Origin: Candidatus Omnitrophota bacterium | GTDB taxonomy: Bacteria; Omnitrophota; Gorgyraeia; B26-G9 | Direction of reading: 5' to 3' | Assembly: GCA_043826565.1 (NCBI GenBank) | Contig: JBDRPX010000028.1 | Location: 16,607 to 80,606 of the forward strand | DNA: 64,000 bases | In this document: piece after piece, positions 1 to 64,000 of the stretch | Position numbering within the stretch: the stretch's first letter is position 1 | How the letters are laid out: every line of letters starts with the position of its first letter | The notes under the pieces: generated by a model | Told to the model about the DNA's origin: nothing | The model's database searches: none | The model's input: the letters and a program-made list of their open reading frames with translations, nothing else | Made by a program: the position numbers and the translations under genes

Positions 1-91
1 TTTGTATTTTATTAGGAAATACTAAGGATTAACGATTTTATACATGAGTGTATAATATTTTTTCTTATTGTGATAGATATGTCGATATTAT

Positions 92-1153
92 ATGAAAAAT
101 AAAAAAATTGTTTTTCTCATAAGTTTTTGTCTGCTTTTGTTAAACTGCTCTGTTGCGTTCGCAACTTCATCCCCAGGATATGCATCAATATCCGGGCATG
201 TAAGCGATAAGATTATGGAAACCCCTTTACAGGGTGTATATGTCTTAATAAAATGCGGTTCATTTAAATCTTCGGTGATTACGGATGCTTCCGGATATTA
301 TGAATTTCCTCAAGTTCCTATTGATAAAAAGAAAAATAAAGATCAGGATAAAGCGCAGATTATTGTGCTTGCAAAACAATACCGTCCGGAAATAAAAAAA
401 CTTAATTTAAAGCCTAATAAAAATTACACCGTTGACTTCGCGCTCAATACGTTATTTCAATACCCTATTCTTAAGGGGAAGATAATTGATAGTTCTACTT
501 CTGAAGGTATTGCCGGAGCTCTAATTACTGTAAAAAATCCAAAAGAGACTTATACGGCAATAACCAATACACTTGGTCATTATGTTCTGCGGATAATGAA
601 CCGGCGAAAAGGCAAGTATACAGTAGAAGCTAGTGCTGATGGGTATATATCCAGCGCACCTCAAGTCCTAACAACCCGTCCACGCCTTACCTATACTTTA
701 AATTTCTCCCTAGATAAGGTAATGCTGGGAATTAATGTATCTCCGGATTCTTGGAACATTGGGGAAATAGCTCCTGGGAACATAGCGACAATGTCTTCCG
801 GACAAGAAATAGTTGTCAGTAATATAGGTTGGGAGACAAATCAGACCTATAGTCTGATGGTGGTCAATCCTTCAGGATGGACTGTTTCTCAAACTAGTGT
901 CGGAAGTGACAAATATATTTTAAATGCTTCTTTTGCTGAGAATCCGCTAACTATAAATTGGAATGAAGCTAATCACGCACTTTCTACAGAAGCTCAGAAA
1001 GCAACAAATACTAAATTTGCCGCGGATCAGACCGGGGTTAATGTCGCGCCGAATGAAGAACGAACTCTTTGGCTGCAATTTAAAGCTCCGACATCGACAA
1101 CTATTACCCAACAGCAGGAAATTGAGGTAATTATAAATACACAAGCTCCTTGA
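92..1153 (+). CDS. Secreted protein with two carboxypeptidase-regulatory-like (CarbopepD_reg) beta-sandwich domains
   Basis: N-terminal signal peptide (MKNKKIVFLISFCLLLLNCSVAFA). Two segments with the G-V-x-D..G-x-x-V..DxxGxY pattern typical of CarbopepD_reg domains. Long clean ORF. Confidence 0.6.
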   Translation: MKNKKIVFLISFCLLLLNCSVAFATSSPGYASISGHVSDKIMETPLQGVYVLIKCGSFKSSVITDASGYYEFPQVPIDKKKNKDQDKAQIIVLAKQYRPEIKKLNLKPNKNYTVDFALNTLFQYPILKGKIIDSSTSEGIAGALITVKNPKETYTAITNTLGHYVLRIMNRRKGKYTVEASADGYISSAPQVLTTRPRLTYTLNFSLDKVMLGINVSPDSWNIGEIAPGNIATMSSGQEIVVSNIGWETNQTYSLMVVNPSGWTVSQTSVGSDKYILNASFAENPLTINWNEANHALSTEAQKATNTKFAADQTGVNVAPNEERTLWLQFKAPTSTTITQQQEIEVIINTQAP

Positions 1154-1233
1154 TTATAAGGAGCTTTTATATAGATCGGTATTTTATATTAATTGTTAAA
1201 CATGTGAAAAAGGAATGAAAGGAGGAACAAGAA

Positions 1234-1707
1234 ATGAAGAAAGGGTTAATTTTAGGATTAATTATAGTTTTGTTGTGCGCGGCCAACGCGATGGCGCAGA
1301 CAGCCCAAATAGCGGTTACGGTTACAATCACTCAGAGTATTTCCGTGTCGGTAACTCCGGGCAGCTATGCGTTTGGGGGAACTGATTCCGGGCAGACTTT
1401 GTCTACAGCAGCAGGCGCGTTTGTCGCGACAAACGATGGAAATGGCGCAGAAAATCTTGCGATAACAGTTGGTGACAGCGCGAATTGGACCGCAAGTACA
1501 GCAGCAGGCGCGGATGCATTCGCGATGAATGCTTATATTGGAGCTACTTGGGCTTTGATAGATCCGGCAAGCGGAGTAAGTTTAGATGCCGGGTTAGCAC
1601 CAGCAGGAACCCAGAGTTTTGGGTTACAGCTTTTAGTGCCGACTTCTACATCTAATGCCGGAGTTGAACAGACTATTCCGGTAACAGTTACAGCATCAGC
1701 AAGTTAA
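1234..1707 (+). CDS. Small secreted Ala/Thr/Gly-rich protein, possibly a pilin/SCPU-like beta-strand subunit
   Basis: RBS AGGAGGAAC 8 nt upstream. Signal peptide ending AMA|QTA. Alternating T/V/A beta-strand-like N-terminus. 157 aa. Confidence 0.5.
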   Translation: MKKGLILGLIIVLLCAANAMAQTAQIAVTVTITQSISVSVTPGSYAFGGTDSGQTLSTAAGAFVATNDGNGAENLAITVGDSANWTASTAAGADAFAMNAYIGATWALIDPASGVSLDAGLAPAGTQSFGLQLLVPTSTSNAGVEQTIPVTVTASAS

Positions 1708-1725
1708 ATTTAAACTGAAGTTTGC

Positions 1726-1770
1726 GGGAATAGGATAGAAAGTGCGAAATATGCTTTTTATCCTATTCCC
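1726..1770. terminator. Perfect 12-bp inverted repeat (GGGAATAGGATA...TATCCTATTCCC) with a long loop, downstream of the 1234..1707 gene
   Basis: Arms at 1726-1737 and 1759-1770 read directly from the sequence. The loop is 21 nt and the T-tract is weak, so this may be a terminator or an operator-like hairpin. Confidence 0.35.
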
Positions 1771-1803
1771 CAGTACCTTTTAGAAAAAGAAAGTATATTT
1801 ATA

Positions 1804-2247
1804 ATGAAATCATTTTGTTTACTAATTATATTTTTATTAGCGCCGGTTACCGTTTATGCCGGAGGATTATCCTCTAATTGGGGGGAAGTTATTGTAAATA
1901 ATTTAGAACCGGGTAATACCTATGATCTTAATGAGATTGCCGGGAGTACTTTTAAAATCACTAATAATTTTGATAAGGAAATAACCATAAAGCTGGAAGT
2001 TTTAAGGCCAATAGAAGAAGAATTAAAACCAGGGTATGAACCGATTGAAAATACTTCCTGGGTGCAAATAGAGGAAGAAGCAAAAATCAATGCCGGAGAA
2101 TATAAAGTTATTCCCATAAAAATATCTATTCCTGATGATAGCAAGTATTTGGGAAAGAAATATCATTTTTGGGTATGGACGTATACTTCCGGGCAGGCTG
2201 TAGGTGTAGGATTAAAAAGCAGGATATTGATTTCGATAATAGATTAG
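1804..2247 (+). CDS. Small secreted hypothetical protein
   Basis: Signal peptide MKSFCLLIIFLLAPVTVYA. 147 aa. No recognisable catalytic motif. Confidence 0.5.
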   Translation: MKSFCLLIIFLLAPVTVYAGGLSSNWGEVIVNNLEPGNTYDLNEIAGSTFKITNNFDKEITIKLEVLRPIEEELKPGYEPIENTSWVQIEEEAKINAGEYKVIPIKISIPDDSKYLGKKYHFWVWTYTSGQAVGVGLKSRILISIID

Positions 2248-2261
2248 ATATTTAAAATGTT

Positions 2262-5200
2262 ATGATAAGAAAATTAATTTCTACAATAATAGGCATAATC
2301 TTAATGTTCGGGGTAAGCAGTTCTGCTTTAGCCGGACTTTCGGAGACGATTCTGCTTACTGTAACTGTCACTGATAATGACCCGCCTCCGTTTGTGGAAA
2401 TACTTTCTCCAATAGAAGGACAGGCCTATTCCGGAAGTTTTGAGATCCGGGGTACAGCTACAGATGATAATTTTGACTATGCTCAGCAGTATCATGGCCG
2501 GGGCGCAGTGCCTACAGAGTGGCTTTTGGATGATACCTATGATGATCCGTTTGAAAACTTTGTCGTTGCGAATGCTGATATAAGTGAAACAATAAACGGT
2601 GTTTACTCTATAAAATTTTGGGCAATAGATACTGCCGGACATGAAGCAGAAGATATTGTGATTTTTTCAATTGAAAATCCCCTTGTCTTACATACTCCGG
2701 CATCTTCTGAAGAAATGATTTCACCAAATGCCGATGGAAACAAAGATACAGTTGTCTTTTCCGCATATACTAATGATCCCAGAGTCAATTGGGATATTTC
2801 TATAAAAAATGATAGCAATGTGGAAATAAGGCATATCAGCGGAAGCGGAGCAGTTATTAGGGAAATTCCTGATCCTGGTGATCCGGGTGATACGAATGAA
2901 GCGGCAGTTATCGAACAGGTTTGGGATGGAAAAAATAATTCCGGAGTTGTTGTGTTGGATGGAAATTACACCTTTGAAATAATGGCTAATTATAATGGCC
3001 AGACTGTTGGGCCGGTTGGCGGTCAGGTTGAAGTTGATACAGCTCCACCGATAGCGCAGATTATCTCTCCGCAGGATTATGATGTTATCTCCGGAACCAT
3101 TGAAATGATCGGAACAGCAACTGATGCAAATTTTGAAATATGTGAAGTATATCATGGGTTAGGGGATGCCCCCGCGGAATGGGAGTTATTAAATGAATCA
3201 TACACAATTCCCCAGATCAATGCTGTTTTATTGTCAGCAAATATAATGGAAACAGTTAATGGCCTGCATTCTTTGCGGATTGTGGTTAAAGATAAAGCGG
3301 GCAATGAATCCATAGATACTCTTATAGTGGAATTTCAGAATGAGTTTAGATTATCGGATGGTGATGTTTCGGAGGATTTATTTTCTCCTAACACGGATGG
3401 GAACAAAGATACAGTTACAATTTCCGCGCGAACTAATGAAGAAACAGCCGCATGGACAATTATTATAAAAGATTCTATTGGCGCGGAAGTTAAACAATTT
3501 TCCGGACAAGGTGCTCAGATAGAACAGATTTGGGATGGTAAGGATGATTTCGGAGTTGTTGTGCCGGATGGAGTTTATACTTATGAGATCAGGGCTGCTT
3601 ATAATAGCCAGACTTTGGGTCCGTTAACCGGAACAGTAGAAATAGATACAGTTTATCCTGCGGCGGTGATTAGTTATCCGCAGAATGATGATGTAGTGAC
3701 CGAAGGCCCGAGGGTTGATGTGATTGGAACAGCCACAGATGATAATTTTGTGAGGTGTACTGTTTATTCAGGGTATGGGAGTAATCCTGATGAATGGGGG
3801 TATCGAGATACTTATAATGAACAAAAATCAGCAGAAATTTTGGCTGTTTTCGGAGTGTATTCACCTTTAATTAATACTACTTATGGAGCAAAAATAAGTG
3901 TTTTAGATAGAGCCGGCAATGAATCTGTGGCAACAGTGGTTTTTGATGTAAATTTAGGTTTTTATATTACTAATCAAAATGCTTCTTCGGCATTTATTTC
4001 TCCGAATGCTGACGGAGCTAATGATACCACAACGATTACAGCGGATGTTGTGGGATATATTTATTCTAGTACCTGGTTAATTTCTATTAGAGATTCGATA
4101 AATCAGGAAGTAAAACAGTTTAGCGGTTCAGGAAATATTAATCAAATATGGGATGGTAAGGATGCGCAGGGACAAGTGGTTCCTGATGGAGAGTATACTT
4201 ACGTGATAACCGCTACTTTTGGAGAGCAGACTACAGATCCTGTACAGGGAACTATTACTAAAGACACAGGGACTCCTATTGCTTTGATTACTTCCCCGCA
4301 GGAAAATGAAATTATTGATGATGGGCATACTGACCTTATCGGTACAGTGGGTGATGAAAATTTAGCCCAATATTCAGTTTATTACGGTCAGGGAAATTCC
4401 CCAGCAGAGTGGCATTTAATAGGGGCAGAGACTCATCATAGACTGAATGATGAGCTGGTGGTTAATGGCTGGTATACACAAGGATTGGGAAATGGCGCAT
4501 ATACTGTGCGGCTATTAGTAGAAGATAAAGCGGGAAATAAAGCTATAGATGATGTTTTAGTTGAAGTTAATAACGGGTTTTATATAGAGAATTACAATGC
4601 AAATCCTGAAAATATCTCGCCTAATAATGATGGATTTAAGGATAGCACAGTAATTAATGCGACAGTTGTTGGATATGAAACTAACTGGACGATTGCTATT
4701 AAAGATATAGAGAACAATATTATCCGTCAAATAAATGGTTTTGGTTTTAGCATTAACTTTGTTTGGGATGGGAATAATGAATCAGGGGAGACGGTTCCTG
4801 ACGGTATTTATACGATAGAAATTACGGCTGCATATAATACTATTACTACCGATCCTGTGGGTAGTCAGATTCAGGTAGATGTTTCTCCGCCAATAGCTAT
4901 TATTGCATCTCCGCAGGAAAATGCTGTTGTTTCCGGTTATGTAGAGATTTCCGGAACAGCTGCTGATGAAAGTTTTAAACAATATTCTGTTTTTTATGGT
5001 GAAGGGGCTGCTCCTGCAGAATGGAGTCAATTGGCAGTGAATAGTTATATTAAAGTTGATGAGGTATTAGCGTACTGGGATACTCGAGATTTAAATAACG
5101 GCACATATTGCCTGAAATTAGTTGTGGAGGATAATCATAATCTTGAGACCGAACAGATTATTCAGGTTGAAGTTGATAATGGATTTTCTATAATCAACTT

Positions 5201-8200
5201 TTGGATGGATCCGGATTATATTTCACCGAACGGAGATAATTTTAGAGATACAACTTCATTTCATGCGCAAATAATCGGGTATGCTGCGGATTGGGCAATT
5301 AGTATTAAAAATTCTGAGAATATGGAAGTTAGACGGCTTAGTGGACAAGGCTATTCAGTGAATGTTTCCTGGGATGGTAAAAATGAGTCAGGCATAGTAG
5401 TCCCGGATGGTGATTATACCTGGGAGCTTACTGCTGTATATAATACTCATACAGCAGATCCGATAAACGGGACCATAAAAATTGATGCTGCTTTTCCGAT
5501 AGCAGAAATAATTTCGCCTTTGCAAGATGAAGCAATTTCCGGAGAGGTTGATATTATGGGAACTGCTAATGATGCGAATTTTCATAGTTTTTCTCTTCAT
5601 TATGGCAAAGGAACAGATCCTCAGACTTGGGTATCTCTTTGTACGTCGCAGGATCCTGTGACTAATGGCATGTTGAATACATGGAATACTAATAATCTTG
5701 TAAATGGCATTTATACCTTGAGACTTGGAGTATGGGATGAGATAGGAAATAGTGTTTTTGATTTTGTACCGGTATTTTTGGCGAATGACCTTATTTTTGA
5801 AGATGTTAATATTACCCGTGATAGGATTTCTCCAAATGATGATGGTTTGAATGACAATACAATAATCACCGCTTGGACTAATGAAGCGGAAGCAGTCTGG
5901 ACGATTTCCATAAAAGATTCTACAGAGACAGTAGTGCGTGAGTTTACTGGTCAGGGATCTGATATAGAACAGGTATGGGATGGAAAGAACGAAGGGGGTG
6001 TTGTAGTAGACGGGGAATATAGCTGCGAGATAAGTGCAGAGTATAACAGCCAGACTGTTAGCGTGATTGCGGGAACTGTTATTGTGGATATTACTCCGCC
6101 GACAGCAATAATAACCTCGCCTGTTGAGAATGATAATGTTGCCGGGATTGTTACAATAACCGGGCAAGCTAATGATATTCATCTAAGTTCAAGAACACTT
6201 TATTACGGGCAAGGAGCTGGTCCAACAGAATGGATACAGCTATCTAATGTGGATTGGAATGAAGATGGTTTTAGCGCAACATGGGATACTTCTGGTCTGA
6301 CTAATGGGGTTTGTGTGTTACGTTTGGTAGTTAATGACAATTTTTCTCAGCAGACTATTAATTATGTTTCAGTTAATGTGCAAAATCCGTTAGTGTTGAT
6401 TTCTCCGAGTGTTGATTTTGAATATATAACTCCTAATGGTGATGGTATTCAAGATAATGTGACAATTACCGCTGTGGTAAATGAGCCACAAGCTAACTGG
6501 ACGATTTCCATAAAAGATTCTACAGAGACAGTAGTGCGTGAGTTTACTGGTCAGGGATCTGATATAGAACAGGTATGGGATGGAAAAGATGAGTTTGGTG
6601 TAGTTGTTCCGGACGGTGAATATACATATGAAGTAACTGCCGAATATGATACCCAGACAGCTGGGCCGGTTAGCGGGACAGTTATTGTGGATAATACTCT
6701 ACCTATAGCTGAAATAATATCTCCGCAGGAAAATGGAACGATTATGTGGTTTATGTCTATTATCGGAACAGCTAAAGATGATAATATCGCGGATTATTCT
6801 ATAAGTTATGGAAGAGGGGATGCTCCGGATACCTGGAGTACTTCTAGCCTTACCTTAAAGAGTCCAAGAAATATTTCCCGGGAAAATATTGAATTAGCTA
6901 CATGGAATACATCGGATAATTTTAATGATAGATATACGATAAAGCTTTCCGTTATTGATTTAGCCGGAAATACATCTACGGCTGAGGTTAGAGTAGATTT
7001 AGCTACCGGATTATGGATTCAAGATGCAGCGAGTAGTTTGAATTATATGTCTCCGAATGGAGATGGCGTTAAAGACACAGCAGCTATTAGCGGACGTCTA
7101 AATGAAGAATTCGCAAATTGGAAAGTTGAAATAAAGACTTCCTGGGGGGCGGTGATTCGCCAGTTTAGCGGACTGGGGTATAATATATCACAAGTTTGGG
7201 ATGGTAAAGACGAAACCGGAACTGTGGTAGATGACGGTGCGTATATATGGGAAATCAACGCAGAATATAATGGGCAAACCGCTTCTCCGGAAAGCGGTTG
7301 GATTACAGTTGATCTTAATCTGCCAACTGTTTCCATAACGACTCCTGGGGAAAATGATATTGTAAGCGGAAGTGTGAAAATAATTGGCACAGCAACAGAT
7401 GCGAATTTTTACTATTATAAATTTTCTTATGGAGTAGGTGCTGATCCTGTTGCTTGGAACAACTCTAATAATATAAGTACTCCTGTAGAAGATGGTGTTT
7501 TGGCTACTTGGTCTACTGGTAATCTAATCAATGGTATATATTCCTTAAGAATCATGGCCTGGGATCGCTTATTGCAGGTATCTTCAGATACGATTTTGGT
7601 TACCGTGGCTAATGAACTAACTTTACAGAATAGTTCTGTTTCTTTAGATGTAATATCTCCAAATGAAGATGGACAAAATGATAGTACAATAATAACAGCT
7701 TGGACAAATGAAGAATTAGCTACCTGGGCTATTTCCATAAAGAATTCCACAGATGGAGTAGCGCGTGAGTTTACCGGTCAGGGGTCTGATATAGAGCAGG
7801 CCTGGGACGGTAAAAATGAAACGGAAACAGTGGTTGCTGACGGTGAATACACTTATGAGGTTAGTGTTGAATATAATAGTCAGACAGTTGGCCCGATAGG
7901 CGGTACGATTATTGTAGATTCAACTGCACCTATTGCTTTAATTAGTTTACCTGGAGAAAATGATATTGTTAGCGGGAATGTGGATATTATTGGTATTGCT
8001 GCTGATCCTAATATGCATAAATATTATATTCATTATGGAAAAGGAACTGCGCCGACTGAGTGGACAAACATTAAAGAGAGTACGCAAACAGTAGATAACG
8101 CAGTTTTATTTACCTGGGATACGTTGAATAGAACTAATGGAATATATACATTAAGACTTCTGGTTCGTGATATTGTTAATAATGAATCTATGGATACTGT

Positions 8201-9758
8201 AAGTATTATTTTGAATAATGAACTGATATTAGATAATCTTACCATTTCCTTGGAGGTAATTTCTCCGAACGCAGATGGAAATAATGATAGCACAACAATT
8301 ACAGCTTGGACAAATGAAGAGTTAGCTAACTGGACGATTTCCATAAAAGATTCAGCAAGTACAATTGTACGTCAGTTTACCGGCCAGGGTTCTGATATAG
8401 AGCAAGTCTGGGATGGTAAAAATGAAACGGAAACAGTGGTTGCTGACGGAGAGTATACTTATGAGGTTAGTGCTGAATATAATAGTCAGACAGCGGGCCC
8501 GATAGGCGGTACGATTATTGTAGATTCAACTGTTCCGATTGCTGTGATTAGCTCTCCTGGGGAAAATGAAACTGTTTGGGGGGATATTTCTGTAATTGGA
8601 ACTGCTAATGATGCGAATTTGTTGTGGTACAGAGTATATTATGGAGAGGGGGAAAATCCCCAGACATGGTATCAGCTTATAAGTTCAAGTAACAGTGTTG
8701 TAAGCGGCCAATTGACAAGTTGGGATACTCTAACATTCCCCAACGGTATTTATACTTTAAAGTTACTTGTAAGAGATACTGTAAGTAATATATCGGAATA
8801 CTATACTAAGGTTAATCTGGAAAATATGGAAATTAAGAATGTGTCTGCTTCCCAGCAGTTTATTAATCCTGCGCATTCAGAGATTAGCACAATAGACTTT
8901 ATTTTGGATCGGGATGCGCAAGTAGCAGTAAAGATGTATCACGTATACATTAGATTTAATTCACTTGAAGGTACATATACGAGGAGTTATGTGGATACTG
9001 TAGCAACAGTTTTTGGTCAAGCCGGGGGTAACAGCTGTGTTTGGGACGGCCGGGATTCCGGAGGGGACCTGATGTCTTATGGAGCTTATGTTTATGAATT
9101 GGAAGCACTTGCTCCTGATGGGCGAAATGGGTTTTACGGCCCTGATTATGTGCGTGGTTTTGTGGATGTGACTAATATGACGGTAAATGCTAATGCGAAT
9201 CCGTATTATTGTGAGCGTTATAAAATCGATTATGATATTTCCCAGCCGGCTTTTGTAGTGATTGCTTTTAAAAATTTAGTAGGAGCTGTTTTGTGGGGAG
9301 AGCCAAGGTCAGCGGGAGGTCATTATGAATACTGGGATGGACGTAATCCTTTTACCGGTAAGATAGTGAATAATCAAACGACAACGCTAAGCGGGTTTGC
9401 CTGGACTTTGCCGGATAATTGTATTGTTGTTTATGATGACACATTGGAAATAACTGAATTATCCAGTGGAAGCTTTTTGATTCAACCGGGGTATAGCCAG
9501 GTTAGTAGTATAGGATATGCGATTAATGAAGATGCGGAAATTACAATTAAGTTATCTGATCCTAATGGTAATTATTGTAAAACACTTATAGATAATTCAC
9601 TTGTCAGCGCCGGGGCTTATCAAGTAGAATGGGATGGAATGAATGATGATGGAGAGCTTGTCTCAATAGAAGGGGATTATATCATTGAAGTTACCGCGTC
9701 TACTCCCGGAGGAGAAACTACGGTTATTAGAAGAGGCAATATAAAAGTCTATAAATGA
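2262..9758 (+). CDS. Giant modular cell-surface adhesin (2498 aa) built of tandem Ig-like plus FlgD-Ig-like modules
   Basis: Signal peptide. About 12 tandem ~200-aa modules. Each pairs a 'PIAxIxSPxxNxxVxGxVxIxGTAxDxNF..YYGxG..PxEW..WDTxxLxNGxYTLRL' domain with a FlgD-Ig-like 'ISPNxDGxNDxxxI..W(T/A)IxIKDS..FxGQGxxIEQVWDGKxExGxVVxDGEYTYE' domain. The C-terminal ~400 aa hold two more FlgD-Ig-like 'WDGRD/WDGMNDDGELV' units. Confidence 0.85.
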   Translation: MIRKLISTIIGIILMFGVSSSALAGLSETILLTVTVTDNDPPPFVEILSPIEGQAYSGSFEIRGTATDDNFDYAQQYHGRGAVPTEWLLDDTYDDPFENFVVANADISETINGVYSIKFWAIDTAGHEAEDIVIFSIENPLVLHTPASSEEMISPNADGNKDTVVFSAYTNDPRVNWDISIKNDSNVEIRHISGSGAVIREIPDPGDPGDTNEAAVIEQVWDGKNNSGVVVLDGNYTFEIMANYNGQTVGPVGGQVEVDTAPPIAQIISPQDYDVISGTIEMIGTATDANFEICEVYHGLGDAPAEWELLNESYTIPQINAVLLSANIMETVNGLHSLRIVVKDKAGNESIDTLIVEFQNEFRLSDGDVSEDLFSPNTDGNKDTVTISARTNEETAAWTIIIKDSIGAEVKQFSGQGAQIEQIWDGKDDFGVVVPDGVYTYEIRAAYNSQTLGPLTGTVEIDTVYPAAVISYPQNDDVVTEGPRVDVIGTATDDNFVRCTVYSGYGSNPDEWGYRDTYNEQKSAEILAVFGVYSPLINTTYGAKISVLDRAGNESVATVVFDVNLGFYITNQNASSAFISPNADGANDTTTITADVVGYIYSSTWLISIRDSINQEVKQFSGSGNINQIWDGKDAQGQVVPDGEYTYVITATFGEQTTDPVQGTITKDTGTPIALITSPQENEIIDDGHTDLIGTVGDENLAQYSVYYGQGNSPAEWHLIGAETHHRLNDELVVNGWYTQGLGNGAYTVRLLVEDKAGNKAIDDVLVEVNNGFYIENYNANPENISPNNDGFKDSTVINATVVGYETNWTIAIKDIENNIIRQINGFGFSINFVWDGNNESGETVPDGIYTIEITAAYNTITTDPVGSQIQVDVSPPIAIIASPQENAVVSGYVEISGTAADESFKQYSVFYGEGAAPAEWSQLAVNSYIKVDEVLAYWDTRDLNNGTYCLKLVVEDNHNLETEQIIQVEVDNGFSIINFWMDPDYISPNGDNFRDTTSFHAQIIGYAADWAISIKNSENMEVRRLSGQGYSVNVSWDGKNESGIVVPDGDYTWELTAVYNTHTADPINGTIKIDAAFPIAEIISPLQDEAISGEVDIMGTANDANFHSFSLHYGKGTDPQTWVSLCTSQDPVTNGMLNTWNTNNLVNGIYTLRLGVWDEIGNSVFDFVPVFLANDLIFEDVNITRDRISPNDDGLNDNTIITAWTNEAEAVWTISIKDSTETVVREFTGQGSDIEQVWDGKNEGGVVVDGEYSCEISAEYNSQTVSVIAGTVIVDITPPTAIITSPVENDNVAGIVTITGQANDIHLSSRTLYYGQGAGPTEWIQLSNVDWNEDGFSATWDTSGLTNGVCVLRLVVNDNFSQQTINYVSVNVQNPLVLISPSVDFEYITPNGDGIQDNVTITAVVNEPQANWTISIKDSTETVVREFTGQGSDIEQVWDGKDEFGVVVPDGEYTYEVTAEYDTQTAGPVSGTVIVDNTLPIAEIISPQENGTIMWFMSIIGTAKDDNIADYSISYGRGDAPDTWSTSSLTLKSPRNISRENIELATWNTSDNFNDRYTIKLSVIDLAGNTSTAEVRVDLATGLWIQDAASSLNYMSPNGDGVKDTAAISGRLNEEFANWKVEIKTSWGAVIRQFSGLGYNISQVWDGKDETGTVVDDGAYIWEINAEYNGQTASPESGWITVDLNLPTVSITTPGENDIVSGSVKIIGTATDANFYYYKFSYGVGADPVAWNNSNNISTPVEDGVLATWSTGNLINGIYSLRIMAWDRLLQVSSDTILVTVANELTLQNSSVSLDVISPNEDGQNDSTIITAWTNEELATWAISIKNSTDGVAREFTGQGSDIEQAWDGKNETETVVADGEYTYEVSVEYNSQTVGPIGGTIIVDSTAPIALISLPGENDIVSGNVDIIGIAADPNMHKYYIHYGKGTAPTEWTNIKESTQTVDNAVLFTWDTLNRTNGIYTLRLLVRDIVNNESMDTVSIILNNELILDNLTISLEVISPNADGNNDSTTITAWTNEELANWTISIKDSASTIVRQFTGQGSDIEQVWDGKNETETVVADGEYTYEVSAEYNSQTAGPIGGTIIVDSTVPIAVISSPGENETVWGDISVIGTANDANLLWYRVYYGEGENPQTWYQLISSSNSVVSGQLTSWDTLTFPNGIYTLKLLVRDTVSNISEYYTKVNLENMEIKNVSASQQFINPAHSEISTIDFILDRDAQVAVKMYHVYIRFNSLEGTYTRSYVDTVATVFGQAGGNSCVWDGRDSGGDLMSYGAYVYELEALAPDGRNGFYGPDYVRGFVDVTNMTVNANANPYYCERYKIDYDISQPAFVVIAFKNLVGAVLWGEPRSAGGHYEYWDGRNPFTGKIVNNQTTTLSGFAWTLPDNCIVVYDDTLEITELSSGSFLIQPGYSQVSSIGYAINEDAEITIKLSDPNGNYCKTLIDNSLVSAGAYQVEWDGMNDDGELVSIEGDYIIEVTASTPGGETTVIRRGNIKVYK
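5897..5986 (+). repeat. Intragenic 90-bp exact direct repeat, copy 1; copy 2 lies exactly 600 bp downstream
   Basis: The 90 nt 'ctggacgatttccataaaagattctacagagacagtagtgcgtgagtttactggtcagggatctgatatagaacaggtatgggatggaaa' is identical at 5897-5986 and 6497-6586. Confidence 0.8.
6497..6586 (+). repeat. Intragenic 90-bp exact direct repeat, copy 2
   Basis: Identical to 5897-5986. A second near-identical pair of about 115 bp lies at about 7810-7925 and about 8413-8528, offset 603 bp. Confidence 0.8.
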
Positions 9759-10624
9759 GAAAATATATTATATCTTTAATGTTATTAATATTTATATGCT
9801 TAACGGCAGTTTTTTGTCAGGGACAGGGAATGATTAAAGGCAAAATTGCTTATTCGGGGTTTACCGACGGATATTGGCAGATTTGGGTTATGGATTGCGC
9901 GGCAAAGTCTGCAGTTCAGCTGACCTCATCAAAGGTTGATAAAAAGACCCCGGTTTGGTCTCCGGAAGGAAAGAGAATTATTTATCGTACCAGCAACGGT
10001 GAATTTTTTCTGATTGATGTCGAAAGTAAAGAAGAAAAAAGAATATTTTCTAAGTTGGGATATCTGGTTGATCCATCATGGATTAGCTTAGAACGGATTC
10101 TTTTCGCGCGCTATCGTAGTGACTTAAAAGATGACAGTGATATTTGGAGCGCTGATCTTAATGGAGCCGGCGTAAAAGTAATAAATGAGGATTTGGGATT
10201 GCAGTACTTTCCGGCGATTTCTCCGGATGGGGAAAAAATAGTATATGTTTCCGGGAAAAAAGCGCATGAACATGATATTTGGGTTATGAATAAAAACGGG
10301 CAGGATAAAGTTCTGCTTGTTCAAAAATACGGCTATGACATTTGTCCGCGCTGGTCTCCTGACGGAAAGAGTATTGTGTTTGTTTCCGACCGTACGGGAA
10401 GCTATGAGATTTGGATAATGAATGCGGACGGAAGTAATCAAACGCAGTTTACCCGTACCAAAGGGTATAATAATAATCCGGCTTGGTCTCCTGACGGAGA
10501 AAGAATAGTATTTGTATCCAATGCCGGCGGGGATTTGCAGTTATGGGTAATGGATAAAGATGGCAATAATGCGGTACAGATAACAAGAGGCGCGGAATGC
10601 GTAGATCCGGCGTGGTGTTTGTAG
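9755..10624 (+). CDS. TolB-like periplasmic beta-propeller protein (PD40/WD40-like repeats)
   Basis: Signal peptide. Repeated 'P.WSPDG..I.FVS' PD40 motifs (PVWSPEGKRIIY, PAISPDGEKIVYVS, PRWSPDGKSIVFVSDRTG, PAWSPDGERIVFVS). ATGA overlap with the adhesin stop. Confidence 0.75.
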   Translation: MRKYIISLMLLIFICLTAVFCQGQGMIKGKIAYSGFTDGYWQIWVMDCAAKSAVQLTSSKVDKKTPVWSPEGKRIIYRTSNGEFFLIDVESKEEKRIFSKLGYLVDPSWISLERILFARYRSDLKDDSDIWSADLNGAGVKVINEDLGLQYFPAISPDGEKIVYVSGKKAHEHDIWVMNKNGQDKVLLVQKYGYDICPRWSPDGKSIVFVSDRTGSYEIWIMNADGSNQTQFTRTKGYNNNPAWSPDGERIVFVSNAGGDLQLWVMDKDGNNAVQITRGAECVDPAWCL

Positions 10625-10663
10625 GGACAATCTGGAAGAGGTGAGAGTATTAACACAAATAAT

Positions 10664-11788
10664 ATGCGTAGAATAATTTTTTTACCATTAATAGTAATGA
10701 TTGTAAGCGGCTGTGCCGCAAGACAGATGACTGTAAAAGAAGACCTTTATCCTGAACAAAGGTTTACGATATCTAATGTCTCGGCCAAGCCAAAGACTAT
10801 TAACAATACAAAAAGTCAGCGAGTAAAAATAGAATATTCGCTTTCGCAAGACGCGGAGGTTTCTGTTGATATATATGACAGTGATGACCGGTGGATAAAC
10901 TCAATTAAAAAAGACGTGACGGAAAAAGCCGGTAAAAATTTAGTAAAATGGGATGGTAAAGATAGTAATGAAGAACTTGTGCCTAGCGGCGCGTATATTT
11001 ATGTGATCAAAGCCAAGGATAATGCTGGTAAAAAAACAAAGTACGATCCTGCGGACATTAGTAAAGGCATCGGATTAAGTGAGCGGGAACTTATCTATAA
11101 TAAGGAAAAGAATAAAGTGCGATATATTCTTCCCCGGGCGGCAAGGGTTCTGATTCGCGCGGGTATTAAAGAAGGCCCGCTTCTAAAAACATTGGCAGAT
11201 TGGGAGCCGCGGGAAGCGGGTAAAAATTCCGAGGGTTGGGATGGCCAGGACAATGCCGGGAATTTAATAACTCAACATCCTGATTTTACTTTGTTTCTTT
11301 CCGCGTATTCTTTGCCGGATAACAGTATTATTGTAAAAAACAATAATAAAGGATTTGAATATGAATGTGCTTTTGAATTAAAAACAGAGCAGCCCCGGAG
11401 AGTCCCGCGGAATGTTACCGGAATAATCTTGCATCCTAGTGCAAAGCAAAGCTGCCGAAAAACCCGAGTGCCGCGTTTTAGTATTGAATTCCCAGAAGCA
11501 GACCATGATGAAAAAAGTGTTCCGGTTATTGCTGGTCCTACGACAATTAGGCTTAGTTGTGATGAACAGGATAAGCATCTGCTGGTTGAATCCCGTTTTG
11601 AAATCATTTGCTATATTGATAATATATTTTATTTTGAAGAGGAACAGGGTTTTACACCGTTTAATTACCGCTGGGATCCTCAGGGAATGACAGCTGGAGA
11701 ACATATTGTAACGTTTAATCTGCAAAGTTATACCGGAGCTGTGGGTACTAAAAGTTTAAAGGTTAGAATAAAAGGAAGAAAACAATAA
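10664..11788 (+). CDS. Lipoprotein with FlgD-Ig-like domains
   Basis: Lipobox IVMIVSGC|A. 'VKWDGKDSNEELVPSGAYIYVIKA' and 'EGWDGQDNAGNL' motifs matching the FlgD-Ig-like units of the adhesin. Confidence 0.7.
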   Translation: MRRIIFLPLIVMIVSGCAARQMTVKEDLYPEQRFTISNVSAKPKTINNTKSQRVKIEYSLSQDAEVSVDIYDSDDRWINSIKKDVTEKAGKNLVKWDGKDSNEELVPSGAYIYVIKAKDNAGKKTKYDPADISKGIGLSERELIYNKEKNKVRYILPRAARVLIRAGIKEGPLLKTLADWEPREAGKNSEGWDGQDNAGNLITQHPDFTLFLSAYSLPDNSIIVKNNNKGFEYECAFELKTEQPRRVPRNVTGIILHPSAKQSCRKTRVPRFSIEFPEADHDEKSVPVIAGPTTIRLSCDEQDKHLLVESRFEIICYIDNIFYFEEEQGFTPFNYRWDPQGMTAGEHIVTFNLQSYTGAVGTKSLKVRIKGRKQ

Positions 11789-14700
11789 TGAGAATTTACG
11801 CGAAAAAATTTAAAATACTATCCTTATTTATTATTATATGTTTTTTGTTTAATACTACAGTGGCTCCCTACGCGTATGCTTCACATTTAGGAGCTTGGGA
11901 TGATCATATCGGAATTCCCGGGCCGGATGTTCCTCCGCCCTATAATCCGGATAATCCGGATAATCCGGATGCGCCGCCATGCAATCCTTCGCCGCCGCCG
12001 CCGCCGGACATGTGTCCAAATCCGGAATCTCCGCCGGATCCCGGAGATGAGGATAAGAGCGAATGTACCGGAGGAGAACCGGTGTCTTTATATGACGGCA
12101 GTTTTTATTACCGGCATACCGACCTGGAAATTCCGGGAAGGATGTCTCTTTCTCTAAAAAGAGCCTATGATACCCGAAGTACCTATAACGGAGTTTTCGG
12201 ATACGGCTGGTCATTTAACTTTCATACGCGTTTATTTAAGGTATCTGACGGCACATTACTGCTTAAGCGCGGAGATAATACCGAAGATACATTTACCTAT
12301 GACAATGTAACAGGTAATCATCTTAGCCCTTTGGGTAAATACGAAACAATCATTTCTAATTCAGATGGTACCTATGTTTTAAAAAGTAAATATGGGTCAA
12401 AGTATCATTTTGATATTAATGGAGTCCTGGTAAAGATGGAAAATACAAAGGGCAACCAGATATTCTTAAGTTATGACCCGGCAGGCAAACTGCCGATTAG
12501 CGGCATATCTCCCTATTCAAACATAACCAATTCGATTGTGATCGGATATGACTACCGCTTGATAAAGATAGAAGAAGCGCAGAATGATATTCCCAGCGGA
12601 AGGTTTATAGAATTTTTCTATAATAATGACGGACGAATTATAAAGGCTAAAGATTTTACGGACAGAGAAGTTATCTATACCTATGATCCCAGCGGGAACG
12701 GAGATCTGCTGTCTGTGCAGGATCCGGAAGGTAATCTTTATGAATATGTCTATGATGAACACCGGATTGCTGTATTTTCCGATACAGCCAGCTGCAGCGG
12801 ATGCGGGGGATTGGGCGGCGGAGTGCATATAAACACCTATGATGACCAAAAGCGGATAAGCCGGCAGGTACATGGGAATAATATTGTGGATATAGAATAC
12901 ATTGTTCCTTATGAAAAAACCAAAGTAACTACGAGTATCTATAATGACGAAACCGAAGAATTTTTGCATACCCGGTATGAATATTTTGAATTTGATGAAG
13001 ATGGCTATACAATTAAACAAACCCGGCAGATGGGTGATTTTCTTGATGAAGACGGCGGCACAGAAAACGATGATATTATAAAAGAGATGGTTTATAATAA
13101 CGCGAAGAAAGTCGAGTCAAAGACCTATGCGCAAGGGAATGCTGTAGATTATACCTATGATGATAAGGGCAATATCCTGACCAAGACAGTGACATTAGAA
13201 GACGGAACTATTGTAACTACGCGGTATACTTATGAACCTAATAACAGTAAAGCAATGTCCAAAGAGATTACTTCTACGGATACTTCACAAACATACCGCA
13301 AGGAATATACGCGTTATGCTGACGGCAGTATCCACGAAGAAAAGACAATATTAGATGATACAACTACTTATACAACAACCTACACTTATACAGCTCAGGG
13401 AGATATTGATACTATAATTGATCCCAGAGGCAATACAATTAAACATGAGTATAATGGATATGGTTATCTTACCCGTGTCTATGACCCGAATAATCCAAGT
13501 CATCAGACATTATATGGTTATAATGATGTGGGCAATCGCGTATCCATGACTGATGCAAATAATAATACTTCAACTTTTACTTATGATAAACTCAACCGGA
13601 TTACAAAGATCACGACGCCTAAAAATGAAGAAACAATATATACCTGGGAAGGCACAAACTTAATCCAGATTGAAACCGGAAAATTAGGGGCGCAGGAAGG
13701 CCGGATTACGCAAATAGAATATGATGATTTAAACCGGAAAACCGCGATAAAACAGAAAAACGACAGTGCTGTTTTTGTAACTATGGCGGCTTATACTTAT
13801 GACTCCGAAGGTAAAGTTTTAACCACTACCGACGCATTAGGACATACTACGGCAAATAGTTATGATGTGATGGGGAGGCTGATACAGGTTACAAGCCCCC
13901 TGTCGCAGGCCACAAGTTATGAATATGATAAAAATAGTAATCTTATCGCTGTAATTGATGCCAATAACAATACTACAGAATATGAATATGACAAAACCAG
14001 CCGGCTTAGTAAAGTAATTCAATATGAAGGTACTGCTCCCATAGAGACAAGCTATATTTATGATTTTCAGGGGAACATTAAAACTATTACTGACGCGGAA
14101 ACTCACACAACTACTAATATCTATGATAATCTGGGCAGGCTGATACAAGTCACAAGTCCCATGTCACAAGTCACAAGTTATGAATATGATGCTAACGGAA
14201 ATCTAACTAAGAAAACAGACGCGAAAAATCAGGTTATTGAATATGAATATAATGCCTATAATCAGCTAACGCATGTTTATTATGGGGGGAAAACATCACC
14301 AATAAAGACAGTAGCTTTTACTTATGATGATGTGGGCAACATGGAAACCTGGAGCGATGGGGCTTATTCAGCAACGTATATATATGATGAATTAAATAGA
14401 GTCCTTAATGTTGCTACACAATATCCATTGGGCACAAAGACTGTATCGTATACATATGACCGGTTCGGGAACAAAGCTACACTGATATATCCGGATGCGC
14501 TGGGTGCGGTGACGTATAGTTATGATGCGTTTAATAGGTTAGTGCAGGTCACAGGTCCCATGTCGCAAGTCACAGGTTATGAATACGACAACTCTGGGCG
14601 GCTTCTAAGTAAGACTTTGCCCAATGGAGTTTATACGGATTATGGGTATGATGATGCAAATAGGCTGACGAGCTTGGTGAATAAGAAAAGTGACGCGAGT

Positions 14701-16008
14701 GTGATTAGTTCATTTAGTTATACGCATGATGGGGTGGGTAACAGAGTACAGACTATAGACCATAGACCATCGACCATGGACTATACCTATGATGATGTGT
14801 ATAGGTTAAAGCAGGTGGATGAGGATACGGTAACCACAGAGACGTATAGTTATGATAATGTAGGGAATCGGGAGACAAGTGTAGCACATAGTGATTGGAT
14901 GTATGATTCGGAAAATAAATTGCAATCTTACAACGGAATAACGTATAATTATGATAACAACGGAAATCTTATTTCAAAAGACGATAATGGTTCTTTGACT
15001 ACGTATAGTTGGGATTATGAGAATAGGTTAACAGGTGTTATTAATGCATCGAATATCAGCTATAGTTATGATCCTTTTGGGAAGCGAATAAGTAAGACTG
15101 TTGATGGAGTAACAAAGTACTATTTATATGATTCAGAAGATATCATTGTTGAGTATGATGCTGGAGGTGTTGTGGTAGCGCATTATGTGCATGGACAGGG
15201 AATAGATGAGCCGATTTCGATGACTCGAAATTCCAATACTTACTATTACACTATGGATGGATTAGGGTCAGTAAGAGGTTTGACGGATAATATAGAAGCA
15301 GTAGTTGAAAGTTATGAATATGATTCTTTTGGCAATCTTAAATCACAGCCGGCAACTGGGAATCCTTATACATACACATCAAGAGAATATGATGCAGAAA
15401 CGGAGCTTTATTTTTACCGGGCACGGTATTATGATAGTAGTGTAGGGAGGTTTATCAGCGCGGATATTATTGGATTTTTTGGGGGTATTAATTTTTATAC
15501 ATATGTAGAAAACAATCCGATATTAAGATTGGATGTATTTGGTTTAGCATGGACAACGATTGACTTTATATATCATTTTTATCGGGGTGGGGGGACAACT
15601 GTTGATATATCTACTGTAGGATTGCTAGAAAGATATAAAATGGATTCTTCCGTTGGGGTAGTGCGTAGTTTTTCGGAAATGGAAGTCAAAATTAAAACTA
15701 GAAGTTTTTATCAAACACTAAATGGAGGTGAGTCTGGAGACTTTAAAGTTTCTGGGGCAGGCCTAGTATATGTTACTACGATTTATGTATTGGCGGGGGG
15801 GTATTTAAATTATAATGGGAACTGCGTGGCAGTTAAAGACAAAAATTGTGAATGTGTGACAACTGTTTGTGAAATGTCATATAATTTTAGAGATACTTTT
15901 ACAGATCCCTTAGATACTGGGAAAGATTATGGCGGGACTAAATATGATATTATTGGTTCTTGGAAGGATACCTATTCTTATAAATACTGTCCGAGGGGTG
16001 AGAAATGA
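11788..16008 (+). CDS. RHS/YD-repeat polymorphic toxin with an uncharacterised C-terminal toxin domain
   Basis: Signal peptide, then a Pro-rich stretch (PDNPDNPDAPPCNPSPPPPPD). Dozens of YD repeats (YxYDxxGNR/L..). RHS core end 'YYDSSVGRFISADIIGFFGGINFYTYVENNPILRLDVFGL' (a DPxGL-type variant). A ~150-aa C-terminal tail (nt ~15550-16005) with no recognisable motif. Start overlaps the preceding stop (TAATGA). Confidence 0.9.
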   Translation: MRIYAKKFKILSLFIIICFLFNTTVAPYAYASHLGAWDDHIGIPGPDVPPPYNPDNPDNPDAPPCNPSPPPPPDMCPNPESPPDPGDEDKSECTGGEPVSLYDGSFYYRHTDLEIPGRMSLSLKRAYDTRSTYNGVFGYGWSFNFHTRLFKVSDGTLLLKRGDNTEDTFTYDNVTGNHLSPLGKYETIISNSDGTYVLKSKYGSKYHFDINGVLVKMENTKGNQIFLSYDPAGKLPISGISPYSNITNSIVIGYDYRLIKIEEAQNDIPSGRFIEFFYNNDGRIIKAKDFTDREVIYTYDPSGNGDLLSVQDPEGNLYEYVYDEHRIAVFSDTASCSGCGGLGGGVHINTYDDQKRISRQVHGNNIVDIEYIVPYEKTKVTTSIYNDETEEFLHTRYEYFEFDEDGYTIKQTRQMGDFLDEDGGTENDDIIKEMVYNNAKKVESKTYAQGNAVDYTYDDKGNILTKTVTLEDGTIVTTRYTYEPNNSKAMSKEITSTDTSQTYRKEYTRYADGSIHEEKTILDDTTTYTTTYTYTAQGDIDTIIDPRGNTIKHEYNGYGYLTRVYDPNNPSHQTLYGYNDVGNRVSMTDANNNTSTFTYDKLNRITKITTPKNEETIYTWEGTNLIQIETGKLGAQEGRITQIEYDDLNRKTAIKQKNDSAVFVTMAAYTYDSEGKVLTTTDALGHTTANSYDVMGRLIQVTSPLSQATSYEYDKNSNLIAVIDANNNTTEYEYDKTSRLSKVIQYEGTAPIETSYIYDFQGNIKTITDAETHTTTNIYDNLGRLIQVTSPMSQVTSYEYDANGNLTKKTDAKNQVIEYEYNAYNQLTHVYYGGKTSPIKTVAFTYDDVGNMETWSDGAYSATYIYDELNRVLNVATQYPLGTKTVSYTYDRFGNKATLIYPDALGAVTYSYDAFNRLVQVTGPMSQVTGYEYDNSGRLLSKTLPNGVYTDYGYDDANRLTSLVNKKSDASVISSFSYTHDGVGNRVQTIDHRPSTMDYTYDDVYRLKQVDEDTVTTETYSYDNVGNRETSVAHSDWMYDSENKLQSYNGITYNYDNNGNLISKDDNGSLTTYSWDYENRLTGVINASNISYSYDPFGKRISKTVDGVTKYYLYDSEDIIVEYDAGGVVVAHYVHGQGIDEPISMTRNSNTYYYTMDGLGSVRGLTDNIEAVVESYEYDSFGNLKSQPATGNPYTYTSREYDAETELYFYRARYYDSSVGRFISADIIGFFGGINFYTYVENNPILRLDVFGLAWTTIDFIYHFYRGGGTTVDISTVGLLERYKMDSSVGVVRSFSEMEVKIKTRSFYQTLNGGESGDFKVSGAGLVYVTTIYVLAGGYLNYNGNCVAVKDKNCECVTTVCEMSYNFRDTFTDPLDTGKDYGGTKYDIIGSWKDTYSYKYCPRGEK

Positions 16009-16415
16009 TTAAAAAATTTTTTATTGAATTTTTGTATTTTATTTTTGGCTCAATAATTACTTCAACATTATTTGTTATTATGCATAATTATTTTGCTAAT
16101 TATAATAATATGCCATTTTTCATAATTCTGATATTTCGAATAATAGATATATTTATTATCGGTTTTCCTGCTTTTGTGATCGCATTCCTGTGTTATATAT
16201 TAAGGAAACAAAAAGACTTTATCGATTCAAGTTGGTTCTTGGTGGGGTGTTTGTGGGCAGCGGTTTTAATAACAATAAAAAATATGCCTAACTTTTCTGA
16301 AAGATCGTTGTATCTATACGGCAAATTAATGGTATATTTTTTGCCAATGGTATTCAGCTATTTGATTGTTTTCCTTTTAAATCTTATTAGAATTAAGATT
16401 TTGGAGAAAAATTAA
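16005..16415 (+). CDS. Small polytopic membrane protein; cognate immunity candidate for the RHS toxin
   Basis: ATGA overlap with the RHS stop. 136 aa with about 4 hydrophobic helices. Position typical of rhs immunity genes. Confidence 0.5.
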   Translation: MIKKFFIEFLYFIFGSIITSTLFVIMHNYFANYNNMPFFIILIFRIIDIFIIGFPAFVIAFLCYILRKQKDFIDSSWFLVGCLWAAVLITIKNMPNFSERSLYLYGKLMVYFLPMVFSYLIVFLLNLIRIKILEKN

Positions 16416-16466
16416 TGTCAGCTCTCCACCTTCCACTATAGGGTTATAATAAGGGGGCAGGGGATA

Positions 16467-16694
16467 ATGGTAAAAATTATTTTAGCTATAATATTAGTTT
16501 TATTTGGAATAATGATTATAATTAGGCATAATAAAGTTGCAAAAGTTTTAGAAGATTTCTATAAAAAATATCCTTTTATAAGGTACGCGTCTGATAAACA
16601 GTTTAAAATGCGTCCAATTTTTATTATAAGTGTAGGCGTTACGATTATATTTATCGGGATTATTGCGTTTGTGGACATTGTGAACTACCTATGA
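16467..16694 (+). CDS. Small membrane protein (2 TM), possible second immunity or orphan
   Basis: RBS AGGGGGCAGGGG upstream. 75 aa, two hydrophobic helices. Confidence 0.4.
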   Translation: MVKIILAIILVLFGIMIIIRHNKVAKVLEDFYKKYPFIRYASDKQFKMRPIFIISVGVTIIFIGIIAFVDIVNYL

Positions 16695-16716
16695 TTAATG
16701 GAATGTGAAATAGTAG

Positions 16717-17121
16717 ATGAAACTCTTAAAAACAATCCCAATTTTACTTATATTTTTTTGCCTTGCCAGTCAGTTAGCTTTTGCCCAGCCTGCTGAAGTT
16801 GTATTTGAACAATATAAGGAAGCGGTTGAGCAGGGGAATGATGGGTTATATGGATCTTTTGCAACACAGGCTTCTGTGCAAAAAGGATATCATAAACTTA
16901 GCGCTGGTCAACGAAAAGCGGTTTTATCCTGTATCAAAGATAATAGCTATGCGGTTGAGAATAGAACTGATAATGAAGCTATTATTACTTTTTCCGATAG
17001 CCGGAATGGAAAAGCTAATCCGTATATTTTTACCAAAGAAAACGGCGAGTGGAAAATAGATTTTGTGGAGATGAGTAAGCGGATTGTTTTTGATAAAAAT
17101 GATAAATGGAGATGGCGTTAA
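16717..17121 (+). CDS. Small secreted hypothetical protein
   Basis: Signal peptide MKLLKTIPILLIFFCLASQLAFA. 134 aa. Confidence 0.5.
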   Translation: MKLLKTIPILLIFFCLASQLAFAQPAEVVFEQYKEAVEQGNDGLYGSFATQASVQKGYHKLSAGQRKAVLSCIKDNSYAVENRTDNEAIITFSDSRNGKANPYIFTKENGEWKIDFVEMSKRIVFDKNDKWRWR

Positions 17122-17492
17122 AGAATTTCACCTTTAATTTCAATAGTAATGAATGAATTTTTTGTTTGTTCTAATTTTAAAAATAAATATTTACGGAATT
17201 TTCCTGGTTTTAGAGTGGTTGTGTTAAGCTGTAAGGTAAGTTTGAGAGATTCATTTGGATTGATTGTGTGTATCGTATTATCGTAAACAATAGTAATACA
17301 GTTGCAGGATGAGCGCACTTTTTTTAAGATAATAGTGTTGTCCTCATTATTTTTTATAGTGAGGACTTTTTTATAAACAACTTCATCTTGTTGAATTTCG
17401 CCAAAATTAATGTTTTTTGGTGTTATTTCAACAGCATAAGCTATGTTTGTTGTTAGTAATGTGAAACATATAAGTAAAGTTAGTTTTTCCAT
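17118..17492 (-). CDS. Secreted DUF1573-like (Ig-fold, CxC motif) protein
   Basis: Signal peptide. 'KKVRSSCNCITIV' CxC motif in a small beta-sandwich-like protein. RBS GGAGACC upstream on the minus strand. Confidence 0.55.
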   Translation of the reverse strand: MEKLTLLICFTLLTTNIAYAVEITPKNINFGEIQQDEVVYKKVLTIKNNEDNTIILKKVRSSCNCITIVYDNTIHTINPNESLKLTLQLNTTTLKPGKFRKYLFLKLEQTKNSFITIEIKGEIL

Positions 17493-17531
17493 TTGGTCTC
17501 CTTGTTATAATTATAAGGAATTACACAAGTT

Positions 17532-18701
17532 ATGCAATATATTTTTAGGTATAAGATTAAAAAATTTGTTCTTGGCATTTTGATATTGAGTTTATTACTT
17601 GTTGCTAAAGGGTATAGCACAGAACCTTTAAAAGTATATTTGTTTGCTTCTTCAACATGTGAAGAATGCCGCCAGTTAAAAGAAGCAGTTATCCCGGAAG
17701 TCTTGGCAAAGTATAAAGATAAGGTTATTTTCGAGCATATTGCGGTTGATAATAAAGAAATGTTTGAACTGCAGTTGCTTTATGAGGAAGAGTTTGAGGA
17801 TGATTCTGATTCTAGTGTGAAGCTGTTTGTGGGCACACAATGTTTAGCTGGAGTTAAAGCAATAAAGAATAATTTAGATAGGGTATTATCTGAGGAATTC
17901 GGGAAAGGAACTGATACCATATCTCCGGATCAGATCTTAGCAAAACGTAGTGAGGGTATGATTAAACAGCGTTTTTCTTCTTTTAGCCCGATTTTAGTAG
18001 CAAGTGCCGGTTTAATAGACGGGGTTAATCCTTGCGCTTTTGTGACCCTGGTATTTTTTATTTCTGTATTATCCTTACTTAAAAAATCCAAAAAAGAAAT
18101 ATTATTTGTGGGATTGGCTTTCTCAATTGTTGTGTTTTTGACATATCTATTGTTGGGAATCGGAGTATTGCATGCAGTGAAAATTATATCGGTGAATGCA
18201 GGTATCGCCAAAGGTATTACAGTATTAGTTGGTATTATTGCTTTGATCCTGGCTTTTTTTAGTTTTTTGGATTGTGCGCGTTATTATATCAGTAAAAAAT
18301 CTTCAGATATTAGTCTAAAACTGCCGAAGATGATACGCAATATAATTAATCGTTTAATCAGCTCAAAAATGAGAACAAGGAATATTGTGTTTGCGGCTAT
18401 TGGCTTGGGAGTTATGGTCTCTTTACTGGAGTCAATGTGTACAGGCCAGGTTTATTTACCGACAATTATGTATGTACTGCAGGATAAAACATTAAACCTT
18501 AAGGCAATATCTTATTTGATTTTGTATAATCTGATGTTTATTGTGCCGTTGCTTATTGTGTTTTTATTTGCTTATATCGGAATAAGTTCACAGAAGATTA
18601 CTGCATTATTTACCCGAAATATCGGAATGATTAAATTTTTAATGGGGTTATTGTTTTTAGTAATGGGAAGTGTTTTAATATATAAGAGTTATGTTTTTTA
18701 A
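17532..18701 (+). CDS. Thiol:disulfide interchange membrane protein (CcdA/DsbD-family TM domain) with an N-terminal thioredoxin-like CxxC domain
   Basis: N-terminal periplasmic segment with CEEC (CxxC). TM core with conserved Cys in 'GVNPCAF' and 'LESMCTGQ', as in the DsbD/CcdA family. Confidence 0.65.
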   Translation: MQYIFRYKIKKFVLGILILSLLLVAKGYSTEPLKVYLFASSTCEECRQLKEAVIPEVLAKYKDKVIFEHIAVDNKEMFELQLLYEEEFEDDSDSSVKLFVGTQCLAGVKAIKNNLDRVLSEEFGKGTDTISPDQILAKRSEGMIKQRFSSFSPILVASAGLIDGVNPCAFVTLVFFISVLSLLKKSKKEILFVGLAFSIVVFLTYLLLGIGVLHAVKIISVNAGIAKGITVLVGIIALILAFFSFLDCARYYISKKSSDISLKLPKMIRNIINRLISSKMRTRNIVFAAIGLGVMVSLLESMCTGQVYLPTIMYVLQDKTLNLKAISYLILYNLMFIVPLLIVFLFAYIGISSQKITALFTRNIGMIKFLMGLLFLVMGSVLIYKSYVF

Positions 18702-18714
18702 AGGAGGGGAGAGC

Positions 18715-19737
18715 ATGAGATATAGAAATATAATAACATTGTTTCTAGTAATTGGAATTATTCTAACATCAGCTTTATTGGTAAAAGCAGAAAAACAAAA
18801 AGAAGTTGTTTTATATACAGCTTTAGACCAGATTTTTTCTGAGCCGATAATTAAAGATTTTGAAAAACAAACCGGGATTAAAGTAAAAGTTGTCTATGAT
18901 ACAGAGGCAGCGAAAACCACCGGCCTGGTAAACCGTTTAATTGCCGAAAAAAACAATCCCAATGCGGATGTCTTCTGGAACAATGAAATTGCCCGAAGCA
19001 TTATCTTAAAGGACAAGGGGATATTAGGTGCTTATTTTTCAACTTCGGCAAAAGATATTCCGCCGCAGTTTAAGGATGCCGGAGGGTATTGGACCGGATT
19101 CGCGGCGCGCGCGCGGGTTTTAATCTATAATAAGAATATGCTTTCGGAAAGCAATATCCCGCAATCTATTTTTGATTTAACTAAAACGCAATGGAAAGGC
19201 CGTTTTGCTATGGCTAATCCATTATTCGGAACCACGGCTACGCATTGCGCGGCTTTATTTGTGAAACTGGGGGATGAAAAAGCCAAAGAATTTTTTACTT
19301 CTTTAAAAGAGAACGGAGTGGTCATGGTGCCGGGTAATTCCACTTCCCGGGACCGGGTAGTGGATGGTGAATTACCAGTTGGATTTACTGATACAGATGA
19401 TTCCTGGGTGGCGATGAGTGAAGGACAGCCGGTAGATATGGTGTACCCTGATGCTGATGGCTTGGGAACATTATTAATTCCCAATACAGTTTGCCTGATC
19501 AAAAATTGCCCGCATCCGGAAGAAGCAAAGCAATTGATTGATTTTATTTTAAGTAAAGAAGTAGAAGAAAAACTCGCTTATTCAGAAAGTATGCAGATAC
19601 CTTTGCGTAAAGACGTAAAAAAACCAAAACATGTACCGGATTATGATACACTTAAAGTTATGGAAGTTGATTTTGAAGCAGTAGCGCATAAACTGCCGGA
19701 ATCCGGTGAGTATTTAACCGAATTATTTTTACAGTGA
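18715..19737 (+). CDS. ABC transporter periplasmic substrate-binding protein, Fe(III)/thiamine-type family (FbpA/AfuA-like)
   Basis: RBS AAAGGAGGGGAGAGC then ATG. Signal peptide. Family resemblance to FbpA/AfuA (motifs VVLYTAL, VFWNNE, WTGFAARARVLIYNK). Confidence 0.75.
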   Translation: MRYRNIITLFLVIGIILTSALLVKAEKQKEVVLYTALDQIFSEPIIKDFEKQTGIKVKVVYDTEAAKTTGLVNRLIAEKNNPNADVFWNNEIARSIILKDKGILGAYFSTSAKDIPPQFKDAGGYWTGFAARARVLIYNKNMLSESNIPQSIFDLTKTQWKGRFAMANPLFGTTATHCAALFVKLGDEKAKEFFTSLKENGVVMVPGNSTSRDRVVDGELPVGFTDTDDSWVAMSEGQPVDMVYPDADGLGTLLIPNTVCLIKNCPHPEEAKQLIDFILSKEVEEKLAYSESMQIPLRKDVKKPKHVPDYDTLKVMEVDFEAVAHKLPESGEYLTELFLQ

Positions 19738-21293
19738 GCATATTGCCAAAAACCGTTATTGCTATTTGTCTGAGTGTATTCTGCGTTATTGTGATCGCGC
19801 CGTTGCTGCTGTTATTATTTAATGCAATTACTTCTGTGCCTTTATCGAGTTTTCTGCTTGAGGCTAGACAGCTGAACCTGTTAAAAAACAGCCTTGTTAT
19901 CGGGATCGGAACAGCGTTATTCGCGTTAATACTTGGTATTCCGTACGCTTTTTTCCTGACGAGAACAAGTATATTATTTAAACAGGGTTTTCTTTTAGCG
20001 GGTTTAATTCCGCTTTTTTTGCCCGCGCAGATAACTACAATCGGCTGGCTGAAATTAATGGGTACGCAGGGTTTGGATTTAGGATTTAAGTTATACGGTT
20101 TAGGGGGAATAGTCTTTATCCTGGGATTATCCTACTTTCCTTTTGTAGTACTGCTTACGCTTACCGGATTAAATTCCATGGATCCTAAACTGGAGCAGGC
20201 CGGAGAACTGACTTGTTCGCGAGCTAAGGTATTTACCCGGATTACTTTGCCGTTACTTTTACCTTATATATTTTCCGGAGCGATATTTGTGTTTATTTTT
20301 TCTATCGCGAACTACGGAGTGCCGGATCTTTTGAGAGTAAATACCTATCCGGTAGAAATATTTGTGCAGTTCAGTGCTTTCTATAATACGCAAAAAGCTG
20401 TAATTCTGGCTATACCATTAATATTAATTACCCTGGGATTGATATTACTGCAAAGGCATTTAATGGCGGAGAGATCATATGTTACTCTGCGCTGTCAAAA
20501 GGGGATCCCGCATTATATTGATTCCGCGAAAATTAAATGGCTGGGAATTGTATTTTGCAGTTTTGTTTTTATTTTATCTGTAGTTGTGCCCATGCTTATG
20601 CTGATTATCGGTGCCGGGCCAATAGCTACTTATGCAGCAGCTTTTAAAACTGCACAGCAGCAGATTTTTAACAGCTTATTTTTTGCGGTAATTGCCGCGA
20701 CTTTTATTTGTATAATATGTTTTCCGTTAGCCTATGTAATCCAGCGTGCGTCAAAACGATTTTCTTTGTTTGTTGATATTGTTTCTATGCTGCCGTTTGC
20801 GATTCCGTCGGCGATTTTTGGTATTGCTCTAATTAAGTTCTGGAATCATCCACAAACCAATTTTATTTACCAGACATTTTTGATTGTTGTTTTTGGCTAT
20901 ACTGTACGGTTTAGTGCTTTTGCTATTAGAACCATGAGTGCGAGTATAAGCCAGATACATAGAAACCTTGAAGAATCCGCCGGGCTTGTGCCGATATCGT
21001 GGTTTAAAAGATTTTGGAAGATTTTATTTCCTTTATCCGGTACCGGAATATTAGCCAGCTGGGTTTTATGTTTTTCTCTGGCTATGGGAGAGTTAGGTAC
21101 AACGCTTTTGGTTATTCCTGCCGGAGAAGCAACTATGCCCATACGGATATACACATTAATGCATTACGGCGCGCATAAACTGGTTTGCGGATTATGTGTG
21201 CTTTTAGTAATGATTATCTTGTTGCCGGGTATTATTTTGTTTATAATGCATAATTGGCGGCAGAGGAGAAAAAAGGCAAAGGTTCTATGTTAA
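19734..21293 (+). CDS. ABC transporter permease, fused two-domain FbpB-type
   Basis: 519 aa with two sets of about 6 TM helices. GTGA overlap with the upstream stop. Adjacent to the binding protein and ATPase. Confidence 0.8.
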   Translation: MSILPKTVIAICLSVFCVIVIAPLLLLLFNAITSVPLSSFLLEARQLNLLKNSLVIGIGTALFALILGIPYAFFLTRTSILFKQGFLLAGLIPLFLPAQITTIGWLKLMGTQGLDLGFKLYGLGGIVFILGLSYFPFVVLLTLTGLNSMDPKLEQAGELTCSRAKVFTRITLPLLLPYIFSGAIFVFIFSIANYGVPDLLRVNTYPVEIFVQFSAFYNTQKAVILAIPLILITLGLILLQRHLMAERSYVTLRCQKGIPHYIDSAKIKWLGIVFCSFVFILSVVVPMLMLIIGAGPIATYAAAFKTAQQQIFNSLFFAVIAATFICIICFPLAYVIQRASKRFSLFVDIVSMLPFAIPSAIFGIALIKFWNHPQTNFIYQTFLIVVFGYTVRFSAFAIRTMSASISQIHRNLEESAGLVPISWFKRFWKILFPLSGTGILASWVLCFSLAMGELGTTLLVIPAGEATMPIRIYTLMHYGAHKLVCGLCVLLVMIILLPGIILFIMHNWRQRRKKAKVLC

Positions 21294-21976
21294 AACTTGT
21301 AAATGTATCGAAGAATATCAATAAAAAGAAAATTGTGGAGGATGTTTCTTTTTCTGTGAAGCAGGGGGAGACTTGTGTTATTCTCGGGCCCTCCGGCAGC
21401 GGTAAAACCACATTATTGCGAATGATTGCCGGTTTTGACAAACCGGATCGCGGAAATATTATTATCGGAGGAAAAGATGTTAAAAATATACCGCCGCATA
21501 AACGCAATGTGGGAATGGTATTTCAGGATTTAGCTTTATGGCCGCATATGAGTGTGGAAGGAAATGTTTCTTTTTGCGCGGGAAAGGATATTCCCTTTAA
21601 GGAAATCACGCAGATGCTCCAATCCGTAGGATTAGCCGGCCGGGCCAAATGCTATCCGGCGCAGTTATCCGGAGGAGAACAGCAGAAGCTGGCTTTAGCC
21701 CGAAGTTTAATCGCCCAGCCAAAGATATTACTGCTTGATGAGCCGCTTTCGAGTATTGACCCGCTTTTTAAAGAAGATTTAAAAAAACTAATTCTGGAGC
21801 TTCAGCAGAGAATGAATGTTTCGCTTATCTATGTTACCCATGATCAGAATGAAGCATTTAGCTTATCGGATAATCTTATTGTTTTACATCAGGGGAAGAT
21901 TGAGCAGATGGGAAAGAAGGATAAGATATTTAAAAACCCATCATCGGAATTTGTGAAACGTTTTCTTGGTTTGTAA
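21287..21976 (+). CDS. ABC transporter ATP-binding protein
   Basis: Walker A GPSGSGKTT, ABC signature LSGGEQQKLALAR, Walker B LLLDEP, H-loop VTHD. Start chosen at the internal ATG (MLKLVNVSK) abutting the permease stop. Confidence 0.85.
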   Translation: MLKLVNVSKNINKKKIVEDVSFSVKQGETCVILGPSGSGKTTLLRMIAGFDKPDRGNIIIGGKDVKNIPPHKRNVGMVFQDLALWPHMSVEGNVSFCAGKDIPFKEITQMLQSVGLAGRAKCYPAQLSGGEQQKLALARSLIAQPKILLLDEPLSSIDPLFKEDLKKLILELQQRMNVSLIYVTHDQNEAFSLSDNLIVLHQGKIEQMGKKDKIFKNPSSEFVKRFLGL

Positions 21977-22010
21977 GACATCCTATAAGAGAAAAATAAA
22001 AGGATGTCTT
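21975..22010. terminator. Hairpin AAGACATCC-N18-GGATGTCTT directly after the ABC ATPase gene
   Basis: 9-bp perfect arms at 21975-21983 and 22002-22010. The downstream tract is not strongly T-rich, hence low confidence. Confidence 0.35.
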
Positions 22011-22153
22011 GATTATATAGATTAGAAAGAAGATTACAGTGATTTAAAAGCTATTCAGACAGGAGATTAATGGTTTAATCTCCGTAATCTAATATTAATC
22101 GTTTTAATCAGGTATAATTATTAGTGGATTGAAGATTATACCTGGAGTAAACT

Positions 22154-22639
22154 ATGGTTCGATATCTTTTTATTTTTTGTCTTCTGATCTCTGTCTCCTT
22201 TTTTCTGACATCTGAGGGGAGAACTGCTCAGGATGGACATTTTTACTCCACCTGGGATACCTTAGAACTTGATACCTGTGCAAGTGCTTGGCTGATAAAA
22301 AACTTTGTGGATAAAGAAGCGGAATTTAAATTTTATCCTAAAGGTGAAATTATTACCGAAGGCATGCCTTTTGACACTCCGGATGCGGAATTAAGAAGGA
22401 CAGCTAATGCTTCGGCTTATGAAAACGCGCTTATAAAATATAAACTAACCGATCCGGCTTTAATAGAGATCGGGAATATCATCCATGATATCGAAATTAA
22501 TTACTGGGGGCAAAAGCAAAAGGAAGAATCTCAGGTTTTAAAAGATAAAATCCTGCCGATAATAGAAAATTCAAAAACTCCGGAAGAATGTTTTAAGAAA
22601 ACCTTTATTGTTTTAGATGAATTGTATGGACAACTGTAA
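22154..22639 (+). CDS. Secreted protein, possibly ChrB C-terminal (Chrome_Resist)-like
   Basis: Signal peptide. 'DTCASAWLIKNFVDKEAEFKFYPKGE' resembles the conserved core of chromate-resistance exported proteins. The family call is tentative. Confidence 0.4.
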   Translation: MVRYLFIFCLLISVSFFLTSEGRTAQDGHFYSTWDTLELDTCASAWLIKNFVDKEAEFKFYPKGEIITEGMPFDTPDAELRRTANASAYENALIKYKLTDPALIEIGNIIHDIEINYWGQKQKEESQVLKDKILPIIENSKTPEECFKKTFIVLDELYGQL

Positions 22640-22688
22640 GATGGGATTATGGTCGAAGCAGAACAATCAAAAAAGGGAGGGAATGTAT

Positions 22689-23162
22689 ATGTTGGCTAAA
22701 AAAATTATTTTAGGATTTGGGATTGCAATCCTTTTGCCTATGTTGGTTTATTATGGATTAAGTTCTTTTGTGCATCGTCCATTTTGGAAAGATTATCAAA
22801 TTGAGGATTACTCTGAAAGATATGATGATGCCACTCCATTACAGAAGGCGGCGCTTGAAAAAGAAAGAAAAGAACTAAATAACAAATGGAAAGAAGATAA
22901 TGAAGTATTTGAGAGATATTTTTTCTATGCAGCTATTCCGATTGGGATTGTTGTAACTATTGGGGGTATAATTGTAAAAATTCAAGCTGTCGGAGCAGGT
23001 TTGATGGTGGGAGGGATAGTTACTTTGCTTTGGGGGTGTTCTACTCGCTGGGCAGAGTTACCTGCTTGGATCAGATTTGTCTCTCTTCTGGTTGTTTTTT
23101 TATGTCTTGTAGGTTTTGGAATCTCAAAAATTCAAAATGGGAAGGATAAGGATGAAAAGTAA
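22689..23162 (+). CDS. Membrane protein, hypothetical
   Basis: RBS AAGGGAGGG upstream of the internal ATG. About 4 hydrophobic helices. Confidence 0.45.
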   Translation: MLAKKIILGFGIAILLPMLVYYGLSSFVHRPFWKDYQIEDYSERYDDATPLQKAALEKERKELNNKWKEDNEVFERYFFYAAIPIGIVVTIGGIIVKIQAVGAGLMVGGIVTLLWGCSTRWAELPAWIRFVSLLVVFLCLVGFGISKIQNGKDKDEK

Positions 23163-25950
23163 GCGTCTTATCCATATATTTTTTTTATTGATAATTATAA
23201 GCTGGTTTTTTGTGGAAATTTCTTCTGCAAAATCGATTTTTTCCGGTATCCAAGTTCAAGAACTTAGAAAGATAACAGAAAACGATTTGGTTAAGGATTG
23301 GTTTTCAATTCCGGTATATCGAAGTGAAGATATGTTTAATCCTGTATTTTTACCCTTTACATATGTATGTGAAGAAGGAATAGAAGATCCTAATCAATCT
23401 CTAACTTTTCCATGTCTTTTGTCATTTAAATTTGATTTTGTTCCGGATAATTTTTCAGCGCGTCATCCGGGTTTTGTTTTTCGAAGTGATCCGAGTGTGT
23501 TGAAAATTGATCCTAAGGAAGCTGAGGAGATTGCTTATTATATTAAAAATTGGCAAGCTACTCACGTAATAACAGGAACCATAATCCAGAAGGATGATGA
23601 CTATAGGGGTGAATTAGTTGTCTATGATGTGAATGGGGTAGAAATATTACGCCAGGAATATGCAATTTCTAGGCCTTATTTTGAATTGATGGGAGAAATG
23701 GTTGAAAGTTGGATGGATTTTCGTAAGCAGGTTATCTCGGAAAAAATGGCTATGGAATTATTTAGGGATATGACTACTGATATGGAAACTGTGAAGTGGT
23801 ATGGCGAGACTTTTGATGTAGAATGGCGAAGTTTTGATGAATGGGATATTTATGAAAGAATTTTAGAACGGGATCCTGAATTTGCTGAAGTTAGATTTTG
23901 GTATGCCAATCAAAAAGGATGGTCAACAGGTGAGAAAACATCAAATCATTTTGAATATATACGTGCGTCAGAGAGTCATATTGTTATTCCAGCTATTTCA
24001 TATATTAGTTATAAAACTATAAAAGATCAATCTCTTCGCGAGCGATTTAAGGCAAATTTAGAAAAGGCCAGAGAAATATGCGGAGAAAGTCCTGTTATCG
24101 CGGAAACATATTTAGAACTTGGCAGGAATTATTTTTCTACTAAAGAATTAGATGAGTTTTTACCTTTAGCAGAAAAATACCCTAATTATAAATCATTTAT
24201 AGATGAACTTGCGGATAAATATTTTTATGCCGAGAAATACGACAAAGCCGCTCCGCTGTACTTAGCCACATTACATTCATCATATTTGCCAGGAGAAGGG
24301 CTGCAAGGGTTTTCCTGGGCATTCATACAATTAGTTAGAATTTATATGGAGTTAGGATATTTGTCAGAAGCTAAGGAATGTATTGAATTGGCCTTGGTTA
24401 ACTACGACTATAATAATAAGCCATGGCTTGATTACTATAGTGGAGTCATTTATCAGGAGTTATTTGATTTTAAAAAGGCAAAGGGGGTTTTAGATGTAGA
24501 TAAAATTACAGTTGGGGTCGTGAATCATATGTTTTTTCGAGCAGCTATGGGAGCATTTATTCTAGAAGACTTTGATACTATGAAAAAATGGGAAAATACT
24601 CCTAGTATGCAGTCATTGCTTTTTGGGATACGACATTTTTACAAGGCGCGAAAAGCACTTTTAGATAACAACCCTTTTACTGCTTTATTAATAATGGAAG
24701 ATGCTCCTTTTCGCAGTATGGAAAGTGATGAAATATATCGTTTTGAAAAAGAATCTATAAAAGCTGAAGCTTTTTTGGTTTTAAAACAAAAAAAGAAGGC
24801 GGTGAAAAGTGCTTTAAGGGCATGGTATCTATTTCCCCGAAGTAGAAAAGCCGGATATCTTTTAGAGGCTGTTTTAGATGGCAAGGTTCAAACCTGGGGC
24901 CGTTTTTTAGAGGTGGCGTCATTTATTTTTCCATCGCAGCATTACTGGGCGGATAAGTTGTCAGCTTTAAAGGGGCAAGGATATAAGACTGAAACTGATG
25001 ACTGGGTTCTTAATGCATTTTACGACTTGAAAAAGCGATTTGGTGAGATATCTTCAGGAGCTAAAATAGATTTTTTTATTTCCACCCCACCTTTTCTCAT
25101 TGAATATTTATGTATGAGAATTTTACAGACGGAAGATAGTAACCATATAAATGATGCGTTAGATTTTTATGTTAATTTTGCTGCGACAATTAGCGCCTTT
25201 TCTAGATATCAGAAAACTCATACACGAATTTATTTAATGCAAATTTTATCATCAGCATCAAAGGAAGAAAAAAATAAGTGGAGTAAAAAGCTGGAAGATT
25301 TAATTGAAAGAGAATTTGGCAAATATGAACGTCTTGAAGGAGATGGGTGGAGATATGTTGACGAAAACATGGATGATGAAGCCCTGAAAGTATTTGAGGA
25401 AGTTATTAAATTATTTCCTGAGAAAGCAGGAGGCTATCACGGGGTCGGATATGTTTATGAGAAAAAGGGGATGTCTGATGAAGCAATTCAGATGTGCGAA
25501 AAAGCAATAAGTATCAGTCCTGACGATTCACCGCCATATATAGTGATGGGGAATGCTTATATAGATAAAAAGATGGAAGATGAGGCGTCAGAAGCGTTTA
25601 AAAAAGCAACCCAAATAAATCCAGCTCAGTCAAGGAAATGGAAAAAAGGTGGTACTACTTTTAAGGTTTTTGGTAAAAGGGGTAGTGGGTTTCTGCACAG
25701 CGGAGAATTAGATAAGGCAATTGAAGAGTATGAAATTGCCTTGTCAATTAACCCCACATATTCGTGTATTTATCATGATCTTGCTGCGGTTTATTCGTTA
25801 AAAAAAGACAAATACAATGCATTGAGATTTTTGAAAATGGCTTTTTCTTTGGGTGTGTCTGATAAATGTAAAGAATGGGTAAAGACTGGCAAAGAGTTTG
25901 ATTTTGTGCGTAATGACCAAGAGTTTCAGAAAATTATACAGGAAGAGTAA
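23152..25950 (+). CDS. Large secreted TPR-repeat protein
   Basis: Signal peptide after the ATG at 23152 (MKSKRLIHIFFLLIIISWFFVEISSA). Multiple TPR-like motifs in the C-terminal half (AGGYHGVGYVYEKKGMSDEAIQMCEKAISISPDD...). Confidence 0.65.
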   Translation: MKSKRLIHIFFLLIIISWFFVEISSAKSIFSGIQVQELRKITENDLVKDWFSIPVYRSEDMFNPVFLPFTYVCEEGIEDPNQSLTFPCLLSFKFDFVPDNFSARHPGFVFRSDPSVLKIDPKEAEEIAYYIKNWQATHVITGTIIQKDDDYRGELVVYDVNGVEILRQEYAISRPYFELMGEMVESWMDFRKQVISEKMAMELFRDMTTDMETVKWYGETFDVEWRSFDEWDIYERILERDPEFAEVRFWYANQKGWSTGEKTSNHFEYIRASESHIVIPAISYISYKTIKDQSLRERFKANLEKAREICGESPVIAETYLELGRNYFSTKELDEFLPLAEKYPNYKSFIDELADKYFYAEKYDKAAPLYLATLHSSYLPGEGLQGFSWAFIQLVRIYMELGYLSEAKECIELALVNYDYNNKPWLDYYSGVIYQELFDFKKAKGVLDVDKITVGVVNHMFFRAAMGAFILEDFDTMKKWENTPSMQSLLFGIRHFYKARKALLDNNPFTALLIMEDAPFRSMESDEIYRFEKESIKAEAFLVLKQKKKAVKSALRAWYLFPRSRKAGYLLEAVLDGKVQTWGRFLEVASFIFPSQHYWADKLSALKGQGYKTETDDWVLNAFYDLKKRFGEISSGAKIDFFISTPPFLIEYLCMRILQTEDSNHINDALDFYVNFAATISAFSRYQKTHTRIYLMQILSSASKEEKNKWSKKLEDLIEREFGKYERLEGDGWRYVDENMDDEALKVFEEVIKLFPEKAGGYHGVGYVYEKKGMSDEAIQMCEKAISISPDDSPPYIVMGNAYIDKKMEDEASEAFKKATQINPAQSRKWKKGGTTFKVFGKRGSGFLHSGELDKAIEEYEIALSINPTYSCIYHDLAAVYSLKKDKYNALRFLKMAFSLGVSDKCKEWVKTGKEFDFVRNDQEFQKIIQEE

Positions 25951-26050
25951 CCTAATAAAATAGCAGGGAACAGAATAACAGGAATTCCCGTCTGACCCTG
26001 ATACTTTTAGAAAACTTTTACTGTTTTTGATGAATTATATCTACAGGTGA

Positions 26051-26932
26051 ATGATACAAATGAAGAAAATTGAAATTTTGGTTATAATAATTATTTTGAT
26101 TTTTCAAACTTTTTGCTTTGCGGATATCGTCTACCTTAACAGTGGGAAGAAAATTGAAGGAGAAATAATAGAGCAAACACAAGACTATGTTAAAATAAAT
26201 ATGATGGGCATGGGTTTTTATGTAACCTACCAAACGGAAGATATAAAAGAAATCAAAAAGACGGAAAATAAAGCATATATTCCCAATTCTTCTAATAATG
26301 ACTTATCGCAACCAATGCAGAATTTAGTTGAACAAATAGAAGCGCAAACAATTGATCAAGAAAGTTATCTTCTATATATTCCCTCTAATATTCATAAGGA
26401 AAAGAAATACCCGTTGGTTATTGCTCTGCATCCCGGAGGACATGCTCCGGCTATGATTGAAACATGGAAAAATATAGCGGAAGAACATAAATGGATAGTA
26501 TTTGCTTCAAAGACCTTTCGGAATGGAGCTAGTAATTGGAATGAGCCTATTTATGAAGCTTTAGAAGAAGTATTTATGAAATATCCTATAAACAAAAGAA
26601 AAATTATTTCTACGGGAATATCAGGAGGAGGAATGGGAGCACATATGCTTTCATATAGTTCTCTGAATCTAGTTTCGGCGGTAATTGCTAATGTGGGTAG
26701 GATCCATCCTAATTATAAAAAAGCTCCTGCTAAAAATGACTATCCAAGAAAAAAGATAGCGGTATTTTTAGCTAGCCCTACAGATTTTAATTATGAACAT
26801 ATGAAAGACGATAGAAATTTTTTAAGGGACCTTGGATGGGATGTTAAATGGATTGAATTTGAAGGAGGGCATGTAACGGCTCCAGAACATGCGTATCAGG
26901 AAGCCGCAGCATGGCTTGATAGGTATTTGTAA
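26051..26932 (+). CDS. Secreted alpha/beta-hydrolase (esterase/depolymerase-like)
   Basis: Signal peptide. Nucleophile elbow GISGGGMGAH (GxSxG) and HPGG motif. C-terminal 'EGGHV' His. Confidence 0.6.
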   Translation: MIQMKKIEILVIIIILIFQTFCFADIVYLNSGKKIEGEIIEQTQDYVKINMMGMGFYVTYQTEDIKEIKKTENKAYIPNSSNNDLSQPMQNLVEQIEAQTIDQESYLLYIPSNIHKEKKYPLVIALHPGGHAPAMIETWKNIAEEHKWIVFASKTFRNGASNWNEPIYEALEEVFMKYPINKRKIISTGISGGGMGAHMLSYSSLNLVSAVIANVGRIHPNYKKAPAKNDYPRKKIAVFLASPTDFNYEHMKDDRNFLRDLGWDVKWIEFEGGHVTAPEHAYQEAAAWLDRYL

Positions 26933-27074
26933 GGAGGTAAATTACAAAAACGATTTTTGTTTTATTAATTGTTTAGTTTTTCAATTAACGAATATTCAAT
27001 TAACGAATAACTGGAGCTCCCCCGATTTAATAGACACCTAGTTTACTATTCTTATTTTCTTTTCCAGCTGGCTC

Positions 27075-27103
27075 TTGACAATAATTATATTGTGTGGTAT
27101 TAT
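27075..27103 (+). promoter_or_regulatory. Sigma70-like promoter TTGACA-N17-TATTAT upstream of the AbiEi gene
   Basis: -35 TTGACA at 27075-27080, 17-nt spacer, -10 TATTAT at 27098-27103. About 40 nt upstream of the ATG at 27144. Confidence 0.45.
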
Positions 27104-27143
27104 TATTTCTGTAAGTTAACATTAATGTTAATTAAAGGAAATT

Positions 27144-27773
27144 ATGCGTTACGATGAATTTAAAGCAAAAGTACGGGGTTTCCCGGTATTAAGTACGCAA
27201 TTGCTGCAATTATTATCCGGCGAGGATGCGGGGTTTTCGGTGCAATTAGGGCGCTGGGTAAATGCGGGAAAAGTAATTCAGCTGAAGAAGGGGATTTACT
27301 TACTTAATGAACTTGACCGGAAGATTATGCCTTCAAGGCTTTATCTTGCCGGAGAACTATATAAACCTTCTTATATTAGCCTGGAGTATGCTTTGGCATA
27401 TTATGGCTTAATTCCGGAAAAAGTAGCAGATGTTACTTGTGTTTGCGCGAAAAAAACGGCAATGTTTCAAACTCCACTGGGAAGGTTTATTTATCAGCAT
27501 GTTAAAGATGGTTGTTTTAACGGATTTAGGCAAGTAAAAGATGAATCCGGTTTGAATTTTTTTATCGCATCTCCCGAGAAAGCACTAGTGGATTTTTTTT
27601 ATTTGAATTTGGGATTATTTAAAAAAGATTATGTGTTGGTTGGGCGGGAATCACTTCGTTTGCAAAATATGAAAACTCTTGATTGGGAAAAATTATTAAG
27701 TTTAGCCGGGCTATTCAGGGTTAAAAAACTAATGGAGGTTGTCCGTGCTTTTAGGGAGGAAAATAATGATTGA
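27144..27773 (+). CDS. abiEi: Type IV toxin-antitoxin system antitoxin, AbiEi family (wHTH transcriptional regulator)
   Basis: N-terminal 'FPVLSTQLLQLLSG...LGRWVNAGKVIQLKKGIYLL' typical of AbiEi. About 200 aa. Immediately upstream of, and overlapping, the AbiEii gene. Confidence 0.7.
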   Translation: MRYDEFKAKVRGFPVLSTQLLQLLSGEDAGFSVQLGRWVNAGKVIQLKKGIYLLNELDRKIMPSRLYLAGELYKPSYISLEYALAYYGLIPEKVADVTCVCAKKTAMFQTPLGRFIYQHVKDGCFNGFRQVKDESGLNFFIASPEKALVDFFYLNLGLFKKDYVLVGRESLRLQNMKTLDWEKLLSLAGLFRVKKLMEVVRAFREENND

Positions 27774-28566
27774 TGTCTTAAGGCAGAGTTTATCGGAAGC
27801 TGCTACACAGGAAGAAAAAGCGTATAAGGTTCGTGAAATGCTGCAGGTATTGATGCTGAAAATAATGTTTGACCGGGGCGCGTTTAAGCATCTTTGTTTT
27901 GTCGGCGGGACTGCTTTACGGATTCTTTATGGTTTAAGAAGGTACAGCGAAGACCTGGATTTTAGTTTAGTAGGAAAAACTCCGTATTCTTTTTCGGAGA
28001 TGCTGAAAAAATTATTATCTGAGCTTAGGCATTATGGTTTTACGGCGGAAGCGCGGGCTAATCAAAAAGGAGTAGTTCAAAGCGGTATGGTGAAGTTTCC
28101 TGATTTGCTGGAACAACTGGGATTGAGCAGGTTAAAGGAACAAAAGCTTGCTGTAAAGTTAGAAGTTGATACCAATCCTCATCAGGGCGGCAAAACATTG
28201 TTTATGCCGGTAACCAAATCATTTGTTTTTGCTGTGAATACTTTTGATTTGCCTTCGTTATATGCTACCAAGTTACATGCCTGTTTCTACCGGAAATTTA
28301 TTAAGGGAAGGGATTTTTATGACCTGGTTTGGTATCTTGGCAAAAGAATTGAGCCTAATTATTTGCTTCTTAATAATGCTATCCAGCAGACGAAAAAGGG
28401 GTATCGGAAAATCGAAACCAGTAATTTTAAAGAGTTTTTAGCGGAGCATTTGTCCCAGGTTGATTTAAGTGCTGCTAAAAAAGATGTTGAGCGTTTTTTA
28501 GAAGATAAGAAGGAATTAAAGCTTTTAGATAAAAAAATTATTCTGGGTATGGTTGAGGGAAGTTAG
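27766..28566 (+). CDS. abiEii: Nucleotidyltransferase toxin, AbiEii/AbiGii family (DUF1814)
   Basis: 'CFVGGTALRILYGLRRYSEDLDFSL' matches the GGTAL...SEDLDF nucleotidyltransferase motif of AbiEii. RBS AGGGAGGA. ATGATTGA overlap with the antitoxin stop. Confidence 0.85.
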   Translation: MIDVLRQSLSEAATQEEKAYKVREMLQVLMLKIMFDRGAFKHLCFVGGTALRILYGLRRYSEDLDFSLVGKTPYSFSEMLKKLLSELRHYGFTAEARANQKGVVQSGMVKFPDLLEQLGLSRLKEQKLAVKLEVDTNPHQGGKTLFMPVTKSFVFAVNTFDLPSLYATKLHACFYRKFIKGRDFYDLVWYLGKRIEPNYLLLNNAIQQTKKGYRKIETSNFKEFLAEHLSQVDLSAAKKDVERFLEDKKELKLLDKKIILGMVEGS

Positions 28567-28574
28567 AAAACCAA

Positions 28575-28602
28575 AAGAGGGGAAATAATTATCTCCCCTC
28601 TT
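28575..28602. terminator. Bidirectional rho-independent terminator between convergent genes
   Basis: Perfect 9-bp stem AAGAGGGGA / TCCCCTCTT with a 10-nt loop. Reads T-rich (TTTTGGTTTTCT) on the minus strand for the convergent 28623..29558 gene. Confidence 0.55.
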
Positions 28603-28622
28603 TGTGAAGATACTAAGAATTG

Positions 28623-29558
28623 TTATTTTTTCTGAGCCAGGACATTGGCGATGCTGTATTTATAAGCCGCGCCCACAGAGTTGATGACGTCCATTAAAGC
28701 TTTGTCATAAGCAGACATATCAATACTGCCTTTTTCCGGCCCGGCAATATCCGCGATATTCATGATCGGCAGAGGCATTTCCAGAATCGGCAGCCACTGG
28801 GTATAAAGGTCATAACGCATTTTTTTATTACCCTTAAACCCGACTTCCTGCCCGCGGATATCCGCGCTTAAAAGAACATTAAATGACTGCAGTATCGGAG
28901 TGCCGCCGCTGCCTTTATCTACTCTAAAATTAATCTGCAAAAATCCGTCCGCGCCCAGTTCATGAGTTATCTCCGCGACATTCATCGCTACTTTGATCAT
29001 GCCTAAAGGCCCGGGGAAAAGCCCTAATCCGGTGGCGGATACTTTTTGCGTTTTGGTTACAACCGTATCCGACATCATTCCTGATTTTACTCCGCGTCCG
29101 GCTTTTTCTTCAGCCAGGTTGAATGTCTGATATAATTCGTTTTGGCCGACTTCTTCGGTAGAAATTATCTCGATGCCGTTGTCTTTAAAAATTTCCGTAA
29201 CAATGTCATAAACCCGGTTTACAGTATTGGTGTAATAATCTTTGTCTAAATCCAAGGTGCTGGTTTTTGTGGTGGTTGTATAAAATTGCCGGCCCTGATT
29301 AGCCGCGGATCTGGCAGCGGCTCTGCTGGCAAATGCTCCTGCACTTACCTCTTTGGAGGTAACAAACTCTCCGTAACATTCCAGGATTACCAGTTTTTTA
29401 ATATTTTTTGATTTAAGTATTTTTACATTCGCTTTGGCAATTTTTCTGGCGATCTTTTCCGTATCGCTGAATTTTGCTTCGTCATACTTCAGCGGCCCGG
29501 CATATACCGCGGACTGACAGAGTAAAACCATTACTGCTGACCATAACCATTTTTTCAT
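28623..29558 (-). CDS. Secreted hypothetical protein
   Basis: RBS AAGGAGGA then ATG (MKKWLWSAVMVLLCQSAVYA|GP signal peptide). About 311 aa. No recognisable motif. Confidence 0.6.
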   Translation of the reverse strand: MKKWLWSAVMVLLCQSAVYAGPLKYDEAKFSDTEKIARKIAKANVKILKSKNIKKLVILECYGEFVTSKEVSAGAFASRAAARSAANQGRQFYTTTTKTSTLDLDKDYYTNTVNRVYDIVTEIFKDNGIEIISTEEVGQNELYQTFNLAEEKAGRGVKSGMMSDTVVTKTQKVSATGLGLFPGPLGMIKVAMNVAEITHELGADGFLQINFRVDKGSGGTPILQSFNVLLSADIRGQEVGFKGNKKMRYDLYTQWLPILEMPLPIMNIADIAGPEKGSIDMSAYDKALMDVINSVGAAYKYSIANVLAQKK

Positions 29559-29745
29559 AAATCCTCCTTTCAAGTGTTTATAATTTAGGACAATATATTT
29601 AATTTATTATACTAATTTATCATTTCCGGGGCAAGAAATAACTGGAATATAAAAAAAGTATTTATGGTAAAAGGTTTACTTTTGTGTTAGAATTTTTAAT
29701 GGATTTATAAACTTTAAATTTGTGTCGGATACATGGAGGTTTAAG

Positions 29746-30798
29746 ATGCTGGAAATTTTAGTTGTTGATGATGAGCGTGAAATAGCCAAAGCTCTCAAGA
29801 ATTTTTTCATTGCGAAAAATTATACGGTGTATGTTGCCAATAACGGCAAAAAAGCGATTGAAATAGTTAAAACACACCGGCCTCATCTTGTCTTTTTAGA
29901 TATCCGCATGCCGGAGATGGATGGACTGACAGTTCTCCGGACTATCCGAGAATATGATAAATCAATAAAAGTTATTATGGTTACCGCCTTTGGTACGCGT
30001 GAGATCGTTAATGAAGCCATGCGTCTGGGCGCGGCTGATTTTATCCGCAAGCCTTTTACTCTCGACTATCTGGAACATGATGTTATGGAAAAAGTAAATG
30101 TTCAGTTATTCGAAGATTTGCGCACAGAGATAAGTGAAAAAGATGATCTTATCGACCAATTACAAAAACTAAACAAAAGAGTATCACGCAATTTTTATCA
30201 GACCATGCTTTCTTTGGCCGCGGCATTAGAAGCCCGGGATCAATATACCCACGGACATTCCGAACGGGTTGATTTATTCAGCAAACTTATTGCCGGAGAA
30301 TTAAAAGCGAATAATAATCCTGTGGTCACAACAAAATTCTTTGATGATTTGCATATTGAATCACGGTTGCATGATATCGGTAAGATCGCGATCCCGGATG
30401 ATATTTTAAACAAACCGGGGAAGTTGACCAAAGAAGAATTCCGTGAAATCCAAAGACATCCCGCGGAGAGCGCGCGTATTTTAGCGCCGTTGGATGGGAT
30501 TAAAGAACATATTGATGTTGTTTATAACCATCATGAGCGTTTTGACGGCACCGGGTATCCGGAACAGCGGACCAGGCAAGATATCCCGCTGCGGGCCAGA
30601 ATAATTTCCGTGGCTGATGCTTTTGACGCGATGACGTCAGACCGGCCGTATCGTATGGCGATGCCGCAGGAAAAGGCTTTTTCTGAACTGGAAAAAAACA
30701 AAGGCACGCAGTTTGACGCGGAAATAGTGGACGCGTTTGTTTCCGCTTATAAGAATAAAAAAGATAAAGCTAAGGAGGCAATGGAAGCGATCATCTAA
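29746..30798 (+). CDS. Response regulator with receiver domain and HD-GYP phosphodiesterase domain (RpfG-like)
   Basis: Receiver 'LVVDDE...D55-like FLDIRMP...K'. HD-GYP 'HGHSERVD...HDIGKIAIPDDILNKPGKLT...HHERFDGTGYP'. RBS GGAGGT. Confidence 0.85.
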   Translation: MLEILVVDDEREIAKALKNFFIAKNYTVYVANNGKKAIEIVKTHRPHLVFLDIRMPEMDGLTVLRTIREYDKSIKVIMVTAFGTREIVNEAMRLGAADFIRKPFTLDYLEHDVMEKVNVQLFEDLRTEISEKDDLIDQLQKLNKRVSRNFYQTMLSLAAALEARDQYTHGHSERVDLFSKLIAGELKANNNPVVTTKFFDDLHIESRLHDIGKIAIPDDILNKPGKLTKEEFREIQRHPAESARILAPLDGIKEHIDVVYNHHERFDGTGYPEQRTRQDIPLRARIISVADAFDAMTSDRPYRMAMPQEKAFSELEKNKGTQFDAEIVDAFVSAYKNKKDKAKEAMEAII

Positions 30799-30938
30799 CG
30801 CGGATAAAAAGGACTTTTCGGCTTAGCACTGCTAAATATTAATTATTCCATAATTTATCATTCATACATAATACGCATTAATTTTTTATAAATAATAAAC
30901 CTTAATATTAACTTACAATATTCAATCGGAGGTTTGTA

Positions 30939-31988
30939 ATGCTAAAGATCCTGGTAGTGGATGATGAGCCGGAAATAACAGAGTTACTAAAAAACTTTTT
31001 TTCGCGTAAAGAGTATACAGTTTTTATTGCCAATAACGGAGAATCTGCTTTAGAGATTGTCAAGGAGCAGAGGCCGCATCTGGTGTTCCTGGATATCCGT
31101 ATGCCGGGGATGAACGGATTAAATGTTTTGAAAAATATCCGCCAGATGGATACGAGTATCAAGGTTATTATGGTAACCGCGCTCGAAAGTGATGCGATGG
31201 TAAGAGAGGCTTATTCTTTGGGGGCAGTTGATTTTGTGCGCAAGCCGTTTAATCTGGAGTATCTTGAACGTGATGTTATCGAAAAAGTAAATGCCAAACT
31301 TTTTGGCGACTTGCGGCAGGAACTTGACGAAAAAAGTAAACTGGTCGAACAATTAGCGGATCAGCTTAATCAGATCAGTGAGCTGAACAGTAAGCTAAAA
31401 CGCAATTTTTATCAGACGATTCTTTCTTTGGCCACGGCATTAGAAGCCCGGGACCAATATACTCACGGACATTCCGAACGGGTTGATTTATATTCCAAGA
31501 TTATTGCCGAAGAGTTGAGAGATAATCAAAACTGGCCGATCGATGATGAATTTTTGGATAATCTGCATGTGGAAGCGCGTTTACATGATATCGGCAAGAT
31601 CGCGATTCCGGACGGAGTTTTGAATAAGCCCGGGAAATTAGATGACGAAGAATTTAATTTAATTCAAGCGCATCCGGTAAAAAGCGCGAAAATTTTAGCT
31701 CCTTTAGAAGACCTTAAGGAAAATGCCGAAGTGATCCGTCATCATCATGAAAGATATGACGGCCGGGGATATCCCAGTGCTTTAAAAGGAGAAGATATCC
31801 CGGCCCGGGCCAGAATTATCGCGGTAGCTGATTCTTATGACGCGATGACATCTAATCGTCCGTATCGGAAGGCTTTGTCGATTGAAATCGCCATGGGAGA
31901 ACTGGAAAAAAATAAAGGCACGCAGTTTGACGCGCAGGCTGTAGATGCTTTTATCAGCGCGATCAAAAAAGGTAAAATACCTAATTAA
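30939..31988 (+). CDS. Response regulator plus HD-GYP domain, tandem paralog of the preceding gene
   Basis: Same architecture and about 60% identity by eye ('HGHSERVDLYSK', 'HHERYDGRGYP'). Same RBS context GGAGGTTTGTAATG. Confidence 0.85.
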   Translation: MLKILVVDDEPEITELLKNFFSRKEYTVFIANNGESALEIVKEQRPHLVFLDIRMPGMNGLNVLKNIRQMDTSIKVIMVTALESDAMVREAYSLGAVDFVRKPFNLEYLERDVIEKVNAKLFGDLRQELDEKSKLVEQLADQLNQISELNSKLKRNFYQTILSLATALEARDQYTHGHSERVDLYSKIIAEELRDNQNWPIDDEFLDNLHVEARLHDIGKIAIPDGVLNKPGKLDDEEFNLIQAHPVKSAKILAPLEDLKENAEVIRHHHERYDGRGYPSALKGEDIPARARIIAVADSYDAMTSNRPYRKALSIEIAMGELEKNKGTQFDAQAVDAFISAIKKGKIPN

Positions 31989-32030
31989 AAGATGATAATT
32001 GAGAATTGACAGTTGAAAGTTGAGTATTAA

Positions 32031-32387
32031 ATGTCTAAAAGATTTGAAGATTTACAAGTATGGCAACTGGCGGTTGATTTGGCAGTTAAAATATATAAGA
32101 GTTCAAAGGTATTTCCTGCAGAAGAGATATATGGGTTGACTTCACAATTAAGAAGAGCTGTTGTATCAGTTTCTACTAATATTGCTGAAGGAAGCGGCAG
32201 ATCATCAAAAAAAGAATACCGCCATTTTGTTGAAATAGCGATTGGTTCAATTAATGAGGTGGAAAATCTTTGGATAATCGCACAAAAGATAGGATATTTA
32301 AAAGAAATAGATTTTAAGTTGATAAAAAATAATATTGAGGAAGTGCATGGATTATTAAATGGATTTCGCAGGTATTTGAGTAAGTAA
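32031..32387 (+). CDS. Four-helix-bundle protein (23S rRNA intervening-sequence protein family)
   Basis: 'FEDLQVWQLAVDLAVKIYK...FPAEEIYGLTSQLRRAVVSVSTNIAEGSGRSSKKEYRHF' is the hallmark of this family. 118 aa. Confidence 0.8.
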   Translation: MSKRFEDLQVWQLAVDLAVKIYKSSKVFPAEEIYGLTSQLRRAVVSVSTNIAEGSGRSSKKEYRHFVEIAIGSINEVENLWIIAQKIGYLKEIDFKLIKNNIEEVHGLLNGFRRYLSK

Positions 32388-32472
32388 TTTGTTTTTACAA
32401 TTATCAATTATTAGAAATATGAAAATTGCAGGTTGAATGTTGAAAGTTGGGTATAAATAGTTTTTTATTTTA

Positions 32473-32502
32473 CAATTGTCAATTGTCAATTGTCAATGTT
32501 CA
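32473..32502. repeat. Tandem heptamer array (AATTGTC)x3 plus a degenerate unit in the mtnP leader
   Basis: 'acaattgtcaattgtcaattgtcaatgttca' read directly. Further 7-periodic units at 31997-32024 and 32416-32447. Confidence 0.7.
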
Positions 32503-32518
32503 AATCAAAGGGGGATTA

Positions 32519-33375
32519 TGGAATCAGTTAAAATAGGAATTATCGGCGGCAGTGGAATTTATGATATTGAGGAAATCAAGGAAGTTGATGTTATTGAAAT
32601 CGATACTCCTTTTGGAAAACCTTCGGATAAGGTTATTATCGGTACTTTAGAAGGGGTGAAATTCGCTTTTCTGCCGCGTCACGGCCGGGGGCATACCATA
32701 TCACCGTCGGAGTTAAATTACCGGGCGAATATTTATGCTTTAAAATCATTGGGCGTAGAACAGATAATTTCTGTTTCCGCGGTGGGCAGTCTTAAGGAAG
32801 AATTAAAGCCGCGTGATTTTGTGGTTCCGGACCAGTTGTTTGACCGGACCAAGAACCGTCCGTGTACGTTTTTCGGCAATGGAATAGTCGCGCATGTCGG
32901 CGTTGCCGATCCGTTTTGTCCGGAATTAACCAGCCTGGTGTATGATACTATTAAGGAAGTCGGTATTCCCGTACATAAAGGCGGCACCTATGTTTGTATT
33001 GAAGGCCCGCAGTTTTCTACGCGCGCCGAATCAAACGCCTACCGTCAATTAGGATTTTCCATTATCGGCATGACCAATGTGCCGGAAGCAAAACTGGCCC
33101 GGGAAGCGGAAATATGTTATGTAACTGTGGCTTTGGTTACTGATTATGATGTGTGGAAAGCAGACGAAGAAGTTACTTTAGAAACCGTGCTGGCTAATCT
33201 TAATGCTAATTCCGCTAATGCCAAGAATTTCATCAAGGCCATCCTGCCGAAAATGGACCGGGCGCGTAATTGCGGATGTCCAAGCGCTTTAGCCACGGCG
33301 ATCGTTACATCCAAAGATATTGTTCCGAAAGAGACTTTGAATAAGCTTCAGCTTTTGATCGGGAAGTATCTATGA
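32519..33375 (+). CDS. mtnP: S-methyl-5'-thioadenosine phosphorylase
   Basis: RBS AAAGGGGGA then ATG (MESVKIGIIGGSGIY). PNP/MTAP-family motifs and phosphate-binding region. The ORF-track start at 32476 is less likely. Confidence 0.85.
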
Positions 33376-33466
33376 TTAGCTGAAATGTAGGGGCTAAGGA
33401 TTAGGGGCTTTGTCCCGTCTGTCAGACAGTAATCGCTGTTCTATTGATATCACTTATTAGATTAAA

Positions 33467-34339
33467 ATGATAAAACAAATTAGAAAAAAAATTAGAATTC
33501 TTTTTGATGTAATATCTTATTTTATCCTTTCTGTAAAGCTTCATCTTATGCATTCTTATTCATGTTATATCTGTGGAAATAAAACACCAAATATTTATCT
33601 GCCTTACTGGAGAAGGCCTGTTCTTAAATGTTCCAGATGTGATTTAAAATTTGCTTTAACAAAACAAGGCCTTGACGATGTTAAAGTAATTCATGGCCGC
33701 CGCCATTGGAACGATATTTATAAAGAACTAGGATGTGAGGATAACTCTTTGGCCTGGAAAGATTGGCAAAAATGGAAACACGGCTTATTAGAGAAGTTTG
33801 CTTTTTCCGAGATTGAAAAGGAGTTTGGTTCTGCAAGAAGTGTCTTAGATGTGGGGTGTGGAAATGGTATGTTTCTGGAAATGTTCCTGCAGCGTAAATG
33901 GAGATGCGTAGGTGTTGATTTCAGTGAATTTGTTAAAGATATTTCGTTTTCTCCAGAAATTAATATTATAATATCTCCTTTTGAAAAGACACGTTTTGAT
34001 AGCAAACAGTTTAATTTAATTACTTTAATGCATGTCTTAGAGCATTTTATTGATCCAGTTGCATGTTTAATTGAAATTAAAAGGATTTTGAAAGATGATG
34101 GATATTTATTAATGGAAGTTCCTTTGACCCAGGATTATTACGGTATTTATCATCAAAGTTATTTTACAAAAAAAAGCTTATATCTTTTGTTGAAAAAAGT
34201 TGGAATAAAGGTCGTACAATGTTTTACGTATAAAGATGAGATTAAAAAGAAGGCACACTATAATTTTGTAGTACTTGCTAACAAGCTGACCTCCTCCCTA
34301 AAAACTGTACCACTTGCAAATGTGAAAATCAAGTGGTAA
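33467..34339 (+). CDS. Class I SAM-dependent methyltransferase with an N-terminal Cys4 zinc-ribbon
   Basis: CYICGN...CSRCD zinc ribbon. SAM motif I 'VLDVGCGNGMF'. Confidence 0.65.
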   Translation: MIKQIRKKIRILFDVISYFILSVKLHLMHSYSCYICGNKTPNIYLPYWRRPVLKCSRCDLKFALTKQGLDDVKVIHGRRHWNDIYKELGCEDNSLAWKDWQKWKHGLLEKFAFSEIEKEFGSARSVLDVGCGNGMFLEMFLQRKWRCVGVDFSEFVKDISFSPEINIIISPFEKTRFDSKQFNLITLMHVLEHFIDPVACLIEIKRILKDDGYLLMEVPLTQDYYGIYHQSYFTKKSLYLLLKKVGIKVVQCFTYKDEIKKKAHYNFVVLANKLTSSLKTVPLANVKIKW

Positions 34340-34360
34340 AACAGTAAAAGGAGGTGCAGG

Positions 34361-34627
34361 ATGAAAGGGAAAAGATATCCGGTAGAGCAGATCATTGGGA
34401 TACTAAAAGAATGTGAATCGGGGATGAAAACGGGAGATTTATGCCGCAAGCATGGGATTTCGACCAATACTTTGTATAATTGGAAGGCGAAATACGCAGA
34501 CATGAATATCAGTGATGCTCGCAGGTTAAAAGAACTTGAGCAAGAAAACGGACGGCTTAAGAGATTAGTAGCGAATCAAGCATTAGATATCCAGATGCTC
34601 AAGGAGATAAACTCAAAAAACTGGTAA
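34361..34627 (+). CDS. IS3-family transposase OrfA (HTH protein)
   Basis: See the mobile_element entry. RBS AAAGGAGGTG upstream. Confidence 0.75.
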   Translation: MKGKRYPVEQIIGILKECESGMKTGDLCRKHGISTNTLYNWKAKYADMNISDARRLKELEQENGRLKRLVANQALDIQMLKEINSKNW

Positions 34628-34662
34628 AGCCCGAAGCAAAACGCGAAGCGGCAAAACATCTC

Positions 34663-35028
34663 ATGAATCGTTTCGGGCAGAGTCAAAGACGCAGTTGTAA
34701 AATTGTTAAATTACATCGATCATCGTATAGTTACAAACACCAGTGCAAAGATGATGGCAAAGCACGAACAAGAATTAAGCAATTAGCAAAAGAAAACCGT
34801 AAATGTATGTGTTTAGCAAAGAAGTTTTTCTCTAAACTGGAAGAATATCCAACAGATAAAGCTGCGTATCAAAGGAATATTCATAATACGCTTAAGGTTG
34901 CGAAGTATTTGAATAATATCAATAATTTCGATGTTTCAGAAATACGTGTTCTTTTAGACCAGCTTTTACAAATATGGCAGATGGTCTGGGCAGAGAAAGA
35001 TATTGAGGAAACGTTGCTCATTCCATAG
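34663..35028 (+). pseudogene. Truncated IS3 OrfB fragment (N-terminal HTH only, no DDE domain)
   Basis: Only the first ~30 aa resemble OrfB N-termini. The remainder is non-homologous and Lys-rich. No frameshift site (A6G-like) seen. Confidence 0.5.
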
Positions 35029-35239
35029 GTTTATGCCTAACCTTTAACGTGTTATGCTCCAATAAGTTACCTTCCAAAATGTGATAATATACCGCTATTC
35101 TTGATAATTCCATCTGTTTATGATAGTATAACATATCTATAATTATAAAATATATTAGGTGTGTACCATTGAAAATTGAATATTGAGTATGGTATCAAAG
35201 ATCAACGCTCATTTTGACAGAAGTTATTGACTATAATAT

Positions 35240-36364
35240 ATGCGAAGAATTCTACTACTATATATATCTAATAATTCCGGCCATCACCGGGCGACTTTGG
35301 CGATAGAGGAGGCCTTAAACTTTCTTTGTCCGGAGCTCAAGGTGCTGAATATCAACTGTTTTAACTATACCAACCCGGTATTGGAAAAAGTTATAAACAG
35401 TACCTATAACAAGGTGATAAAGATAAAGCCGGAAGTTTGGGAGTATCTCTATGATAATCCTAAGATTGTGCGGCGTTCCTTAAAGCTGCGGGCGATGATC
35501 CATAAGTTCAATTCTAAGAAACTTAAAAAAATGATCTATAATTTTAAGCCGGAAGCGATTGCCTGTACCCAGGCTTTTCCCTGCGGCATGGTTGCTGATT
35601 TTAAAAAAACATATGATCTGGATGTTCCGCTTATCGGAGTATTAACCGATTATTATCCGCATTCTTATTGGAAATACGATAATGTGGACGGATATGTTGT
35701 TCCCAGCGACCAGGCTAAAAAGCGTCTGGTGGATAATGGCGTAAAAAAAGACAGGGTCCATGTATTCGGAATACCCATAAGTCCGACATTTTCCAAGCCG
35801 TTGGATAAAAATTTTATTTTAAAGAGTTTAAATCTGCAGACGAATATTCCCACGATCCTGCTGATGGGCGGCGGCCAGGGGTTAGGCCCGATCGAAGACC
35901 TGGTTTTTGCGATCAATACAATTGAAGGACAGTTTCAGGTGATTATTGTCTGCGGAACAAATAAAAAACTAAAAAAATGGCTGGAAAAAAGAAAAACTCT
36001 TTTTAAAAAAGACATGGCGATATTCGGATATACCAGGCAGATAAATATACTCATGGATATTTCGGATCTGATCGTAACTAAGCCGGGCGGATTAACTACT
36101 GCCGAAGCGCTTACCAAGGGCCTGCCGCTGGTAATCGTCAATCCGATCCCCGGGCAGGAAGCAAAAAATACCGAGTTTCTTTTAAGTGCAGGTGTTGCGG
36201 TTAAAGCCAAGAACCCGCTGGATGCTGCGGTGCTGATAGAATCGCTGTTAAATACTCCCGGCAAACTGGATAAAATGAAAGCCGCGGCATTAAAGCATGC
36301 TAAACCGCAATCAGCTATGGACACAGCAAAACTTTTATTAAGCCTTATTCAACAGGAGTCATAG
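35240..36364 (+). CDS. MGDG-synthase-like / processive diacylglycerol glycosyltransferase (GT28 family)
   Basis: N-terminal 'ILLLYISNNSGHHRATLAIEEAL' (MGDG_synth domain). C-terminal GT28 'GGGQGLGP...TKPGGLTTAEAL..GLPLVIVNPIPGQE'. Confidence 0.75.
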   Translation: MRRILLLYISNNSGHHRATLAIEEALNFLCPELKVLNINCFNYTNPVLEKVINSTYNKVIKIKPEVWEYLYDNPKIVRRSLKLRAMIHKFNSKKLKKMIYNFKPEAIACTQAFPCGMVADFKKTYDLDVPLIGVLTDYYPHSYWKYDNVDGYVVPSDQAKKRLVDNGVKKDRVHVFGIPISPTFSKPLDKNFILKSLNLQTNIPTILLMGGGQGLGPIEDLVFAINTIEGQFQVIIVCGTNKKLKKWLEKRKTLFKKDMAIFGYTRQINILMDISDLIVTKPGGLTTAEALTKGLPLVIVNPIPGQEAKNTEFLLSAGVAVKAKNPLDAAVLIESLLNTPGKLDKMKAAALKHAKPQSAMDTAKLLLSLIQQES

Positions 36365-36369
36365 AATAG

Positions 36370-37251
36370 ATGCTGATATATTTTTTATACCGATTAGCAC
36401 AGTGGTTAGCGTGCAGCCTTCCTATTTCTGTCGGTTATCGTGTCGCGGTTTTTATAACCGGGCTTAAGTTTTCTTTTACGAAAAAAGAACGTGTTTTTGT
36501 AAATAATAATCTAAAGACAATTCTCGGCGCAGATGATCCGCGCATTCCGCAATACACCAGGGAATTATATAATAATTTCGGGAAATATCTTAATGATTTT
36601 TTCCGTTCTTCAAAGCTGGATAAAAAATTCATTGATAGATTTGTCCGGATCGAGAATTTACGATATATGGATGAAGCTTTAAGTAAAGGTAAGGGCGTGA
36701 TCGGGCTTACCGCTCATTTGGGCAACTGGGAACTTACGGCTTCGATTCTGGCGGTACTCGGGTATAAGATGAATGCTATTGCCCTGACACATAAAAATAA
36801 GCAGATTGACCGGATCTTTGATCATCAGAGAAAAGTAACAGGAATGAATGTTATTCACTTAGGGATTAGTGTCCGGCAGTGCTTTGCCGCGTTAAAACGC
36901 AATGAAATTGTCGGGATCTTAGGTGATCGTGATTTTTCCGGGGAAAACGGTGTCCTTATGGATTTTTTCGGCAAGAAGATGCTGATCCCCCGCGGCCCGG
37001 CAGTATTGAGTTTAAAAACAAAAGCGGCGATTGTGCCGGCTTTTGTTGTCCGCGAGACACAAGATGACCGGTGCTTTCGTTATATTTTTGAAAAACCGAT
37101 CTACCCGCAAAATTCCGGAAATGATGAAGAGGATATATTAAGGATGACCGAAAAGTTCACCCGGATTATCGAAAAGTATGTAAAGCAGTATCCTCAGCAG
37201 TGGTTTATATTCCACGAGTTCTGGAATCCGTCAAAGGTAGAAATAATATAA
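36370..37251 (+). CDS. Lipid A biosynthesis lauroyl/myristoyl acyltransferase family protein (LpxL/HtrB-like)
   Basis: N-terminal TM. 'TAHLGNWEL' HX4(D/E)-type acyltransferase motif. 'ILGDRDFSGENG' second motif. Size 293 aa. Confidence 0.75.
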   Translation: MLIYFLYRLAQWLACSLPISVGYRVAVFITGLKFSFTKKERVFVNNNLKTILGADDPRIPQYTRELYNNFGKYLNDFFRSSKLDKKFIDRFVRIENLRYMDEALSKGKGVIGLTAHLGNWELTASILAVLGYKMNAIALTHKNKQIDRIFDHQRKVTGMNVIHLGISVRQCFAALKRNEIVGILGDRDFSGENGVLMDFFGKKMLIPRGPAVLSLKTKAAIVPAFVVRETQDDRCFRYIFEKPIYPQNSGNDEEDILRMTEKFTRIIEKYVKQYPQQWFIFHEFWNPSKVEII

Positions 37252-37252
37252 T

Positions 37253-37345
37253 ATGAATATTGAATATGGAATATGGAATATGGAAAGTTGGATATAAATA
37301 GTTATATGTTTTTCAATTTTCAATTTTCAATTCTCAACTGTCAAT
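37253..37345. repeat. Two adjacent heptamer arrays, (GAATATG)x4 then (TTTTCAA)x3 plus 3 degenerate units, filling the intergenic region
   Basis: 'tatgaatattgaatatggaatatggaatatggaaagttgg' and 'tttttcaattttcaattttcaattctcaactgtcaattatcaaaattatg' read directly. Confidence 0.75.
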
Positions 37346-37355
37346 TATCAAAATT

Positions 37356-38021
37356 ATGAAATGCTGTGTATTACTTCCCGCATATAACGAAGAAAAAACT
37401 ATCGGTGCGCTGGTTAATGATGTCCGGGCGCAGGGATTGGATGTTATTGTTGTTGATGACGGCTCCAAAGATAATACCGCGGCGGTTGCCGAGCAATCGC
37501 AGGCTGTGGTATTAAAACATGCGCAGAATCAGGGAAAAGGAAAAGCGTTGCGTACAGGATTTGATCATGTTATAAATAATCGTTATGACGGGGTGATTGT
37601 TATGGATGCGGACGGCCAGCATTCTGAAGGGGAAATTCAAAATTTTATTAAATTGGCTGAAGAATCTGAAGCGGGAATAATTATCGGTAACCGGATGCAT
37701 AATCCTCAGGGTATGCCTTTTGTCCGGAGAATGACTAATATTATTACATCTTCGGTAGTTTCTGCTTTAGTCGGAGATAATATCCCGGATAGTCAGTGCG
37801 GATTTCGGCTGATCAAGACCGAAGTGCTTAAAAAGCTCAGTCTTTCTACAATAAATTATGATACGGAAACAGAAATATTGCTTGAAGCCAGCCGGGCTAA
37901 ATTCCGGATTGAATCCATCCCCATCAAAACAGTCTATGCCGACCAAAAAAGCCAAATTAATCCTTTTATCGATACATTGCGGTTTTGGAGTTTGATAATC
38001 AGAAGCTTATTTAAGAAATAG
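37356..38021 (+). CDS. Family-2 glycosyltransferase (dolichyl/polyprenyl-phosphate sugar transferase-like)
   Basis: 'LLPAYNEEKTI', 'VIVVDDGSKDNT', 'GKGKALRTGF', 'VMDADGQH' are GT2 DPM1-like motifs. Confidence 0.8.
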   Translation: MKCCVLLPAYNEEKTIGALVNDVRAQGLDVIVVDDGSKDNTAAVAEQSQAVVLKHAQNQGKGKALRTGFDHVINNRYDGVIVMDADGQHSEGEIQNFIKLAEESEAGIIIGNRMHNPQGMPFVRRMTNIITSSVVSALVGDNIPDSQCGFRLIKTEVLKKLSLSTINYDTETEILLEASRAKFRIESIPIKTVYADQKSQINPFIDTLRFWSLIIRSLFKK

Positions 38022-38047
38022 TGTTTAAAGAAGGGGAAGTTCCGGGT

Positions 38048-38710
38048 ATGTGCGGAGAAACTGATTTTTATTTTTTGCGCGACCAAATGATTGAAACCCA
38101 GCTTACTTTGCGCGGGATTAAAGACCGAAGGGTTTTGGACGCGTTCCGGAAAGTCGCGCGTCATGAATTTGTATCCCCGGAATTAGAAAAGTCAGCCTAT
38201 GAAGATCATCCTTTGCCGATCGGCAGCGGGCAGACGATTTCCCAGCCGTATATGGTGGCATTGATGAGTGAGCTTTTAGAGCTTAAGGGGCAGGAAAGAG
38301 TCTTAGAGATCGGTACCGGCAGCGGTTATCAGTCGGCGATTCTCGCGCAGTTAGCTAAAGAAGTTTATTCGCTGGAGAGAATTGAAAAATTAGCTCATAA
38401 AACAAGAGAACGTTTCCAAAATCTGGGGATTGACAATGTTTTTATTGAAGTCGGGGACGGGACATTAGGGTTTGAAAAGCATAGTCCGTATGACGCGATT
38501 ATTGTTACGGCCGCGTCTCCGGAAATTCCTCCGGCATTATTATCGCAGTTAAACGACGGGGGCAGATTGGTTATTCCGGTGGGGGGCAGGTCTCAGCAGG
38601 TGCTGACCTGTTGTGTGAGGAAAAAAGAGCAGGTAGAAATTAGAAAAGTATGCGGATGTGTGTTTGTTCCGCTTATTGGTAAGGAAGGATGGAAGAGCGT
38701 ATATGAATGA
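38048..38710 (+). CDS. pcm: Protein-L-isoaspartate O-methyltransferase
   Basis: 'GQTISQPYMVALM', SAM motif 'VLEIGTGSGYQSAILAQL', 'VPVGG'. The start is uncertain (ATG 38048 or 38087; the ORF track begins with GTG 38021). Confidence 0.85.
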   Translation: MCGETDFYFLRDQMIETQLTLRGIKDRRVLDAFRKVARHEFVSPELEKSAYEDHPLPIGSGQTISQPYMVALMSELLELKGQERVLEIGTGSGYQSAILAQLAKEVYSLERIEKLAHKTRERFQNLGIDNVFIEVGDGTLGFEKHSPYDAIIVTAASPEIPPALLSQLNDGGRLVIPVGGRSQQVLTCCVRKKEQVEIRKVCGCVFVPLIGKEGWKSVYE

Positions 38711-39164
38711 AGCAGTTGTAGAATCTTTTAAGGTTGTGGCTCTTTCGGCAATGCCGATTTCGGAATTAAGAGGAGCGATCCCTGTGGGAGTGATGATGGG
38801 GATACCGCCGCTGAAAGTGTTTGTTCTGGCGATTATCGGGAATATTTTGCCGGTTCTGCCGTTATTGTATTTATTGGATCCGGTTTCCGCGAAACTGCGC
38901 AAATTTAAATTATTTAAAAAGTTTTTCGATTGGTTATTCGAACGGACAAAACGAAAAGCGCAGATCGTGGAAAAGTATGAATTATTAGGCCTGATCATTT
39001 TAGTGGCGATCCCTCTGCCGATGACCGGTGCGTGGACCGGATGTATGGCGGCATCATTATTCGGCCTGAATAAAAAACTTTCTTTTATCGCGGTTACGGT
39101 GGGCGTGCTTATCGCGGGAATTATTGTGATGTTGTTAACTCTCGGCGCAAAGAATATTTTTTAA
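38706..39164 (+). CDS. Small membrane protein (COG2426-like putative small exporter family)
   Basis: Start ATGA overlaps the pcm stop region. 4 TM helices. The family call is tentative. Confidence 0.45.
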   Translation, partial: NEAVVESFKVVALSAMPISELRGAIPVGVMMGIPPLKVFVLAIIGNILPVLPLLYLLDPVSAKLRKFKLFKKFFDWLFERTKRKAQIVEKYELLGLIILVAIPLPMTGAWTGCMAASLFGLNKKLSFIAVTVGVLIAGIIVMLLTLGAKNIF

Positions 39165-39411
39165 TAAAACATTAACATTAAAAATTTAGTATAACAAGGC
39201 AGTTTATATATCGCAAAAACACGTCTTTGAGCTAAGTCTGCTGCGGCATCCTGCCTTGCAGCCGCGCGTTCTTACTATTTTGACATCCTTGTCAAAATCA
39301 CGTTCGAAAGCGCCGCTCAAAGAGAATTTTTGCGCTATCTAGTTAGCTTGTACATGTAAACATATATTCAAAATAGTACATGCATTATATATTAGTATTA
39401 AAATTTTTAAG

Positions 39412-39456
39412 TTTTGAATTTAATTTTTGACTTTTGACCTTTGACTTTTGACTTTA
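39412..39456. repeat. Tandem heptamer array (TTTTGAC-like x5) immediately upstream of the priA start
   Basis: 'tttgaatttaatttttgacttttgacctttgacttttgactttactattatg' contains 4 TTGACT -35-like hexamers in a row. Confidence 0.75.
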
Positions 39457-39461
39457 CTATT

Positions 39462-41474
39462 ATGTATATACAGGTTGCGGTAAATCTACCGCTAAAAAAT
39501 ATATTTGATTATTCGGTTCCCGCGGAGATGACCGCGGATATCGCTATTGGTAAGCGGGTCTGGGTGCCTTTTCGTAATCGGACGATCATCGGTTATATCA
39601 TCAGTATCAGCGAGCATACGGATATTCGCCGGACCCGGGCGATAAAAGAAGTGATCGATGAAAAACCTATTCTAGCACCGGATATGCTTAAGCTGACCCG
39701 CTGGATCGCGGATTATTATTTTTGTTCCTGGGGTGAGGCTATTGAAGCAGCTATCCCCGGGCCGTTTAAAAAAGGAAAAACTTCTATACGTCTTCGCGAT
39801 AAAGAAGAAGATGATCTTCCTCAAAAGCAGGAGGTTGCCCGGGGGCGGGAGAATCTTTTAAATGCGCATCAGGGAATTGCCTTAGTAGAAATCATCCAGC
39901 ATATTAATAAAGGTGAATTCGGCGCGTATCTTTTGCACGGGATTACGGCCAGTGGAAAAACCGAAGTATATTTTGGGGCGATTGAAGCGGCTTTGCACAA
40001 AGATAAAACCGCGATCGTGTTTGTCCCGGAAATCGCGCTTACTCCGCAGACTTTAGAACGGTTTGAGCGGTGCTTTGGTAAAGACAAGCTTGCGGTCGCG
40101 CACAGCCGTTTAAGTAATAGCGAAAAATTCATACAGTGGCAGAGGATTAAAAGCGGAGAAGTAAAAATTGTTGTCGGCCCGCGTTCGGCGATATTTACGC
40201 CGTTGGAAAATCTGGGGGTAATTGTTGTTGACGAAGAACATGAAAATACCTATAAACAGGAAGATGTGCCTCGTTATAATCTTGTAACAACAGCTATTAA
40301 GCGGGCGCAGATTTCTCATGCCGTGGTGATCTTAGGCAGTGCTACTCCTTCTTTAGAGTCCGCCTATCGCGCGAAAAAGGGTATTTTAAAATTAATTGAA
40401 TTGCCGGAACGCATAGAGGGCAGTGATCTGCCCACAGTGCAGATAGTGGATATGCGCGGCCAGCGCCGGATTGTAAAACGCCAGCCGATCATATCTAAAA
40501 TTTTAGAGGATAATATTAACCGCTGTTTAAATAAAAAAGAGCAGATAATTCTTTTTCTTAACCGCCGGGGGTTTTCTACATTTATCCACTGCGCAAAGTG
40601 CGGTTATGTGGTGGGGTGTAAACGCTGTAATGTCGCTTTAGTGCATCATTTTGACCGGCAGAATCTTATCTGCCATCATTGTAATTATAAAACATCTTTG
40701 CCGAAAATATGCCCGGAATGTAATAGCGATTACTTGCGTTATGTCGGAGCGGGAACCCAAAAAGTGGAAAGCGAATTACACCGCCTTTTTCCGAACGCGG
40801 CTATCGGCCGGATGGATTCGGATGCTTTAGCGAAAAAGACCGCGCATTTTGAGGCTTTTGAGGATTTTAAATCCCGGAAAATCGATATTATGGTCGGTAC
40901 GCAGGTACTGGCGAAAGGTCTTGATTTTCCCAATGTTACTTTAGTCGGAGTAATATCCGCGGATATTACTTTAAATATCCCGGATTTCCGGGCTTCGGAG
41001 AGGACGTTTTCTTTATTGACGCAGGTTGCCGGCCGGGCCGGCCGCGGAAAAACTCCGGGCAAGGTTATTATCCAGACGTATACTCCGGAGCACTATGCGA
41101 TTCAATGCGCGCTAAAGCATGATTATGATAGTTTCTATAAGCAGGAGATCGTGTTTCGCGAGCAATTAAAACTGCCTCCTTTTGTGGAGATGGTATCCGT
41201 AATGCTGCGTTCGAAAAAAGAAGAGAACGCGATCAAGACCGCGCAAACTTTGGCAAATCTTTTAAGTATTAAAAATAAGGACAAAGGTATTCTGATTATG
41301 GGGCCGTCGCCATTACCGGTGGCCAAGCTGCGCGGATATCACCGCTGGGCCGTGACTTTAAAAGGCGCGGATGTTTTAAAAATGAATAAACTTCTGGAAT
41401 TGTGTTTTGCCAACTGGAAACCTTCATCAACAGTTAAGATGGCGGTGGATGTTGAGCCGCGGATGGTGGTTTAG
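39462..41474 (+). CDS. priA: Primosomal protein N' (replication restart helicase PriA)
   Basis: Walker A 'GITASGKTEVY', DEEH box 'VVDEEHE', Cys-rich zinc-binding insert (CAKCGY..CKRCN..CHHCN..CPEC), helicase motif 'QVAGRAGR'. Confidence 0.9.
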   Translation: MYIQVAVNLPLKNIFDYSVPAEMTADIAIGKRVWVPFRNRTIIGYIISISEHTDIRRTRAIKEVIDEKPILAPDMLKLTRWIADYYFCSWGEAIEAAIPGPFKKGKTSIRLRDKEEDDLPQKQEVARGRENLLNAHQGIALVEIIQHINKGEFGAYLLHGITASGKTEVYFGAIEAALHKDKTAIVFVPEIALTPQTLERFERCFGKDKLAVAHSRLSNSEKFIQWQRIKSGEVKIVVGPRSAIFTPLENLGVIVVDEEHENTYKQEDVPRYNLVTTAIKRAQISHAVVILGSATPSLESAYRAKKGILKLIELPERIEGSDLPTVQIVDMRGQRRIVKRQPIISKILEDNINRCLNKKEQIILFLNRRGFSTFIHCAKCGYVVGCKRCNVALVHHFDRQNLICHHCNYKTSLPKICPECNSDYLRYVGAGTQKVESELHRLFPNAAIGRMDSDALAKKTAHFEAFEDFKSRKIDIMVGTQVLAKGLDFPNVTLVGVISADITLNIPDFRASERTFSLLTQVAGRAGRGKTPGKVIIQTYTPEHYAIQCALKHDYDSFYKQEIVFREQLKLPPFVEMVSVMLRSKKEENAIKTAQTLANLLSIKNKDKGILIMGPSPLPVAKLRGYHRWAVTLKGADVLKMNKLLELCFANWKPSSTVKMAVDVEPRMVV

Positions 41475-42088
41475 GGATTATCAAAGCCTTCTTCCATGAC
41501 TCCGAAGGCGGCGATGTTTTTAAGGATATTTTCCGCTTCCAGATGATGCGGATTAATTTTTAGCAGCATTTGCGCAATAAGCTTTGCTTTTTGATAATCT
41601 TTATCCTGTAAATAAAGTTGAGCCAGTTCCGCGAGTACTTTGAGATTATTATTATTTATTAAGAGCGCTTCTTCAAGCGAAACCTTAGCCAATGCTCTTT
41701 TTTGCTGCTGAATGAAAAGTGTTGCCAACTTATAAAAAGCTGATATATTATCAGGATTAAGCAGTATGATTTTTTGCAGGACAGTAATTGCCGGATCCGG
41801 ATTATTTTTTAATAGTAAAAAAATAAGTTTAAAATTTAAAGTTAAAATTTTTGTTTGTTTGAAGAGCATATTAAAAATTGATGATTTTGAGGTTTTATTG
41901 CTTTCCCGGATTGCGGTCCAGAGATTGTGGAGGCATTCCGGTGAATCAGGATTTGTTTTAAGTACTTCCTGAAATAGTTCCACAGCATAGGCATAATTAT
42001 TTTTTCGTAAAGCAGAAATGCCTTTTTGATAGAACGGATTGTCCTGGATTGAAAAATTTTCACTATTCATGATATAGTATTGTAGCAA
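41471..42088 (-). CDS. TPR-repeat protein
   Basis: Three or more TPR-like units ('YAYAVELFQEVLKTNPDSPECLHNL', 'AFYKLATLFIQQQKRALAKVSLEEALLINNNN'). Convergent with priA; 4-bp end overlap. Confidence 0.6.
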   Translation of the reverse strand: MLQYYIMNSENFSIQDNPFYQKGISALRKNNYAYAVELFQEVLKTNPDSPECLHNLWTAIRESNKTSKSSIFNMLFKQTKILTLNFKLIFLLLKNNPDPAITVLQKIILLNPDNISAFYKLATLFIQQQKRALAKVSLEEALLINNNNLKVLAELAQLYLQDKDYQKAKLIAQMLLKINPHHLEAENILKNIAAFGVMEEGFDNP

Positions 42089-42115
42089 ATAAAGATGAAA
42101 ATTGAAAGATGAGAG

Positions 42116-43057
42116 ATGAAAATTGTATTTTTCGGATCTTCAGAGTTTGCTGTAGAAAGCCTGAAAAAACTTATCGATAAATATGATGTTGTTGCGGTGT
42201 TTACCCGGCCGGATCGTCCCAAGGGCCGGCATTTGCATTTAAGCAAGACTCCGGTTAAAATATATACCGAGGAGAGGGGGCTTACTCTATTGCAGCCGGA
42301 AGATGCCGGCAGTGCGGAATCTATTCTTCAGCTTAAAAGCTATGCCGCGGATTTATTTGTTGTAGTCAGTTACGGAACGATACTTAGTAAACAGGTTTTG
42401 GAAATTCCAGGGCAGTGCTGTATAAATGTGCATGCGTCATTGCTTCCGCGCTGGAGAGGCGCGGCGCCGATCAACCGGGCGGTTATGAGCCGTGATGAGC
42501 AGACCGGCGTTAGTATTATCCGGATGAATGAAGCCATGGATGCCGGAGATGTTATCTTAACCAAAAGCATAAGTATCGGGGAAGATGATTCGATAGTACT
42601 TTTTGATAAACTTGCTAAACTCGGAGCAGAGGCGCTGATCCAGGCCGTTGATCAGATCATTGCCGGAACAGCACAGTTTATTCCTCAGGATGAAAATGAA
42701 ATAACTATTGCGCATAAGCTTAAGAAAAGCGGCGGGCTTATTGATTGGCAGAATAAAGCTCTGGATATTCATAGCCAAGTCCGCGGACTTTTGCCATGGC
42801 CGTGCGCGTTTGCATATTATAAGGAAAAGTTTTTAAAAATTTTAAAAACAAGTGTTGCGGATAGTAATAAAGGTTTTTCGGCCGGAGAGATTATTGCCGC
42901 TGATCAGAAAGAAGGTATTATTGTCGCCTGCGGAGAAGGGGCGATCCTGATCGAGCAATTGCAGATTGAAGGCAGACGGGCAATGTCCGCGCATGATTTT
43001 TTATTAGGACATAAAATGATTCCCGGAGAAAAACTGGGAGATAAATGGGAAAAATAG
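42116..43057 (+). CDS. fmt: Methionyl-tRNA formyltransferase
   Basis: 'KIVFFGSSEFAVESL', 'INVHASLLPRWRGAAPINRAVM', C-terminal Fmt domain. Confidence 0.9.
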   Translation: MKIVFFGSSEFAVESLKKLIDKYDVVAVFTRPDRPKGRHLHLSKTPVKIYTEERGLTLLQPEDAGSAESILQLKSYAADLFVVVSYGTILSKQVLEIPGQCCINVHASLLPRWRGAAPINRAVMSRDEQTGVSIIRMNEAMDAGDVILTKSISIGEDDSIVLFDKLAKLGAEALIQAVDQIIAGTAQFIPQDENEITIAHKLKKSGGLIDWQNKALDIHSQVRGLLPWPCAFAYYKEKFLKILKTSVADSNKGFSAGEIIAADQKEGIIVACGEGAILIEQLQIEGRRAMSAHDFLLGHKMIPGEKLGDKWEK

Positions 43058-43058
43058 T

Positions 43059-44078
43059 ATGCCGGAATTAAGAAAAGATCCTTTAATCGGAAGATGGATA
43101 ATTATTGCCGCAGAACGCGGTAAGCGGCCGCATGATTTTATTGTCGAGCGTAAAGCTCCCAAGGAAGAAGACTGTCCTTTTTGCCAAGGCCAGGAACAGG
43201 AAACTCCTCCGGAAATAACTTCTGTACGGGATAATGGAACTGCTCCGGATTCTCCCGGATGGCAGGTGCGGGTTATCCCGAGTGCCCTGCCGCTAATGCA
43301 GATAGAAGGAGATATGGGGCGGCGCGGTAAAGGGATGTATGATCTTATGAACGGTATCGGGGCTCATGAACTTATTATTGATACTCCGGAGCATATCGCG
43401 AATATCGCGGATTTAGACCAGGAGCAGATCGCTAAGGTTTTTCGAGTATATGCCGAGCGCATGAAAGACTTAGAAGGCGATGAGCGGATAAAGTATGTTT
43501 TGATTTTTAAGAATTACGGCATTATTGCCGGAGCCAGTGCTTTGGGGCATTCCCGGACGCAGTTAATCGCGATGCCGGTCAACCCCCGCCGGGTCAAAGA
43601 AGAACTTGTCGGAGCGAGGCGTTACTATGAGTATCGTGAACGATGTATTTTTTGCGATATGATCAAGCAGGAAATTGATACCGATGCCCGGATCATTGCC
43701 CGGGAAGAAGGGTTTATTGCGATTGCGCCGTACGCCTCACGTTTTCCTTTTGAAATAATGGTTTTGCCGGAGAAGCATTGCTGTGATTTTTATACTATTG
43801 AAAATACGCTTGGTTTAGCAAAAATAATGAAGAAGGTTATGAAAAAATTATCGGTCGGCTTAAAAGATCCGCCGTATAATTATATTATTCATTCCGCGCC
43901 TTTTCGCAGAATGGTTTCCGCGGGTTATTGGAAAACTATTGATTATGATTATCATTGGCATATTGAGATTATGCCGAGATTGACAAAAGTTGCCGGATTT
44001 GAGTGGGGCAGCGGGTTTTATATTAATCCGACTCCGCCGGAACAGGCCGCGGAATTTTTGAAAGGGGTAAGGATTTAA
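43059..44078 (+). CDS. Galactose-1-phosphate uridylyltransferase-family (GalT/HIT-like) nucleotidyltransferase
   Basis: Zn-binding 'CPFCQGQE'. HIT-like 'HWHIEIMP'. 'GAHELIIDTPEH'. Confidence 0.7.
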   Translation: MPELRKDPLIGRWIIIAAERGKRPHDFIVERKAPKEEDCPFCQGQEQETPPEITSVRDNGTAPDSPGWQVRVIPSALPLMQIEGDMGRRGKGMYDLMNGIGAHELIIDTPEHIANIADLDQEQIAKVFRVYAERMKDLEGDERIKYVLIFKNYGIIAGASALGHSRTQLIAMPVNPRRVKEELVGARRYYEYRERCIFCDMIKQEIDTDARIIAREEGFIAIAPYASRFPFEIMVLPEKHCCDFYTIENTLGLAKIMKKVMKKLSVGLKDPPYNYIIHSAPFRRMVSAGYWKTIDYDYHWHIEIMPRLTKVAGFEWGSGFYINPTPPEQAAEFLKGVRI

Positions 44079-44089
44079 ATAATAAGTAA

Positions 44090-44235
44090 TTAATTCAAAA
44101 GTCAAAGGGCAAAAGTCAAAACTACAAGTTAAAATTCAAAATTAAAAAGAAAATAATTTTAAAAAATTTAGTTAACAAAAACTTTTGATTTTTGAATTGA
44201 ATTTTTGAGTTTTGCATTTTAAGTTTTGACTTTAA
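44090..44235. repeat. Long imperfect inverted repeat (about 50-nt arms) built from heptamer units, lying between the two GalT paralogs
   Basis: Left arm 'aaagtcaaagggcaaaagtcaaaactacaagttaaaattcaaaa'. Right arm 'ttttgatttttgaattgaatttttgagttttgcattttaagttttgacttt'. The reverse complement of the right arm aligns with the left arm with a few mismatches; the centre is near 44160. Confidence 0.6.
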
Positions 44236-44236
44236 T

Positions 44237-45265
44237 ATGATAGGAAGAAAAAATATGCAGCAGTTACGACGTGACCCAATTTTAGGCCGATGGATTATTG
44301 TGCATTATGACCGGGAAAAAGGGCCTCAGGATTATCAGGTTGAAGCCGTTAAAAAAGATGACAAAATGAAAGTCTGTCCTTTTTGCCCGGGACATGAGGT
44401 AAAAACTCCCGTGGAAATATATGTAGATAGAACTCCGAAAGCGCATTCGGAAGGCCCGGATTGGAATTTACGGGTTATTGCTAATAAATTTCCCGCGCTT
44501 TGTGTCGAAGGTGATTTATGCCGGGAGGGGTTGGGGATATATGATCAAATGAACGGCGTGGGAGCGCATGAAGTTATTATCGAGACACCGTATCATGATA
44601 AGGACCTGGGTGATTTACCGGTAGCGGATGTTAAAAAAGTCATCCTGGCTTATAAACACAGGTGTCTTGATCTAAAGAGAGATACCCGTTTTCAATATAT
44701 ATTAATATTTAAAAATCATGGAGCTCCGGCCGGAGCTTCTTTAGAACATTCCCATTCCCAGCTGATCGTTCTGCCGATTATGCCGAAAAAGGTTTTGCAG
44801 GCAATACAGGGGGCGGAGAATTATTATAAGTTTAAAGAACGCTGTGTGTATTGCGATATTATCCATCAGGAATTAGAGGATAAAGAGAGGCTGGTTTACG
44901 AGAATAAAAATTTTGTCGCTTTTGCTCCGTTTGCTTCCAGTTCGCCGTTTGAGACCTGGATAATTCCCAAGCGCCATGTTTCCCATTTTTATAATATTTC
45001 CGACGAACTTATCGAAGATTGCGCGGATATGCTGCGGGAGATTCTCTGGAGATTAAAAAAAGTATTGACAGACCCGCCATTTAATTTTATTATTAACACT
45101 GCTCCTATTCAGCGTGAAGAGGAGCTTAGTTTTTATCACTGGCACATAGAGATAGTGCCAAAACTCACCAGAGCTGCCGGGTTTGAATGGGGAACCGGTT
45201 TTTATATAAACCCGAGCCCGCCGGAAAAAGCTGCGCAATGGTTGCGCGAAGCAAAGAAAAAATAG
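44237..45265 (+). CDS. GalT/HIT-like nucleotidyltransferase, tandem paralog
   Basis: 'CPFCPGHE', 'HWHIEIVP', 'GAHEVIIETPYH'. About 45% identity to the upstream copy by eye. Confidence 0.7.
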   Translation: MIGRKNMQQLRRDPILGRWIIVHYDREKGPQDYQVEAVKKDDKMKVCPFCPGHEVKTPVEIYVDRTPKAHSEGPDWNLRVIANKFPALCVEGDLCREGLGIYDQMNGVGAHEVIIETPYHDKDLGDLPVADVKKVILAYKHRCLDLKRDTRFQYILIFKNHGAPAGASLEHSHSQLIVLPIMPKKVLQAIQGAENYYKFKERCVYCDIIHQELEDKERLVYENKNFVAFAPFASSSPFETWIIPKRHVSHFYNISDELIEDCADMLREILWRLKKVLTDPPFNFIINTAPIQREEELSFYHWHIEIVPKLTRAAGFEWGTGFYINPSPPEKAAQWLREAKKK

Positions 45266-45380
45266 CATATAGCGGGTAGCGTTTAGCGGATAGGAAAAAC
45301 CAAAGACACAAAACAAATAATTGTAAAGTTTGTGCTTACCGCGGCCTGTGTAATGTAAACAATGGAGAGGAGGAGTTACA

Positions 45381-46391
45381 GTGGGAGTAAAAATAGGTAT
45401 TAATGGTTTTGGGAGAATCGGGCGTCATGTATTCAAAATAGCATTTGCTAAAAAAGATATCGAGGTGGTGGCGATCAATGATATTACTGACGCGAAGACA
45501 CTTGCGCATCTTTTAAAATATGATTCAATTTACGGCAGATTCGGTAAAGATGTAACCGTTGACGGAGAGGCGATTGTTATCGACGGTAAGAAAATAAAAA
45601 TCTCCGCGGAAAGAGATCCCAAGAATTTGCCCTGGAAAGAATTAGGGGTAGATGTGGTTATTGAATCCACCGGGGTGTTTGTCAAGAAAGAACAATGTAT
45701 GTGGCATGTCGAAGCCGGGGCGAAAAAAGTCATTCTTACAGTTCCGTCCAAGGATAAAGTAGATAATACAATTGTGCTTGGAGTTAATGATGATGATTTA
45801 AGAGCGGAAGATATCGTAGTTTCCAATGCTTCCTGTACAACTAACTGCTTAGCTCCGGTAGCTAAGGTATTACATGATAATTTTGGGATAGTAGAAGGGT
45901 TGATGACAACAATTCACTCTTACACAAATGACCAGAGAATTCTTGATCTGCCGCATTCTGATTTAAGGAGAGCAAGAGCAGCGGCACTTTCGATGATTCC
46001 GACAACAACCGGTGCGGCAAAGGCTGTGGGCTTGGTTATTCCTGCGCTTAACGGTAAGTTAAACGGAATGGCTATTCGGGTGCCGACACCTACCGGGTCA
46101 CTGGTTGATTTGGTAGTTCAGCTGGAAAAAGATGCTTCTATTGAGCAAATTAATGCCGCGGTTAAAGCCGCTGCGGAAGGCCCGATGAAAGGTATTCTTT
46201 ATTATTGTGTGGATCCGATTGTGTCTGCGGATGTCATCGGAGATGCGCATTCTTCAGTTTTTGATTCTATTGCGACAATGAAGATCGGAAAGGGTATGGT
46301 TAAAGTCCTCTCCTGGTATGATAATGAATGGGGATATTCTAATAGAGTAGTAGATCTTATTAGCTTACTGGCTAAAAAGGCCGCCAAGTAG
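45381..46391 (+). CDS. gap: Glyceraldehyde-3-phosphate dehydrogenase (type I)
   Basis: GTG start after RBS GGAGAGGAGGAG. 'INGFGRIGR', active site '[12 protein letters not shown]', 'WYDNEWGYS'. Confidence 0.9.
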
Positions 46392-46483
46392 AAACTGAAA
46401 GTTTCCAGTGGCGAGCCTCGCCGTGGGTAGCTTCAAAGAGTTAACCCGGCGGGGACATAGATGTTAATAACTAATATATATAA

Positions 46484-46517
46484 GTGCAGAGAATTGATTT
46501 TTCTCTGCACTTTTTTT
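46484..46517 (+). terminator. Rho-independent terminator downstream of gap
   Basis: Stem GTGCAGAGAA / TTCTCTGCAC (10 bp perfect), 7-nt loop, followed by TTTTTTT. Confidence 0.75.
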
Positions 46518-46729
46518 ATAGTACTTTTTTATAGTACTTCTTTTTCAGCAACAGGTTAATGCTTGTTTTGGTAGGATATATTACTTGACAATAATTACAA
46601 TATATGCTATTTTAAAATTGTTTAAAATAGGGGAGTTGTATACGCTCTCAGGAAAATAAAATCCTGCCTTTTCCAGGGATGGGCGTGTTTATATTTAAAT
46701 GGAGTTAATATCTTTTTAATGATTTAGGA

Positions 46730-46981
46730 GTGGACATGGACGATGTATTGACCGCAATGGATGTGGTTAAAGAATTCAACATTTCATATCAAACATTAAA
46801 TCACTATACCAATTTTGGTCTGCTTAACGCGGTTAAAAAAAGAGGCTTAGGCAATAAGCGTTTATATGCCGCATCCGAAGTCAGAAGTAATCTCCAGAGA
46901 ATCGATCAATTAAAAGAAAAAGGATATCCTTTAAAAATCATTGTAGATATCATAAAAGAAAATGATGTTTTACCGGTATAA
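46730..46981 (+). CDS. Small MerR-like HTH DNA-binding protein
   Basis: 'LTAMDVVKEFNISYQTLNHYTNFGLL' is HTH-like. RBS GGAGTGGAC. 83 aa. Low confidence on family. Confidence 0.4.
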   Translation: MDMDDVLTAMDVVKEFNISYQTLNHYTNFGLLNAVKKRGLGNKRLYAASEVRSNLQRIDQLKEKGYPLKIIVDIIKENDVLPV

Positions 46982-47126
46982 CTTGGTATCTTTGTGTATG
47001 CCTGCCGGCTGGCAGGGAAGGAAAGGAATATAAAATGGAGTTTCGTGAGAAACAGTATTCTGTTGTAACATGGTTGAGCTATCCCTTTTTAAAGGGGGCT
47101 GTTCTTTATCTTTTGCGAGGTGAGAG

Positions 47127-47987
47127 ATGAGTTACTATAAAATACTGGGGTTTAATAAAGAGCCGTTTTCTACCAGCCCTGATCCATCCTTTTTTTATGA
47201 ATCCCGGGATCATGAACGGGCACTAACTAATCTGATGATTGAATTGCGGTTAAAGCGCGGCCTGTCGGTTATTTTGGGAGATGTCGGTACGGGCAAGACG
47301 ACTCTCAGCCGTAAGCTTTATCAGCTGATCAGATCCCAGGAAGGGTTTAAATGTCATATGATCCTTGATCCTGTCTATAGCGATGAGGAGATTTTTTTGA
47401 CTTCTCTGGTCAGGAATTTTGAGGTGGAACCGAATAATTTCGGGCCGGCAATCCTGAATCTTAAAGAAGCATTGGAAAAATTTCTTTATCAGCAGGGCGT
47501 AGAAAAAGATCAGACGGTTGTTTTGATTATCGATGAAGCGCAAAAACTTAATGAGGTAACCTTGGAAGCTTTGCGCGTACTTCTTAATTACGAAACAAAT
47601 GAATTTAAACTCCTGCAGCTTGTCTTGCTGGGACAAATGGAATTACATTCAAAGATTATTAATATCCCTAATTTTATTGATCGGATCAGCTTCAAATACA
47701 CTCTTAATCCGCTTGATGGTGAAGAGGTGCGTCAGATGATCGAGTTTCGCGTGCGTCAAGCCGGATACCAGTCAAATATACATTTGTTCCTTGACCGGGC
47801 CATAAAAGAAATACATCGTCACACCGGAGGTTATCCCCGCCGGATCAATATGCTTTGTCATAAATTGCTTAAGCAGTTGGTTATGAAAAACCAGTTTGTT
47901 GTGGATGAATCATTGGTCAAAGAAGTGGTTGAAGAAGAAACGCGCCAAGGGCTGCAATGGATAAGGCACCCTTCGGTAGTCGCATAA
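47127..47987 (+). CDS. ExeA/GspA/MshM-like AAA ATPase (secretin/pilus assembly accessory)
   Basis: 'PFSTSPDPSFFYESRDHERAL' N-terminus. Walker A 'GDVGTGKTTL'. Walker B 'VVLIIDEAQ'. Typical of the AAA_22 ExeA family. Confidence 0.75.
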   Translation: MSYYKILGFNKEPFSTSPDPSFFYESRDHERALTNLMIELRLKRGLSVILGDVGTGKTTLSRKLYQLIRSQEGFKCHMILDPVYSDEEIFLTSLVRNFEVEPNNFGPAILNLKEALEKFLYQQGVEKDQTVVLIIDEAQKLNEVTLEALRVLLNYETNEFKLLQLVLLGQMELHSKIINIPNFIDRISFKYTLNPLDGEEVRQMIEFRVRQAGYQSNIHLFLDRAIKEIHRHTGGYPRRINMLCHKLLKQLVMKNQFVVDESLVKEVVEEETRQGLQWIRHPSVVA

Positions 47988-48014
47988 CCTCAAAAGGTTT
48001 ATAAAATAATTAAA

Positions 48015-48692
48015 ATGGTAAATAAAGATCCTTCTCCGGAAAAACGTTTATTAAAAATAATTGAAGGCAAACAGGATGAGTCGGCGATAGCTTCTACTTT
48101 GCGGCAGAGCAAAAAATTTATCGCGCCCAGCAGTTTAAGAGGAAGGATGTCTTTTCTAAAGGAGAAGTTTAAACGGGGGAAAAAGTCTCCCCGCCGTGCC
48201 GAGGCTTTTGATGTAAAGAAATTTAATGTATTTTTGCAATGCTGTGTTGTGCTTCTGGTTATTGCGCTGGGAGTAAATGTAACTATGGAAATTATTAGTA
48301 TAAATAAGGATCAATTAATTCCCGTGCCTAAGTTCGGCGCGAACGCGAACGCGGAACCGGCACAGATAGTTTCTTTGCTGCAGCCGCAGGATTACTATCT
48401 GCAAAAGGTAACTGACCGGGATCTTTTTAAATTTGGAGATATTCCGAAGAAAAAGGTGGATTTTAAAGAGGATACTCAGCCAAAAATCTCTAAATTGCAG
48501 AGCATGGTGCAAGGATTAAAACTGGTGGGGATTTCCTGGGGCGAGGTGCCGGATGCTATTATTGAGAACGGGAATCTTAATAAAACATATTTTGTCAAAA
48601 AAGGATCTGGAGTTGAAGATATGCAGGTAAAAGATATTTTAAAAGATATGGTAATTTTGAGTTTTGAAGGGGAAGTTTTTGAATTGAAATGA
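48015..48692 (+). CDS. Bitopic inner-membrane protein with a C-terminal PilP/GspC-like secretin-interaction domain
   Basis: Single TM (CCVVLLVIALGVNVTMEIISI). C-terminal 'LKLVGISWGEVPDAIIENGNLNKTYFVKKGSGVEDMQVKDI...VILSFEGEVFEL' resembles the PilP/GspC HR beta-sandwich. Confidence 0.5.
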   Translation: MVNKDPSPEKRLLKIIEGKQDESAIASTLRQSKKFIAPSSLRGRMSFLKEKFKRGKKSPRRAEAFDVKKFNVFLQCCVVLLVIALGVNVTMEIISINKDQLIPVPKFGANANAEPAQIVSLLQPQDYYLQKVTDRDLFKFGDIPKKKVDFKEDTQPKISKLQSMVQGLKLVGISWGEVPDAIIENGNLNKTYFVKKGSGVEDMQVKDILKDMVILSFEGEVFELK

Positions 48693-50476
48693 GAAAAAAA
48701 ATAGGGGGACTTATAACGCTGTTACTATTGGGGGCTTGCGCAAGAGTAGCGCAGGCTGAGGAGCTTGCTTCGGCAATATTACCTGTGCCGAGTCAGGTGC
48801 AGGTAACTTCTTTAGCGGAAGGTATCTATGGAAAGATTTCTTTAGACCTGCGGCAAATAGATATTAACGATGCCCTAAAATATTTTTCCTTAAAAAGCGG
48901 ATTAAATATTATTACTTCCAAAATGGTCAGCGGCCGGGTAACCTTGGTTGTTGAGGATGTTCCGGTAAAAGATGTTTTTGATATTATGCTGCGTTCAAAC
49001 GGATTGGCCTATGATAAGACCGGGGATATCTATAATGTAATGACCCAGGAGGAATACAAGACACTTTACGGAAAAAGGTTTTCTGATGTTCGTGTCGTGG
49101 AAGTGTTCCGGTTACAATACGCTCTTCCGGAACAGGCCTTTGCCATGCTTGATACTATTAAAAGTGAAATCGGACGGATATTAGTCGATACTGAATCAGG
49201 TACGGTTTTATGTCTGGATTCGCCGGGAAAAATTGAACAGATGAAAGCGGCTCTCGTGGGATTTGAAAGAGAAACATTGGTCAAAGTTTTTGATCTAAAC
49301 TATGCCAAAGCCGCGGTTGTCGAGGAGCAGTTAAAAAGCCGGCTTGATGAAAAAAAAGTTGGTTCGATCAAAGCGGATGTTCGTTCAAACCGGGTGGTTG
49401 TTCAGGCTTTGCCGGACCGGATGACGGAAATTGAAAAATTAATTAAAGCTTTGGATACTAAAACAAGAGAGGTTTTAATTGACGCTAAGGTTTTAAAGGT
49501 TAAAGTCGGCGATGAACTTAATGTTGGGGTAAGATGGGAAGGGCTTGCTGAGGTGGTCGGAGGTGATGATGGGCTGACTTATTTGGGGTCGTCTCCCTTT
49601 AGCGCTGTTCAGGCAACAACCGATGCCTGGCGTTCGCGAAAACAAGTTTATCAGGATGTCGGCTATGCCGGGTCCTATGCTAGTAGCGGAACAACTTCCA
49701 ATTATTCATCGGCAGCTTCGGCACTGGGTATAAATAATTTGCATTATGGGGTTATCGGATCAAGCGATATCGATGCTGTCCTAACTTATTTAAAAACAGA
49801 AAATAATGCTAAGATACTTTCTAATCCTAAAATTGCGGTAACGAATAATCAGGAAGCGCGTATCCATGTGGGAGAACGTCAGGCTTATGTTACGACTACG
49901 ACGACCAGCGGACAGTCAACCAGTACTATTTCCGAAGATGTAAATTTTATTGATATCGGAATTCAGATGCATGTTATCCCGACGATCAGTGAGAACGGGT
50001 TTGTCAATTTACAGATCAAAACGGAAATCAGCAGTGTGGTGGACGTATTAATTACTCCCACGGAAAACCGGATCCCGATCGTGGATACCTCACTTGCCGA
50101 AACAACTGTTTTGATCAAGGAAGGCAAGACTGTTATTATCGGAGGTTTACGCCGCGAAGAAGTATCCCAGACAGTTAGGCGGGTTCCGATCTTGAGTAAA
50201 ATCCCGATATTGGGTTTCTTGTTTAAGGAAAAATCAGAAAATAAATATACTACGGAATTGCTGATCATGATTACGCCGATTGTAATCACCGGAGATGTAT
50301 TAGTCTTGGAAGAAGGCAAGAAGATCGGGGTTCCGGAGATAAAAGAAGCTCAGGAATATAAAGAGCTTGAAAGAAGGAAAAAAGAAATTGAAACTTATCA
50401 GCCGGTACCAAGTGATTTAGGGGGCATGAATTTTAAAAAGTTCAAAGTATATGAGGGGATACGGGATAAGGACTAA
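48689..50476 (+). CDS. Secretin (type II secretion/type IV pilus PilQ/MshL-like outer-membrane channel), copy A
   Basis: Signal peptide. N-terminal N0/N1-like repeats. C-terminal secretin domain 'ILSNPKIAVTNNQEARIHVGERQAYVTTTT...TVLIKEGKTVIIGGL...VPILSKIPILGFLFK'. ATGA overlap with the upstream gene. Confidence 0.85.
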   Translation: MRKKIGGLITLLLLGACARVAQAEELASAILPVPSQVQVTSLAEGIYGKISLDLRQIDINDALKYFSLKSGLNIITSKMVSGRVTLVVEDVPVKDVFDIMLRSNGLAYDKTGDIYNVMTQEEYKTLYGKRFSDVRVVEVFRLQYALPEQAFAMLDTIKSEIGRILVDTESGTVLCLDSPGKIEQMKAALVGFERETLVKVFDLNYAKAAVVEEQLKSRLDEKKVGSIKADVRSNRVVVQALPDRMTEIEKLIKALDTKTREVLIDAKVLKVKVGDELNVGVRWEGLAEVVGGDDGLTYLGSSPFSAVQATTDAWRSRKQVYQDVGYAGSYASSGTTSNYSSAASALGINNLHYGVIGSSDIDAVLTYLKTENNAKILSNPKIAVTNNQEARIHVGERQAYVTTTTTSGQSTSTISEDVNFIDIGIQMHVIPTISENGFVNLQIKTEISSVVDVLITPTENRIPIVDTSLAETTVLIKEGKTVIIGGLRREEVSQTVRRVPILSKIPILGFLFKEKSENKYTTELLIMITPIVITGDVLVLEEGKKIGVPEIKEAQEYKELERRKKEIETYQPVPSDLGGMNFKKFKVYEGIRDKD

Positions 50477-50480
50477 AATT

Positions 50481-52874
50481 ATGAGAAAAAATAAAAGTAT
50501 TTATCGAGCAAGTTTACCTGCCGGGGGAATGCTGATCATTACCGCATTACTTATGGTTTTTGCGGTTAATGGATATGGTCAATCCGCGCCGGAAAAACCG
50601 CAGGCACAGGTATCTTCTATTGTCGCGACAATAGAACAGAATATGTCGGCTTTGGCCAAAGAATTAGATGATAACAAAAAAGCTTATGAACAGCTCAAGG
50701 AAGAGTATGATAAAAAACAGCAGGATTTAAGTTTTAGCCAGGATGAGGTAAAGGAATTAGAGAAGAATTTTGAAGAGCTAAAACAGGATTTTAAACAGAA
50801 ATCGCAGGCATTATTAGAAAAAAAGGCTGATGAGGTCGGAGCATACAAGGCGCAGATAGACAAATTGCAAAATGAAATAGACGAGAGAGGAAAAACAATT
50901 GTCCGGAAAAAGGAAGAGATCATATCTTTAGAAACCCAGCTGAAAGAAGAAAAGAGAATACTAGAGGACAAAGAAAAATCGTTAAAAGCAAAAGATTTAG
51001 AGATCAATGATCTGCAAAAACAATTAAGCGACTTTGACCGGCTGCTTAAAGAAGCACATAATTCCATTAATGACCTCAGGCAGGAGGATACCAAAAAAGA
51101 TAATCTGGTTGAATCTTTTCGCGCGGAAATGCATAAAAAACAAAAAGAATTTGATGATAATATGCAAAATGAACGAGGCCAGTTCCAAAAGAGGCTTTTT
51201 GATGAGGAGCAGAAAGAAGAGAAATTAAGAAGACAAAATGCCGACCAATTAAAGGAGTATACTAAACAGCTTCAGGATAAAGATGATTTAATGTCCGCGC
51301 AGAAAGAGATGCTGGTTAAAAAAGACAAGCTTATTAATGATCTTAATATTAGTTTGGATAAGCAAAAACTGGATAATGAAAATATTCGTAAACAGAATAA
51401 TATTCTGGCCGAAGAAAAGAAACAGCTGCTGCTTAATATTTCTGTTTTTGAAGAGGAGATCGGTAAGCAGGGGTCTTTATTGAAGAATGGCAAACAGAAT
51501 TTGACTGTCGCGCAAAAGGAACAAGAGTATCTTCAGAAGGAGCAGCAGGATCTTAAAAAGAGATATGAAGAATTACACAATGAAAAAGAGGTTTATTTGA
51601 GCAAAAGTCAGTATCTTGAAAAACAGGTAGAAGAAAGAGATAAAAAATTGCAGGCATTGCGGGATGATATCCAGAAACAGGTAACTTTGCTGCATCAGCA
51701 GCTTGGCGGGGTGGTTCAGCAGACTCAGGACCCGCAGAATAAACAAGCATTGAAAGATAAACGGGATGAGCTTGAACAGATAAATCTTTCCTCTAAGCAG
51801 CAGGAGCGGGAATTACGCAAACAAATAGATGATCTTAAATCAGAAAAGCAGGATCTTTTTAATCAGAGTAATAATCTGATCCAGGAAAAACTTCAGATTC
51901 TGGCCAGGATGGTCCAGCTGGAAGCGCAGCAAAAGGCTTCCGGAGCTTCGGATGGAGCTGTCGGTATGTCTGAGGAAGAAATTGCCTATGTAAAACATGA
52001 ATTAGAGAATCTTAATAAATCATTAGATAAAAAAGCAAGTGAACTGGGTAAAGTCCAGGAAGAAAATTATAAGCTGTTTAAAGAAAAAGAGGAGCTGCGA
52101 AAACTTGTTAATGATTGCAATGATCAGATAACTTCTCAAAAGAAGCAGCTTAATGACCTGCAGGAAATGATGCGGAATAATGAGAATGAAAGCCAGTTGA
52201 AAGTTCGCGATATGAGAAAAGACCTTGATGGTCAAAGGGCTGAGTTCCAGAGAGTTTCTAAAGAATTGGAGAAAAAGAATGCTTTATATGATAAGGATAT
52301 AAAGAAATACTTAGCCCGCTGTGAAGATTTCCGGGGTAAATTAGCGGCTTCCCAGGAGAAATATGATACGATGAAAGCTGATTACGATATTTATGTAAAA
52401 CGTATCAAAGAAGTATACTCAGAGCAGCGCAAATTAGAAGGAAGGGTCCAAGAGCAGATTAAACTTCTTAATACATACTCAAAAACTATTGACGAGCTGA
52501 GCGCGGACAACAAGTCTATGGAAACGGAAAATGAGCGGCTGGGGTTGTTGTTAAAGACAATTCCGCAGAAATTAAATACTTTGGAAAGTGATGTCGCCCA
52601 ATTACGCAAACAAAATTCTACTTTACATTATAACTTAGGGGTTTTTCATACGCAGCGCCAGGAATATCCGCAGGCAATCGCGGAATTTAAACAGTCTTTA
52701 AAATATAATCCCAATGACGCGAGTACCCATTATAATATGGGCGTTATTTATTCGCAGTATTTAGTTGATGAATCCAGTGCGGTTATGCATTTTAGGCATT
52801 ATCTGTCGCTTGATCCTAATGATAAAGATTCTCAGCGGGCAAAAGAATATATTTTGCTCTGGGGAAGTAAATAA
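50481..52874 (+). CDS. Membrane-anchored long coiled-coil protein with a C-terminal TPR domain (MshN/PilF-like partner candidate), copy A
   Basis: N-terminal TM/signal anchor. About 650 aa of K/E/Q-rich heptad coiled coil. C-terminal 'LHYNLGVFHTQRQEYPQAIAEFKQSLKYNPNDASTHYNMGVIY' TPR units. Confidence 0.6.
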   Translation: MRKNKSIYRASLPAGGMLIITALLMVFAVNGYGQSAPEKPQAQVSSIVATIEQNMSALAKELDDNKKAYEQLKEEYDKKQQDLSFSQDEVKELEKNFEELKQDFKQKSQALLEKKADEVGAYKAQIDKLQNEIDERGKTIVRKKEEIISLETQLKEEKRILEDKEKSLKAKDLEINDLQKQLSDFDRLLKEAHNSINDLRQEDTKKDNLVESFRAEMHKKQKEFDDNMQNERGQFQKRLFDEEQKEEKLRRQNADQLKEYTKQLQDKDDLMSAQKEMLVKKDKLINDLNISLDKQKLDNENIRKQNNILAEEKKQLLLNISVFEEEIGKQGSLLKNGKQNLTVAQKEQEYLQKEQQDLKKRYEELHNEKEVYLSKSQYLEKQVEERDKKLQALRDDIQKQVTLLHQQLGGVVQQTQDPQNKQALKDKRDELEQINLSSKQQERELRKQIDDLKSEKQDLFNQSNNLIQEKLQILARMVQLEAQQKASGASDGAVGMSEEEIAYVKHELENLNKSLDKKASELGKVQEENYKLFKEKEELRKLVNDCNDQITSQKKQLNDLQEMMRNNENESQLKVRDMRKDLDGQRAEFQRVSKELEKKNALYDKDIKKYLARCEDFRGKLAASQEKYDTMKADYDIYVKRIKEVYSEQRKLEGRVQEQIKLLNTYSKTIDELSADNKSMETENERLGLLLKTIPQKLNTLESDVAQLRKQNSTLHYNLGVFHTQRQEYPQAIAEFKQSLKYNPNDASTHYNMGVIYSQYLVDESSAVMHFRHYLSLDPNDKDSQRAKEYILLWGSK

Positions 52875-52887
52875 AAACAGAATACAG

Positions 52888-54711
52888 ATGACAGAATACA
52901 GAAAACAGAAATTAAATATCCTGATAATATATTTTGCTCTGGCTTTATGCGGCAGTGTGTGCCGGGCAGATGAGAATAAAGAATATGCCGCTTTGCCAGT
53001 ACCCGCGGCTAATGGAATGATCTCAAATTTGGCGATAACGAAAGAGCGGATATCTTTGGAGTTGCGGGATATAGATATTAAAGACGCGCTTAAATATTTA
53101 GCATCCAAGGCCGAGATTAACATTGTTCCGACAAATCAGGTTTCCGGACGCATAACCTTAATGATTAAAGATGCGCCGATTGATGATGTTTTTGAAATGG
53201 TTATCCGTTCCAACGGGCTGGCGTATGATAAGATTGGAAGTATTTACAATGTTATGACGGAAACAGAATACAAGGAACGCTATGGACAGGCGTTTGATGA
53301 CCGCAGGCATCTTGAGGTCTTTCATCTTAAATATGTAATACCGGAACAGGCGTATTCAATAATTGATTCTATCAAAAGCACAATCGGAAAAGTTTTAATA
53401 GAGAACGATTCCGGGACGATTTTAGTTTTGGATACCCCGGAGAAATTAGAAGAAATAAGAAAGACCATTAAATCCTTAGAGCGCAAAGGTACTGTACGGA
53501 TGTTTGATTTAAAGTATGCCAACGCAGAAGATGTCGCAAAACAGCTTAAGTCACAGCTGGATAAGAAAAAAGTAGGGTCTATCCGGGCGGATCAGCGTAC
53601 GAATCAGGTGATTGTGCAGACTTTACCGGAACGTATGGACAATATTGCCAAATTGATCGAAGGCTTAGATCAAAAGACAAAAGAAGTTTTGATCCAGGCC
53701 CGGATCATCCAGATAAAACTTACGGATAATCTTAGTGAAGGCGTGGAATGGGAAGGATTGTTTGAGCTCTCAAAAGGCAGTAACAGCACGACGTATCTGG
53801 GCAGTACCCCGGTCGCGGCTGTGGGCAGTCCGGTGGATACTTGGCGCTCAAGACAGCAGGTGCTTGCCGATACCGGATATGTCGGGTCATATCCGTTTAG
53901 CGGAACATCCACGGATTATGCCAGCGGGCAGAGCAGTGTCGGGACCGAACAAATGCATGTCGGAGTTGTCGGCGAGAGTGATTATGATGTATTGATAAAA
54001 TATTTAAAAACATTAGGGCATGTGCAGATATTATCTAATCCAAAACTGGCGGTAACGAATAATCAGCAGGCACGTGTGCATGTCGGCGAGCGGCAGGCAT
54101 ATATAACTACGGTTACTACGGCCGGACAGACGACAACCACAGTTTCTGAAGAAGTTACTTTTCTTGACGTGGGTTTGCAGTTGTTTATTACTCCGACGAT
54201 TAACGATCAGGGATATGTAACATTAAATATTAAACCGGAGATAAGCAGTGTGGTGGGTACATTGTTAACCGCGCAGAATAACAAGATTCCGATCATTGAT
54301 ACTTCCACAGCGGAAACTACGGTCATGGTCAAGGATGGAGCAACAGTTGTAGTCGGAGGATTGCGCAGAGAGGAAGAGACATCTAGTTCCCGGCGCATGC
54401 CGATACTGGGAAGTATCCCTTTTTTGGGGAATTTATTTAAGACTGAAGATCGAGGAAAATCACGTAATGAATTATTAATCATGGTTACCGCGCATATTAT
54501 CGAAGGGGATGAGTTGATCACCGGCGATGACCGTGATTTTGGAAGTAAATCACATGAAAAATATCAGGAATATAATTTAATGACTAACGAATCGGATTTA
54601 ACAGAGTATGAGAAAGAACAGAAAAAAACATTAGAGCAGAAGATGTACCAGGAATATCCGGAATATAAGGAAGATAAAGAATTTTACCCCGACTTAAAAC
54701 CATTAAAATAA
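52888..54711 (+). CDS. Secretin, copy B (paralog of 48689..50476)
   Basis: Start ATG 52888 with signal peptide (MTEYRKQKLNILIIYFALALCGSVCRA). Collinear with copy A at about 50% identity ('ILSNPKLAVTNNQQARVHVGERQAYITTVTT', 'VVVGGLRREEE', 'MPILGSIPFLGNLFK'). Confidence 0.85.
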   Translation: MTEYRKQKLNILIIYFALALCGSVCRADENKEYAALPVPAANGMISNLAITKERISLELRDIDIKDALKYLASKAEINIVPTNQVSGRITLMIKDAPIDDVFEMVIRSNGLAYDKIGSIYNVMTETEYKERYGQAFDDRRHLEVFHLKYVIPEQAYSIIDSIKSTIGKVLIENDSGTILVLDTPEKLEEIRKTIKSLERKGTVRMFDLKYANAEDVAKQLKSQLDKKKVGSIRADQRTNQVIVQTLPERMDNIAKLIEGLDQKTKEVLIQARIIQIKLTDNLSEGVEWEGLFELSKGSNSTTYLGSTPVAAVGSPVDTWRSRQQVLADTGYVGSYPFSGTSTDYASGQSSVGTEQMHVGVVGESDYDVLIKYLKTLGHVQILSNPKLAVTNNQQARVHVGERQAYITTVTTAGQTTTTVSEEVTFLDVGLQLFITPTINDQGYVTLNIKPEISSVVGTLLTAQNNKIPIIDTSTAETTVMVKDGATVVVGGLRREEETSSSRRMPILGSIPFLGNLFKTEDRGKSRNELLIMVTAHIIEGDELITGDDRDFGSKSHEKYQEYNLMTNESDLTEYEKEQKKTLEQKMYQEYPEYKEDKEFYPDLKPLK

Positions 54712-54714
54712 AAG

Positions 54715-55695
54715 GTGGCTAAAGTGAGACTACTAATAATTACAATTGTTGTAAGTTGTATCATGGCGATGCCCGGAAATGTATTCAGTCAAGCAGCGGA
54801 TGATCATGTGAAGATAAAGGCGGAGTATGAAAAGCTGCGTAAGGAAAATGAAGACATCTCCAATGACCGGGATAATTTACGGGCTCAGATGAAAGTGCTT
54901 TTGCAATATAAAAGTGAGATCGTCAAGGCTCAGGAGATGGTAAATCAGACGAAGATGGAGCGCAATCAGTGGGAAACCCAGAAAAAACTGCTGCAGAATG
55001 AGAATCAAAATCTGCAAGATAGGATGAATCTGCTTAAAGCGCAGATAGATGACCATGAATCTGAACGGCTGCAGTTTGAGGCAGAAAGAGATAATATGAG
55101 AAAGTCTTTGTCTAAATCCAAAGCTGGATATATAATAGTAGACGATCTCAAAAGAAAAAACAGTGAAGAAAAAAGGAATAATAGCCTATTGCAAAAACAG
55201 ATTGCCGGCTTAGAGAAAAGAGTAAAAACGCTTACTGAAGAATCAGGAAAAATGGAGACAATTGAGGAGGTATTGCGCAGCCAGTTAAAGGAGCTTAAAG
55301 ATAAATACGCCCAGGCGCAGAAGAAAAACAAATCTTTTGAGAAAAAACTAGAACAGCAGCCGAAGCGGTACGCGGAAGTTGCCCGGGAGAATAAAGTTTT
55401 ATTAAAGCGCACGGCGTTGATGCATTATAACCTAGGGGTCTTTTACACAAAGGGGAAAGAGTATCCCCGGGCGATTGCGGAATTCGAAAAAGCTGTAGAA
55501 CTTAACCCTGAAGATACTTACGCTTATTTTAATTTAGGGTATATTTACGCGGAACACTATGTGGATAGGCCCAAAGCAATTGATAATTTCCGAAAATATC
55601 TGAGTTTGGCGAAAAAGGAGGATAAAGATGTGGACTGGGTAAAGAGGTATATTCTTACCTGGGAGACTTGGGAAGGTAAAGAGATAACTAAATAA
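54715..55695 (+). CDS. Coiled-coil protein with a C-terminal TPR domain, copy B (shorter paralog of 50481..52874)
   Basis: Signal/TM. Coiled coil. C-terminal 'LMHYNLGVFYTKGKEYPRAIAEFEKAVELNPEDTYAYFNLGYIY' aligns with the copy A C-terminus. The start is uncertain (GTG 54715 or 54724). Confidence 0.6.
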   Translation: MAKVRLLIITIVVSCIMAMPGNVFSQAADDHVKIKAEYEKLRKENEDISNDRDNLRAQMKVLLQYKSEIVKAQEMVNQTKMERNQWETQKKLLQNENQNLQDRMNLLKAQIDDHESERLQFEAERDNMRKSLSKSKAGYIIVDDLKRKNSEEKRNNSLLQKQIAGLEKRVKTLTEESGKMETIEEVLRSQLKELKDKYAQAQKKNKSFEKKLEQQPKRYAEVARENKVLLKRTALMHYNLGVFYTKGKEYPRAIAEFEKAVELNPEDTYAYFNLGYIYAEHYVDRPKAIDNFRKYLSLAKKEDKDVDWVKRYILTWETWEGKEITK

Positions 55696-55734
55696 AAACT
55701 AATTAAGTCGGGGAAAAGAGGAAGGGAGGAAGCA

Positions 55735-56322
55735 GTGAAAAAAACAATTACTTACGGTCTGATAATAATGTGTGTTTTCGTGTTTTCCGCAGTAGACAGC
55801 GGATATGCTTTTTTGGGTAAAAAGAAAACCGAGGAAGCGGAAAGCAAAACGGTAAAAAAGGCAGAAAAAACAGAGGTTCAGGAAATTCAAAAAACTGAGT
55901 CCAAGGTTGAAGAAAAAGCAGTTGAGAAAAAAGATGAAAAAGTCCAGGATAAAGAACGCGCTTTGAAAAAGAAGAAAAAAGCTCAATTGGATAATACAAT
56001 GTGGGATATAACCCTTATCCGTATGTCCGGCGAGGGTAAAAAGAAGTCTGATGTTTTGGTTTTTGAAGAAAACCGTTTTTATTCGCAAGCGTATATGGAT
56101 CAGGGATTTAGCGCAACAAATTATACGTTGAATGTAAAAGAGGAAGAGGCTGTGGTTTGGGAAACAATGCAGACTTCTGCCGGAGAAAAAGTTATTTTCT
56201 GGAGAGGGGAAATTGATCCTAAGTTAAATGATATGCGCGGGGTATTAAGTGTTCAGGTCAGTCCGGGCAAATCAGAAGATTTCTCATTTATTAGTAATGG
56301 TAAGAAGCCTTTTAAAAAATAA
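55735..56322 (+). CDS. Secreted Lys/Glu-rich hypothetical protein
   Basis: GTG start after GGAAGGGAGGAAG. Signal peptide. Charged K/E-rich segment, then a globular C-terminal part. Confidence 0.5.
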   Translation: MKKTITYGLIIMCVFVFSAVDSGYAFLGKKKTEEAESKTVKKAEKTEVQEIQKTESKVEEKAVEKKDEKVQDKERALKKKKKAQLDNTMWDITLIRMSGEGKKKSDVLVFEENRFYSQAYMDQGFSATNYTLNVKEEEAVVWETMQTSAGEKVIFWRGEIDPKLNDMRGVLSVQVSPGKSEDFSFISNGKKPFKK

Positions 56323-56363
56323 CTATAGTTTAAACAGTTTGATCGCAGCAAAAAGAATGCCGA

Positions 56364-57467
56364 ATGCTGAAAATATCCGATATTTTAAAAAAAGCCAAAG
56401 TACGCAAAAATAAAGAGGGGGGGGGGCCTTCTCCCAAACCTGCTGTTCCTGAATCGTCCAAAGCACCGGAATCTAAAAAGGCAGAGATAGCCAGGAGGGT
56501 GAAAAAACATCCTCCGGAAGATACTTTGCCCAAGAAGTCTTCAGGAAAAGAAAAAGCGGTGCCGGTCTTACCGATAGACAGTGATGAAGCCATCGGAAAA
56601 TATGAAACGGCAATAGCATTACTAAAAGATATCATGGAACCTCTGGCGGAAAAAAGAGATGATTTAATAGATGCCGCGGATAATCTGATCGAAAATATTA
56701 TTGAATTGCTTAAAAAAGATGATTCAGCTTTGATGGGGCTTTTTTTTCGGGATTATGAGGTATTAAAGGAGTATGTTTATCAACATTCGATTAATGTATG
56801 TGTTCTGGCCTTAAGGATCGGTTTGAATTTAGAATGTGATTTTGGTCATCTTAAAAAACTGGGGATGGCTGCGCTGCTTCATGATTTGGGCCAGTTAAAG
56901 TTTGAATCACTTGTAAATAAACCGCGGAAGCTTGAACAGAGTGAATATGAAAAAATAAAAAGTCATCCTGCCGTAGGCAGGGATATCTTAAAAAAGTTTG
57001 CGAGAAAATTGGATCTCAAGATTTTAGATGTTATATATCAAGAGCATGAACGGATCAACGGCACCGGATATCCGCAGGGGTTAAGCAAAGATATGATTGC
57101 CGATGACGCTAAACTGATCGGGATGGTTGATGTTTATGAAGCTTTAGTTCATTCCCGCCCGCATCGGTCAAAATTCGGCGGGCATGAAGCTATCCAGATG
57201 ATCATAAAAGAAAAAAGTAGTTTTGAATATAATTTAATAAAGGTTTTAATCGATACCATTGGTTTGTTTCCTCTGGGAACACTGGTCGAGTTAAATACAA
57301 AGGAAATAGGTATCGTCGTCAATCAAAATCCCAAAATGCCATTGAAGCCGATTATTGATATAACTCATAATATCAATAAACAAAAGTTATCGAAACCTAA
57401 GCGCGTCGATTTATCAAAGAATTACGCTATTTATATAAAACAGTGCTTTGATGAGCTTCAGGATTAA
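56364..57467 (+). CDS. HD-GYP-like domain protein (stand-alone, no receiver), with a G10 tract near its 5' end
   Basis: 'LLHDLGQLKF', 'HERINGTGYPQGL' (GYP motif), 'HSRPHRSKFGGHEAIQMI'. N-terminal Lys/Pro-rich low-complexity region. Confidence 0.65.
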   Translation: MLKISDILKKAKVRKNKEGGGPSPKPAVPESSKAPESKKAEIARRVKKHPPEDTLPKKSSGKEKAVPVLPIDSDEAIGKYETAIALLKDIMEPLAEKRDDLIDAADNLIENIIELLKKDDSALMGLFFRDYEVLKEYVYQHSINVCVLALRIGLNLECDFGHLKKLGMAALLHDLGQLKFESLVNKPRKLEQSEYEKIKSHPAVGRDILKKFARKLDLKILDVIYQEHERINGTGYPQGLSKDMIADDAKLIGMVDVYEALVHSRPHRSKFGGHEAIQMIIKEKSSFEYNLIKVLIDTIGLFPLGTLVELNTKEIGIVVNQNPKMPLKPIIDITHNINKQKLSKPKRVDLSKNYAIYIKQCFDELQD

Positions 57468-57470
57468 AAT

Positions 57471-59165
57471 ATGCAAAAATCCCATAAAATCATAACTATT
57501 TTATTTTGCTCTCTACTTGTAGCCAGCGGGTATCTTTTACTGCGGTTTATGATCACAGTCAATTATGTGGGCGAACTCAAAGACAATTATACTGTTTTAT
57601 CGGGAGAAAAAAATGTCCTGAAAAAACAGCTTGAGGCAGAAAAAGAGATTAACGTCGTGCGGGTGAAGAAATTAGAAAATGAGATTGCCGGCTTAAGTAA
57701 TGTTAAAAATATTCAGGATAATCTTGCTCTGACCCAGGAGAAACTTTCCAGTGTTGATAAAGACTTCAAACAAATTAGTCAGGAAAAAAAGCAATTAGAA
57801 CAAACAACCCTGAATTTAAATAACCGCATTAGTAATCTGACCAAGGAATTCACCAAGACTTTAGATCAATTGAAAGCCGTGAGGGAGGAATTGGTAAAAG
57901 CGCAGAGCGGAAGTGCTATGCGAAAGTATGAGAAAGAAATTGAAGGATTAAATGCGCAGCTTGAGCAAAAGGCCGAGCAGATCGTAAAACTGAATAATGA
58001 AATCAAAAAAATAAATGATGAAGTGGTAAATCTGAAGAAAGACGGCACAGAAGCTCACGGTCAAAACAAGGTTTTGGAAAATCAAATTACCCGGCTGGAG
58101 AAAAAAAAGCAAGAACTCCAGTTGAGATACACCAATCTTGAGGAAAGGATGTCCAAGAAGAAAGACCCTACCCTCGGATTAGGAGAGAAGCTGAACAAGC
58201 TTAAGGCGGAACTTTCCGAGAAAGAGAAACAGTTAGCAGAATTAGAAAAGAAAAATTCCCAGGAAGTCGAATATCTGAAAAAAAATCTGGAAATGGCCAG
58301 AGCGGAAAAAGAAACTCTGCAGGCAAATCTTAATAGAGCCGAAGACCGGCTCCGGGAAAAAGATAAATTTGCAGATGAGCTTGAAGAGAAGCTTAAGCGT
58401 TTTGATAAACAGCTTACCCAGCGGGAAGATGAAAGAGATGCTTTAGAAAAAGAAATTGCTCAGCTGAGAAAGACAAAAGTTGAAGTGACCGGAACTCTGC
58501 CGAGAGAAATGGTGCAGTACCAGGAAGAAGGAGCCTTAGATGCCCATGATATGGGTACGATGCAGGAAAAACTGAATAAGGTGTATGCTCTTTATGATAC
58601 CGCTAAGGCGCAAGTAGTTAAGTTCTCGGAACTTCTTATGCAAAAAGAATTGGAGATAGAGAAATCAAAGCAAAGAATTGTTGGTTTAGAGCAGGAGTTA
58701 AGTATGATTAAGGGCGGCGCGGCTTTCTCGGGAACCGGAGAAACTTCCGGTCAGATCGCGGATCTTGTCCAGGTCAAAGCTAAACTTGAGACGCAGTTAC
58801 AATACGAAAAGCAAAAGTATGAAGATATGAATTCTCTATATATTAATTTAAAGAGCCAGGTGGTCCAGGTTACGACACTTCTGACGCGGCGCGAATCCGA
58901 ATTAGATGATAAGAATGAAGAAATCGCAAACTTAAAAAGGGAAATGTTAAGGGTCCAGCAGGAGTATTCCATGGCCCAGCGGGAACTTAAAGATGTTGCA
59001 GAACGTCAGAAGAGAACCTTAGAGGATCTCTCGCGGTCGACGCGCCTGAATTCGACTTTGCAGGAAAACCTTTCATATCGTACAATAACAGCCGAAGATA
59101 GCAAAAAAAGCCATGAAGAAGCGGAGAGATTAAAAAAGGAAATTGAAGTCTTATTAGGTAAATAA
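57471..59165 (+). CDS. Membrane-anchored long coiled-coil protein
   Basis: N-terminal TM (IITILFCSLLVASGYLLLRFMITV), then about 500 aa of heptad-repeat K/E/Q/L-rich sequence. Confidence 0.55.
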   Translation: MQKSHKIITILFCSLLVASGYLLLRFMITVNYVGELKDNYTVLSGEKNVLKKQLEAEKEINVVRVKKLENEIAGLSNVKNIQDNLALTQEKLSSVDKDFKQISQEKKQLEQTTLNLNNRISNLTKEFTKTLDQLKAVREELVKAQSGSAMRKYEKEIEGLNAQLEQKAEQIVKLNNEIKKINDEVVNLKKDGTEAHGQNKVLENQITRLEKKKQELQLRYTNLEERMSKKKDPTLGLGEKLNKLKAELSEKEKQLAELEKKNSQEVEYLKKNLEMARAEKETLQANLNRAEDRLREKDKFADELEEKLKRFDKQLTQREDERDALEKEIAQLRKTKVEVTGTLPREMVQYQEEGALDAHDMGTMQEKLNKVYALYDTAKAQVVKFSELLMQKELEIEKSKQRIVGLEQELSMIKGGAAFSGTGETSGQIADLVQVKAKLETQLQYEKQKYEDMNSLYINLKSQVVQVTTLLTRRESELDDKNEEIANLKREMLRVQQEYSMAQRELKDVAERQKRTLEDLSRSTRLNSTLQENLSYRTITAEDSKKSHEEAERLKKEIEVLLGK

Positions 59166-59239
59166 ATAATGATTACATCGATTGAATACAGATTACACAG
59201 ATTAAATATAAGTTTATCGAATAGAGTTATGGTGATGGA

Positions 59240-60139
59240 ATGATCAGGAAAGTTAAGAAATATATTACTGTTACGATGATGGTATCTATCCTTTCTGCGG
59301 GGGGAATTTGTCCGGCACAAGATTTTAAAATGGAAGCTGACGCGCATTACCAAAAGGGGTTGATTTTATATCATCAAGGCAAATATGATCAAGCCCAGGA
59401 AGAATTTAGCCAAGCCAAAGAATTGCTTAAAAAAAACGAAGCCGAAAAGCCGGCTGTTTTAGAAAAAAAAACAGAAGTGATTAAAAAACAGACGAAAGTG
59501 ATCGAACTTAAGGCAGAAGATAAAAAAGAAGATACTGTGCCTAAAAAGAAACCGGTTATTGAATATACTATCGGAGCGGGTGATGAGCTGGTTGTTTCGG
59601 TATGGGAAAACGCGGATCTTGATAGAGAAACGATTGTGCGTCCGGATGGTAAGATATCTTTTGCGCTTATTGGAGATATGAAAGCTGCCGGGCTTACGAT
59701 TGAACAGTTTAAGAATAATTTAACCGAAGCTCTTCAAGAATATATCCGTTATCCTCAGGTATCTGTTTACATAAAAAAAATGGGTGGGGAAAAAGTCATT
59801 GTTTTAGGAGAAGTGCATGACCCGGGAGTGTATGAGGTTACCGGCCGCAGGACGATTTTAGAAGCTATCGGCATGGCCGGGGGATTTACCAAAGAAGCGG
59901 TGCTGAAAAGTGTGATTTTGGTCAAAGGCGGTGTGGATCAGCCTGTGCCCAAAAAGCTTAATCTTACCCGGGCTTTGTATAAAGGTGAAAGTATTGAGAA
60001 TGTCGTTCTTGAATCTGAAGATATCGTTTATGTGCCGAGTAAGGTTATTTCCGACGTAAGCTATTTCCTTAAAACAATTCTTGATCCGATCACATCCAGT
60101 ATTTATATAAATAAAGAAGTTCGTACTTGGGGAGAGTAA
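59240..60139 (+). CDS. Polysaccharide export protein (Wza/Poly_export plus SLBB domains)
   Basis: Signal peptide. 'YTIGAGDELVVSVWENADLDRETIVRPDGKISFALIGDMKAAGLTIEQFKNNLTEAL' is the Poly_export/PES motif. A second SLBB-like 'YVPS' segment. Confidence 0.75.
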   Translation: MIRKVKKYITVTMMVSILSAGGICPAQDFKMEADAHYQKGLILYHQGKYDQAQEEFSQAKELLKKNEAEKPAVLEKKTEVIKKQTKVIELKAEDKKEDTVPKKKPVIEYTIGAGDELVVSVWENADLDRETIVRPDGKISFALIGDMKAAGLTIEQFKNNLTEALQEYIRYPQVSVYIKKMGGEKVIVLGEVHDPGVYEVTGRRTILEAIGMAGGFTKEAVLKSVILVKGGVDQPVPKKLNLTRALYKGESIENVVLESEDIVYVPSKVISDVSYFLKTILDPITSSIYINKEVRTWGE

Positions 60140-60142
60140 TAA

Positions 60143-61446
60143 TGGAAGATGTGAAGTTAGTAACTAAAAATATTAAATCATTTGCTTCAAATAAAGAAAT
60201 TGAATCTGTATTTCGTCCGATGAAATTAATTCACCATGCCCTTATGAAAAAGCAGTGTCCGGGCAATGACTACTTAGGCTGGCTGGATTTGCCTTCTAAA
60301 TTACCGGCAGCGCTGATCAAGGATATCGAGCAAACCGCAAAAAAGATAAGAAAACAGGCCGATGCTTTTGTCTGCCTGGGGATTGGCGGGTCATATCTGG
60401 GAGCTAAAGCGGCTATAGAATTTTTAAAACCGACATTTGCTAATGAACTGAATACGGAAAAACCGAAGATTTATTTTGCCGGACATAATTTAAGTGCGGA
60501 TTATCTCGCGGATCTATTTAGCGTATTAAAGAACAAAAAGATCGTGGTTAATGTAATATCAAAATCAGGCACAACTACTGAGACTGCGGTAGTATTCAGG
60601 ATCATTAAGCAGTATATGGAAAAGCTCTATGGTAAAAAGAAATTAAAAGACAGGATTATTTGCACGACGGACCAATCAAAGGGAGCTTTACTTAAATTAG
60701 CCAAGGATGAAGGATTTAAAACTTTTGTGATTCCGGATGATGTGGGCGGCAGGTTTTCTGTGCTTACTCCGGTGGGGCTTTTACCGATTGCTGTAGCCGG
60801 GATCAATATTCGCGAGCTTTTAAAAGGTGCGGCTGATTTTGAAAAAAAATGCAATAGTTTAACCTTGCGCAATAATCCGGCATATCAATACGCGGCGATA
60901 AGACATATTCTTTATAAAAAAGGAAAAGTTATTGAGATATTATCATCTTTCCATCCAGCGCTTCATTATATCTCGGAATGGTGGAAACAGCTTTTTGGCG
61001 AAAGTGAAGGCAAGGATAATAAGGGGGTTTTTCCGGCATCATGTGATTTTACTACAGATCTGCATTCTTTAGGGCAGATAATTCAGGAAGGACAACGTAA
61101 TATATTTGAAACATTTATGGTCATAAATAAAACTTCGGCAAAATGCAGTATTCCCAAAGACAAAGAAAATCTGGACGGTTTAAACTATTTGGCGGGTAAG
61201 GATATTGAATTTGTCAATCGTAAGGCTTATGAGGCCACTGCCAGTGCGCATTATGACGGAGAAGTGCCGAATATGACCATTGAAATACCTTCACGTAATG
61301 CCTATTCTCTGGGGCAATTATTTTATTTATTCGAAAAGGCGATCGCGATGTCCGGATTACTTAGCGGCGTGAATCCGTTTAACCAGCCGGGCGTAGAAGC
61401 TTATAAAAAGAAAATGTTTAAGCTGCTGGGCAAACCGGGAACATAA
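60143..61446 (+). CDS. pgi: Glucose-6-phosphate isomerase
   Basis: RBS GGGGAGAG then ATG 60143. 'CLGIGGSYLGAKAAIEF', 'VISKSGTTTETAV', 'FGESEGKDNKG', 'VNPFNQPGVEAYK' are PGI family motifs. Confidence 0.85.
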
Positions 61447-61561
61447 TAATAGGACATCCTGAGAGGTTCCACGAACAAAGTGAAGTGCAACCGGGAGTGT
61501 AATAGGAAACTTGGCTTATAGCTTATGGTTAATAGCTGATGGGAAAAACAGATACAAGATA

Positions 61562-61594
61562 AAAGTCACAAGTCTCAAGTTACAAGTCGCAAGA
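61562..61594. repeat. Tandem heptamer array (AAGTCNC-like x4); a second TCAA-unit array lies at 61631-61658
   Basis: 'aaagtcacaagtctcaagttacaagtcgcaag' and 'ttctcaattttcaatactcaatattcag' read directly. Confidence 0.7.
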
Positions 61595-61680
61595 AAAAAT
61601 AAAACTATGCCGAAGTTCGGTTTATTACTATTCTCAATTTTCAATACTCAATATTCAGTAATAAAATAAATAAAAAACTT

Positions 61681-61863
61681 ATGGATTGTAAAAAGTGTAA
61701 AAAATCATTGGCCCAGTTTCTGGACGAGCAATTGGCCAAATCACAGCAGCGATCCATGGAAAAACATCTTAAGAGCTGCCCCAAGTGCGCGGATAATCTC
61801 AAATCTCTGCAAAAAATGATCTCGATCATGCGTACCATGAACAGTGAAAAATCCCCTGAATAA
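61681..61863 (+). CDS. Small zinc-finger protein (zf-HC2 anti-sigma-factor-like)
   Basis: 'CKKCKKSLAQFLDEQL...HLKSCPKCADNL' is a CxxC...H..CxxC pattern typical of anti-sigma zf-HC2 N-termini. Only 60 aa. Confidence 0.4.
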   Translation: MDCKKCKKSLAQFLDEQLAKSQQRSMEKHLKSCPKCADNLKSLQKMISIMRTMNSEKSPE

Positions 61864-61982
61864 AAATATGCATTTTGTTAGAAGATATCCTGTCTTTACC
61901 GGCGAATAGCCGTCCGGATAAACCGAGGAGCATTTTTAATCATAACATGTTTATTTATAGCTGGTTCTGGCTATGGATTTAT

Positions 61983-62011
61983 TTGCAAAAACCCCGTCAA
62001 TATGGTATACT
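61983..62011 (+). promoter_or_regulatory. Sigma70-like promoter TTGCAA-N17-TATACT upstream of the Kdo-transferase-like gene
   Basis: TTGCAA at 61983-61988, 17-nt spacer, TATACT at 62006-62011. About 85 nt upstream of the ATG at 62095. Confidence 0.35.
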
Positions 62012-62094
62012 TTAAAACCTTTTCTAATTCATGAAAACTTATTGTAACATGTTTAAGATGTTTAAGTTAGTTAAATAATAATTAAATTAAAATT

Positions 62095-64000
62095 ATGAAA
62101 ATATATAAAAAAATAAACCACATAATAATAATTTTGCTGGTGCAGGCACTGGTGATAGGCAGCATTGCTTTCGCGGCCCCGGAAATCATTGATGTGCCGC
62201 GCCGGACACAGGTTAATCTGGCGCCTTCCTTAGGAATTAGCAATTCGGGTTTCCAAAGAGCGTTTACTGATAAAAGCGGAAATAATTCACAACGGCTTCC
62301 CCTGAATAATGTTAAAAAAGTCGGGGCAAAGGTGGAGAAATTAAGGGGGAAAACTGAAGTTCTGGTTAAGCGTATAGTTGAAGCTGTTCTGCGTAAACTG
62401 CCGGATGGATATGTCGCGAAATTTTTATATTGGCAGATGCTGGTTGCCAGAAAATTAAGAGATGTGCATTTCAAAGGTTTTTTAGAGGAGATCTCTTTTA
62501 AAAGGATAAGCCGGTGGTTTAATTATCAGGGTGAACTTTCCCGGGAATTAGCCGGGGAAAAGATCATCTGGATTAATGGGATCGATGTTGGAGAGTGGAA
62601 TATCGCCGAATCATTAGTACGTGACCTGCAAAAAAAATATCCCGGACATAAACTAGTACTCTCTTCTCCTTATAAGATGGGTGTTGAATACGCTAAAAAT
62701 AAATTTCCCGGAGTTAAGGTAGTGTATACTTCTTACGGAATGCCGGTACTTAGGCCGGGTTTTTTTAAAAGCATTAATGTGGAATTGTTCATCATGATCG
62801 AAGGCCCCGGGCGTTCTGTTCCGGAATGGTTTAAAGCGATTAAACAAAAAGGCGGAAAGGTTATTGTGGTCAACGGACTGGCGCATTCTTTTATTGATAG
62901 AGTTTCCTATCGGGCATATCCGGATGAATTGTTTGGCAATATTGATGTACTTCTTGTGCGGGATCAGGCAGAACTTCAACAGATTCGCAACGATGGGTTA
63001 CCGGTTTCCCAGGTACAAGTAGCCGGAGATATAAAATTTGATACTTCTTCAATAACGGTTTCTGAGAGTCAACAGGAACAATTAAGGAATCTTTTGGGAA
63101 TAAATAACAATACTCCGGTTTTATTAGCCGGCAGTACCTGGCCGGGAGAACCGGAAATAATAATCCGGGCTTATGAAAAATTGAAACAGAAATATCCGGA
63201 TTTAGTTTTAATTCTCGCGCCCCGGCGGATGGATACAGTGGAGGAAACAATGGCGGCAGTGCCGAAGCGGTTTAGATGCCTCAGAAAAACAGAATTAGCC
63301 GCGGATCGTTCTTTTAGTTCTCCGTCGCCGGATATTGTGGTTCTGGATACGGTAGGGGAATTGCGTCAGTTTTACAGTATTTGTTCAGTAGCGATTATCG
63401 GGAATAGTTTTGGAAAGCAGCATGGAGGGCATAATCCCTTAGAACCGGCTAACTTTGCTAAACCGGTGGTTTTCGGCCCGAACATGGAACATTTTGCGAC
63501 AATGACCAGTTTGATGTTTAAAAGAAATGCGGCCATACAGGTAGCGGACGAAACAGAGTTATATGCCGCGTTAGAACGTTTATTTTCCGACAGCCGCCTG
63601 CGTGTTGAATATGGTAATGCCGCGCATCAGGTACTTCAGGAAAACCGCGGAGCAGTAGAGCGGACAATGCAGGTAATAGACGGCTTATTGAATCCGGAAC
63701 AAGTTCAGGATGTTGCGGGTGTGGAGGGTATAAGGCAGAGAGATAAATATGATTATGATGATATTTCTGCGTTGTACGGTAAGGTTTATGAGCGGAGGAA
63801 GCTGCAGGGAAATATGGGGTGGCTGATCAATCATATCCGCCGGGGTGCGGCAATAGTAGAAAATGTCGCGGATAGAATGGGGCTGAGTAAGAAAGATAAA
63901 GCAATAGTGCTTAATGCTTTTTTTATGCATGATCTGGGAAAACTATATAGTGAAGATTTATGGGCGATTGTTTCTTCGAATGAAATATATCCCCGAAAGG
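62095..64000 (+). CDS. 3-deoxy-D-manno-octulosonic-acid (Kdo) transferase-like glycosyltransferase with a C-terminal HD-domain extension; partial, continues past the window end
   Basis: My own translation reads with no stop from the ATG at 62095 to 64000 (it is absent from the ORF track because it has no in-window stop). N-terminal TM. 'IWINGIDVGEWNIAESL' and 'GGHNPLEPANFAKPVVFGPNMEHF' resemble Kdo transferase (WaaA/KdtA). The last ~70 aa, 'INHIRRGAAIVENVADRMGLSKKDKAIVLNAFFMHDLGK', look like an HD domain. Confidence 0.6.
   Translation, partial: MKIYKKINHIIIILLVQALVIGSIAFAAPEIIDVPRRTQVNLAPSLGISNSGFQRAFTDKSGNNSQRLPLNNVKKVGAKVEKLRGKTEVLVKRIVEAVLRKLPDGYVAKFLYWQMLVARKLRDVHFKGFLEEISFKRISRWFNYQGELSRELAGEKIIWINGIDVGEWNIAESLVRDLQKKYPGHKLVLSSPYKMGVEYAKNKFPGVKVVYTSYGMPVLRPGFFKSINVELFIMIEGPGRSVPEWFKAIKQKGGKVIVVNGLAHSFIDRVSYRAYPDELFGNIDVLLVRDQAELQQIRNDGLPVSQVQVAGDIKFDTSSITVSESQQEQLRNLLGINNNTPVLLAGSTWPGEPEIIIRAYEKLKQKYPDLVLILAPRRMDTVEETMAAVPKRFRCLRKTELAADRSFSSPSPDIVVLDTVGELRQFYSICSVAIIGNSFGKQHGGHNPLEPANFAKPVVFGPNMEHFATMTSLMFKRNAAIQVADETELYAALERLFSDSRLRVEYGNAAHQVLQENRGAVERTMQVIDGLLNPEQVQDVAGVEGIRQRDKYDYDDISALYGKVYERRKLQGNMGWLINHIRRGAAIVENVADRMGLSKKDKAIVLNAFFMHDLGKLYSEDLWAIVSSNEIYPRK

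Follow-up and report, generated by a model that had tools for sequence, protein, structure and literature searches.

We propose, with moderate confidence, that the tandem heptamer arrays found in a 64,000-nucleotide stretch of a Candidatus Omnitrophota contig (the window) belong to a family of small palindromic insertion elements made of tandem heptamers, either as arms or as decayed or solo halves. In its full-length form, such an element would consist of a purine-rich arm, a gene of the PF05635/TIGR02436 four-helix-bundle family (23S rRNA intervening-sequence protein, IVP, or S23p) and a pyrimidine-rich complementary arm; ORF-less miniatures of ∼100 to 160 nt and single arms would be derivatives of this cassette. 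IVP-family genes are flanked by inverted heptamer arrays in many bacterial phyla. Heptamer arrays of such a kind had already been described (Coxiella IVS, Xanthomonas/Nostoc, Beggiatoaceae and cyanobacteria); the literature searched did not yield a general link between heptamer arms and genes of the S23p/IVP family.

Period-7 arrays and their position relative to genes

A sequence-only reading had reported heptamer arrays upstream of many genes, and TRF made period-7 calls at essentially every site that it gave (31993-32028, 32420-32449, 32473-32497, 35168-35186, 37250-37285, 37310-37351, 39425-39455, 42091-42121, 44095-44149, 44183-44220, 52874-52911 and 61563-61593). The array at 35163-35195 was weak, with 2.7 copies, and 59181-59210 (plus strand) was rejected as a period-7 array (lag 7, 8/14; lag 9, 11/14; TRF period, 20). 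In the latter segment, GATTA recurs at distances of 9 to 11 nt. Arrays absent from the earlier list were an intergenic one at 45266-45293 and three in-frame ones in an RHS/YD gene.

Lag-specific self-match scans indicated that 7 was the sole enriched repeat period in the window. A 28-nt scan requiring at least 23 matches detected 49 windows at lag 7, 6 at lag 9, 3 at lag 14 and none at lags 2 to 6, 8, 10 to 13 or 15, and a 21-nt scan detected nine arrays at lag 7, four at lag 9 and none at lags 4 to 6, 8 or 10 to 12. The match fraction of intergenic DNA in 31989-61682 was 0.402, 0.383 and 0.339 at lags 7, 14 and 21, against a baseline of ∼0.29 to 0.31; coding DNA exhibited 3-periodicity only in the lag-match analysis. 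The reported concentration of arrays in noncoding DNA upstream of starts was borne out, with seven of the nine stringent arrays in the window falling in an intergenic share of 3,890 nt (6%), a ∼50-fold enrichment. None of the spacers of 1-31988 held an intergenic array.

The arrays were said to end within a few nucleotides of start codons. This was the case for GT2, priA and fmt but not for GalT2 or mtnP, whose true starts are at 44255 (not 44237) and 32518 and in which a Shine-Dalgarno (SD) sequence separates the array from the ATG. The suggestion that changes in unit number alter promoter-to-RBS spacing was unsupported, since the spacings of the TTGAC units were incompatible with 16 to 18 nt and an RBS was usually absent between array and start codon. 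When the TTGAC units were considered as −35 hexamers, the 16- to 18-nt spacing failed except at one site, where the −10 overlapped the priA ATG.

Anatomy of the elements in the window

The features are collected in Table 1. The 5′ arm of the IVP cassette (purine fraction, 0.64) begins 5 nt past the response-regulator stop codon and finishes 5 nt short of the IVP ATG. The cargo gene matched PF05635 (E 3e-37), TIGR02436 (117.6 bits; cut-off, 24) and PDB entry 2GSC, XCC0516 (E 2e-21). Both ends of the cassette match element B, the 3′ end with an alignment score of 38 (shuffle maximum, 32), and the 5′ arm has an inverted match of 74 to 85% to 32464-32502.

Table 1. Coordinates of heptamer arrays and associated features in the window
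Feature	Position	Strand	Composition or basis
5′ purine-rich heptamer arm, IVP cassette	31993..32025	+	TRF; TGATAAT TGAGAAT TGACAGT TGAAAGT TGAGT
Cargo gene, four-helix-bundle protein (23S rRNA intervening-sequence protein/S23p)	32031..32387	+	Profile matches
Short 3′ arm remnant, IVP cassette	32398..32411	+	ACAATTA TCAATTA
ORF-less element B	32412..32517	+	5′ arm 32416-32447, core GGGTATAAATAGTTTTTTATTT, 3′ arm 32473-32507 (CAATTGT units)
Weak solo purine-rich array	35163..35195	+	ATTGAAA ×2.7; TRF score 31; lag 7, 12/14
ORF-less element C, second copy of B	37246..37355	+	GAATATG ×4-5 5′ arm, core GGATATAAATAGTT, TTTTCAA ×5-6 3′ arm
Solo T-rich half-element (priA)	39412..39456	+	TTTTGAC ×4; copy of element D 3′ arm (blastn)
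Purine-rich array containing fmt start codon	42091..42125	+	TRF, sequence
Element D, between two GalT-like genes	44079..44254	+	TCAAAAG-type 5′ arm 44095-44149, CTTTTGA-type 3′ arm 44183-44235
G-rich heptamer array	45266..45293	+	TAGCGGG TAGCGTT TAGCGGA; TRF as period 14
Purine-rich array (secretin)	52874..52911	+	AATACAG/AAAACAG ×5; TRF, lag-7 scan
Array pair before zf-HC2 gene	61563..61658	+	AAGTCAC ×4 61563-61593; ATTCTCA ×4 61631-61658
Three in-frame heptamer arrays, RHS/YD-repeat gene	14142-14181, 14545-14577, 14739-14786	+	TRF, self-match scan

Element B is followed by the SD sequence and ATG of mtnP, and element C occupies the entire spacer from the LpxL stop to the GT2 start. The two are homologous over ∼100 nt, including a nonrepetitive core (score, 108; shuffle maximum, 46), and blastn gave 85% identity over 55 nt. 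A comparable relationship was detected between the priA half-element, which ends 5 nt ahead of the ATG at 39462, and element D: by blastn, the half-element matched 44190-44234 at 84% identity (45 nt) and the reverse complement of 44095-44121 at 96% (27 nt). In element D the arms enclose an AT-rich loop, and the 3′ arm is followed by AGGAAG and then the GalT2 ATG.

The arrays were laid out with a purine-rich arm past a stop codon and a T-rich arm ahead of the next start, the purine fraction being 0.58 to 0.84 in 5′ arms and 0.31 to 0.46 in 3′ arms. Three arm pairs were complementary and fold as hairpins, the inverted matches in the window being 52 nt at 73% (element D), 39 nt at 74% and 26 nt at 85%. 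RNA folding yielded z scores of −2.1 for B (−19.9 kcal/mol), −2.1 for C and −3.4 for D (−28.9 kcal/mol), with values of −0.1 to +2.0 for solo arrays. The fourth pair, at 61563..61658, has the same layout, purine-rich and then T-rich around 37 nt of spacer that include a small GC hairpin, but its arms are noncomplementary (z −0.1). The sequence-only reading had missed the pairing of purine- and T-rich arms, the common nonrepetitive core and the enclosed four-helix-bundle gene.

No excess RNA structure was found at the array upstream of the MGDG-synthase-like gene (z +1.2), at the fmt array (z +2.0) or at the secretin array (z +1.2), which starts at the stop codon of a TPR gene and includes what is probably the secretin start (ATG 52899). 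At fmt, the array is a 21-nt (3 × 7) tandem duplication of the start region, GATGAAAATTG at 42094 being repeated at 42115; the start was fixed through alignment with relatives. The arrays of the RHS/YD gene encode QVTSPMSQVTSYEYD-type YD repeats.

Comparison with relatives and with IVP genes of other phyla

Three relatives (L021, L022 and L023) with the same gene order and PriA proteins 67 to 76% identical to that of the window were compared. As regards unit number between strains, the only other copy found was 100% identical. The LpxL-GT2 junction is 104 nt in the window versus 3, 5 or 23 nt in the relatives, the Sm-PriA junction is 298 nt versus 1 to 9 nt or an overlap, and the GalT1-GalT2 junction is 176 nt versus a TAATG overlap; the three window junctions are filled with arrays. 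The spacer holding the array immediately past the GalT2 stop is 115 nt in the window versus 14 nt in L021. Since the junctions of the relatives are 1 to 23 nt or overlapping, most arrays are, judged from these alignments, lineage-specific insertions between operon cistrons and not conserved leaders. The earlier interpretation as primary 5′ leaders thus held only in part: several downstream genes, GT2 and priA among them, do lack an SD sequence, but the arrays appear mostly to be insertions at cistron junctions. The IVP cargo gene was not present at the same junction in the relatives, whose 62 kb carry heptamer arrays of their own, with different units at different junctions, and no IVP gene.

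The association with IVP genes was examined in 69 nonredundant IVP loci from metagenomes (GC, 32 to 70%). Thirty of 38 lag-7 arrays lay within 200 nt of the IVP gene, a zone making up 17.6% of the sequence (p = 2.5e-16), and array density per 100 kb was 22 in IVP loci versus 0.6 in controls. Reverse-complementary, mostly heptameric arms were present in at least 57 of the 69; with the window's own cassette, 58 loci had flank scores of at least 14, compared with shuffle maxima of ∼9 to 14, a margin that is approximate because the shuffles carried a stricter mismatch penalty (−1.5 versus −1.0). The heptamer unit varied by lineage, and the arms were still complementary. Annotated IVP records from Calothrix, Nostoc punctiforme, Riemerella and Picosynechococcus plasmids had arms likewise, the Picosynechococcus locus lying between cmr2 and cmr3. 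The IVP gene was co-oriented with 50 of 60 neighboring ORFs (p = 1.6e-7), and the purine-rich arm was on the 5′ side in 42 loci versus 12. Arm mismatches comprised 61 G-U and 77 A-C; because G-U was not in excess over A-C, they gave no pointer to a stem at the RNA rather than the DNA level.

Proposed mechanism, alternatives and known systems

We suggest that, in this Omnitrophota lineage, small palindromic elements colonised the junctions between the stop of one gene and the start of the next co-directional one. Their heptamer texture would have been made and remodelled by tandem duplication (slippage) of 7, 14 or 21 nt, to which native sequence would also be subject, the fmt start region and the RHS gene being examples. 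The elements would be co-transcribed with the host operon, and, by analogy with the rRNA IVS, their arms may pair as a long imperfect stem that could be an RNase III substrate. This stem would re-juxtapose the upstream stop and downstream start codons, which might allow an insertion of 100 to 500 nt to be tolerated even where the cistrons once overlapped. The 3′ arm, G-poor and U-rich, could provide the gene that follows with an unstructured leader lacking an SD sequence. Against this reading, the window has one IVP gene and ∼15 arrays; from this ratio and the relatives' arrays without the gene, most arrays are not physically tied to an IVP gene. Furthermore, the fmt, secretin, 35163 and 45266 arrays lack a second arm, the AT-rich stems have interruptions and are weak (−20 to −29 kcal/mol), and neither a target-site duplication nor an enzyme for mobilisation was identified.

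Several of these features would be expected of slippage microsatellites, heptanucleotide long simple sequence repeats that form in place, separately in each spacer, and survive only if a 7-nt unit does no harm, with the pairs and the IVP gene incidental. The unit sequence varies from array to array, the fmt array duplicates local native sequence, the RHS gene holds in-frame arrays, the relatives' arrays differ and occupy different junctions, and heptanucleotides are, according to summaries of Mrazek et al. (2007), the most abundant long-repeat class in many bacterial genomes, a finding attributed to polymerase slippage. This explanation is nonetheless unlikely, since elements B and C share ∼100 nt that include a nonrepetitive core, the priA array is a copy of an arm of element D, the arms are systematically reverse-complementary and strand-asymmetric, and arrays are concentrated near IVP genes in different phyla; independent slippage events do not yield complementary arrays flanking a gene. 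Orthologous junctions that are tightly coupled and array-free in relatives also argue against cis-regulatory leader sites, whether repeated protein or ribosome sites (S1, CsrA/Csp-like or ToxR-like) or phase-variable spacers tuning downstream transcription or translation. No unit is common to all arrays and therefore no single binding specificity is indicated, the genes are housekeeping ones (priA, fmt, mtnP, lipid and glycosyl transferases) rather than contingency loci, and promoter-like geometry was poor. We regard such a role as decidedly unlikely, although several arrays adjoin or overlap start codons, GT2 and priA lack an SD sequence and the solo arrays were not above, and tended to lie below, shuffles in structure, as S1-type unstructured leaders would be. 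TAACTGA repeats are placed likewise and were read as translational control (MacGregor 2015, PMC4679880), and in V. cholerae a transcriptional activator is recruited by TTTTGAT heptads of the ctxAB promoter.

Action at the DNA level, with cruciforms, slipped strands or (in GC-rich versions) G-quadruplexes serving as sites of recombination or landing or blocking replication or transcription, is highly improbable. The symmetry of G-U and A-C mismatches is compatible with DNA pairing, arrays of identical units could allow homologous exchange of cargo and the Xanthomonas/Nostoc units form G-quadruplexes in vitro (Rehm et al. 2015, PMC4692102). However, each unit in the window is AT-rich and has no more than one G, so that no G-quadruplex is possible there, and the strong strand asymmetry relative to transcription and co-orientation of the cargo with its neighbors point to a constraint on the transcript.

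The sequence-only reading had not recognised the pattern as a described one, but comparable heptamers have been published. The 23S IVS of Coxiella burnetii and Leptospira resembles the proposed palindromic element in its PF05635/TIGR02436 cargo, stem-forming terminal inverted repeats and tandem heptamers directly upstream of an ORF start with a poor SD; in Coxiella, two to three GACAGAT units, strain-variable in number, precede the S23p ORF and RNase III cleaves within the stem (Warrier et al. 2016, PMC4990558). Unlike the IVS, the window elements lie between protein-coding cistrons (the window contains no rRNA), both arms are multiunit arrays, and there are more ORF-less and single-arm derivatives than copies with the ORF. 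Xanthomonas (GGGAATC) and Nostoc (GGGGAYT) have hundreds of intergenic arrays, typically of ∼4 units, with 70 to 75 convergent inverted pairs per genome; these are transcribed, vary in length and sequence between related species and, as in the window, lie between co-oriented ORFs, purine/G-rich past the stop and complementary (C-rich) before the start (Rehm et al. 2015, PMC4692102). That report gives no connection to the S23p/IVP family, and describes one dominant G-rich unit per genome, read as G-quadruplex-forming, in contrast to the diverse AT-rich units of the window. The TAACTGA repeats of marine Beggiatoaceae, Cyanobacteria and Bacteroidetes (two to six units, mostly intergenic) are forward arrays ending ∼1 nt before start codons, with canonical SD sequences rare and essential genes among those downstream (MacGregor 2015, PMC4679880). 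The window arrays share the intergenic position near starts, the scarcity of SD sequences and the essential downstream genes; they differ in that the TAACTGA system has a single genome-wide unit and almost no inverted pairs (one case). As a tandem repeat, TAACTGA is absent from the window.

Like MITEs and REP-type elements, the ORF-less elements are ∼100 to 160 nt, noncoding, palindromic, multicopy and intergenic and were apparently derived from a longer gene-bearing element through internal deletion. Unlike those elements, they have no transposase partner or clear target-site duplication, the cargo gene does not encode a known mobility enzyme, and the arms are tandem-repeat arrays, not unique terminal inverted repeats. 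The cyanobacterial STRR heptamers, which Mazel et al. are said to have defined in 1990 by the GC-containing units CCCCAGT, TTGGTCA and CAACAGT, are likewise tandem heptanucleotide arrays dispersed in noncoding DNA. None of these units is tandem in the window, and we know of no gene association described for STRRs. They have been mentioned for Calothrix PCC 7601. Nostocales, which carry STRRs, dominate the plasmid matches for IVP genes, and those IVP genes have heptamer arms.

Placement and anatomy of the heptamer arrays

TRF analysis detected period-7 arrays at nearly all of the sites where the sequence-only reading had placed them, and tandem 7-nt units in at least three copies were present beyond chance, the signal being specific to lag 7 relative to all other lags. 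In a self-match scan of 28-nt windows, 49 windows had at least 23 matches at lag 7, versus six at lag 9, three at lag 14 and none at lags 2 to 6, 8, 10 to 13 or 15. Intergenic match fractions between 31989 and 61682 were 0.402, 0.383 and 0.339 at lags 7, 14 and 21, respectively, and ∼0.29 to 0.31 at other lags; coding DNA exhibited 3-nt periodicity alone in the lag-match analysis. Seven is the sole enriched repeat period in the window. The proposed enrichment outside genes was also borne out, with 7 of 9 stringent arrays lying in 3,890 intergenic bases (6% of the window), and the genes flanking the arrays are all on the + strand. At the level of single sites, the proposed array at 59181-59210 has a repeat spacing of 9 to 11 nt instead, that at 35163-35195 is present but weak, and an array following the GalT2 stop codon had been missed.

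Two kinds of array were distinguished on the coding strand. Purine-rich arrays (purine fraction, 0.58 to 0.84) occupy the 5' side of a spacer, mostly no more than ∼17 nt from the stop codon upstream, and T-rich arrays (0.31 to 0.46) lie ahead of the start codon. Four spacers hold one array of each kind, and in three of these (the ORF-less elements B and C and element D, between GalT1 and GalT2) the arms are reverse-complementary. RNA folding of solo arrays gave z values of -0.1 to +2.0, indicating no structure beyond that of shuffles. Complementary arms also enclose, in what we term the cassette, a gene of the 23S rRNA intervening sequence protein (IVP, or S23p) family.

Heptamer elements and other features of the window
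Feature	Coordinates	5' arm	3' arm	Observation
Cassette, arms		31993-32031	32464-32502	Complementary at 74% of 39 nt and 85% of 26 nt
Cassette, 5' array	31993-32025			Ends 5 nt ahead of the IVP ATG (32031)
IVP gene	32031-32387			Four-helix-bundle protein; PF05635, TIGR02436, PDB 2GSC (E 2e-21)
Element B	32412-32517	32416-32447	32473-32507	Reverse-complementary; fold z -2.1 vs shuffles
Element C	37246-37355	37252-37293	37303-37351	Reverse-complementary; fold z -2.1 vs shuffles
Element D	44079-44254	44098-44149	44182-44233	52 nt, 73% complementary; fold z -3.4 vs shuffles
Fourth pair		61563	61631	Arms without complementarity
priA array	39412-39456
Array after GalT2 stop	45266-45293
Extra material, mtnP to MGDG synthase	33376-35239			Contains an unassigned 121-aa ORF
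Class I methyltransferase	33467-34339
IS3-family OrfA fragment	34361-34627
GC-richer element	39195-39350			∼150 nt; RNA MFE -55.8 kcal/mol, z -5.6
Weak AT-rich inverted pair		39163-39187	39401-39425	Flanks the GC-richer element
RHS/YD-repeat gene	11788-16008			1,406 aa
PDNPDNPDN 9-mer DNA repeat	11942-11970			Perfect, x3.2
Small ORF	16005-16415			Overlaps end of RHS/YD gene
Non-period-7 repeat	26980-27009			TTCAATTAACGAATA x2
Non-period-7 repeat	46509-46544			ACTTTTTTTATAGT x2.6
2,498-aa ORF	2262-9758
CarboxypepD_reg-domain protein	92-1153

Insertions at cistron junctions and their copies

The PriA protein of the window is 100% identical to one from an NCBI MAG named Candidatus Omnitrophota bacterium. 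Three syntenic relatives (L021, L022 and L023), with PriA proteins 76%, 71% and 67% identical to that of the window, share with it the gene order response regulator, mtnP, MGDG synthase, LpxL, GT2, PCMT, Sm exporter, PriA, TPR (- strand), fmt, GalT, GalT, GAPDH, MerR, AAA and secretin. The LpxL-GT2 junction measures 3 to 23 nt in the relatives and 104 nt in the window, the Sm-PriA junction is 1 to 9 nt or overlapping versus 298 nt, and the GalT1-GalT2 junction is a TAATG overlap versus 176 nt; the three window spacers are mostly array sequence. Given how much shorter the junctions of the relatives are, and how much of each window spacer is array sequence, the arrays represent lineage-specific insertions at cistron junctions and not ancestral leaders. 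The gene run that carries them is almost certainly an operon. The relatives have arrays of their own, with other units and at other junctions, and lag 7 was again the sole scoring lag; these differences indicated that the arrays are a dynamic property of the clade. For a comparison of unit numbers the nearest relatives, with PriA at most 76% identical and different arrays, were too distant. The sole other copy found, a 5.8-kb Logan contig (L001, SRR26275510), was identical to the window over 5,841 nt, and look-ups of other window proteins for further strains returned short contigs of the same sample or no match.

N-terminal alignments with the relatives placed the true starts of mtnP, GT2, PriA, fmt and GalT2 at 32518, 37356, 39462, 42116 and 44255, respectively. 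The arrays mislead start-codon calling, as at priA, which the automatic call starts at a TTG that lies within the TTTTGAC array (39441; 677 aa on the Logan contig), and at GalT2, which the ORF list starts at an ATG at 44237. The gap between mtnP and MGDG synthase holds extra material compared with the syntenic relatives, and its genes point to insertion of another type in this operon. The GC-richer element in the spacer upstream of priA is absent from the 1- to 9-nt junction of the relatives; it could represent another type of cargo, carried in the loop of an element with heptamer arms, or a small RNA without an Rfam match (none was obtained for 39150-39470 at an E value of ≤1).

Elements B and C align over ∼100 nt, including a non-repetitive core, G[GA]TATAAATAGTT, with a score of 108 versus a shuffle maximum of 46 (85% over 55 nt by blastn). 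Both cassette ends, 5' and 3', match the two halves of B (48 versus a shuffle maximum of 35 and 38 versus 32, respectively), and B thus looks like the cassette minus its ORF. By blastn, the priA array was 84% identical to the 3' arm of element D over 45 nt and 96% reverse-complementary to its 5' arm over 27 nt. Judged by these alignments, B and C, as well as the priA array and D, are copies of elements and not independent microsatellites. The fmt array duplicates 21 nt (3 x 7) of the conserved region at the fmt start, GATGAAAATTG, and the RHS/YD-repeat gene contains three in-frame heptamer arrays, coding for QVTSPMSQVTSYEYD-type repeats. The local origin of the former and the frame of the latter indicated that tandem duplication of 7, 14 or 21 nt runs alongside dispersal. 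Heptamer duplication evidently acts inside the variable RHS/YD gene too; the small ORF overlapping the end of this gene is possibly an immunity gene.

IVP genes with heptamer arms across phyla

With the window four-helix-bundle protein as the query, a search of metagenome contigs recovered 80 loci (GC content, 32 to 70%), 69 of them non-redundant. At these 69 loci, 30 of 38 stringent lag-7 arrays were located within 200 nt of the IVP gene, a zone comprising 17.6% of the sequence (p = 2.5e-16). Array density was 22 per 100 kb at IVP loci and 0.6 per 100 kb across the unrelated loci used as controls (341 kb), which were contigs from an Fmt scan, from distant phyla alone and at ≤43% identity. Reverse-complementary upstream and downstream flanks with an ungapped score of at least 14 were detected at 58 loci (57 metagenome loci and the window cassette), and shuffled flanks reached maxima of ∼9 to 14 under a stricter mismatch penalty (-1.5 versus -1.0), which makes the margin approximate. 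Arm units vary by lineage (TTCATGG/CCATGAA, GGGGTCA/TGACCCC, GTAGCGA, AGTGCGA and GGTCGTG, with 8-mer units, GAGTTTGA and AGTTTGAT, at some loci), but complementarity of the arms is kept throughout. The purine-rich arm was the 5' one at 42 loci versus 12, and the IVP gene was co-oriented with 50 of 60 neighboring ORFs (p = 1.6e-7).

Annotated plasmid records from cultured organisms exhibited the same armed pattern, the 3' arm typically stopping at the ATG of the next gene. The 5'/3' units were GGGTGTA/CTACACC in Calothrix brevissima, CAGGAGT/ACTCCTG in Nostoc punctiforme, GGTTTAA/AAACCTT in Riemerella anatipestifer and AGGAGAT/ATCTCCT in Picosynechococcus sp. PCC 7003. In the last of these (plasmid NZ_CP016476.1, 125952-127493), the armed gene separates cas10/cmr2 from cmr3 in a type III-B operon. 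A "CRISPR association" of this gene family has already been published (PMC3936711, PMC10910872), and Zhang and Ye found IVP genes inserted within cas operons; the association may reflect insertion at junctions, or repeat arrays read as CRISPR-like. At a locus of 70% GC (L055, Ga0335081_10498195, 69-1379), a cassette with GGGGTCA/TGACCCC arms lies inside a DnaE2/ImuC-like reading frame, and a 436-aa ORF, the sequence of which includes VRLGLRFVKGIREEA, runs straight through it in another frame. The arrangement represents either an intervening sequence of a protein-coding gene or an insertion that stays in frame and is accommodated in a loop.

The arrays are the arms, or pieces, of insertion elements that are palindromic and built from heptamers; in its full form, such an element carries an IVP gene. 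The elements sit at stop-to-start junctions of co-directional genes and are lineage specific, and the copies are related to one another.

Known systems, alternatives and a proposed mechanism

The sequence-only reading had taken the pattern to be undescribed, but comparable heptamer arrays have been published. The 23S rRNA intervening sequence (IVS) of Coxiella has two or three GACAGAT heptamers, in strain-dependent number, ahead of its S23p ORF, and the inverted repeats at its ends make a 28-bp stem cut by RNase III at the first repeat (Warrier et al., PMC4990558). The window cassette shares with rRNA IVSs an ORF of the PF05635/TIGR02436 family, complementary termini enclosing it (as in at least 57 of the 69 family loci) and, with that of Coxiella, heptamers directly ahead of the ORF start; unlike rRNA IVSs, which occupy 23S helix 25 or 45, it lies between the response-regulator gene and mtnP. 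Xanthomonas genomes carry ∼185 GGGAATC arrays each, with 70 to 75 convergent inverted pairs, in spacers of co-oriented ORFs, with G-rich sequence following the stop and C-rich sequence preceding the start; these arrays are transcribed and species variable, have similar counterparts in Nostoc and are of unknown function, without a noted gene association (Rehm et al., PMC4692102). In the window, too, spacers of co-oriented ORFs have the purine-rich strand following the stop codon and its complement ahead of the start codon. TAACTGA arrays end ∼1 nt ahead of start codons lacking a Shine-Dalgarno (SD) sequence, and translational control has been proposed (MacGregor, PMC4679880); in contrast to this network of the Beggiatoaceae, the window has no tandem TAACTGA and seven singletons. 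STRR units, GGGAATC and GACAGAT were also absent from the window as tandem repeats. Like MITEs, the elements occur as multiple homologous non-autonomous copies with inverted termini (B/C, and D arm/priA), but in just two or three copies in 64 kb; target-site duplications are not clearly visible at the junctions compared with those of relatives, and the sole transposase trace in the window is the unrelated IS3 OrfA fragment. The window adds a new phylum, and AT-rich units of diverse sequence, to a class of heptamer arrays that is known but has had no explanation; the contribution here is the demonstrated link of such arrays with cassettes encoding an IVS protein and with ORF-less forms derived from them. 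The incomplete literature searched contained the Coxiella case alone as an IVP-heptamer link, and a general one may already have been published outside it.

An IVS-like explanation through such elements is, taken as a whole, on balance probable, and its specific RNA-level steps are tentative. The elements would be co-transcribed with the host operon, since genes of the relatives overlap and the cargo has the same orientation as its neighbors, and the arms would pair with each other. The closing pair predicted for element C (37254-37350) puts the stem 3 nt downstream of the LpxL stop and 5 nt upstream of the GT2 start, and pairing would bring back roughly the 3- to 23-nt spacing of the relatives. 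By analogy with rRNA IVSs, the stem would be a substrate of RNase III, and the U-rich, G-poor 3' arm could act as an SD-less, unstructured leader. Doubtful, though possible, is a joint reading in which IVP genes belong with inverted heptamer arrays to a single, widespread system of self-sealing intervening sequences, inserting into transcribed RNA genes and between or within cistrons across phyla; much of the heptanucleotide excess of bacteria (cyanobacterial STRR, Xanthomonas/Nostoc and TAACTGA arrays) would be its footprint, and the four-helix-bundle protein would bind, protect or propagate arrays.

Pure in situ slippage would account for the diversity of units and for the fmt and RHS arrays, and Mrazek et al. 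(2007), according to summaries of their work, reported heptanucleotides as the dominant long SSR and proposed polymerase slippage; in situ slippage is nevertheless unlikely as the whole explanation, as it leaves the homologous cores, the complementary arms and the clustering at one gene family unexplained. The regulatory role proposed from the sequence alone, in which arrays would alter promoter-to-RBS spacing, was at best partly supported. Arrays are positioned at starts and SD sequences are missing, as expected of cis-regulatory binding sites or phase-variable spacers, but the arrays are absent at orthologous junctions, have no common unit and precede housekeeping genes, and, unlike contingency SSRs, which switch surface or virulence genes from inside a CDS or from between -35 and -10, they lie between stop and start codons in operons with poor promoter geometry, which makes this alternative quite improbable. 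Promoters were rejected as a general explanation: a consensus scan found 57 sites versus 35 expected in AT-rich DNA, the sole + strand site within an array (39434, TTGACC N18 TATTAT) has a -10 that overlaps the priA ATG, and the top-scoring in-array match is on the wrong strand. Terminators were likewise rejected, no array hairpin being followed by a T-run.

Structures at the DNA level are compatible with the symmetric mismatch spectrum of the arms but are hard to reconcile with a strand asymmetry that follows transcription, and G4 formation is impossible for the window units; we consider them very unlikely. Arm mismatches (61 G-U versus 77 A-C) were uninformative as a signature of RNA-specific pairing. 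The window contained no tRNAs and no Rfam match at the gathering threshold, rRNA included.

The heptanucleotide repeat excess found in many bacteria, the function of S23p/IVP proteins and the origin of rRNA IVSs have been described as separate puzzles, none of them explained. S23p/IVP four-helix-bundle proteins are very widespread and are relatives of Avd, the DGR accessory protein. The window and the comparative data join the three puzzles in one anatomy, with a gene or nothing within complementary heptamer arrays from stop to start. If the stems are processed or stop and start codons are re-juxtaposed, insertions would have a general means of staying invisible to an operon, and operon mRNA would have a source of processing sites. 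In practice, the arrays break short-read assemblies, can pass for CRISPR-like arrays and disturb start-codon calling.

Two short tandem repeats, perfect or nearly so, have periods other than 7: TTCAATTAACGAATA, upstream of position 27144, and ACTTTTTTTATAGT, downstream of GAPDH and following a terminator-like hairpin. The 2,498-aa ORF near the start of the window is preceded by a CarboxypepD_reg-domain protein.

Follow-up and report, generated by a model that had tools for sequence, protein, structure and literature searches.

The MSHA operon encodes a secretin (MshL), an ExeA-like ATPase (MshM) and a TPR protein (MshN). In type IVa pili (T4aP), PilQ is paired with a dedicated TPR protein of the PilF/PilW/Tgl type, which is required for secretin assembly, and the Tad system has a similar pair in RcpA and TadD. 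CpoB/YbgF of the Tol-Pal system is a periplasmic protein that has, after its signal peptide, a coiled coil at the N-terminus and a TPR domain at the C-terminus. For type II secretion (T2SS), the set is GspA/ExeA, GspB/ExeB (OutB) and GspD: in Dickeya, the HR domain of GspB binds the N0 domain of the secretin, holds the pore to the inner membrane and acts together with the cognate ATPase or pilotin (PMC9239104). Rather than powering secretion, ATPases of the GspA type serve as assembly factors (PMC9239104). In polysaccharide export, the Class-3 OPX proteins (Myxococcus WzaX/S/B) have PES and SLBB domains and are without the helix by which E. coli Wza spans the outer membrane; this truncated architecture is reported to need a separate outer-membrane pore, and other Class-3 systems pair with Wzp porins (PMC9603273).

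Here we describe a cluster in which known parts occur in an arrangement for which there is no report in the literature searched. The window, that is, the whole 64-kb stretch analyzed, comes from a Candidatus Omnitrophota MAG, of the uncultivated phylum Omnitrophota. The cluster is real and has been kept across Omnitrophota. It contains two ancient paralogous outer-membrane secretins, each with its own secreted coiled-coil/TPR partner, and it also carries assembly, signalling and polysaccharide-export proteins. The features are:

46482..46512, strand not assigned: bidirectional intrinsic-terminator-like hairpin (12-bp stem, 5 G-C pairs, then T run)
46585..46613, + strand: sigma-70-like promoter match, best in the region (TTGACA-17-TATTTT, extended TG, 10/12 matches)
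46730..46981, + strand: small MerR-family HTH protein, 83 aa, BldC/HspR-like (MerR_1, E=1.8e-8)
47127..47987, + strand: soluble GspA/ExeA/MshM-like AAA ATPase, 286 aa (AAA_22, 69.8 bits)
48015..48692, + strand: bitopic inner-membrane protein, 225 aa, with C-terminal GspC/GspB/PilP-type HR domain (profile match)
48689..50476, + strand: secretin A, 595 aa (Secretin 154.5 bits, Secretin_N x2, STN)
50481..52874, + strand: large secreted coiled-coil protein with C-terminal 3-TPR domain (TPR_11, E=1.2e-10)
52888..54711, + strand: secretin B, 607 aa (Secretin 160.8 bits)
54715..55695, + strand: small secreted coiled-coil/TPR protein, 326 aa, partner of secretin B (alignment, AF2 model)
55735..56322, + strand: secreted K/E-rich protein (signal peptide, K/E/P-rich linker, helix, 8-stranded beta barrel)
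56364..57467, + strand: predicted HD-GYP-type cyclic-dinucleotide phosphodiesterase (HD_5, 79.7 bits)
57471..59165, + strand: membrane-anchored coiled-coil protein, 564 aa (hydrophobic N-terminal TM segment)
59240..60139, + strand: truncated OPX (Wza-family) protein (Poly_export 79.9 bits, SLBB)
60142..61446, + strand: glucose-6-phosphate isomerase, adjoining the cluster (PGI, E=1.2e-25)

The genes lie tightly spaced on the same strand, with a single promoter/terminator boundary upstream. The strong terminator-like hairpin closes the upstream GAPDH gene, and the promoter match, a match to consensus only, likely marks the start of the transcription unit. The ORF list and domain scans recovered all ten genes of the original prediction, with the coordinates and domains given to them there; its list omitted the MerR-like HTH gene (46730-46981), which belongs to the unit and stands at the head of each related locus with a contig that extends that far. 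This protein has weak HspR and BldC matches, and deeper-branching lineages have a second copy (75 aa) before secretin B. The order MerR-like HTH, GspA-like AAA ATPase, GspC/GspB-type HR protein, secretin A, large coiled-coil/TPR protein, secretin B, small coiled-coil/TPR protein, beta-barrel protein, HD-GYP protein, anchored coiled coil and truncated OPX is common to more than 50 other Omnitrophota loci (the sample was 24 genome loci and about 35 long metagenome loci, all named hosts being Omnitrophota), in a chromosomal context that is syntenic across the phylum. Next after the OPX gene in the window are genes for glucose-6-phosphate isomerase and a Kdo-transferase fusion. As the isomerase gene comes next only in the window's own lineage (L031, L033 and L036 only), it probably does not belong to the system.

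The gene series AAA ATPase, bitopic HR protein and secretin with N0 resembles that of the T2SS. The ATPase has readable Walker A (GDVGTGKTT) and Walker B (LIIDEAQ) motifs, its orthologues are 63-92% identical, and it scores 188 bits against TIGR03015 (XrtA/PEP-CTERM system-associated ATPase), under the cut-off of 324.5. In other lineages, an AAA paralogue (32-36% identical) follows the beta-barrel gene, replacing the upstream copy or added to it. In the HR protein, the last ~60 aa are conserved among orthologues; a profile of 22 orthologues has the GspC HR domain (3oss_C, E=0.0026) as its sole PDB match, and the assignment agrees with a faint T2SSB match and, in an orthologue, a weak T2SSC match. 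These three genes are the GspA / GspB-GspC-HR / secretin triad already known from secretin assembly (PMC9239104), and are not without precedent. The differences from the T2SS are that the ATPase is soluble, with neither a TM segment nor a peptidoglycan-binding domain, that the HR match is weak, that no gspC-O genes follow the triad, that the secretin has N0 and two N domains rather than N0-N3, and that there are two secretins.

Secretin A consists of a signal peptide, N0/STN, two ring-building N domains, the secretin domain and a conserved C-terminal tail of ~60 aa; the ORF of secretin B opens at TTG 52765. The tails of both are conserved and clade-specific. HMM classification, which had been proposed as a check, places both under the NCBIfam cut-offs for PilQ (284), GspD (351) and MshL (250), nearest to that for PilQ: secretin A scores 245.5, 226 and 163, respectively, and secretin B 263, 236 and 174. 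Their PDB relatives are likewise led by PilQ (116-141 bits), followed by GspD (102-120) and pIV (7ofh; 48-71). PilQ is thus the best-scoring model and the best structural relative, although AMIN domains and pilMNOP genes are absent here.

Each secretin gene is followed closely by its partner gene, after 3 nt for secretin B and with a 4-nt gap or an overlap, depending on the start chosen, for secretin A. The large partner has 797 aa from 50481, or 807 aa from the ORF opening at 50451, and heptads cover 61% of it (11% in shuffles). Its orthologues range over 723-1628 aa, with conservation confined to the C-terminal domain. The small partner is held at 310-356 aa. Its signal peptide reads AxA|Q, it lacks a conserved Cys, and conservation is very high over the C-terminal 110 aa; in the AF2 model (pLDDT 82.9) two ~107-aa helices precede three TPR repeats and a cap helix. 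The TPR module resembles peptide-binding 3-TPR domains such as those of CTPR3 and CHIP. With no conserved Cys the partners are not lipoproteins, unlike PilF/PilW/Tgl; they have ~3 TPR repeats behind a coiled coil of 200-1500 aa and score far under the pilotin models (PilW 30 vs. 154; Tgl 33 vs. 225). Their likeness to CpoB/YbgF is one of architecture only; they do not belong to that family by sequence, the genomic context differs and the coiled coils are much longer. Secretin, ExeA-like ATPase and TPR protein also make up a triad as in MshL-MshM-MshN, but here long coiled coils are attached to the TPR proteins, the module occurs in duplicate, the MshL scores are under the cut-off, and neither mshE/G ATPase or platform genes nor pilin genes are present.

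Of the remaining proteins, the K/E-rich one has at its C-terminal end an 8-stranded beta barrel, modelled with confidence, which the earlier description lacked. The HD-GYP protein has both the HD and the GYP motifs and no receiver domain; its PDB relatives are the HD-GYP phosphodiesterases V-cGAP3, PmGH and PA4781. The anchored coiled-coil protein (heptad coverage 71%, against 12% in shuffles) keeps its gene position across related loci, and homology between it and the TPR proteins was not detected. The OPX protein has a signal peptide, one TPR, a K/E-rich linker, a PES domain and one SLBB domain, and scores 116 bits against TIGR03027 (cut-off 180). It had been called a Wza-like exporter; it is of the Wza family but truncated, its orthologues stopping ~30 aa past the SLBB with a short conserved tail and without the long C-terminal membrane helix. 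In this it resembles Class-3 OPX proteins, from which it differs in its N-terminal TPR and K/E-rich linker, and in that its outer-membrane neighbours are the secretins, with no beta-barrel porin gene seen beside it. The proposed linkage to the cluster holds, as the gene follows the anchored coiled-coil gene in 19 of the mapped metagenome loci and in several genome loci.

Pfam scans of all ORFs of at least 150 aa found no T2SS/T4P ATPase, platform or PilMNO genes in the 64-kb window, and no pilins turned up there when all six frames were scanned for prepilin motifs. Nor does a conventional T4P or MSHA gene set adjoin the cluster in the window, in the ~4 kb past its right end or in the flanks of the more than 50 related loci. 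These results bear out the original prediction that the cluster lacks PilB/GspE ATPase, platform and pilin genes and is unlike a textbook T2SS, T4P or MSHA operon. However, its suggestion of an uncharacterized self-contained apparatus is not supported as stated. Secretin genes are often encoded apart from motors, as established for pilQ and pilBCD, so that the absence of local pilins and ATPases does not imply self-containment. T4aP is reported in nearly all Omnitrophota genomes (PMC10066038), and T4aP, Tad and T2SS-like loci are reported elsewhere in them (PMC10066038; bioRxiv 10.1101/2023.11.21.568195).

The reading we favour, to which we give an even chance, is that the operon encodes the outer-membrane/periplasmic half of a type IV filament-class machine, or of two (T4aP and/or T2SS-like), with unusual, non-lipoprotein coiled-coil/TPR accessories. 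The HR domain would dock on secretin N0 and tie the channel to the inner membrane, as GspB does together with GspA (PMC9239104), and the AAA ATPase may aid assembly by the same analogy. The TPR domains could bind the clade-specific tails of their cognate secretins, much as a pilotin binds an S-domain but with no lipid anchor. The coiled coils would serve as scaffold or spacer in the periplasm, with the small one (~2 x 16 nm) constrained in length and the large one free to vary. The motor, platform and pilins of the pilus or pseudopilus would be encoded elsewhere in the genome; we infer this partnership rather than observe it, since none of the more than 50 loci has such a gene linked. The MerR-like HTH and HD-GYP proteins, with a PAS kinase and receiver in other lineages, may put the apparatus under cyclic-dinucleotide and two-component control, and the truncated OPX, Class-3-like and presumably co-transcribed, like the phosphodiesterase, with the secretin genes, would serve exopolysaccharide under shared control. 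Against this reading, both secretins are under the curated cut-offs, the TPR proteins are neither lipoproteins nor near the pilotin models, and a pure pilus or T2SS role leaves the invariant OPX gene unexplained. Moreover, the T2SS-like loci beside giant genes already contain a gspD (bioRxiv 10.1101/2023.11.21.568195). If Omnitrophota T4aP loci carry their own PilQ, both secretins here would be without a known client.

A rival reading is a composite polysaccharide exporter: unable to cross the outer membrane by itself, the truncated OPX would hand polymer to one of the adjacent secretins, which would take the place of a Wzp-type porin, with the anchored coiled-coil and TPR proteins bridging the envelope. 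The OPX gene is the invariant last gene of the cluster, found in 19 of the mapped metagenome loci, and its protein ends without a long amphipathic helix, and no beta-barrel porin family is among the 25 commonest flank families listed, though a rarer porin could escape that list or a Wzp porin be encoded elsewhere. Two loci (L039, L062) have a Wzc-type co-polymerase/kinase and a Wzy_C protein directly after the cluster, and another (L075) has a DegT aminotransferase and a PMT_2 glycosyltransferase, but Wzc and Wzy genes were not found in the window. Cyclic-di-GMP control is typical of exopolysaccharide systems and an HD-GYP gene lies within the cluster; still, adjacency may reflect only co-regulation of pili and exopolysaccharide. 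As we know of no secretin that conducts polysaccharide, and the GspA/GspB-like genes indicate ordinary secretin biogenesis, we regard such an exporter as unlikely.

Marginally less probable is that the coiled-coil/TPR proteins are themselves exported as cargo or make up a surface fibre, passing out through their cognate secretins or being tethered to them, with the AAA ATPase as the sole energy source and no pilus machinery. The lack of motor and pilin genes in or near all loci is consistent with this, as is the placement of each coiled-coil gene within a few bases of its secretin gene, and the freedom in length of the large protein, whose TPR end alone is conserved, is hard to square with a fixed periplasmic span. 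However, the small partner has the fixed length expected of a structural spacer. To our knowledge, secretins need an inner-membrane machine, phage pIV with pI/pXI excepted, and here the ATPase is soluble and cytoplasmic, with the HR protein as the only membrane partner. ATPases of the GspA type, moreover, assemble secretins and do not drive secretion (PMC9239104).

The two modules are adjacent and of the same architecture, but copy B as a recent segmental duplicate or assembly artefact without distinct function is refuted: the secretins are only 51% identical, dozens of genomes have orthologues of each copy in this same order, and the A|B split of the secretin tree, with congruent subtrees, and the large|small split of the partner tree each have 100/100 bootstrap support. 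Since both splits are so supported, the whole secretin-plus-partner module was, on the evidence of these trees, duplicated before the sampled lineages diverged. Most loci retain both copies. The close alignment noticed between the C-terminal TPR segments amounts to 36% identity across 185 aa (E=3e-27). Secretins occur in inoviruses and pIV is among the PDB matches, but with its lower scores, no phage genes present and a context syntenic across the phylum, a secretin (pIV type) left behind by a filamentous phage or another mobile element is very unlikely.

Some variation among loci may be mentioned. Genes for SurA/PrsA-like or cyclophilin chaperones lie inside variant loci, in keeping with the biogenesis of outer-membrane proteins, and other lineages also have a PAS histidine kinase and a receiver. 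Six variant loci have genes for very large signal-peptide proteins just downstream, as would fit a secretin that lets large proteins out.

In the sampled members of an uncultivated phylum, the double-secretin cluster is a conserved secretin module whose accessory proteins are novel. A strong terminator (46482-46512) and the best promoter-like site (46585-46613) lie just 5′ of a gene for a small MerR-like protein (46730-46981). Genes 3′ of the promoter-like site occupy a single strand throughout, and either overlap or are separated by gaps of 3-74 nt. The transcription unit therefore probably spans the region from the MerR-like gene to the gene for OPX, a polysaccharide exporter of the Wza family. 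Following the MerR-like gene are:

47127-47987, P-loop AAA_22 protein (AAA), 286 aa; best curated model TIGR03015 (XrtA/PEP-CTERM system-associated ATPase), 188 bits, below the cut-off of 324.5
48015-48692, bitopic protein (HR protein), 225 aa
48689-50476, secretin A; STN/N0, two Secretin_N, Secretin 154.5 bits
50451/50481-52874, protein with a C-terminal TPR (large partner), 797-807 aa
52888-54711, secretin B; Secretin 160.8 bits
54715-55695, 326-aa protein with the same C-terminal TPR as the large partner (small partner)
55735-56322, 195-aa protein; no family match in Pfam or NCBIfam
56364-57467, HD_5 protein
57471-59165, 564-aa protein with a hydrophobic N-terminal anchor
59240-60139, TPR, Poly_export and SLBB protein (OPX)

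All the genes named in the original prediction were recovered in the ORF list and translations, and the domains given above come from Pfam and NCBIfam scans. Its description of three of the products as coiled coils was borne out by a heptad-register test, in which coverage was 61% for the large partner, 55% for the small partner and 71% for the 564-aa protein (shuffled sequences, 11-15%; five other proteins of the window, 0-13%). It had also held that the cluster carries no pilin and no ATPase or platform gene of a type II secretion system (T2SS) or type IV pilus (T4P), and both Pfam searches of the window ORFs and a six-frame scan of the window for prepilin motifs were indeed negative. A family scan of all other window ORFs of at least 150 aa found no T2SS/T4P ATPase, platform, PilMNO or pilin gene. 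Nor were pilus genes present on a 9.4-kb Logan contig, found via PGI, that reaches about 4 kb past the window; secretin A, looked up by exact match, yielded no contig.

The secretin domains of A and B both score well above the gathering score of PF00263 (27.5 bits). Each protein has two Secretin_N matches (65.4 and 87.6 bits), and the STN match is over its cut-off of 28.4 bits in A (32.9) and slightly under it in B (25.9). Among the curated families, the PilQ model TIGR02515 is the top scorer (A 245.5, B 263.1), yet below its cut-off of 284.35. The GspD model TIGR02517 comes second (226.3 and 236.3; cut-off 351.35) and the MshL model TIGR02519 third (162.9 and 173.6; cut-off 250.2), and neither reaches its cut-off. 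The closest relatives in the PDB are PilQ of Myxococcus and Pseudomonas, with GspD close behind. Phage pIV and type III secretins rank far behind these, and a phage origin of the secretins is effectively excluded.

In domain layout, A and B have N0, two N domains and a C-terminal extension of about 60 aa, whose motifs are kept separately within clade A and clade B. In the type IVa pilus, pilMNOP are encoded with PilQ, and many PilQ members have AMIN domains, whereas the cluster has neither: PilM, PilN, PilO and AMIN had no match in the window ORFs or among the recurrent flank families listed. GspD of type II secretion has N0-N1-N2-N3 and a pilotin-binding C-terminal S-domain; here only N0 and two N domains were detected, and a conserved tail is present at the C-terminus. 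The T2SS operon gspC-O encodes the GspE ATPase, the GspF platform and pseudopilins, but of these components the cluster has just a GspC/GspB-like HR protein. T2SSE and T2SSF were absent from the recurrent flank families of the related loci, as was the prepilin motif from the scan of the window. Lipoprotein status of secretin A, which the motif LLGAC had brought into consideration, was rejected; the Cys is not conserved among its orthologues.

Secretins A and B share 51% identity. In a neighbour-joining analysis, 24 secretins from the first position and 19 from the second fall into one clade each in all 100 bootstraps, and the branching within the two clades is largely parallel. The same support (100/100) divides the large from the small coiled-coil/TPR proteins in their C-terminal domains. 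Secretin and partner were therefore duplicated together, ahead of the divergence of the sampled Omnitrophota, and most loci have kept both copies. A recent duplication of the second copy, the outcome that the original prediction had set against itself, is effectively excluded by the ancient split in both the secretin and the partner trees.

The AAA translation contains readable Walker A (GDVGTGKTT) and Walker B (LIIDEAQ) motifs, and AAA_22 matches it with 69.8 bits. It has no sequence relative in the PDB. TIGR03015, its best model, represents a family homologous to GspA and MshM. The ATPase differs from GspA/ExeA, which have a TM segment and a periplasmic peptidoglycan-binding domain, in being soluble and in consisting of the AAA domain only; Pfam gave no PG_binding match, and the translation has no hydrophobic segment. 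A second XrtA/PEP-CTERM model, TIGR03027, likewise falls short of its cut-off with OPX (116 against 180), and there is no exosortase family among the Pfam matches of the window ORFs. The HR protein has a single central hydrophobic segment. A profile of its conserved last ~60 residues found one match only in the PDB, 3oss_C, the GspC HR domain crystallised with GspD N0-N1 (E = 0.0026). Pfam adds a faint T2SSB match in the HR protein itself and a weak T2SSC match in an orthologue. The evidence that this is a bitopic HR-domain protein of the GspB/GspC/PilP type is thus weak but consistent. The HR domain of Dickeya GspB/OutB binds secretin N0 and tethers the pore to the inner membrane, and in other bacteria the GspB-type HR domain works with the ATPase GspA (PMC9239104). 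With this precedent and the HR match, the first three genes (AAA, HR protein and secretin A) look like a GspA/GspB-type secretin-assembly triad.

The TPR partners represent a previously undescribed class of non-lipoprotein coiled-coil/TPR secretin partners. The small partner has a cleavable signal peptide (AxA|Q) and no conserved Cys, and so, judged from its orthologues, is not a lipoprotein. Its VVSC motif had been considered as a lipobox and was rejected, the Cys not being kept. In this the partners differ from the pilotins PilF, PilW and Tgl, which are TPR lipoproteins with a lipobox Cys; the pilotin models also score far under their cut-offs (PilW 30.3 against 154; Tgl 33.2 against 225). 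In an AlphaFold model of the small partner (pLDDT 82.9), two helices of about 107 residues are joined at a conserved break, and the second continues directly into a TPR module of three repeats, closed by a capping helix. A fold search with the small partner returned only generic 3-TPR peptide-binding modules, and TPR profile and fold searches together gave generic or designed TPRs only, which do not distinguish pilotin-like from other TPRs. Constraint on the small partner is strong (domain mean identity 73%; length 310-356 aa). In the large partner the TPR end alone is conserved (48% identity), and length ranges from 723 to 1628 aa. Homology of the 564-aa coiled coil to the TPR proteins was considered and rejected, none being detected.

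OPX passes the Pfam cut-offs for PES (Poly_export, 79.9 bits) and SLBB (46-48 bits). On inspection of the sequences, it lacks the outer-membrane-spanning C-terminal amphipathic helix of Class 1 OPX proteins such as E. coli Wza. OPX and all its orthologues end about 30 residues past a single SLBB, in a conserved, Pro-containing tail. Saidi et al. (PMC9603273) describe proteins of this truncated architecture as the most common class of OPX, dependent on a separate pore in the outer membrane. The HD protein (HD_5, 79.7 bits) has readable LHDLG and GTGYP motifs and the PDB relatives 5z7c, 4mcw and 4r8z, and by these motifs and relatives is a predicted HD-GYP phosphodiesterase. Elsewhere in the window, about 15 kb upstream of the cluster, two response-regulator/HD-GYP (RpfG-like) genes lie in tandem (29722-30798 and 30939-31988). 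The profile of the 195-aa protein, a secreted beta-barrel protein, had no match among PDB sequences.

The nearest database protein is 100% identical and belongs to a Candidatus Omnitrophota MAG, and among the best 120 secretin relatives nearly all those with a named source carry an Omnitrophota or PVC-group label. To map related loci, their proteins were compared with those of the window by BLASTP; the loci came from two long contigs, 24 species-representative genomes and a set of 80 metagenome loci recovered with a TPR-domain alignment. Where the contig is long enough, the gene order is constant: MerR-like, AAA (or PrsA/SurA-like), HR protein, secretin A, large coiled-coil/TPR, secretin B, small coiled-coil/TPR, 195-aa protein, HD-GYP, anchored coiled coil and OPX. 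The operon is thus among the most conserved envelope loci traceable across sampled Omnitrophota. Deeper-branching lineages show variations: a second MerR-like gene (75-aa product) precedes secretin B, the AAA gene is found 3′ of the 195-aa gene, either relocated or as a duplicate, a PrsA/SurA-like gene stands in place of the upstream AAA (a diverged ATPase was considered there and rejected), and genes for a PAS histidine kinase and for a stand-alone receiver occur directly upstream (12/102 and 8/102 flank ORFs, respectively). In some lineages a lone secretin is followed by one or two TPR partners (L028, L085 to L107). The single-secretin versions at L028, L085, L092, L096, L098, L099 and L107 consist of AAA, HR protein, secretin and 1-2 coiled-coil/TPR genes; such loci often have a gene for a SurA_N and cyclophilin PPIase, and genes designated H or K, or OPX, were not detected nearby. 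No T2SS/T4P motor, platform or pilin family is among the recurrent families in the upstream and downstream flanks of the related loci.

The genes 3′ of OPX vary. In the window, PGI is followed by a Kdo-transferase fusion and LexA; L075 has a sugar aminotransferase and a PMT_2 glycosyltransferase, and L042 and L079 have radical-SAM/B12 enzymes. In two distant lineages (L039:16018-19401 and L062:16843-20261), OPX is directly followed by a co-polymerase/BY-kinase of the Wzc type (Wzz, GNVR and AAA_31) and by a Wzy_C protein, which makes a Wza-Wzc-Wzy cassette joined to the 3′ end of the secretin cluster. Six variant loci, most of them with one secretin, have a SurA_N-cyclophilin chaperone gene and a very large ORF with a signal peptide after the module:

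L067:15154-20946
L096:16043-20887
L102:12771-20876
L104:7175-13666
L107:14958-20168
L108:4796-9121

Ended by contig edges, these ORFs encode at least 1442-2702 aa. Three of the four scanned with Pfam contain Kre9_KNH Ig-like repeats. The mature N-terminus of the large ORFs is conserved as A-(V/Y/A)-Q-(I/V)-K-(K/R/S)-(V/I)..G. These ORFs may encode secretin cargo or be related to the "giant genes" of Omnitrophota. Between module and giant ORF lies an IS200-like Y1 transposase-domain gene, at L096:14287-15552 (Pfam match) and L067:13552-14691 (assigned by its similar N-terminus). The very large ORFs are not homologous to the window's own secreted 2498-aa protein (2262-9758), which has eight FlgD_ig and six CHU_C repeats with other Ig domains. 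The latter is followed (10664-11788, 11788-16008) by a PD40 beta-propeller, another FlgD_ig protein and a toxin-like 1406-aa RHS-repeat protein with DUF6531.

Every part of the cluster that can be identified is a component of secretin-based machines, with a place in the outer membrane or periplasm or a role in assembly or regulation. In the simplest account, to which we give about an even chance, the operon builds two secretin channels with their scaffolds, the energy-transducing and filament parts being encoded elsewhere. T4aP has been reported in nearly all Omnitrophota genomes and Tad in some, and T2SS-like loci beside the giant genes carry their own gspD, gspE, gspF and PPIase (PMC10066038; bioRxiv 10.1101/2023.11.21.568195). 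By analogy with known systems, the HR domain would dock on secretin N0, the TPR domains would bind the secretin tails and the coiled coils would act as a spacer, while cyclic dinucleotides, the MerR-like proteins and the two-component system may control the apparatus. Two observations keep less conventional readings alive: the truncated OPX is invariably present with no porin gene nearby, and the length of the large partner is unconstrained. The secretin could on these grounds be the exit for a polysaccharide, which we consider unlikely, or the coiled-coil and giant proteins could be the cargo or surface fibres of a motor-less apparatus, which we consider quite unlikely. It is similarly improbable that the locus encodes a trans-envelope machine specific, within the reach of the searches, to Omnitrophota, in which secretins work without a linked type IV filament motor: one would be the outer-membrane conduit of the truncated OPX, so that polysaccharide leaves through a secretin, and/or the secretins would extrude or anchor the long coiled-coil/TPR proteins and the very large Ig-repeat proteins that some lineages encode downstream. 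The view of the original prediction, that the cluster may be an uncharacterised export or anchoring apparatus, is upheld in part. The accessory proteins are novel, the secretin module is of a known kind, and the system is not categorically new.

Omnitrophota are uncultivated, ultra-small bacteria thought to attach to or prey on other cells, and surface machinery is central to this lifestyle. Published discussion that we found covers just T4aP, Tad and the T2SS-like loci beside giant genes. A search for Omnitrophota or Omnitrophica with secretin or PilQ gave nothing specific, and the literature searched contains no description of the double-secretin operon. Should the secretins belong to pilus or T2SS motors encoded far away, the locus defines a way of assembling and scaffolding secretins that is new. 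Partnership with OPX or giant secreted proteins would extend the range of known secretin transport, and a motor-less machine would be a new kind of surface organelle for ultra-small, probably host-attached bacteria. Either reading offers concrete targets for cryo-ET, metaproteomics and heterologous reconstitution.

A few other features of the window may be mentioned. Upstream of GAPDH are tandem paralogues of the galactose-1-phosphate uridylyltransferase family (GalT/HIT-like; 43059-44078 and 44237-45265), a pair that is syntenic in the closest relatives (L001). An AbiEii-type nucleotidyltransferase toxin gene (27739-28566) is preceded by a 209-aa ORF without a family match, which may be the antitoxin. 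The 64-kb window contains no tRNA genes or Rfam families. All its 2-kb bins have a positive GC skew and the + strand carries nearly all genes, which suggests that the whole window lies on one leading-strand replichore.

Follow-up and report, generated by a model that had tools for sequence, protein, structure and literature searches.

The envelope operon and its HD-GYP gene

The window considered here (the whole stretch of DNA that was analysed, 64 kb long and with a G+C content of 39.1%) comes from a MAG of Candidatus Omnitrophota from Äspö deep groundwater, the MAG that encodes MFH2138404.1. It contains an envelope operon, the genes of which encode, in order, an AAA_22 ATPase, a hypothetical protein, a first secretin, a coiled-coil/TPR protein, a second secretin, another coiled-coil/TPR protein, a hypothetical protein of 195 aa, an HD-GYP protein, a coiled-coil protein, a Wza-like exporter, and PGI. 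The initial annotation had placed the HD-GYP gene in a duplicated secretin/coiled-coil envelope cluster, and the Pfam and NCBIfam assignments agree with this. About 25 Omnitrophota loci share this gene order, and the HD-GYP gene is a core gene that is syntenic throughout the phylum, unlike typical contingency genes, which are accessory. The relevant features are the following:

46482-46512: terminator upstream of the operon
46585-46613: promoter-like site upstream of the operon
47127..61446, + strand: envelope operon (Pfam and NCBIfam), with a gene order conserved in Omnitrophota
56364..57467, + strand: gene for the HD-GYP-domain protein of 367 aa (Pfam HD_5, PDB and Foldseek matches), in frame (the putative ON state) at G10
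56364..56393, + strand: codons 1-10, the N-terminal motif MLKISDILKK, a predicted short helix conserved in orthologues
56394..56582, + strand: residues 11-73, a Lys/Pro/Glu-rich linker, disordered and non-conserved, with G10 near its beginning
56417..56426, + strand: G10 homopolymer, made of the last base of GAG and then GGG GGG GGG, coding for Gly19-Gly21; identical in Logan contig L001
56769..57227, + strand: residues 136-288, the HD-GYP catalytic domain, with H173-D174, E227-H228-E229, G235-Y236-P237, and D256
57465..57473, + strand: the HD-GYP stop codon TAA, 3 nt, and the ATG of a 564-aa coiled-coil gene

The HD-GYP stop lies only 3 nt before the coiled-coil ATG, which suggests that the two genes are translationally coupled.

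The HD-GYP-like identity first given to the 367-aa product is borne out by Pfam, in which HD_5 matches residues 136-288 with E=2.8e-22 (79.7 bits versus a cut-off of 27.2) and HD scores 56.9 bits (cut-off 22). It is also borne out by sequence matches in the PDB to 5z7c (V-cGAP3), the best match, which is cGAMP-specific, and to 4mcw (PmGH). An AF2 model of the protein (pLDDT 79.7, pTM 0.77) was matched by Foldseek to 9rbz, 4mcw, 4r8z, and 3tm8, the top 13 matches all being HD-GYP proteins with a probability of 1.0. H173-D174 and G235-Y236-P237 do not vary among 32 orthologues and align with the HD and GYP of PmGH. When the HHE-motif residues of the family are compared with those that we take to be the metal ligands of PmGH, the first His of the motif is found to be Glu throughout the family (Q-E-H-E-R versus E-H-H-E-R in PmGH); in addition, at residue 232 the window protein carries N instead of the D found in PmGH and many orthologues. 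On the evidence of sequence and model, the product is a bona fide HD-GYP-domain protein and a predicted cyclic-dinucleotide phosphodiesterase. It resembles PmGH (4mcw), PA4781 (4r8z), DvhD (9rbz), V-cGAP3 (5z7c), and Bd1817 (3tm8) in its HD_5 domain, its H-D dyad, its G-Y-P motif, and its fold. It differs from these solved structures in the QEHER Glu that replaces the first HHE His and in its layout, which consists of a 10-residue N-motif, a disordered linker, the HD-GYP domain, and a C-terminal beta domain, with no REC, PAS, or other sensor domain. Its sequence matches that of P0001, a protein from an Omnitrophota MAG, at 100% identity.

Within the N-terminal motif, M1, S5, D6, and I7 are invariant in the 32 orthologues, and L2, I4, L8, K9, and K10 are at least 90% conserved; the predicted helix spans residues 4-15. 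Because this motif is so strongly conserved, the start codon upstream of G10 is well supported, and G10 would be the length at which the gene is ON. The linker that follows is of a different nature: the pLDDT is below 50 for residues 12-64, the alignment reveals no conservation across orthologues, and the length varies among orthologues from 36 to 86 aa. Since the length of the linker is variable, the protein should tolerate the gain or loss of 3 nt in frame.

The G10 tract

The local sequence reads AAAGA, then GGGGGGGGGG, then CCTTCT, so the initial annotation had the coordinates of the tract exactly right; the codons GAG GGG GGG GGG CCT, which it numbered 18-21, are correctly located but are strictly codons 18-22 (E18, G19, G20, G21, and P22). 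It was also correct that the window has no further G or C run of at least 8: the second-longest G run is a G7 at 15795-15801, and C runs of 6 or more are absent from the 64 kb. Under a first-order Markov model, G runs at least 10 long are expected 0.07 times per window. GGG accounts for 24% of the Gly codons in the window, and, of the five Gly-Gly-Gly tripeptides, only that at the G10 site is encoded by GGGGGGGGG; the probability that E-G-G-G would be encoded as G10 is about 0.004. The tract is unusual for the window, though about one G10 per Mb would arise by chance genome-wide.

In silico changes of tract length confirm that the gain or loss of a single G shifts the frame about 20 residues into the protein, as had been proposed: G9 leads to a stop after 41 aa and G11 to a stop after 29 aa, while G7 and G13 keep the frame. 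Re-initiation downstream of G10 is unlikely. One candidate start, GTG46, is abutted with zero spacing by AGGAGG, and no further SD-like sequence lies close to an internal start; the other candidate, ATG91, is without an SD. Elsewhere in the window, other types of simple sequence repeat (SSR) were sought, and neither poly-A/T of 10 or more nor, in 5' coding regions, tetra- or penta-nucleotide arrays were found. Neither mutS nor mutL lies within the 64 kb. G10 is longer than the cut-off of 7 G/C used to define the Campylobacter phasome, in which all the tracts of 8 or more vary in C. jejuni NCTC 11168 (PMC6321876), and it is placed inside the ORF, downstream of the supported start.

Long G/C runs among orthologues

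The initial annotation held that orthologues lacking any homopolymer at the position of G10 would refute a switch, and none of about 64-70 orthologues has one there. In P0011, for example, Gly-Gly-Gly occupies this position but is encoded GGA GGC GGA. Given how distant the relatives are, this lack of a tract at the same position carries little weight, and three other orthologues, with a G9 or a C8 elsewhere in the 5' region, offset it.

At the level of the family, the 340-nt 5' regions of 64 distinct orthologous loci were compared with 742 kb of flanking DNA. In four of the 64 loci, the 5' region has a G/C run of 8 or more, each at a different position, and the other 60 have none:

window locus: G10 at +54
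L072 (Ga0315287_10064734): G9 at -15 to -7
L011 (JAZDHG010000073.1, SRR13662870): C8 at +176
L067 (ERZ23498475): C8 at +192

Runs of 7 are absent from the 64 regions, and 39 strictly aligned orthologue genes contain no runs of 6 or 7; a C6 does occur at ORF nt 132 in L078, an orthologue of greater distance. The flanking DNA is depleted in runs of 8 or more, with five observed versus 13.3 expected from a Markov model, and the 5' regions are 27-fold denser in long runs than this DNA. The empirical expectation for the 5' regions is 0.146 runs versus 4 observed (P = 5e-4 for at least 3, the window being excluded). Under a null based on synonymous codons, 0.10 runs are expected versus 2 observed in 38 coding linkers outside the window (P = 0.005); with the amino-acid sequence fixed, linkers that contain a run of 8 or more number 3, versus an expectation of 0.16. 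When runs of 6 or more are counted, 2.5 linkers are expected and 3 are observed, all of them with runs of 8 or more. The enrichment in 5' runs has a P value of 5e-4 to 0.04, depending on the null, in a test that was defined post hoc. Among the orthologues fetched after the hypothesis had been fixed, the sole new match was the G9 of L072, which lies just upstream of the start and outside the linker. GGG or PPP also occurs in the linkers of seven further orthologous loci (six distinct proteins), in every case encoded by mixed codons.

What is seen at the runs outside the window counts against a switch. The lineage of L072 has four database members with an identical, G-run-encoded 'AAGGGGV'. The C8 of L011 is identical in three assemblies, in a look-up biased toward identical proteins, and is one T-to-C substitution away from the CCCCCTCC of its relatives.

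Length variants and OFF alleles were sought at several levels. Strain variants were looked for in metagenome contigs by a flank-anchored search with AAGTACGCAAAAATAAAGA-N{4,20}-CCTTCTCCCAAACCTGCTG, which gave 0 matches. No frameshifted or restarted allele (products of 322, 313, 302, or 277 aa) was found among 639 homologues, in which any such restart product would have ranked at the top of the list. The protein cluster of the 367-aa protein has 1 member, the nearest homologue being 53-54% identical. In about 70 orthologous loci, no OFF allele was found in which the N-motif and QEHER are in different frames.

A candidate switch and its alternatives

Could the tract, or its exact length, be spurious? 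Two-colour NovaSeq chemistry calls an absent signal as G, and the source run, SRR26275510 from Äspö borehole SA2074A, was sequenced on an Illumina NovaSeq and assembled with MEGAHIT (PMC11484514). Raw reads are public for this run and for 56 sister metagenomes. The Logan assembly of SRR26275510 is identical to the window over 7,637 nt, G10 included, so that both assemblies of the run show G10, though the same reads probably underlie the MAG and the Logan contig, so that the two are not independent at the read level. The Logan contig crosses G10 unbroken; a break in this contig was considered as a sign of tract heterogeneity and rejected, since it falls in an A7 run (56387-56393, inside the MLKISDILKK codons) and not within k-1 of G10. 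Besides the agreement between MEGAHIT and Logan, what counts against an artefact is that poly-G artefacts occur at read ends, where the true sequence does not resume, whereas here both flanks are homologous coding sequence. Moreover, at the G10 length the HD-GYP domain is read in the same frame as the conserved N-motif, and this position, in frame between the conserved N-terminus and the catalytic domain, disfavours a NovaSeq artefact, which is improbable. Still less probable is an action of the tract on RNA or translation, be it programmed frameshifting, transcriptional slippage, mRNA structure, or a G-quadruplex. At 53 nt into the coding sequence, the run does lie where early elongation could be sensitive to structure. 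However, no recoding is needed, since frame zero at G10 already codes for the whole of the conserved protein, and a single G run cannot make an intramolecular quadruplex. Slippage-type recoding typically occurs on A/T runs. RNA structure at G10 was rejected, the region 56340-56480 folding less stably than shuffled sequences (z = +1.74).

A far more serious alternative is that the homopolymer is incidental: Gly-Gly-Gly in a fast-evolving, low-complexity linker simply happens to read GGG GGG GGG. The run would have arisen by drift, either via synonymous substitutions or via tolerated in-frame slippage of 3 nt, and would decay with no evolved regulatory role, while its length variants would be purged as null alleles of a core gene that the cell needs. 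Chance alone would supply a few such runs per genome, and neither the sequence nor the length of the linker is constrained; A8-A9 runs of Lys codons are common in the linkers of orthologues. The status of the gene as a core gene in a phylum-wide syntenic operon, the 60 of 64 orthologues without a tract, the single substitution that separates the L011 run from its relatives, and the absence of length polymorphism or OFF alleles from the homologues, orthologous loci, and metagenome contigs searched are likewise as this explanation would have it. What it accounts for less readily is the excess of linkers with long runs when the amino acids are fixed, and the density of runs in the 5' regions: frameshift-prone runs there should face at least equal counter-selection, yet they are far denser than in the flanks. 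A slipped-strand SSR switch acting on the translation of the HD-GYP gene is the favoured explanation, tentatively and at a little short of an even chance. G10 is a credible but unproven candidate for homopolymer phase variation, and an incidental tract is nearly as likely.

If the tract is such a switch, the assembled length of G10 would correspond to ON and to the 367-aa enzyme, and the gain or loss of one G at replication would turn the gene OFF, leaving a peptide of 29 aa or 41 aa with no usable restart; a second slip would restore ON, and changes of 3 nt would merely add or remove one Gly in the variable-length linker. In the OFF state, the HD-GYP phosphodiesterase would be lost. Expression of the downstream coiled-coil, Wza-like exporter, and PGI genes would probably be lowered, because the HD-GYP gene is part of a tightly packed operon with its stop just ahead of the next ATG; the coupled arrangement suggests that an OFF frameshift may be polar on these genes. 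Cells would then differ in the level of a second messenger and in an envelope or secretin-associated phenotype. The analysis shows the tract, its frame, the truncated products, the identity of the domain, the disorder of the linker, the operon context, and the repeated occurrence of long G/C runs at the 5' end of the gene family; slippage at a rate resembling that of phase variation, its reversibility, the polarity, the substrate, and any selective benefit are inferred. It is possible, though doubtful, that several Omnitrophota lineages have independently evolved slipped-strand 5' G/C switches (G10, G9, C8, and C8, in the linker or RBS and at different positions) in the HD-GYP gene, acting on cyclic-dinucleotide signalling in the phylum-wide double-secretin/Wza operon.

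The locus has much in common with homopolymeric-tract contingency loci: an uninterrupted G tract of at least 8 in the 5' part of an ORF, a moderately AT-rich genome, truncation by a change of one G, a consensus that is in frame, and perhaps independent tracts in the homologues of other lineages. It differs from them in that the organism is an uncultured, deep-groundwater Omnitrophota and not a host-adapted pathogen, that the target is a core syntenic signalling gene and not an accessory surface-modification gene, and that there is one tract in 64 kb; switching is here a candidate only. In Bordetella, a poly-C frameshift in the sensor kinase gene bvgS gives rise to documented reversible variants; this is again a homopolymer frameshift in a conserved master-signalling gene rather than in a surface-structure gene, though the protein family is different. 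Phase variation of c-di-GMP phosphodiesterases by other mechanisms has been described for pdcB and pdcC of C. difficile, which have invertible promoters, and for the PDE of the E. coli sfa operon, which is under epigenetic control (PMC9286219, PMC11868660). As in these systems, stochastic ON/OFF switching would act on a cyclic-dinucleotide phosphodiesterase and, through it, on many surface and motility phenotypes. There, site-specific inversion or Dam-type epigenetics operates upstream of the gene, whereas here the switch would be a homopolymer in the coding region of an HD-GYP protein. No SSR-driven PDE figures among the cases covered by a review of known phase-variable PDEs.

Phase variation is documented almost entirely in host-associated pathogens and commensals; literature searches on Omnitrophota and phase variation found no papers, and those on Omnitrophota and secretins found nothing relevant. 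If the tract is fixed, the finding is a coding quirk in a disordered linker. If the tract switches, bet-hedging by localised hypermutation would reach a deep-groundwater phylum with a suspected host-dependent lifestyle, and a second-messenger phosphodiesterase beside two secretins and a polysaccharide exporter would be under simple-repeat control. Should such switches prove to exist in several lineages, no contingency locus would have been described before from a phylum that is uncultured, ultra-small, and of the deep subsurface, nor any switch in which an SSR controls a cyclic-dinucleotide phosphodiesterase.

The G10 tract and the HD-GYP protein that carries it

A run of ten guanines (G10) is located at window positions 56417-56426, in the 5' end of a plus-strand gene (56364-57467); its surroundings read AAAGA-GGGGGGGGGG-CCTTCT, and the codons across it, GAG GGG GGG GGG CCT, specify E18-G19-G20-G21-P22. 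The window sequence confirmed both this location, as reported in the initial annotation, and the claim that no other G or C run of at least 8 is present: a G7 at 15795-15801 comes next in length, and no C run of at least 6 was found within the 64-kb window. The G+C content of the window is 39.1%, and under a first-order Markov model 0.07 G runs of at least 10 are expected per window. The same model predicts 14.4 G runs of at least 6, as against 9 observed, and this over-prediction of the shorter runs means that G runs are generally avoided in the window. GGG accounts for 24% of Gly codons, one of the five Gly-Gly-Gly tripeptides in the window ORFs is homopolymeric (that of G10), and the probability of E-G-G-G being written as G10 is about 0.004. 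Given the single run of at least 8, the expectation of 0.07 and this probability, G10 is real and unusual, yet about one such run per Mb could occur by chance.

The assignment of the gene as HD-GYP-like was borne out by several approaches. The Pfam domains HD_5 (E = 2.8e-22) and HD both exceed their gathering thresholds, V-cGAP3 (5z7c) and PmGH (4mcw), both HD-GYP enzymes, head the PDB sequence matches, and the best 13 Foldseek matches to the AlphaFold2 model (pLDDT 79.7, pTM 0.77) are all HD-GYP structures. Moreover, H173-D174 and G235-Y236-P237 are invariant across 32 orthologues. The catalytic motif reads QEHER in this family and EHHER in PmGH, so that one metal-ligand His is replaced by Glu. 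To judge from sequence and model, the product is an HD-GYP-domain protein, a putative cyclic-dinucleotide phosphodiesterase. Tandem paralogous response regulators combining REC and HD-GYP domains (RpfG-like) are encoded at 29722-30798 and 30939-31988, so that this genome encodes several HD-GYP proteins besides the G10 carrier.

The architecture of this 367-residue protein is unusual: a decapeptide, a disordered linker, helices, the HD-GYP domain and a small C-terminal beta domain. The decapeptide, MLKISDILKK, is strongly conserved (M1, S5, D6 and I7 are invariant), and is followed by a non-conserved Lys/Pro/Glu-rich segment (pLDDT below 50 for residues 12-64). Because the N-terminus is conserved, the ATG at 56364 is the start codon, and G10, which begins 53 nt into the ORF at the onset of the linker, is truly intragenic. 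Orthologues have linkers of 36 to 86 residues, and so 3-nt in-frame changes of the tract (G7 and G13 keep the reading frame) should be harmless. The predicted effect of a change of one G, a frameshift early in the protein, held on translation of the altered tract: the product has 41 aa at G9 and 29 aa at G11. The candidates for restart are poor, being GTG46, with AGGAGG at zero spacing, and ATG91, without a Shine-Dalgarno sequence.

A conserved envelope operon and its surroundings

The HD-GYP gene is the eighth of eleven co-oriented, closely spaced genes, preceded by a strong terminator (46482-46512) and a promoter-like site (46585-46613).

Genes of the block at 47127-61446 (+ strand), in order
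Gene 1: AAA_22 ATPase
Gene 2: hypothetical protein
Gene 3: PilQ/GspD-like secretin
Gene 4: 807-aa coiled-coil/TPR protein
Gene 5: second secretin
Gene 6: 326-aa coiled-coil/TPR protein
Gene 7: 195-aa hypothetical protein
Gene 8: HD-GYP protein (56364-57467)
Gene 9: 564-aa coiled-coil protein
Gene 10: Wza-like polysaccharide exporter
Gene 11: phosphoglucose isomerase (PGI)

The secretin/coiled-coil setting had been recognized correctly, since the HD-GYP gene shares this block with two secretin genes and several coiled-coil genes. About 25 Omnitrophota loci, drawn from many environments (L002-L036, L066), have the full gene order as well, which makes the "duplicated secretin cluster" a core operon across the phylum, with the HD-GYP gene as a core member; no description of this eleven-gene envelope block was found in the literature searched. 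Contingency genes do not usually have this profile.

Elsewhere in the window, period-7 tandem arrays of 4-8 copies (units include TTTTCAA, TTTTGAC, TCAAAAG and AATATGG) occupy intergenic positions just upstream of several gene starts, at 37250-37351, 39406-39455, 42087-42121, 44095-44225 (a TCAAAAG array, then an inverted TTTTGAN array), 52874-52911 and 61563-61593. Two giant ORFs, of 2,498 aa (2262-9758; FlgD_ig, Big, PKD-like Ig domains and CHU_C in the first 1,000 residues, which were scanned) and 1,406 aa (11788-16008), enclose genes for a PD40 beta-propeller protein and a FlgD_ig protein; these are probably large surface proteins. An AbiEii-type nucleotidyltransferase toxin gene (type IV toxin-antitoxin/abortive infection family) lies at 27739-28566, adjoined by an unannotated 209-aa ORF.

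G/C runs in orthologous genes

The comparison of tract length in relatives proposed in the initial annotation gave a negative answer, in that no orthologue has a homopolymer at the position equivalent to G10; in one homologue (P0011), Gly-Gly-Gly occurs at the equivalent place but is written GGA GGC GGA. Identity to the nearest homologue reaches only 53-54%, and the protein is the single member of its cluster. Metagenome contigs scanned with a flank-anchored pattern allowing any tract length gave no match, no restart or truncated alleles were found among 639 homologues, and in none of about 70 orthologous loci were the N-terminal and catalytic motifs in different frames.

Runs do occur nearby in other orthologues. 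The linkers of L011 (JAZDHG010000073.1; nt 176-183, L011 10176-10183; also L109-L111) and L067 (encoding P0004; nt 192-199, L067 5192-5199) each contain a C8, which is Pro-Pro written CCC CCC with flanking C. In close relatives of L011 the run is interrupted (CCCCCTCC or CCCCCTTCC), and the C8 is one T-to-C change away from CCCCCTCC; the L011 allele is identical in three assemblies, in a look-up biased towards this result because it retrieves identical proteins only. In a third locus, L072 (Ga0315287_10064734, 193-215), a G9 at -15 to -7, directly 5' of the conserved GTG-LKISDILKK start, overlaps the likely ribosome-binding site. Gene callers translate through it as AAGGGGV, which, encoded by the same G run, is common to four members of the L072-lineage cluster (P0030, P0121-P0125). 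Two 334-aa members of this cluster begin at an internal GTG, 18 codons past the N-terminal motif, and could be contig-edge partials or 5'-disrupted alleles. Mixed codons are used for GGG or PPP in the linkers of seven other orthologous loci (six distinct proteins), and Lys codons often give rise to A8-A9 runs at nt 24-41 of the orthologues.

In a 5' region of 340 nt (-780 to -440 from the QEHER codons), 64 distinct orthologous loci contain four G/C runs of at least 8 and none of 7, versus five and eleven, respectively, in the remaining 742 kb. With region and test defined post hoc, after two of the runs were known, the expected number of runs of 8 or more was 0.146 at the empirical rate from flanking DNA (P of at least three, window excluded, 5e-4), and 0.42 (P = 0.009) or 0.77 (P = 0.043) under uncalibrated Markov models of locus or region composition. 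The uncalibrated models over-predict the background 2.7-fold (13.3 expected, 5 observed), long G/C homopolymers being depleted across these 742 kb of Omnitrophota loci. When the amino-acid sequences of 39 linkers were fixed and synonymous codons resampled, 0.16 linkers with a run of at least 8 were expected and 3 observed (0.10 versus 2 with the window left out, P = 0.005); for runs of at least 6, 2.5 were expected and 3 observed, all three of at least 8. The 39 strictly aligned genes have no G/C run of at least 6 apart from these three linker runs, and 31 more distant orthologues have two C6 runs, one in the 5' part of the gene (L078, ORF nt 132). Orthologues fetched after the test was set yielded one new match only, that of L072, just outside the linker.

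Three of the five background runs are intergenic, starting no more than about 90 nt past a stop codon and upstream of the next gene: L004 20038-20045 (after an anti-sigma factor gene), L005 9992-10000 (after PGI) and L010 14562-14569 (after a 726-aa ORF).

Readings of the tract

One explanation is that G10 is a sequencing or assembly artefact, since the source reads are from NovaSeq, the chemistry of which can yield poly-G at read ends. This is improbable because homologous coding sequence continues on both flanks and the tract length holds the conserved N-terminus and catalytic domain in a single frame. One database entry, named an "HD domain-containing phosphohydrolase" and located on an 87.6-kb contig of a Candidatus Omnitrophota MAG, matches the protein at 100% identity, and a Logan contig from run SRR26275510 agrees with the window throughout 7,637 nt, G10 included. 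This run is Illumina NovaSeq DNA from deep groundwater of the Äspö Hard Rock Laboratory (borehole SA2074A), in a study that used MEGAHIT for assembly (PMC11484514). The Logan contigs meeting near the gene start (the end of L112 and the start of L001, overlapping by 29 nt) break within an A7 at 56387-56393 (codons 8-10, Leu-Lys-Lys); the break may reflect low coverage or A-run heterogeneity and is not explained by G10. A role at the level of RNA or recoding is more improbable still; the RNA around the tract folds less stably than shuffled controls (z = +1.74), which makes a role of RNA structure unlikely.

Another possibility, a serious one that we nevertheless put short of an even chance, is that G10 is incidental and unselected, its length variants simply being purged; the chance rate of such runs per Mb would allow this. 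Simple drift does not easily account for the pattern of runs, since a run prone to frameshifts should do at least as much harm near the 5' end of a gene as elsewhere; selection for mutable tracts would produce such a pattern. A classical translational switch based on a simple sequence repeat (SSR) is our leading, if tentative, reading, likewise put short of an even chance and only slightly ahead of an incidental tract. G/C runs of at least 7 are the criterion for phasome prediction, and in Campylobacter jejuni NCTC 11168 every tract of at least 8 was observed to vary (PMC6321876). The proposal of a contingency switch therefore stands in part: by sequence, the site qualifies as a candidate, whereas a core gene is atypical of contingency loci.

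No paper connecting Omnitrophota with phase variation was found in a literature search. Known phase-variable c-di-GMP phosphodiesterases depend on promoter inversion, as with pdcB and pdcC of Clostridioides difficile, or on epigenetic control, as with that of the Escherichia coli sfa operon, and among the cases compiled in a 2025 review none is SSR-driven (PMC9286219, PMC11868660); the candidate here differs from both in being an SSR. In the proposed SSR switch, the gene would be ON at G10, and a slip to G9 or G11 would turn it OFF. Since the HD-GYP stop codon lies 3 nt before the next ATG, the OFF frameshift may also, by polarity, lower the expression of the downstream genes of the operon.
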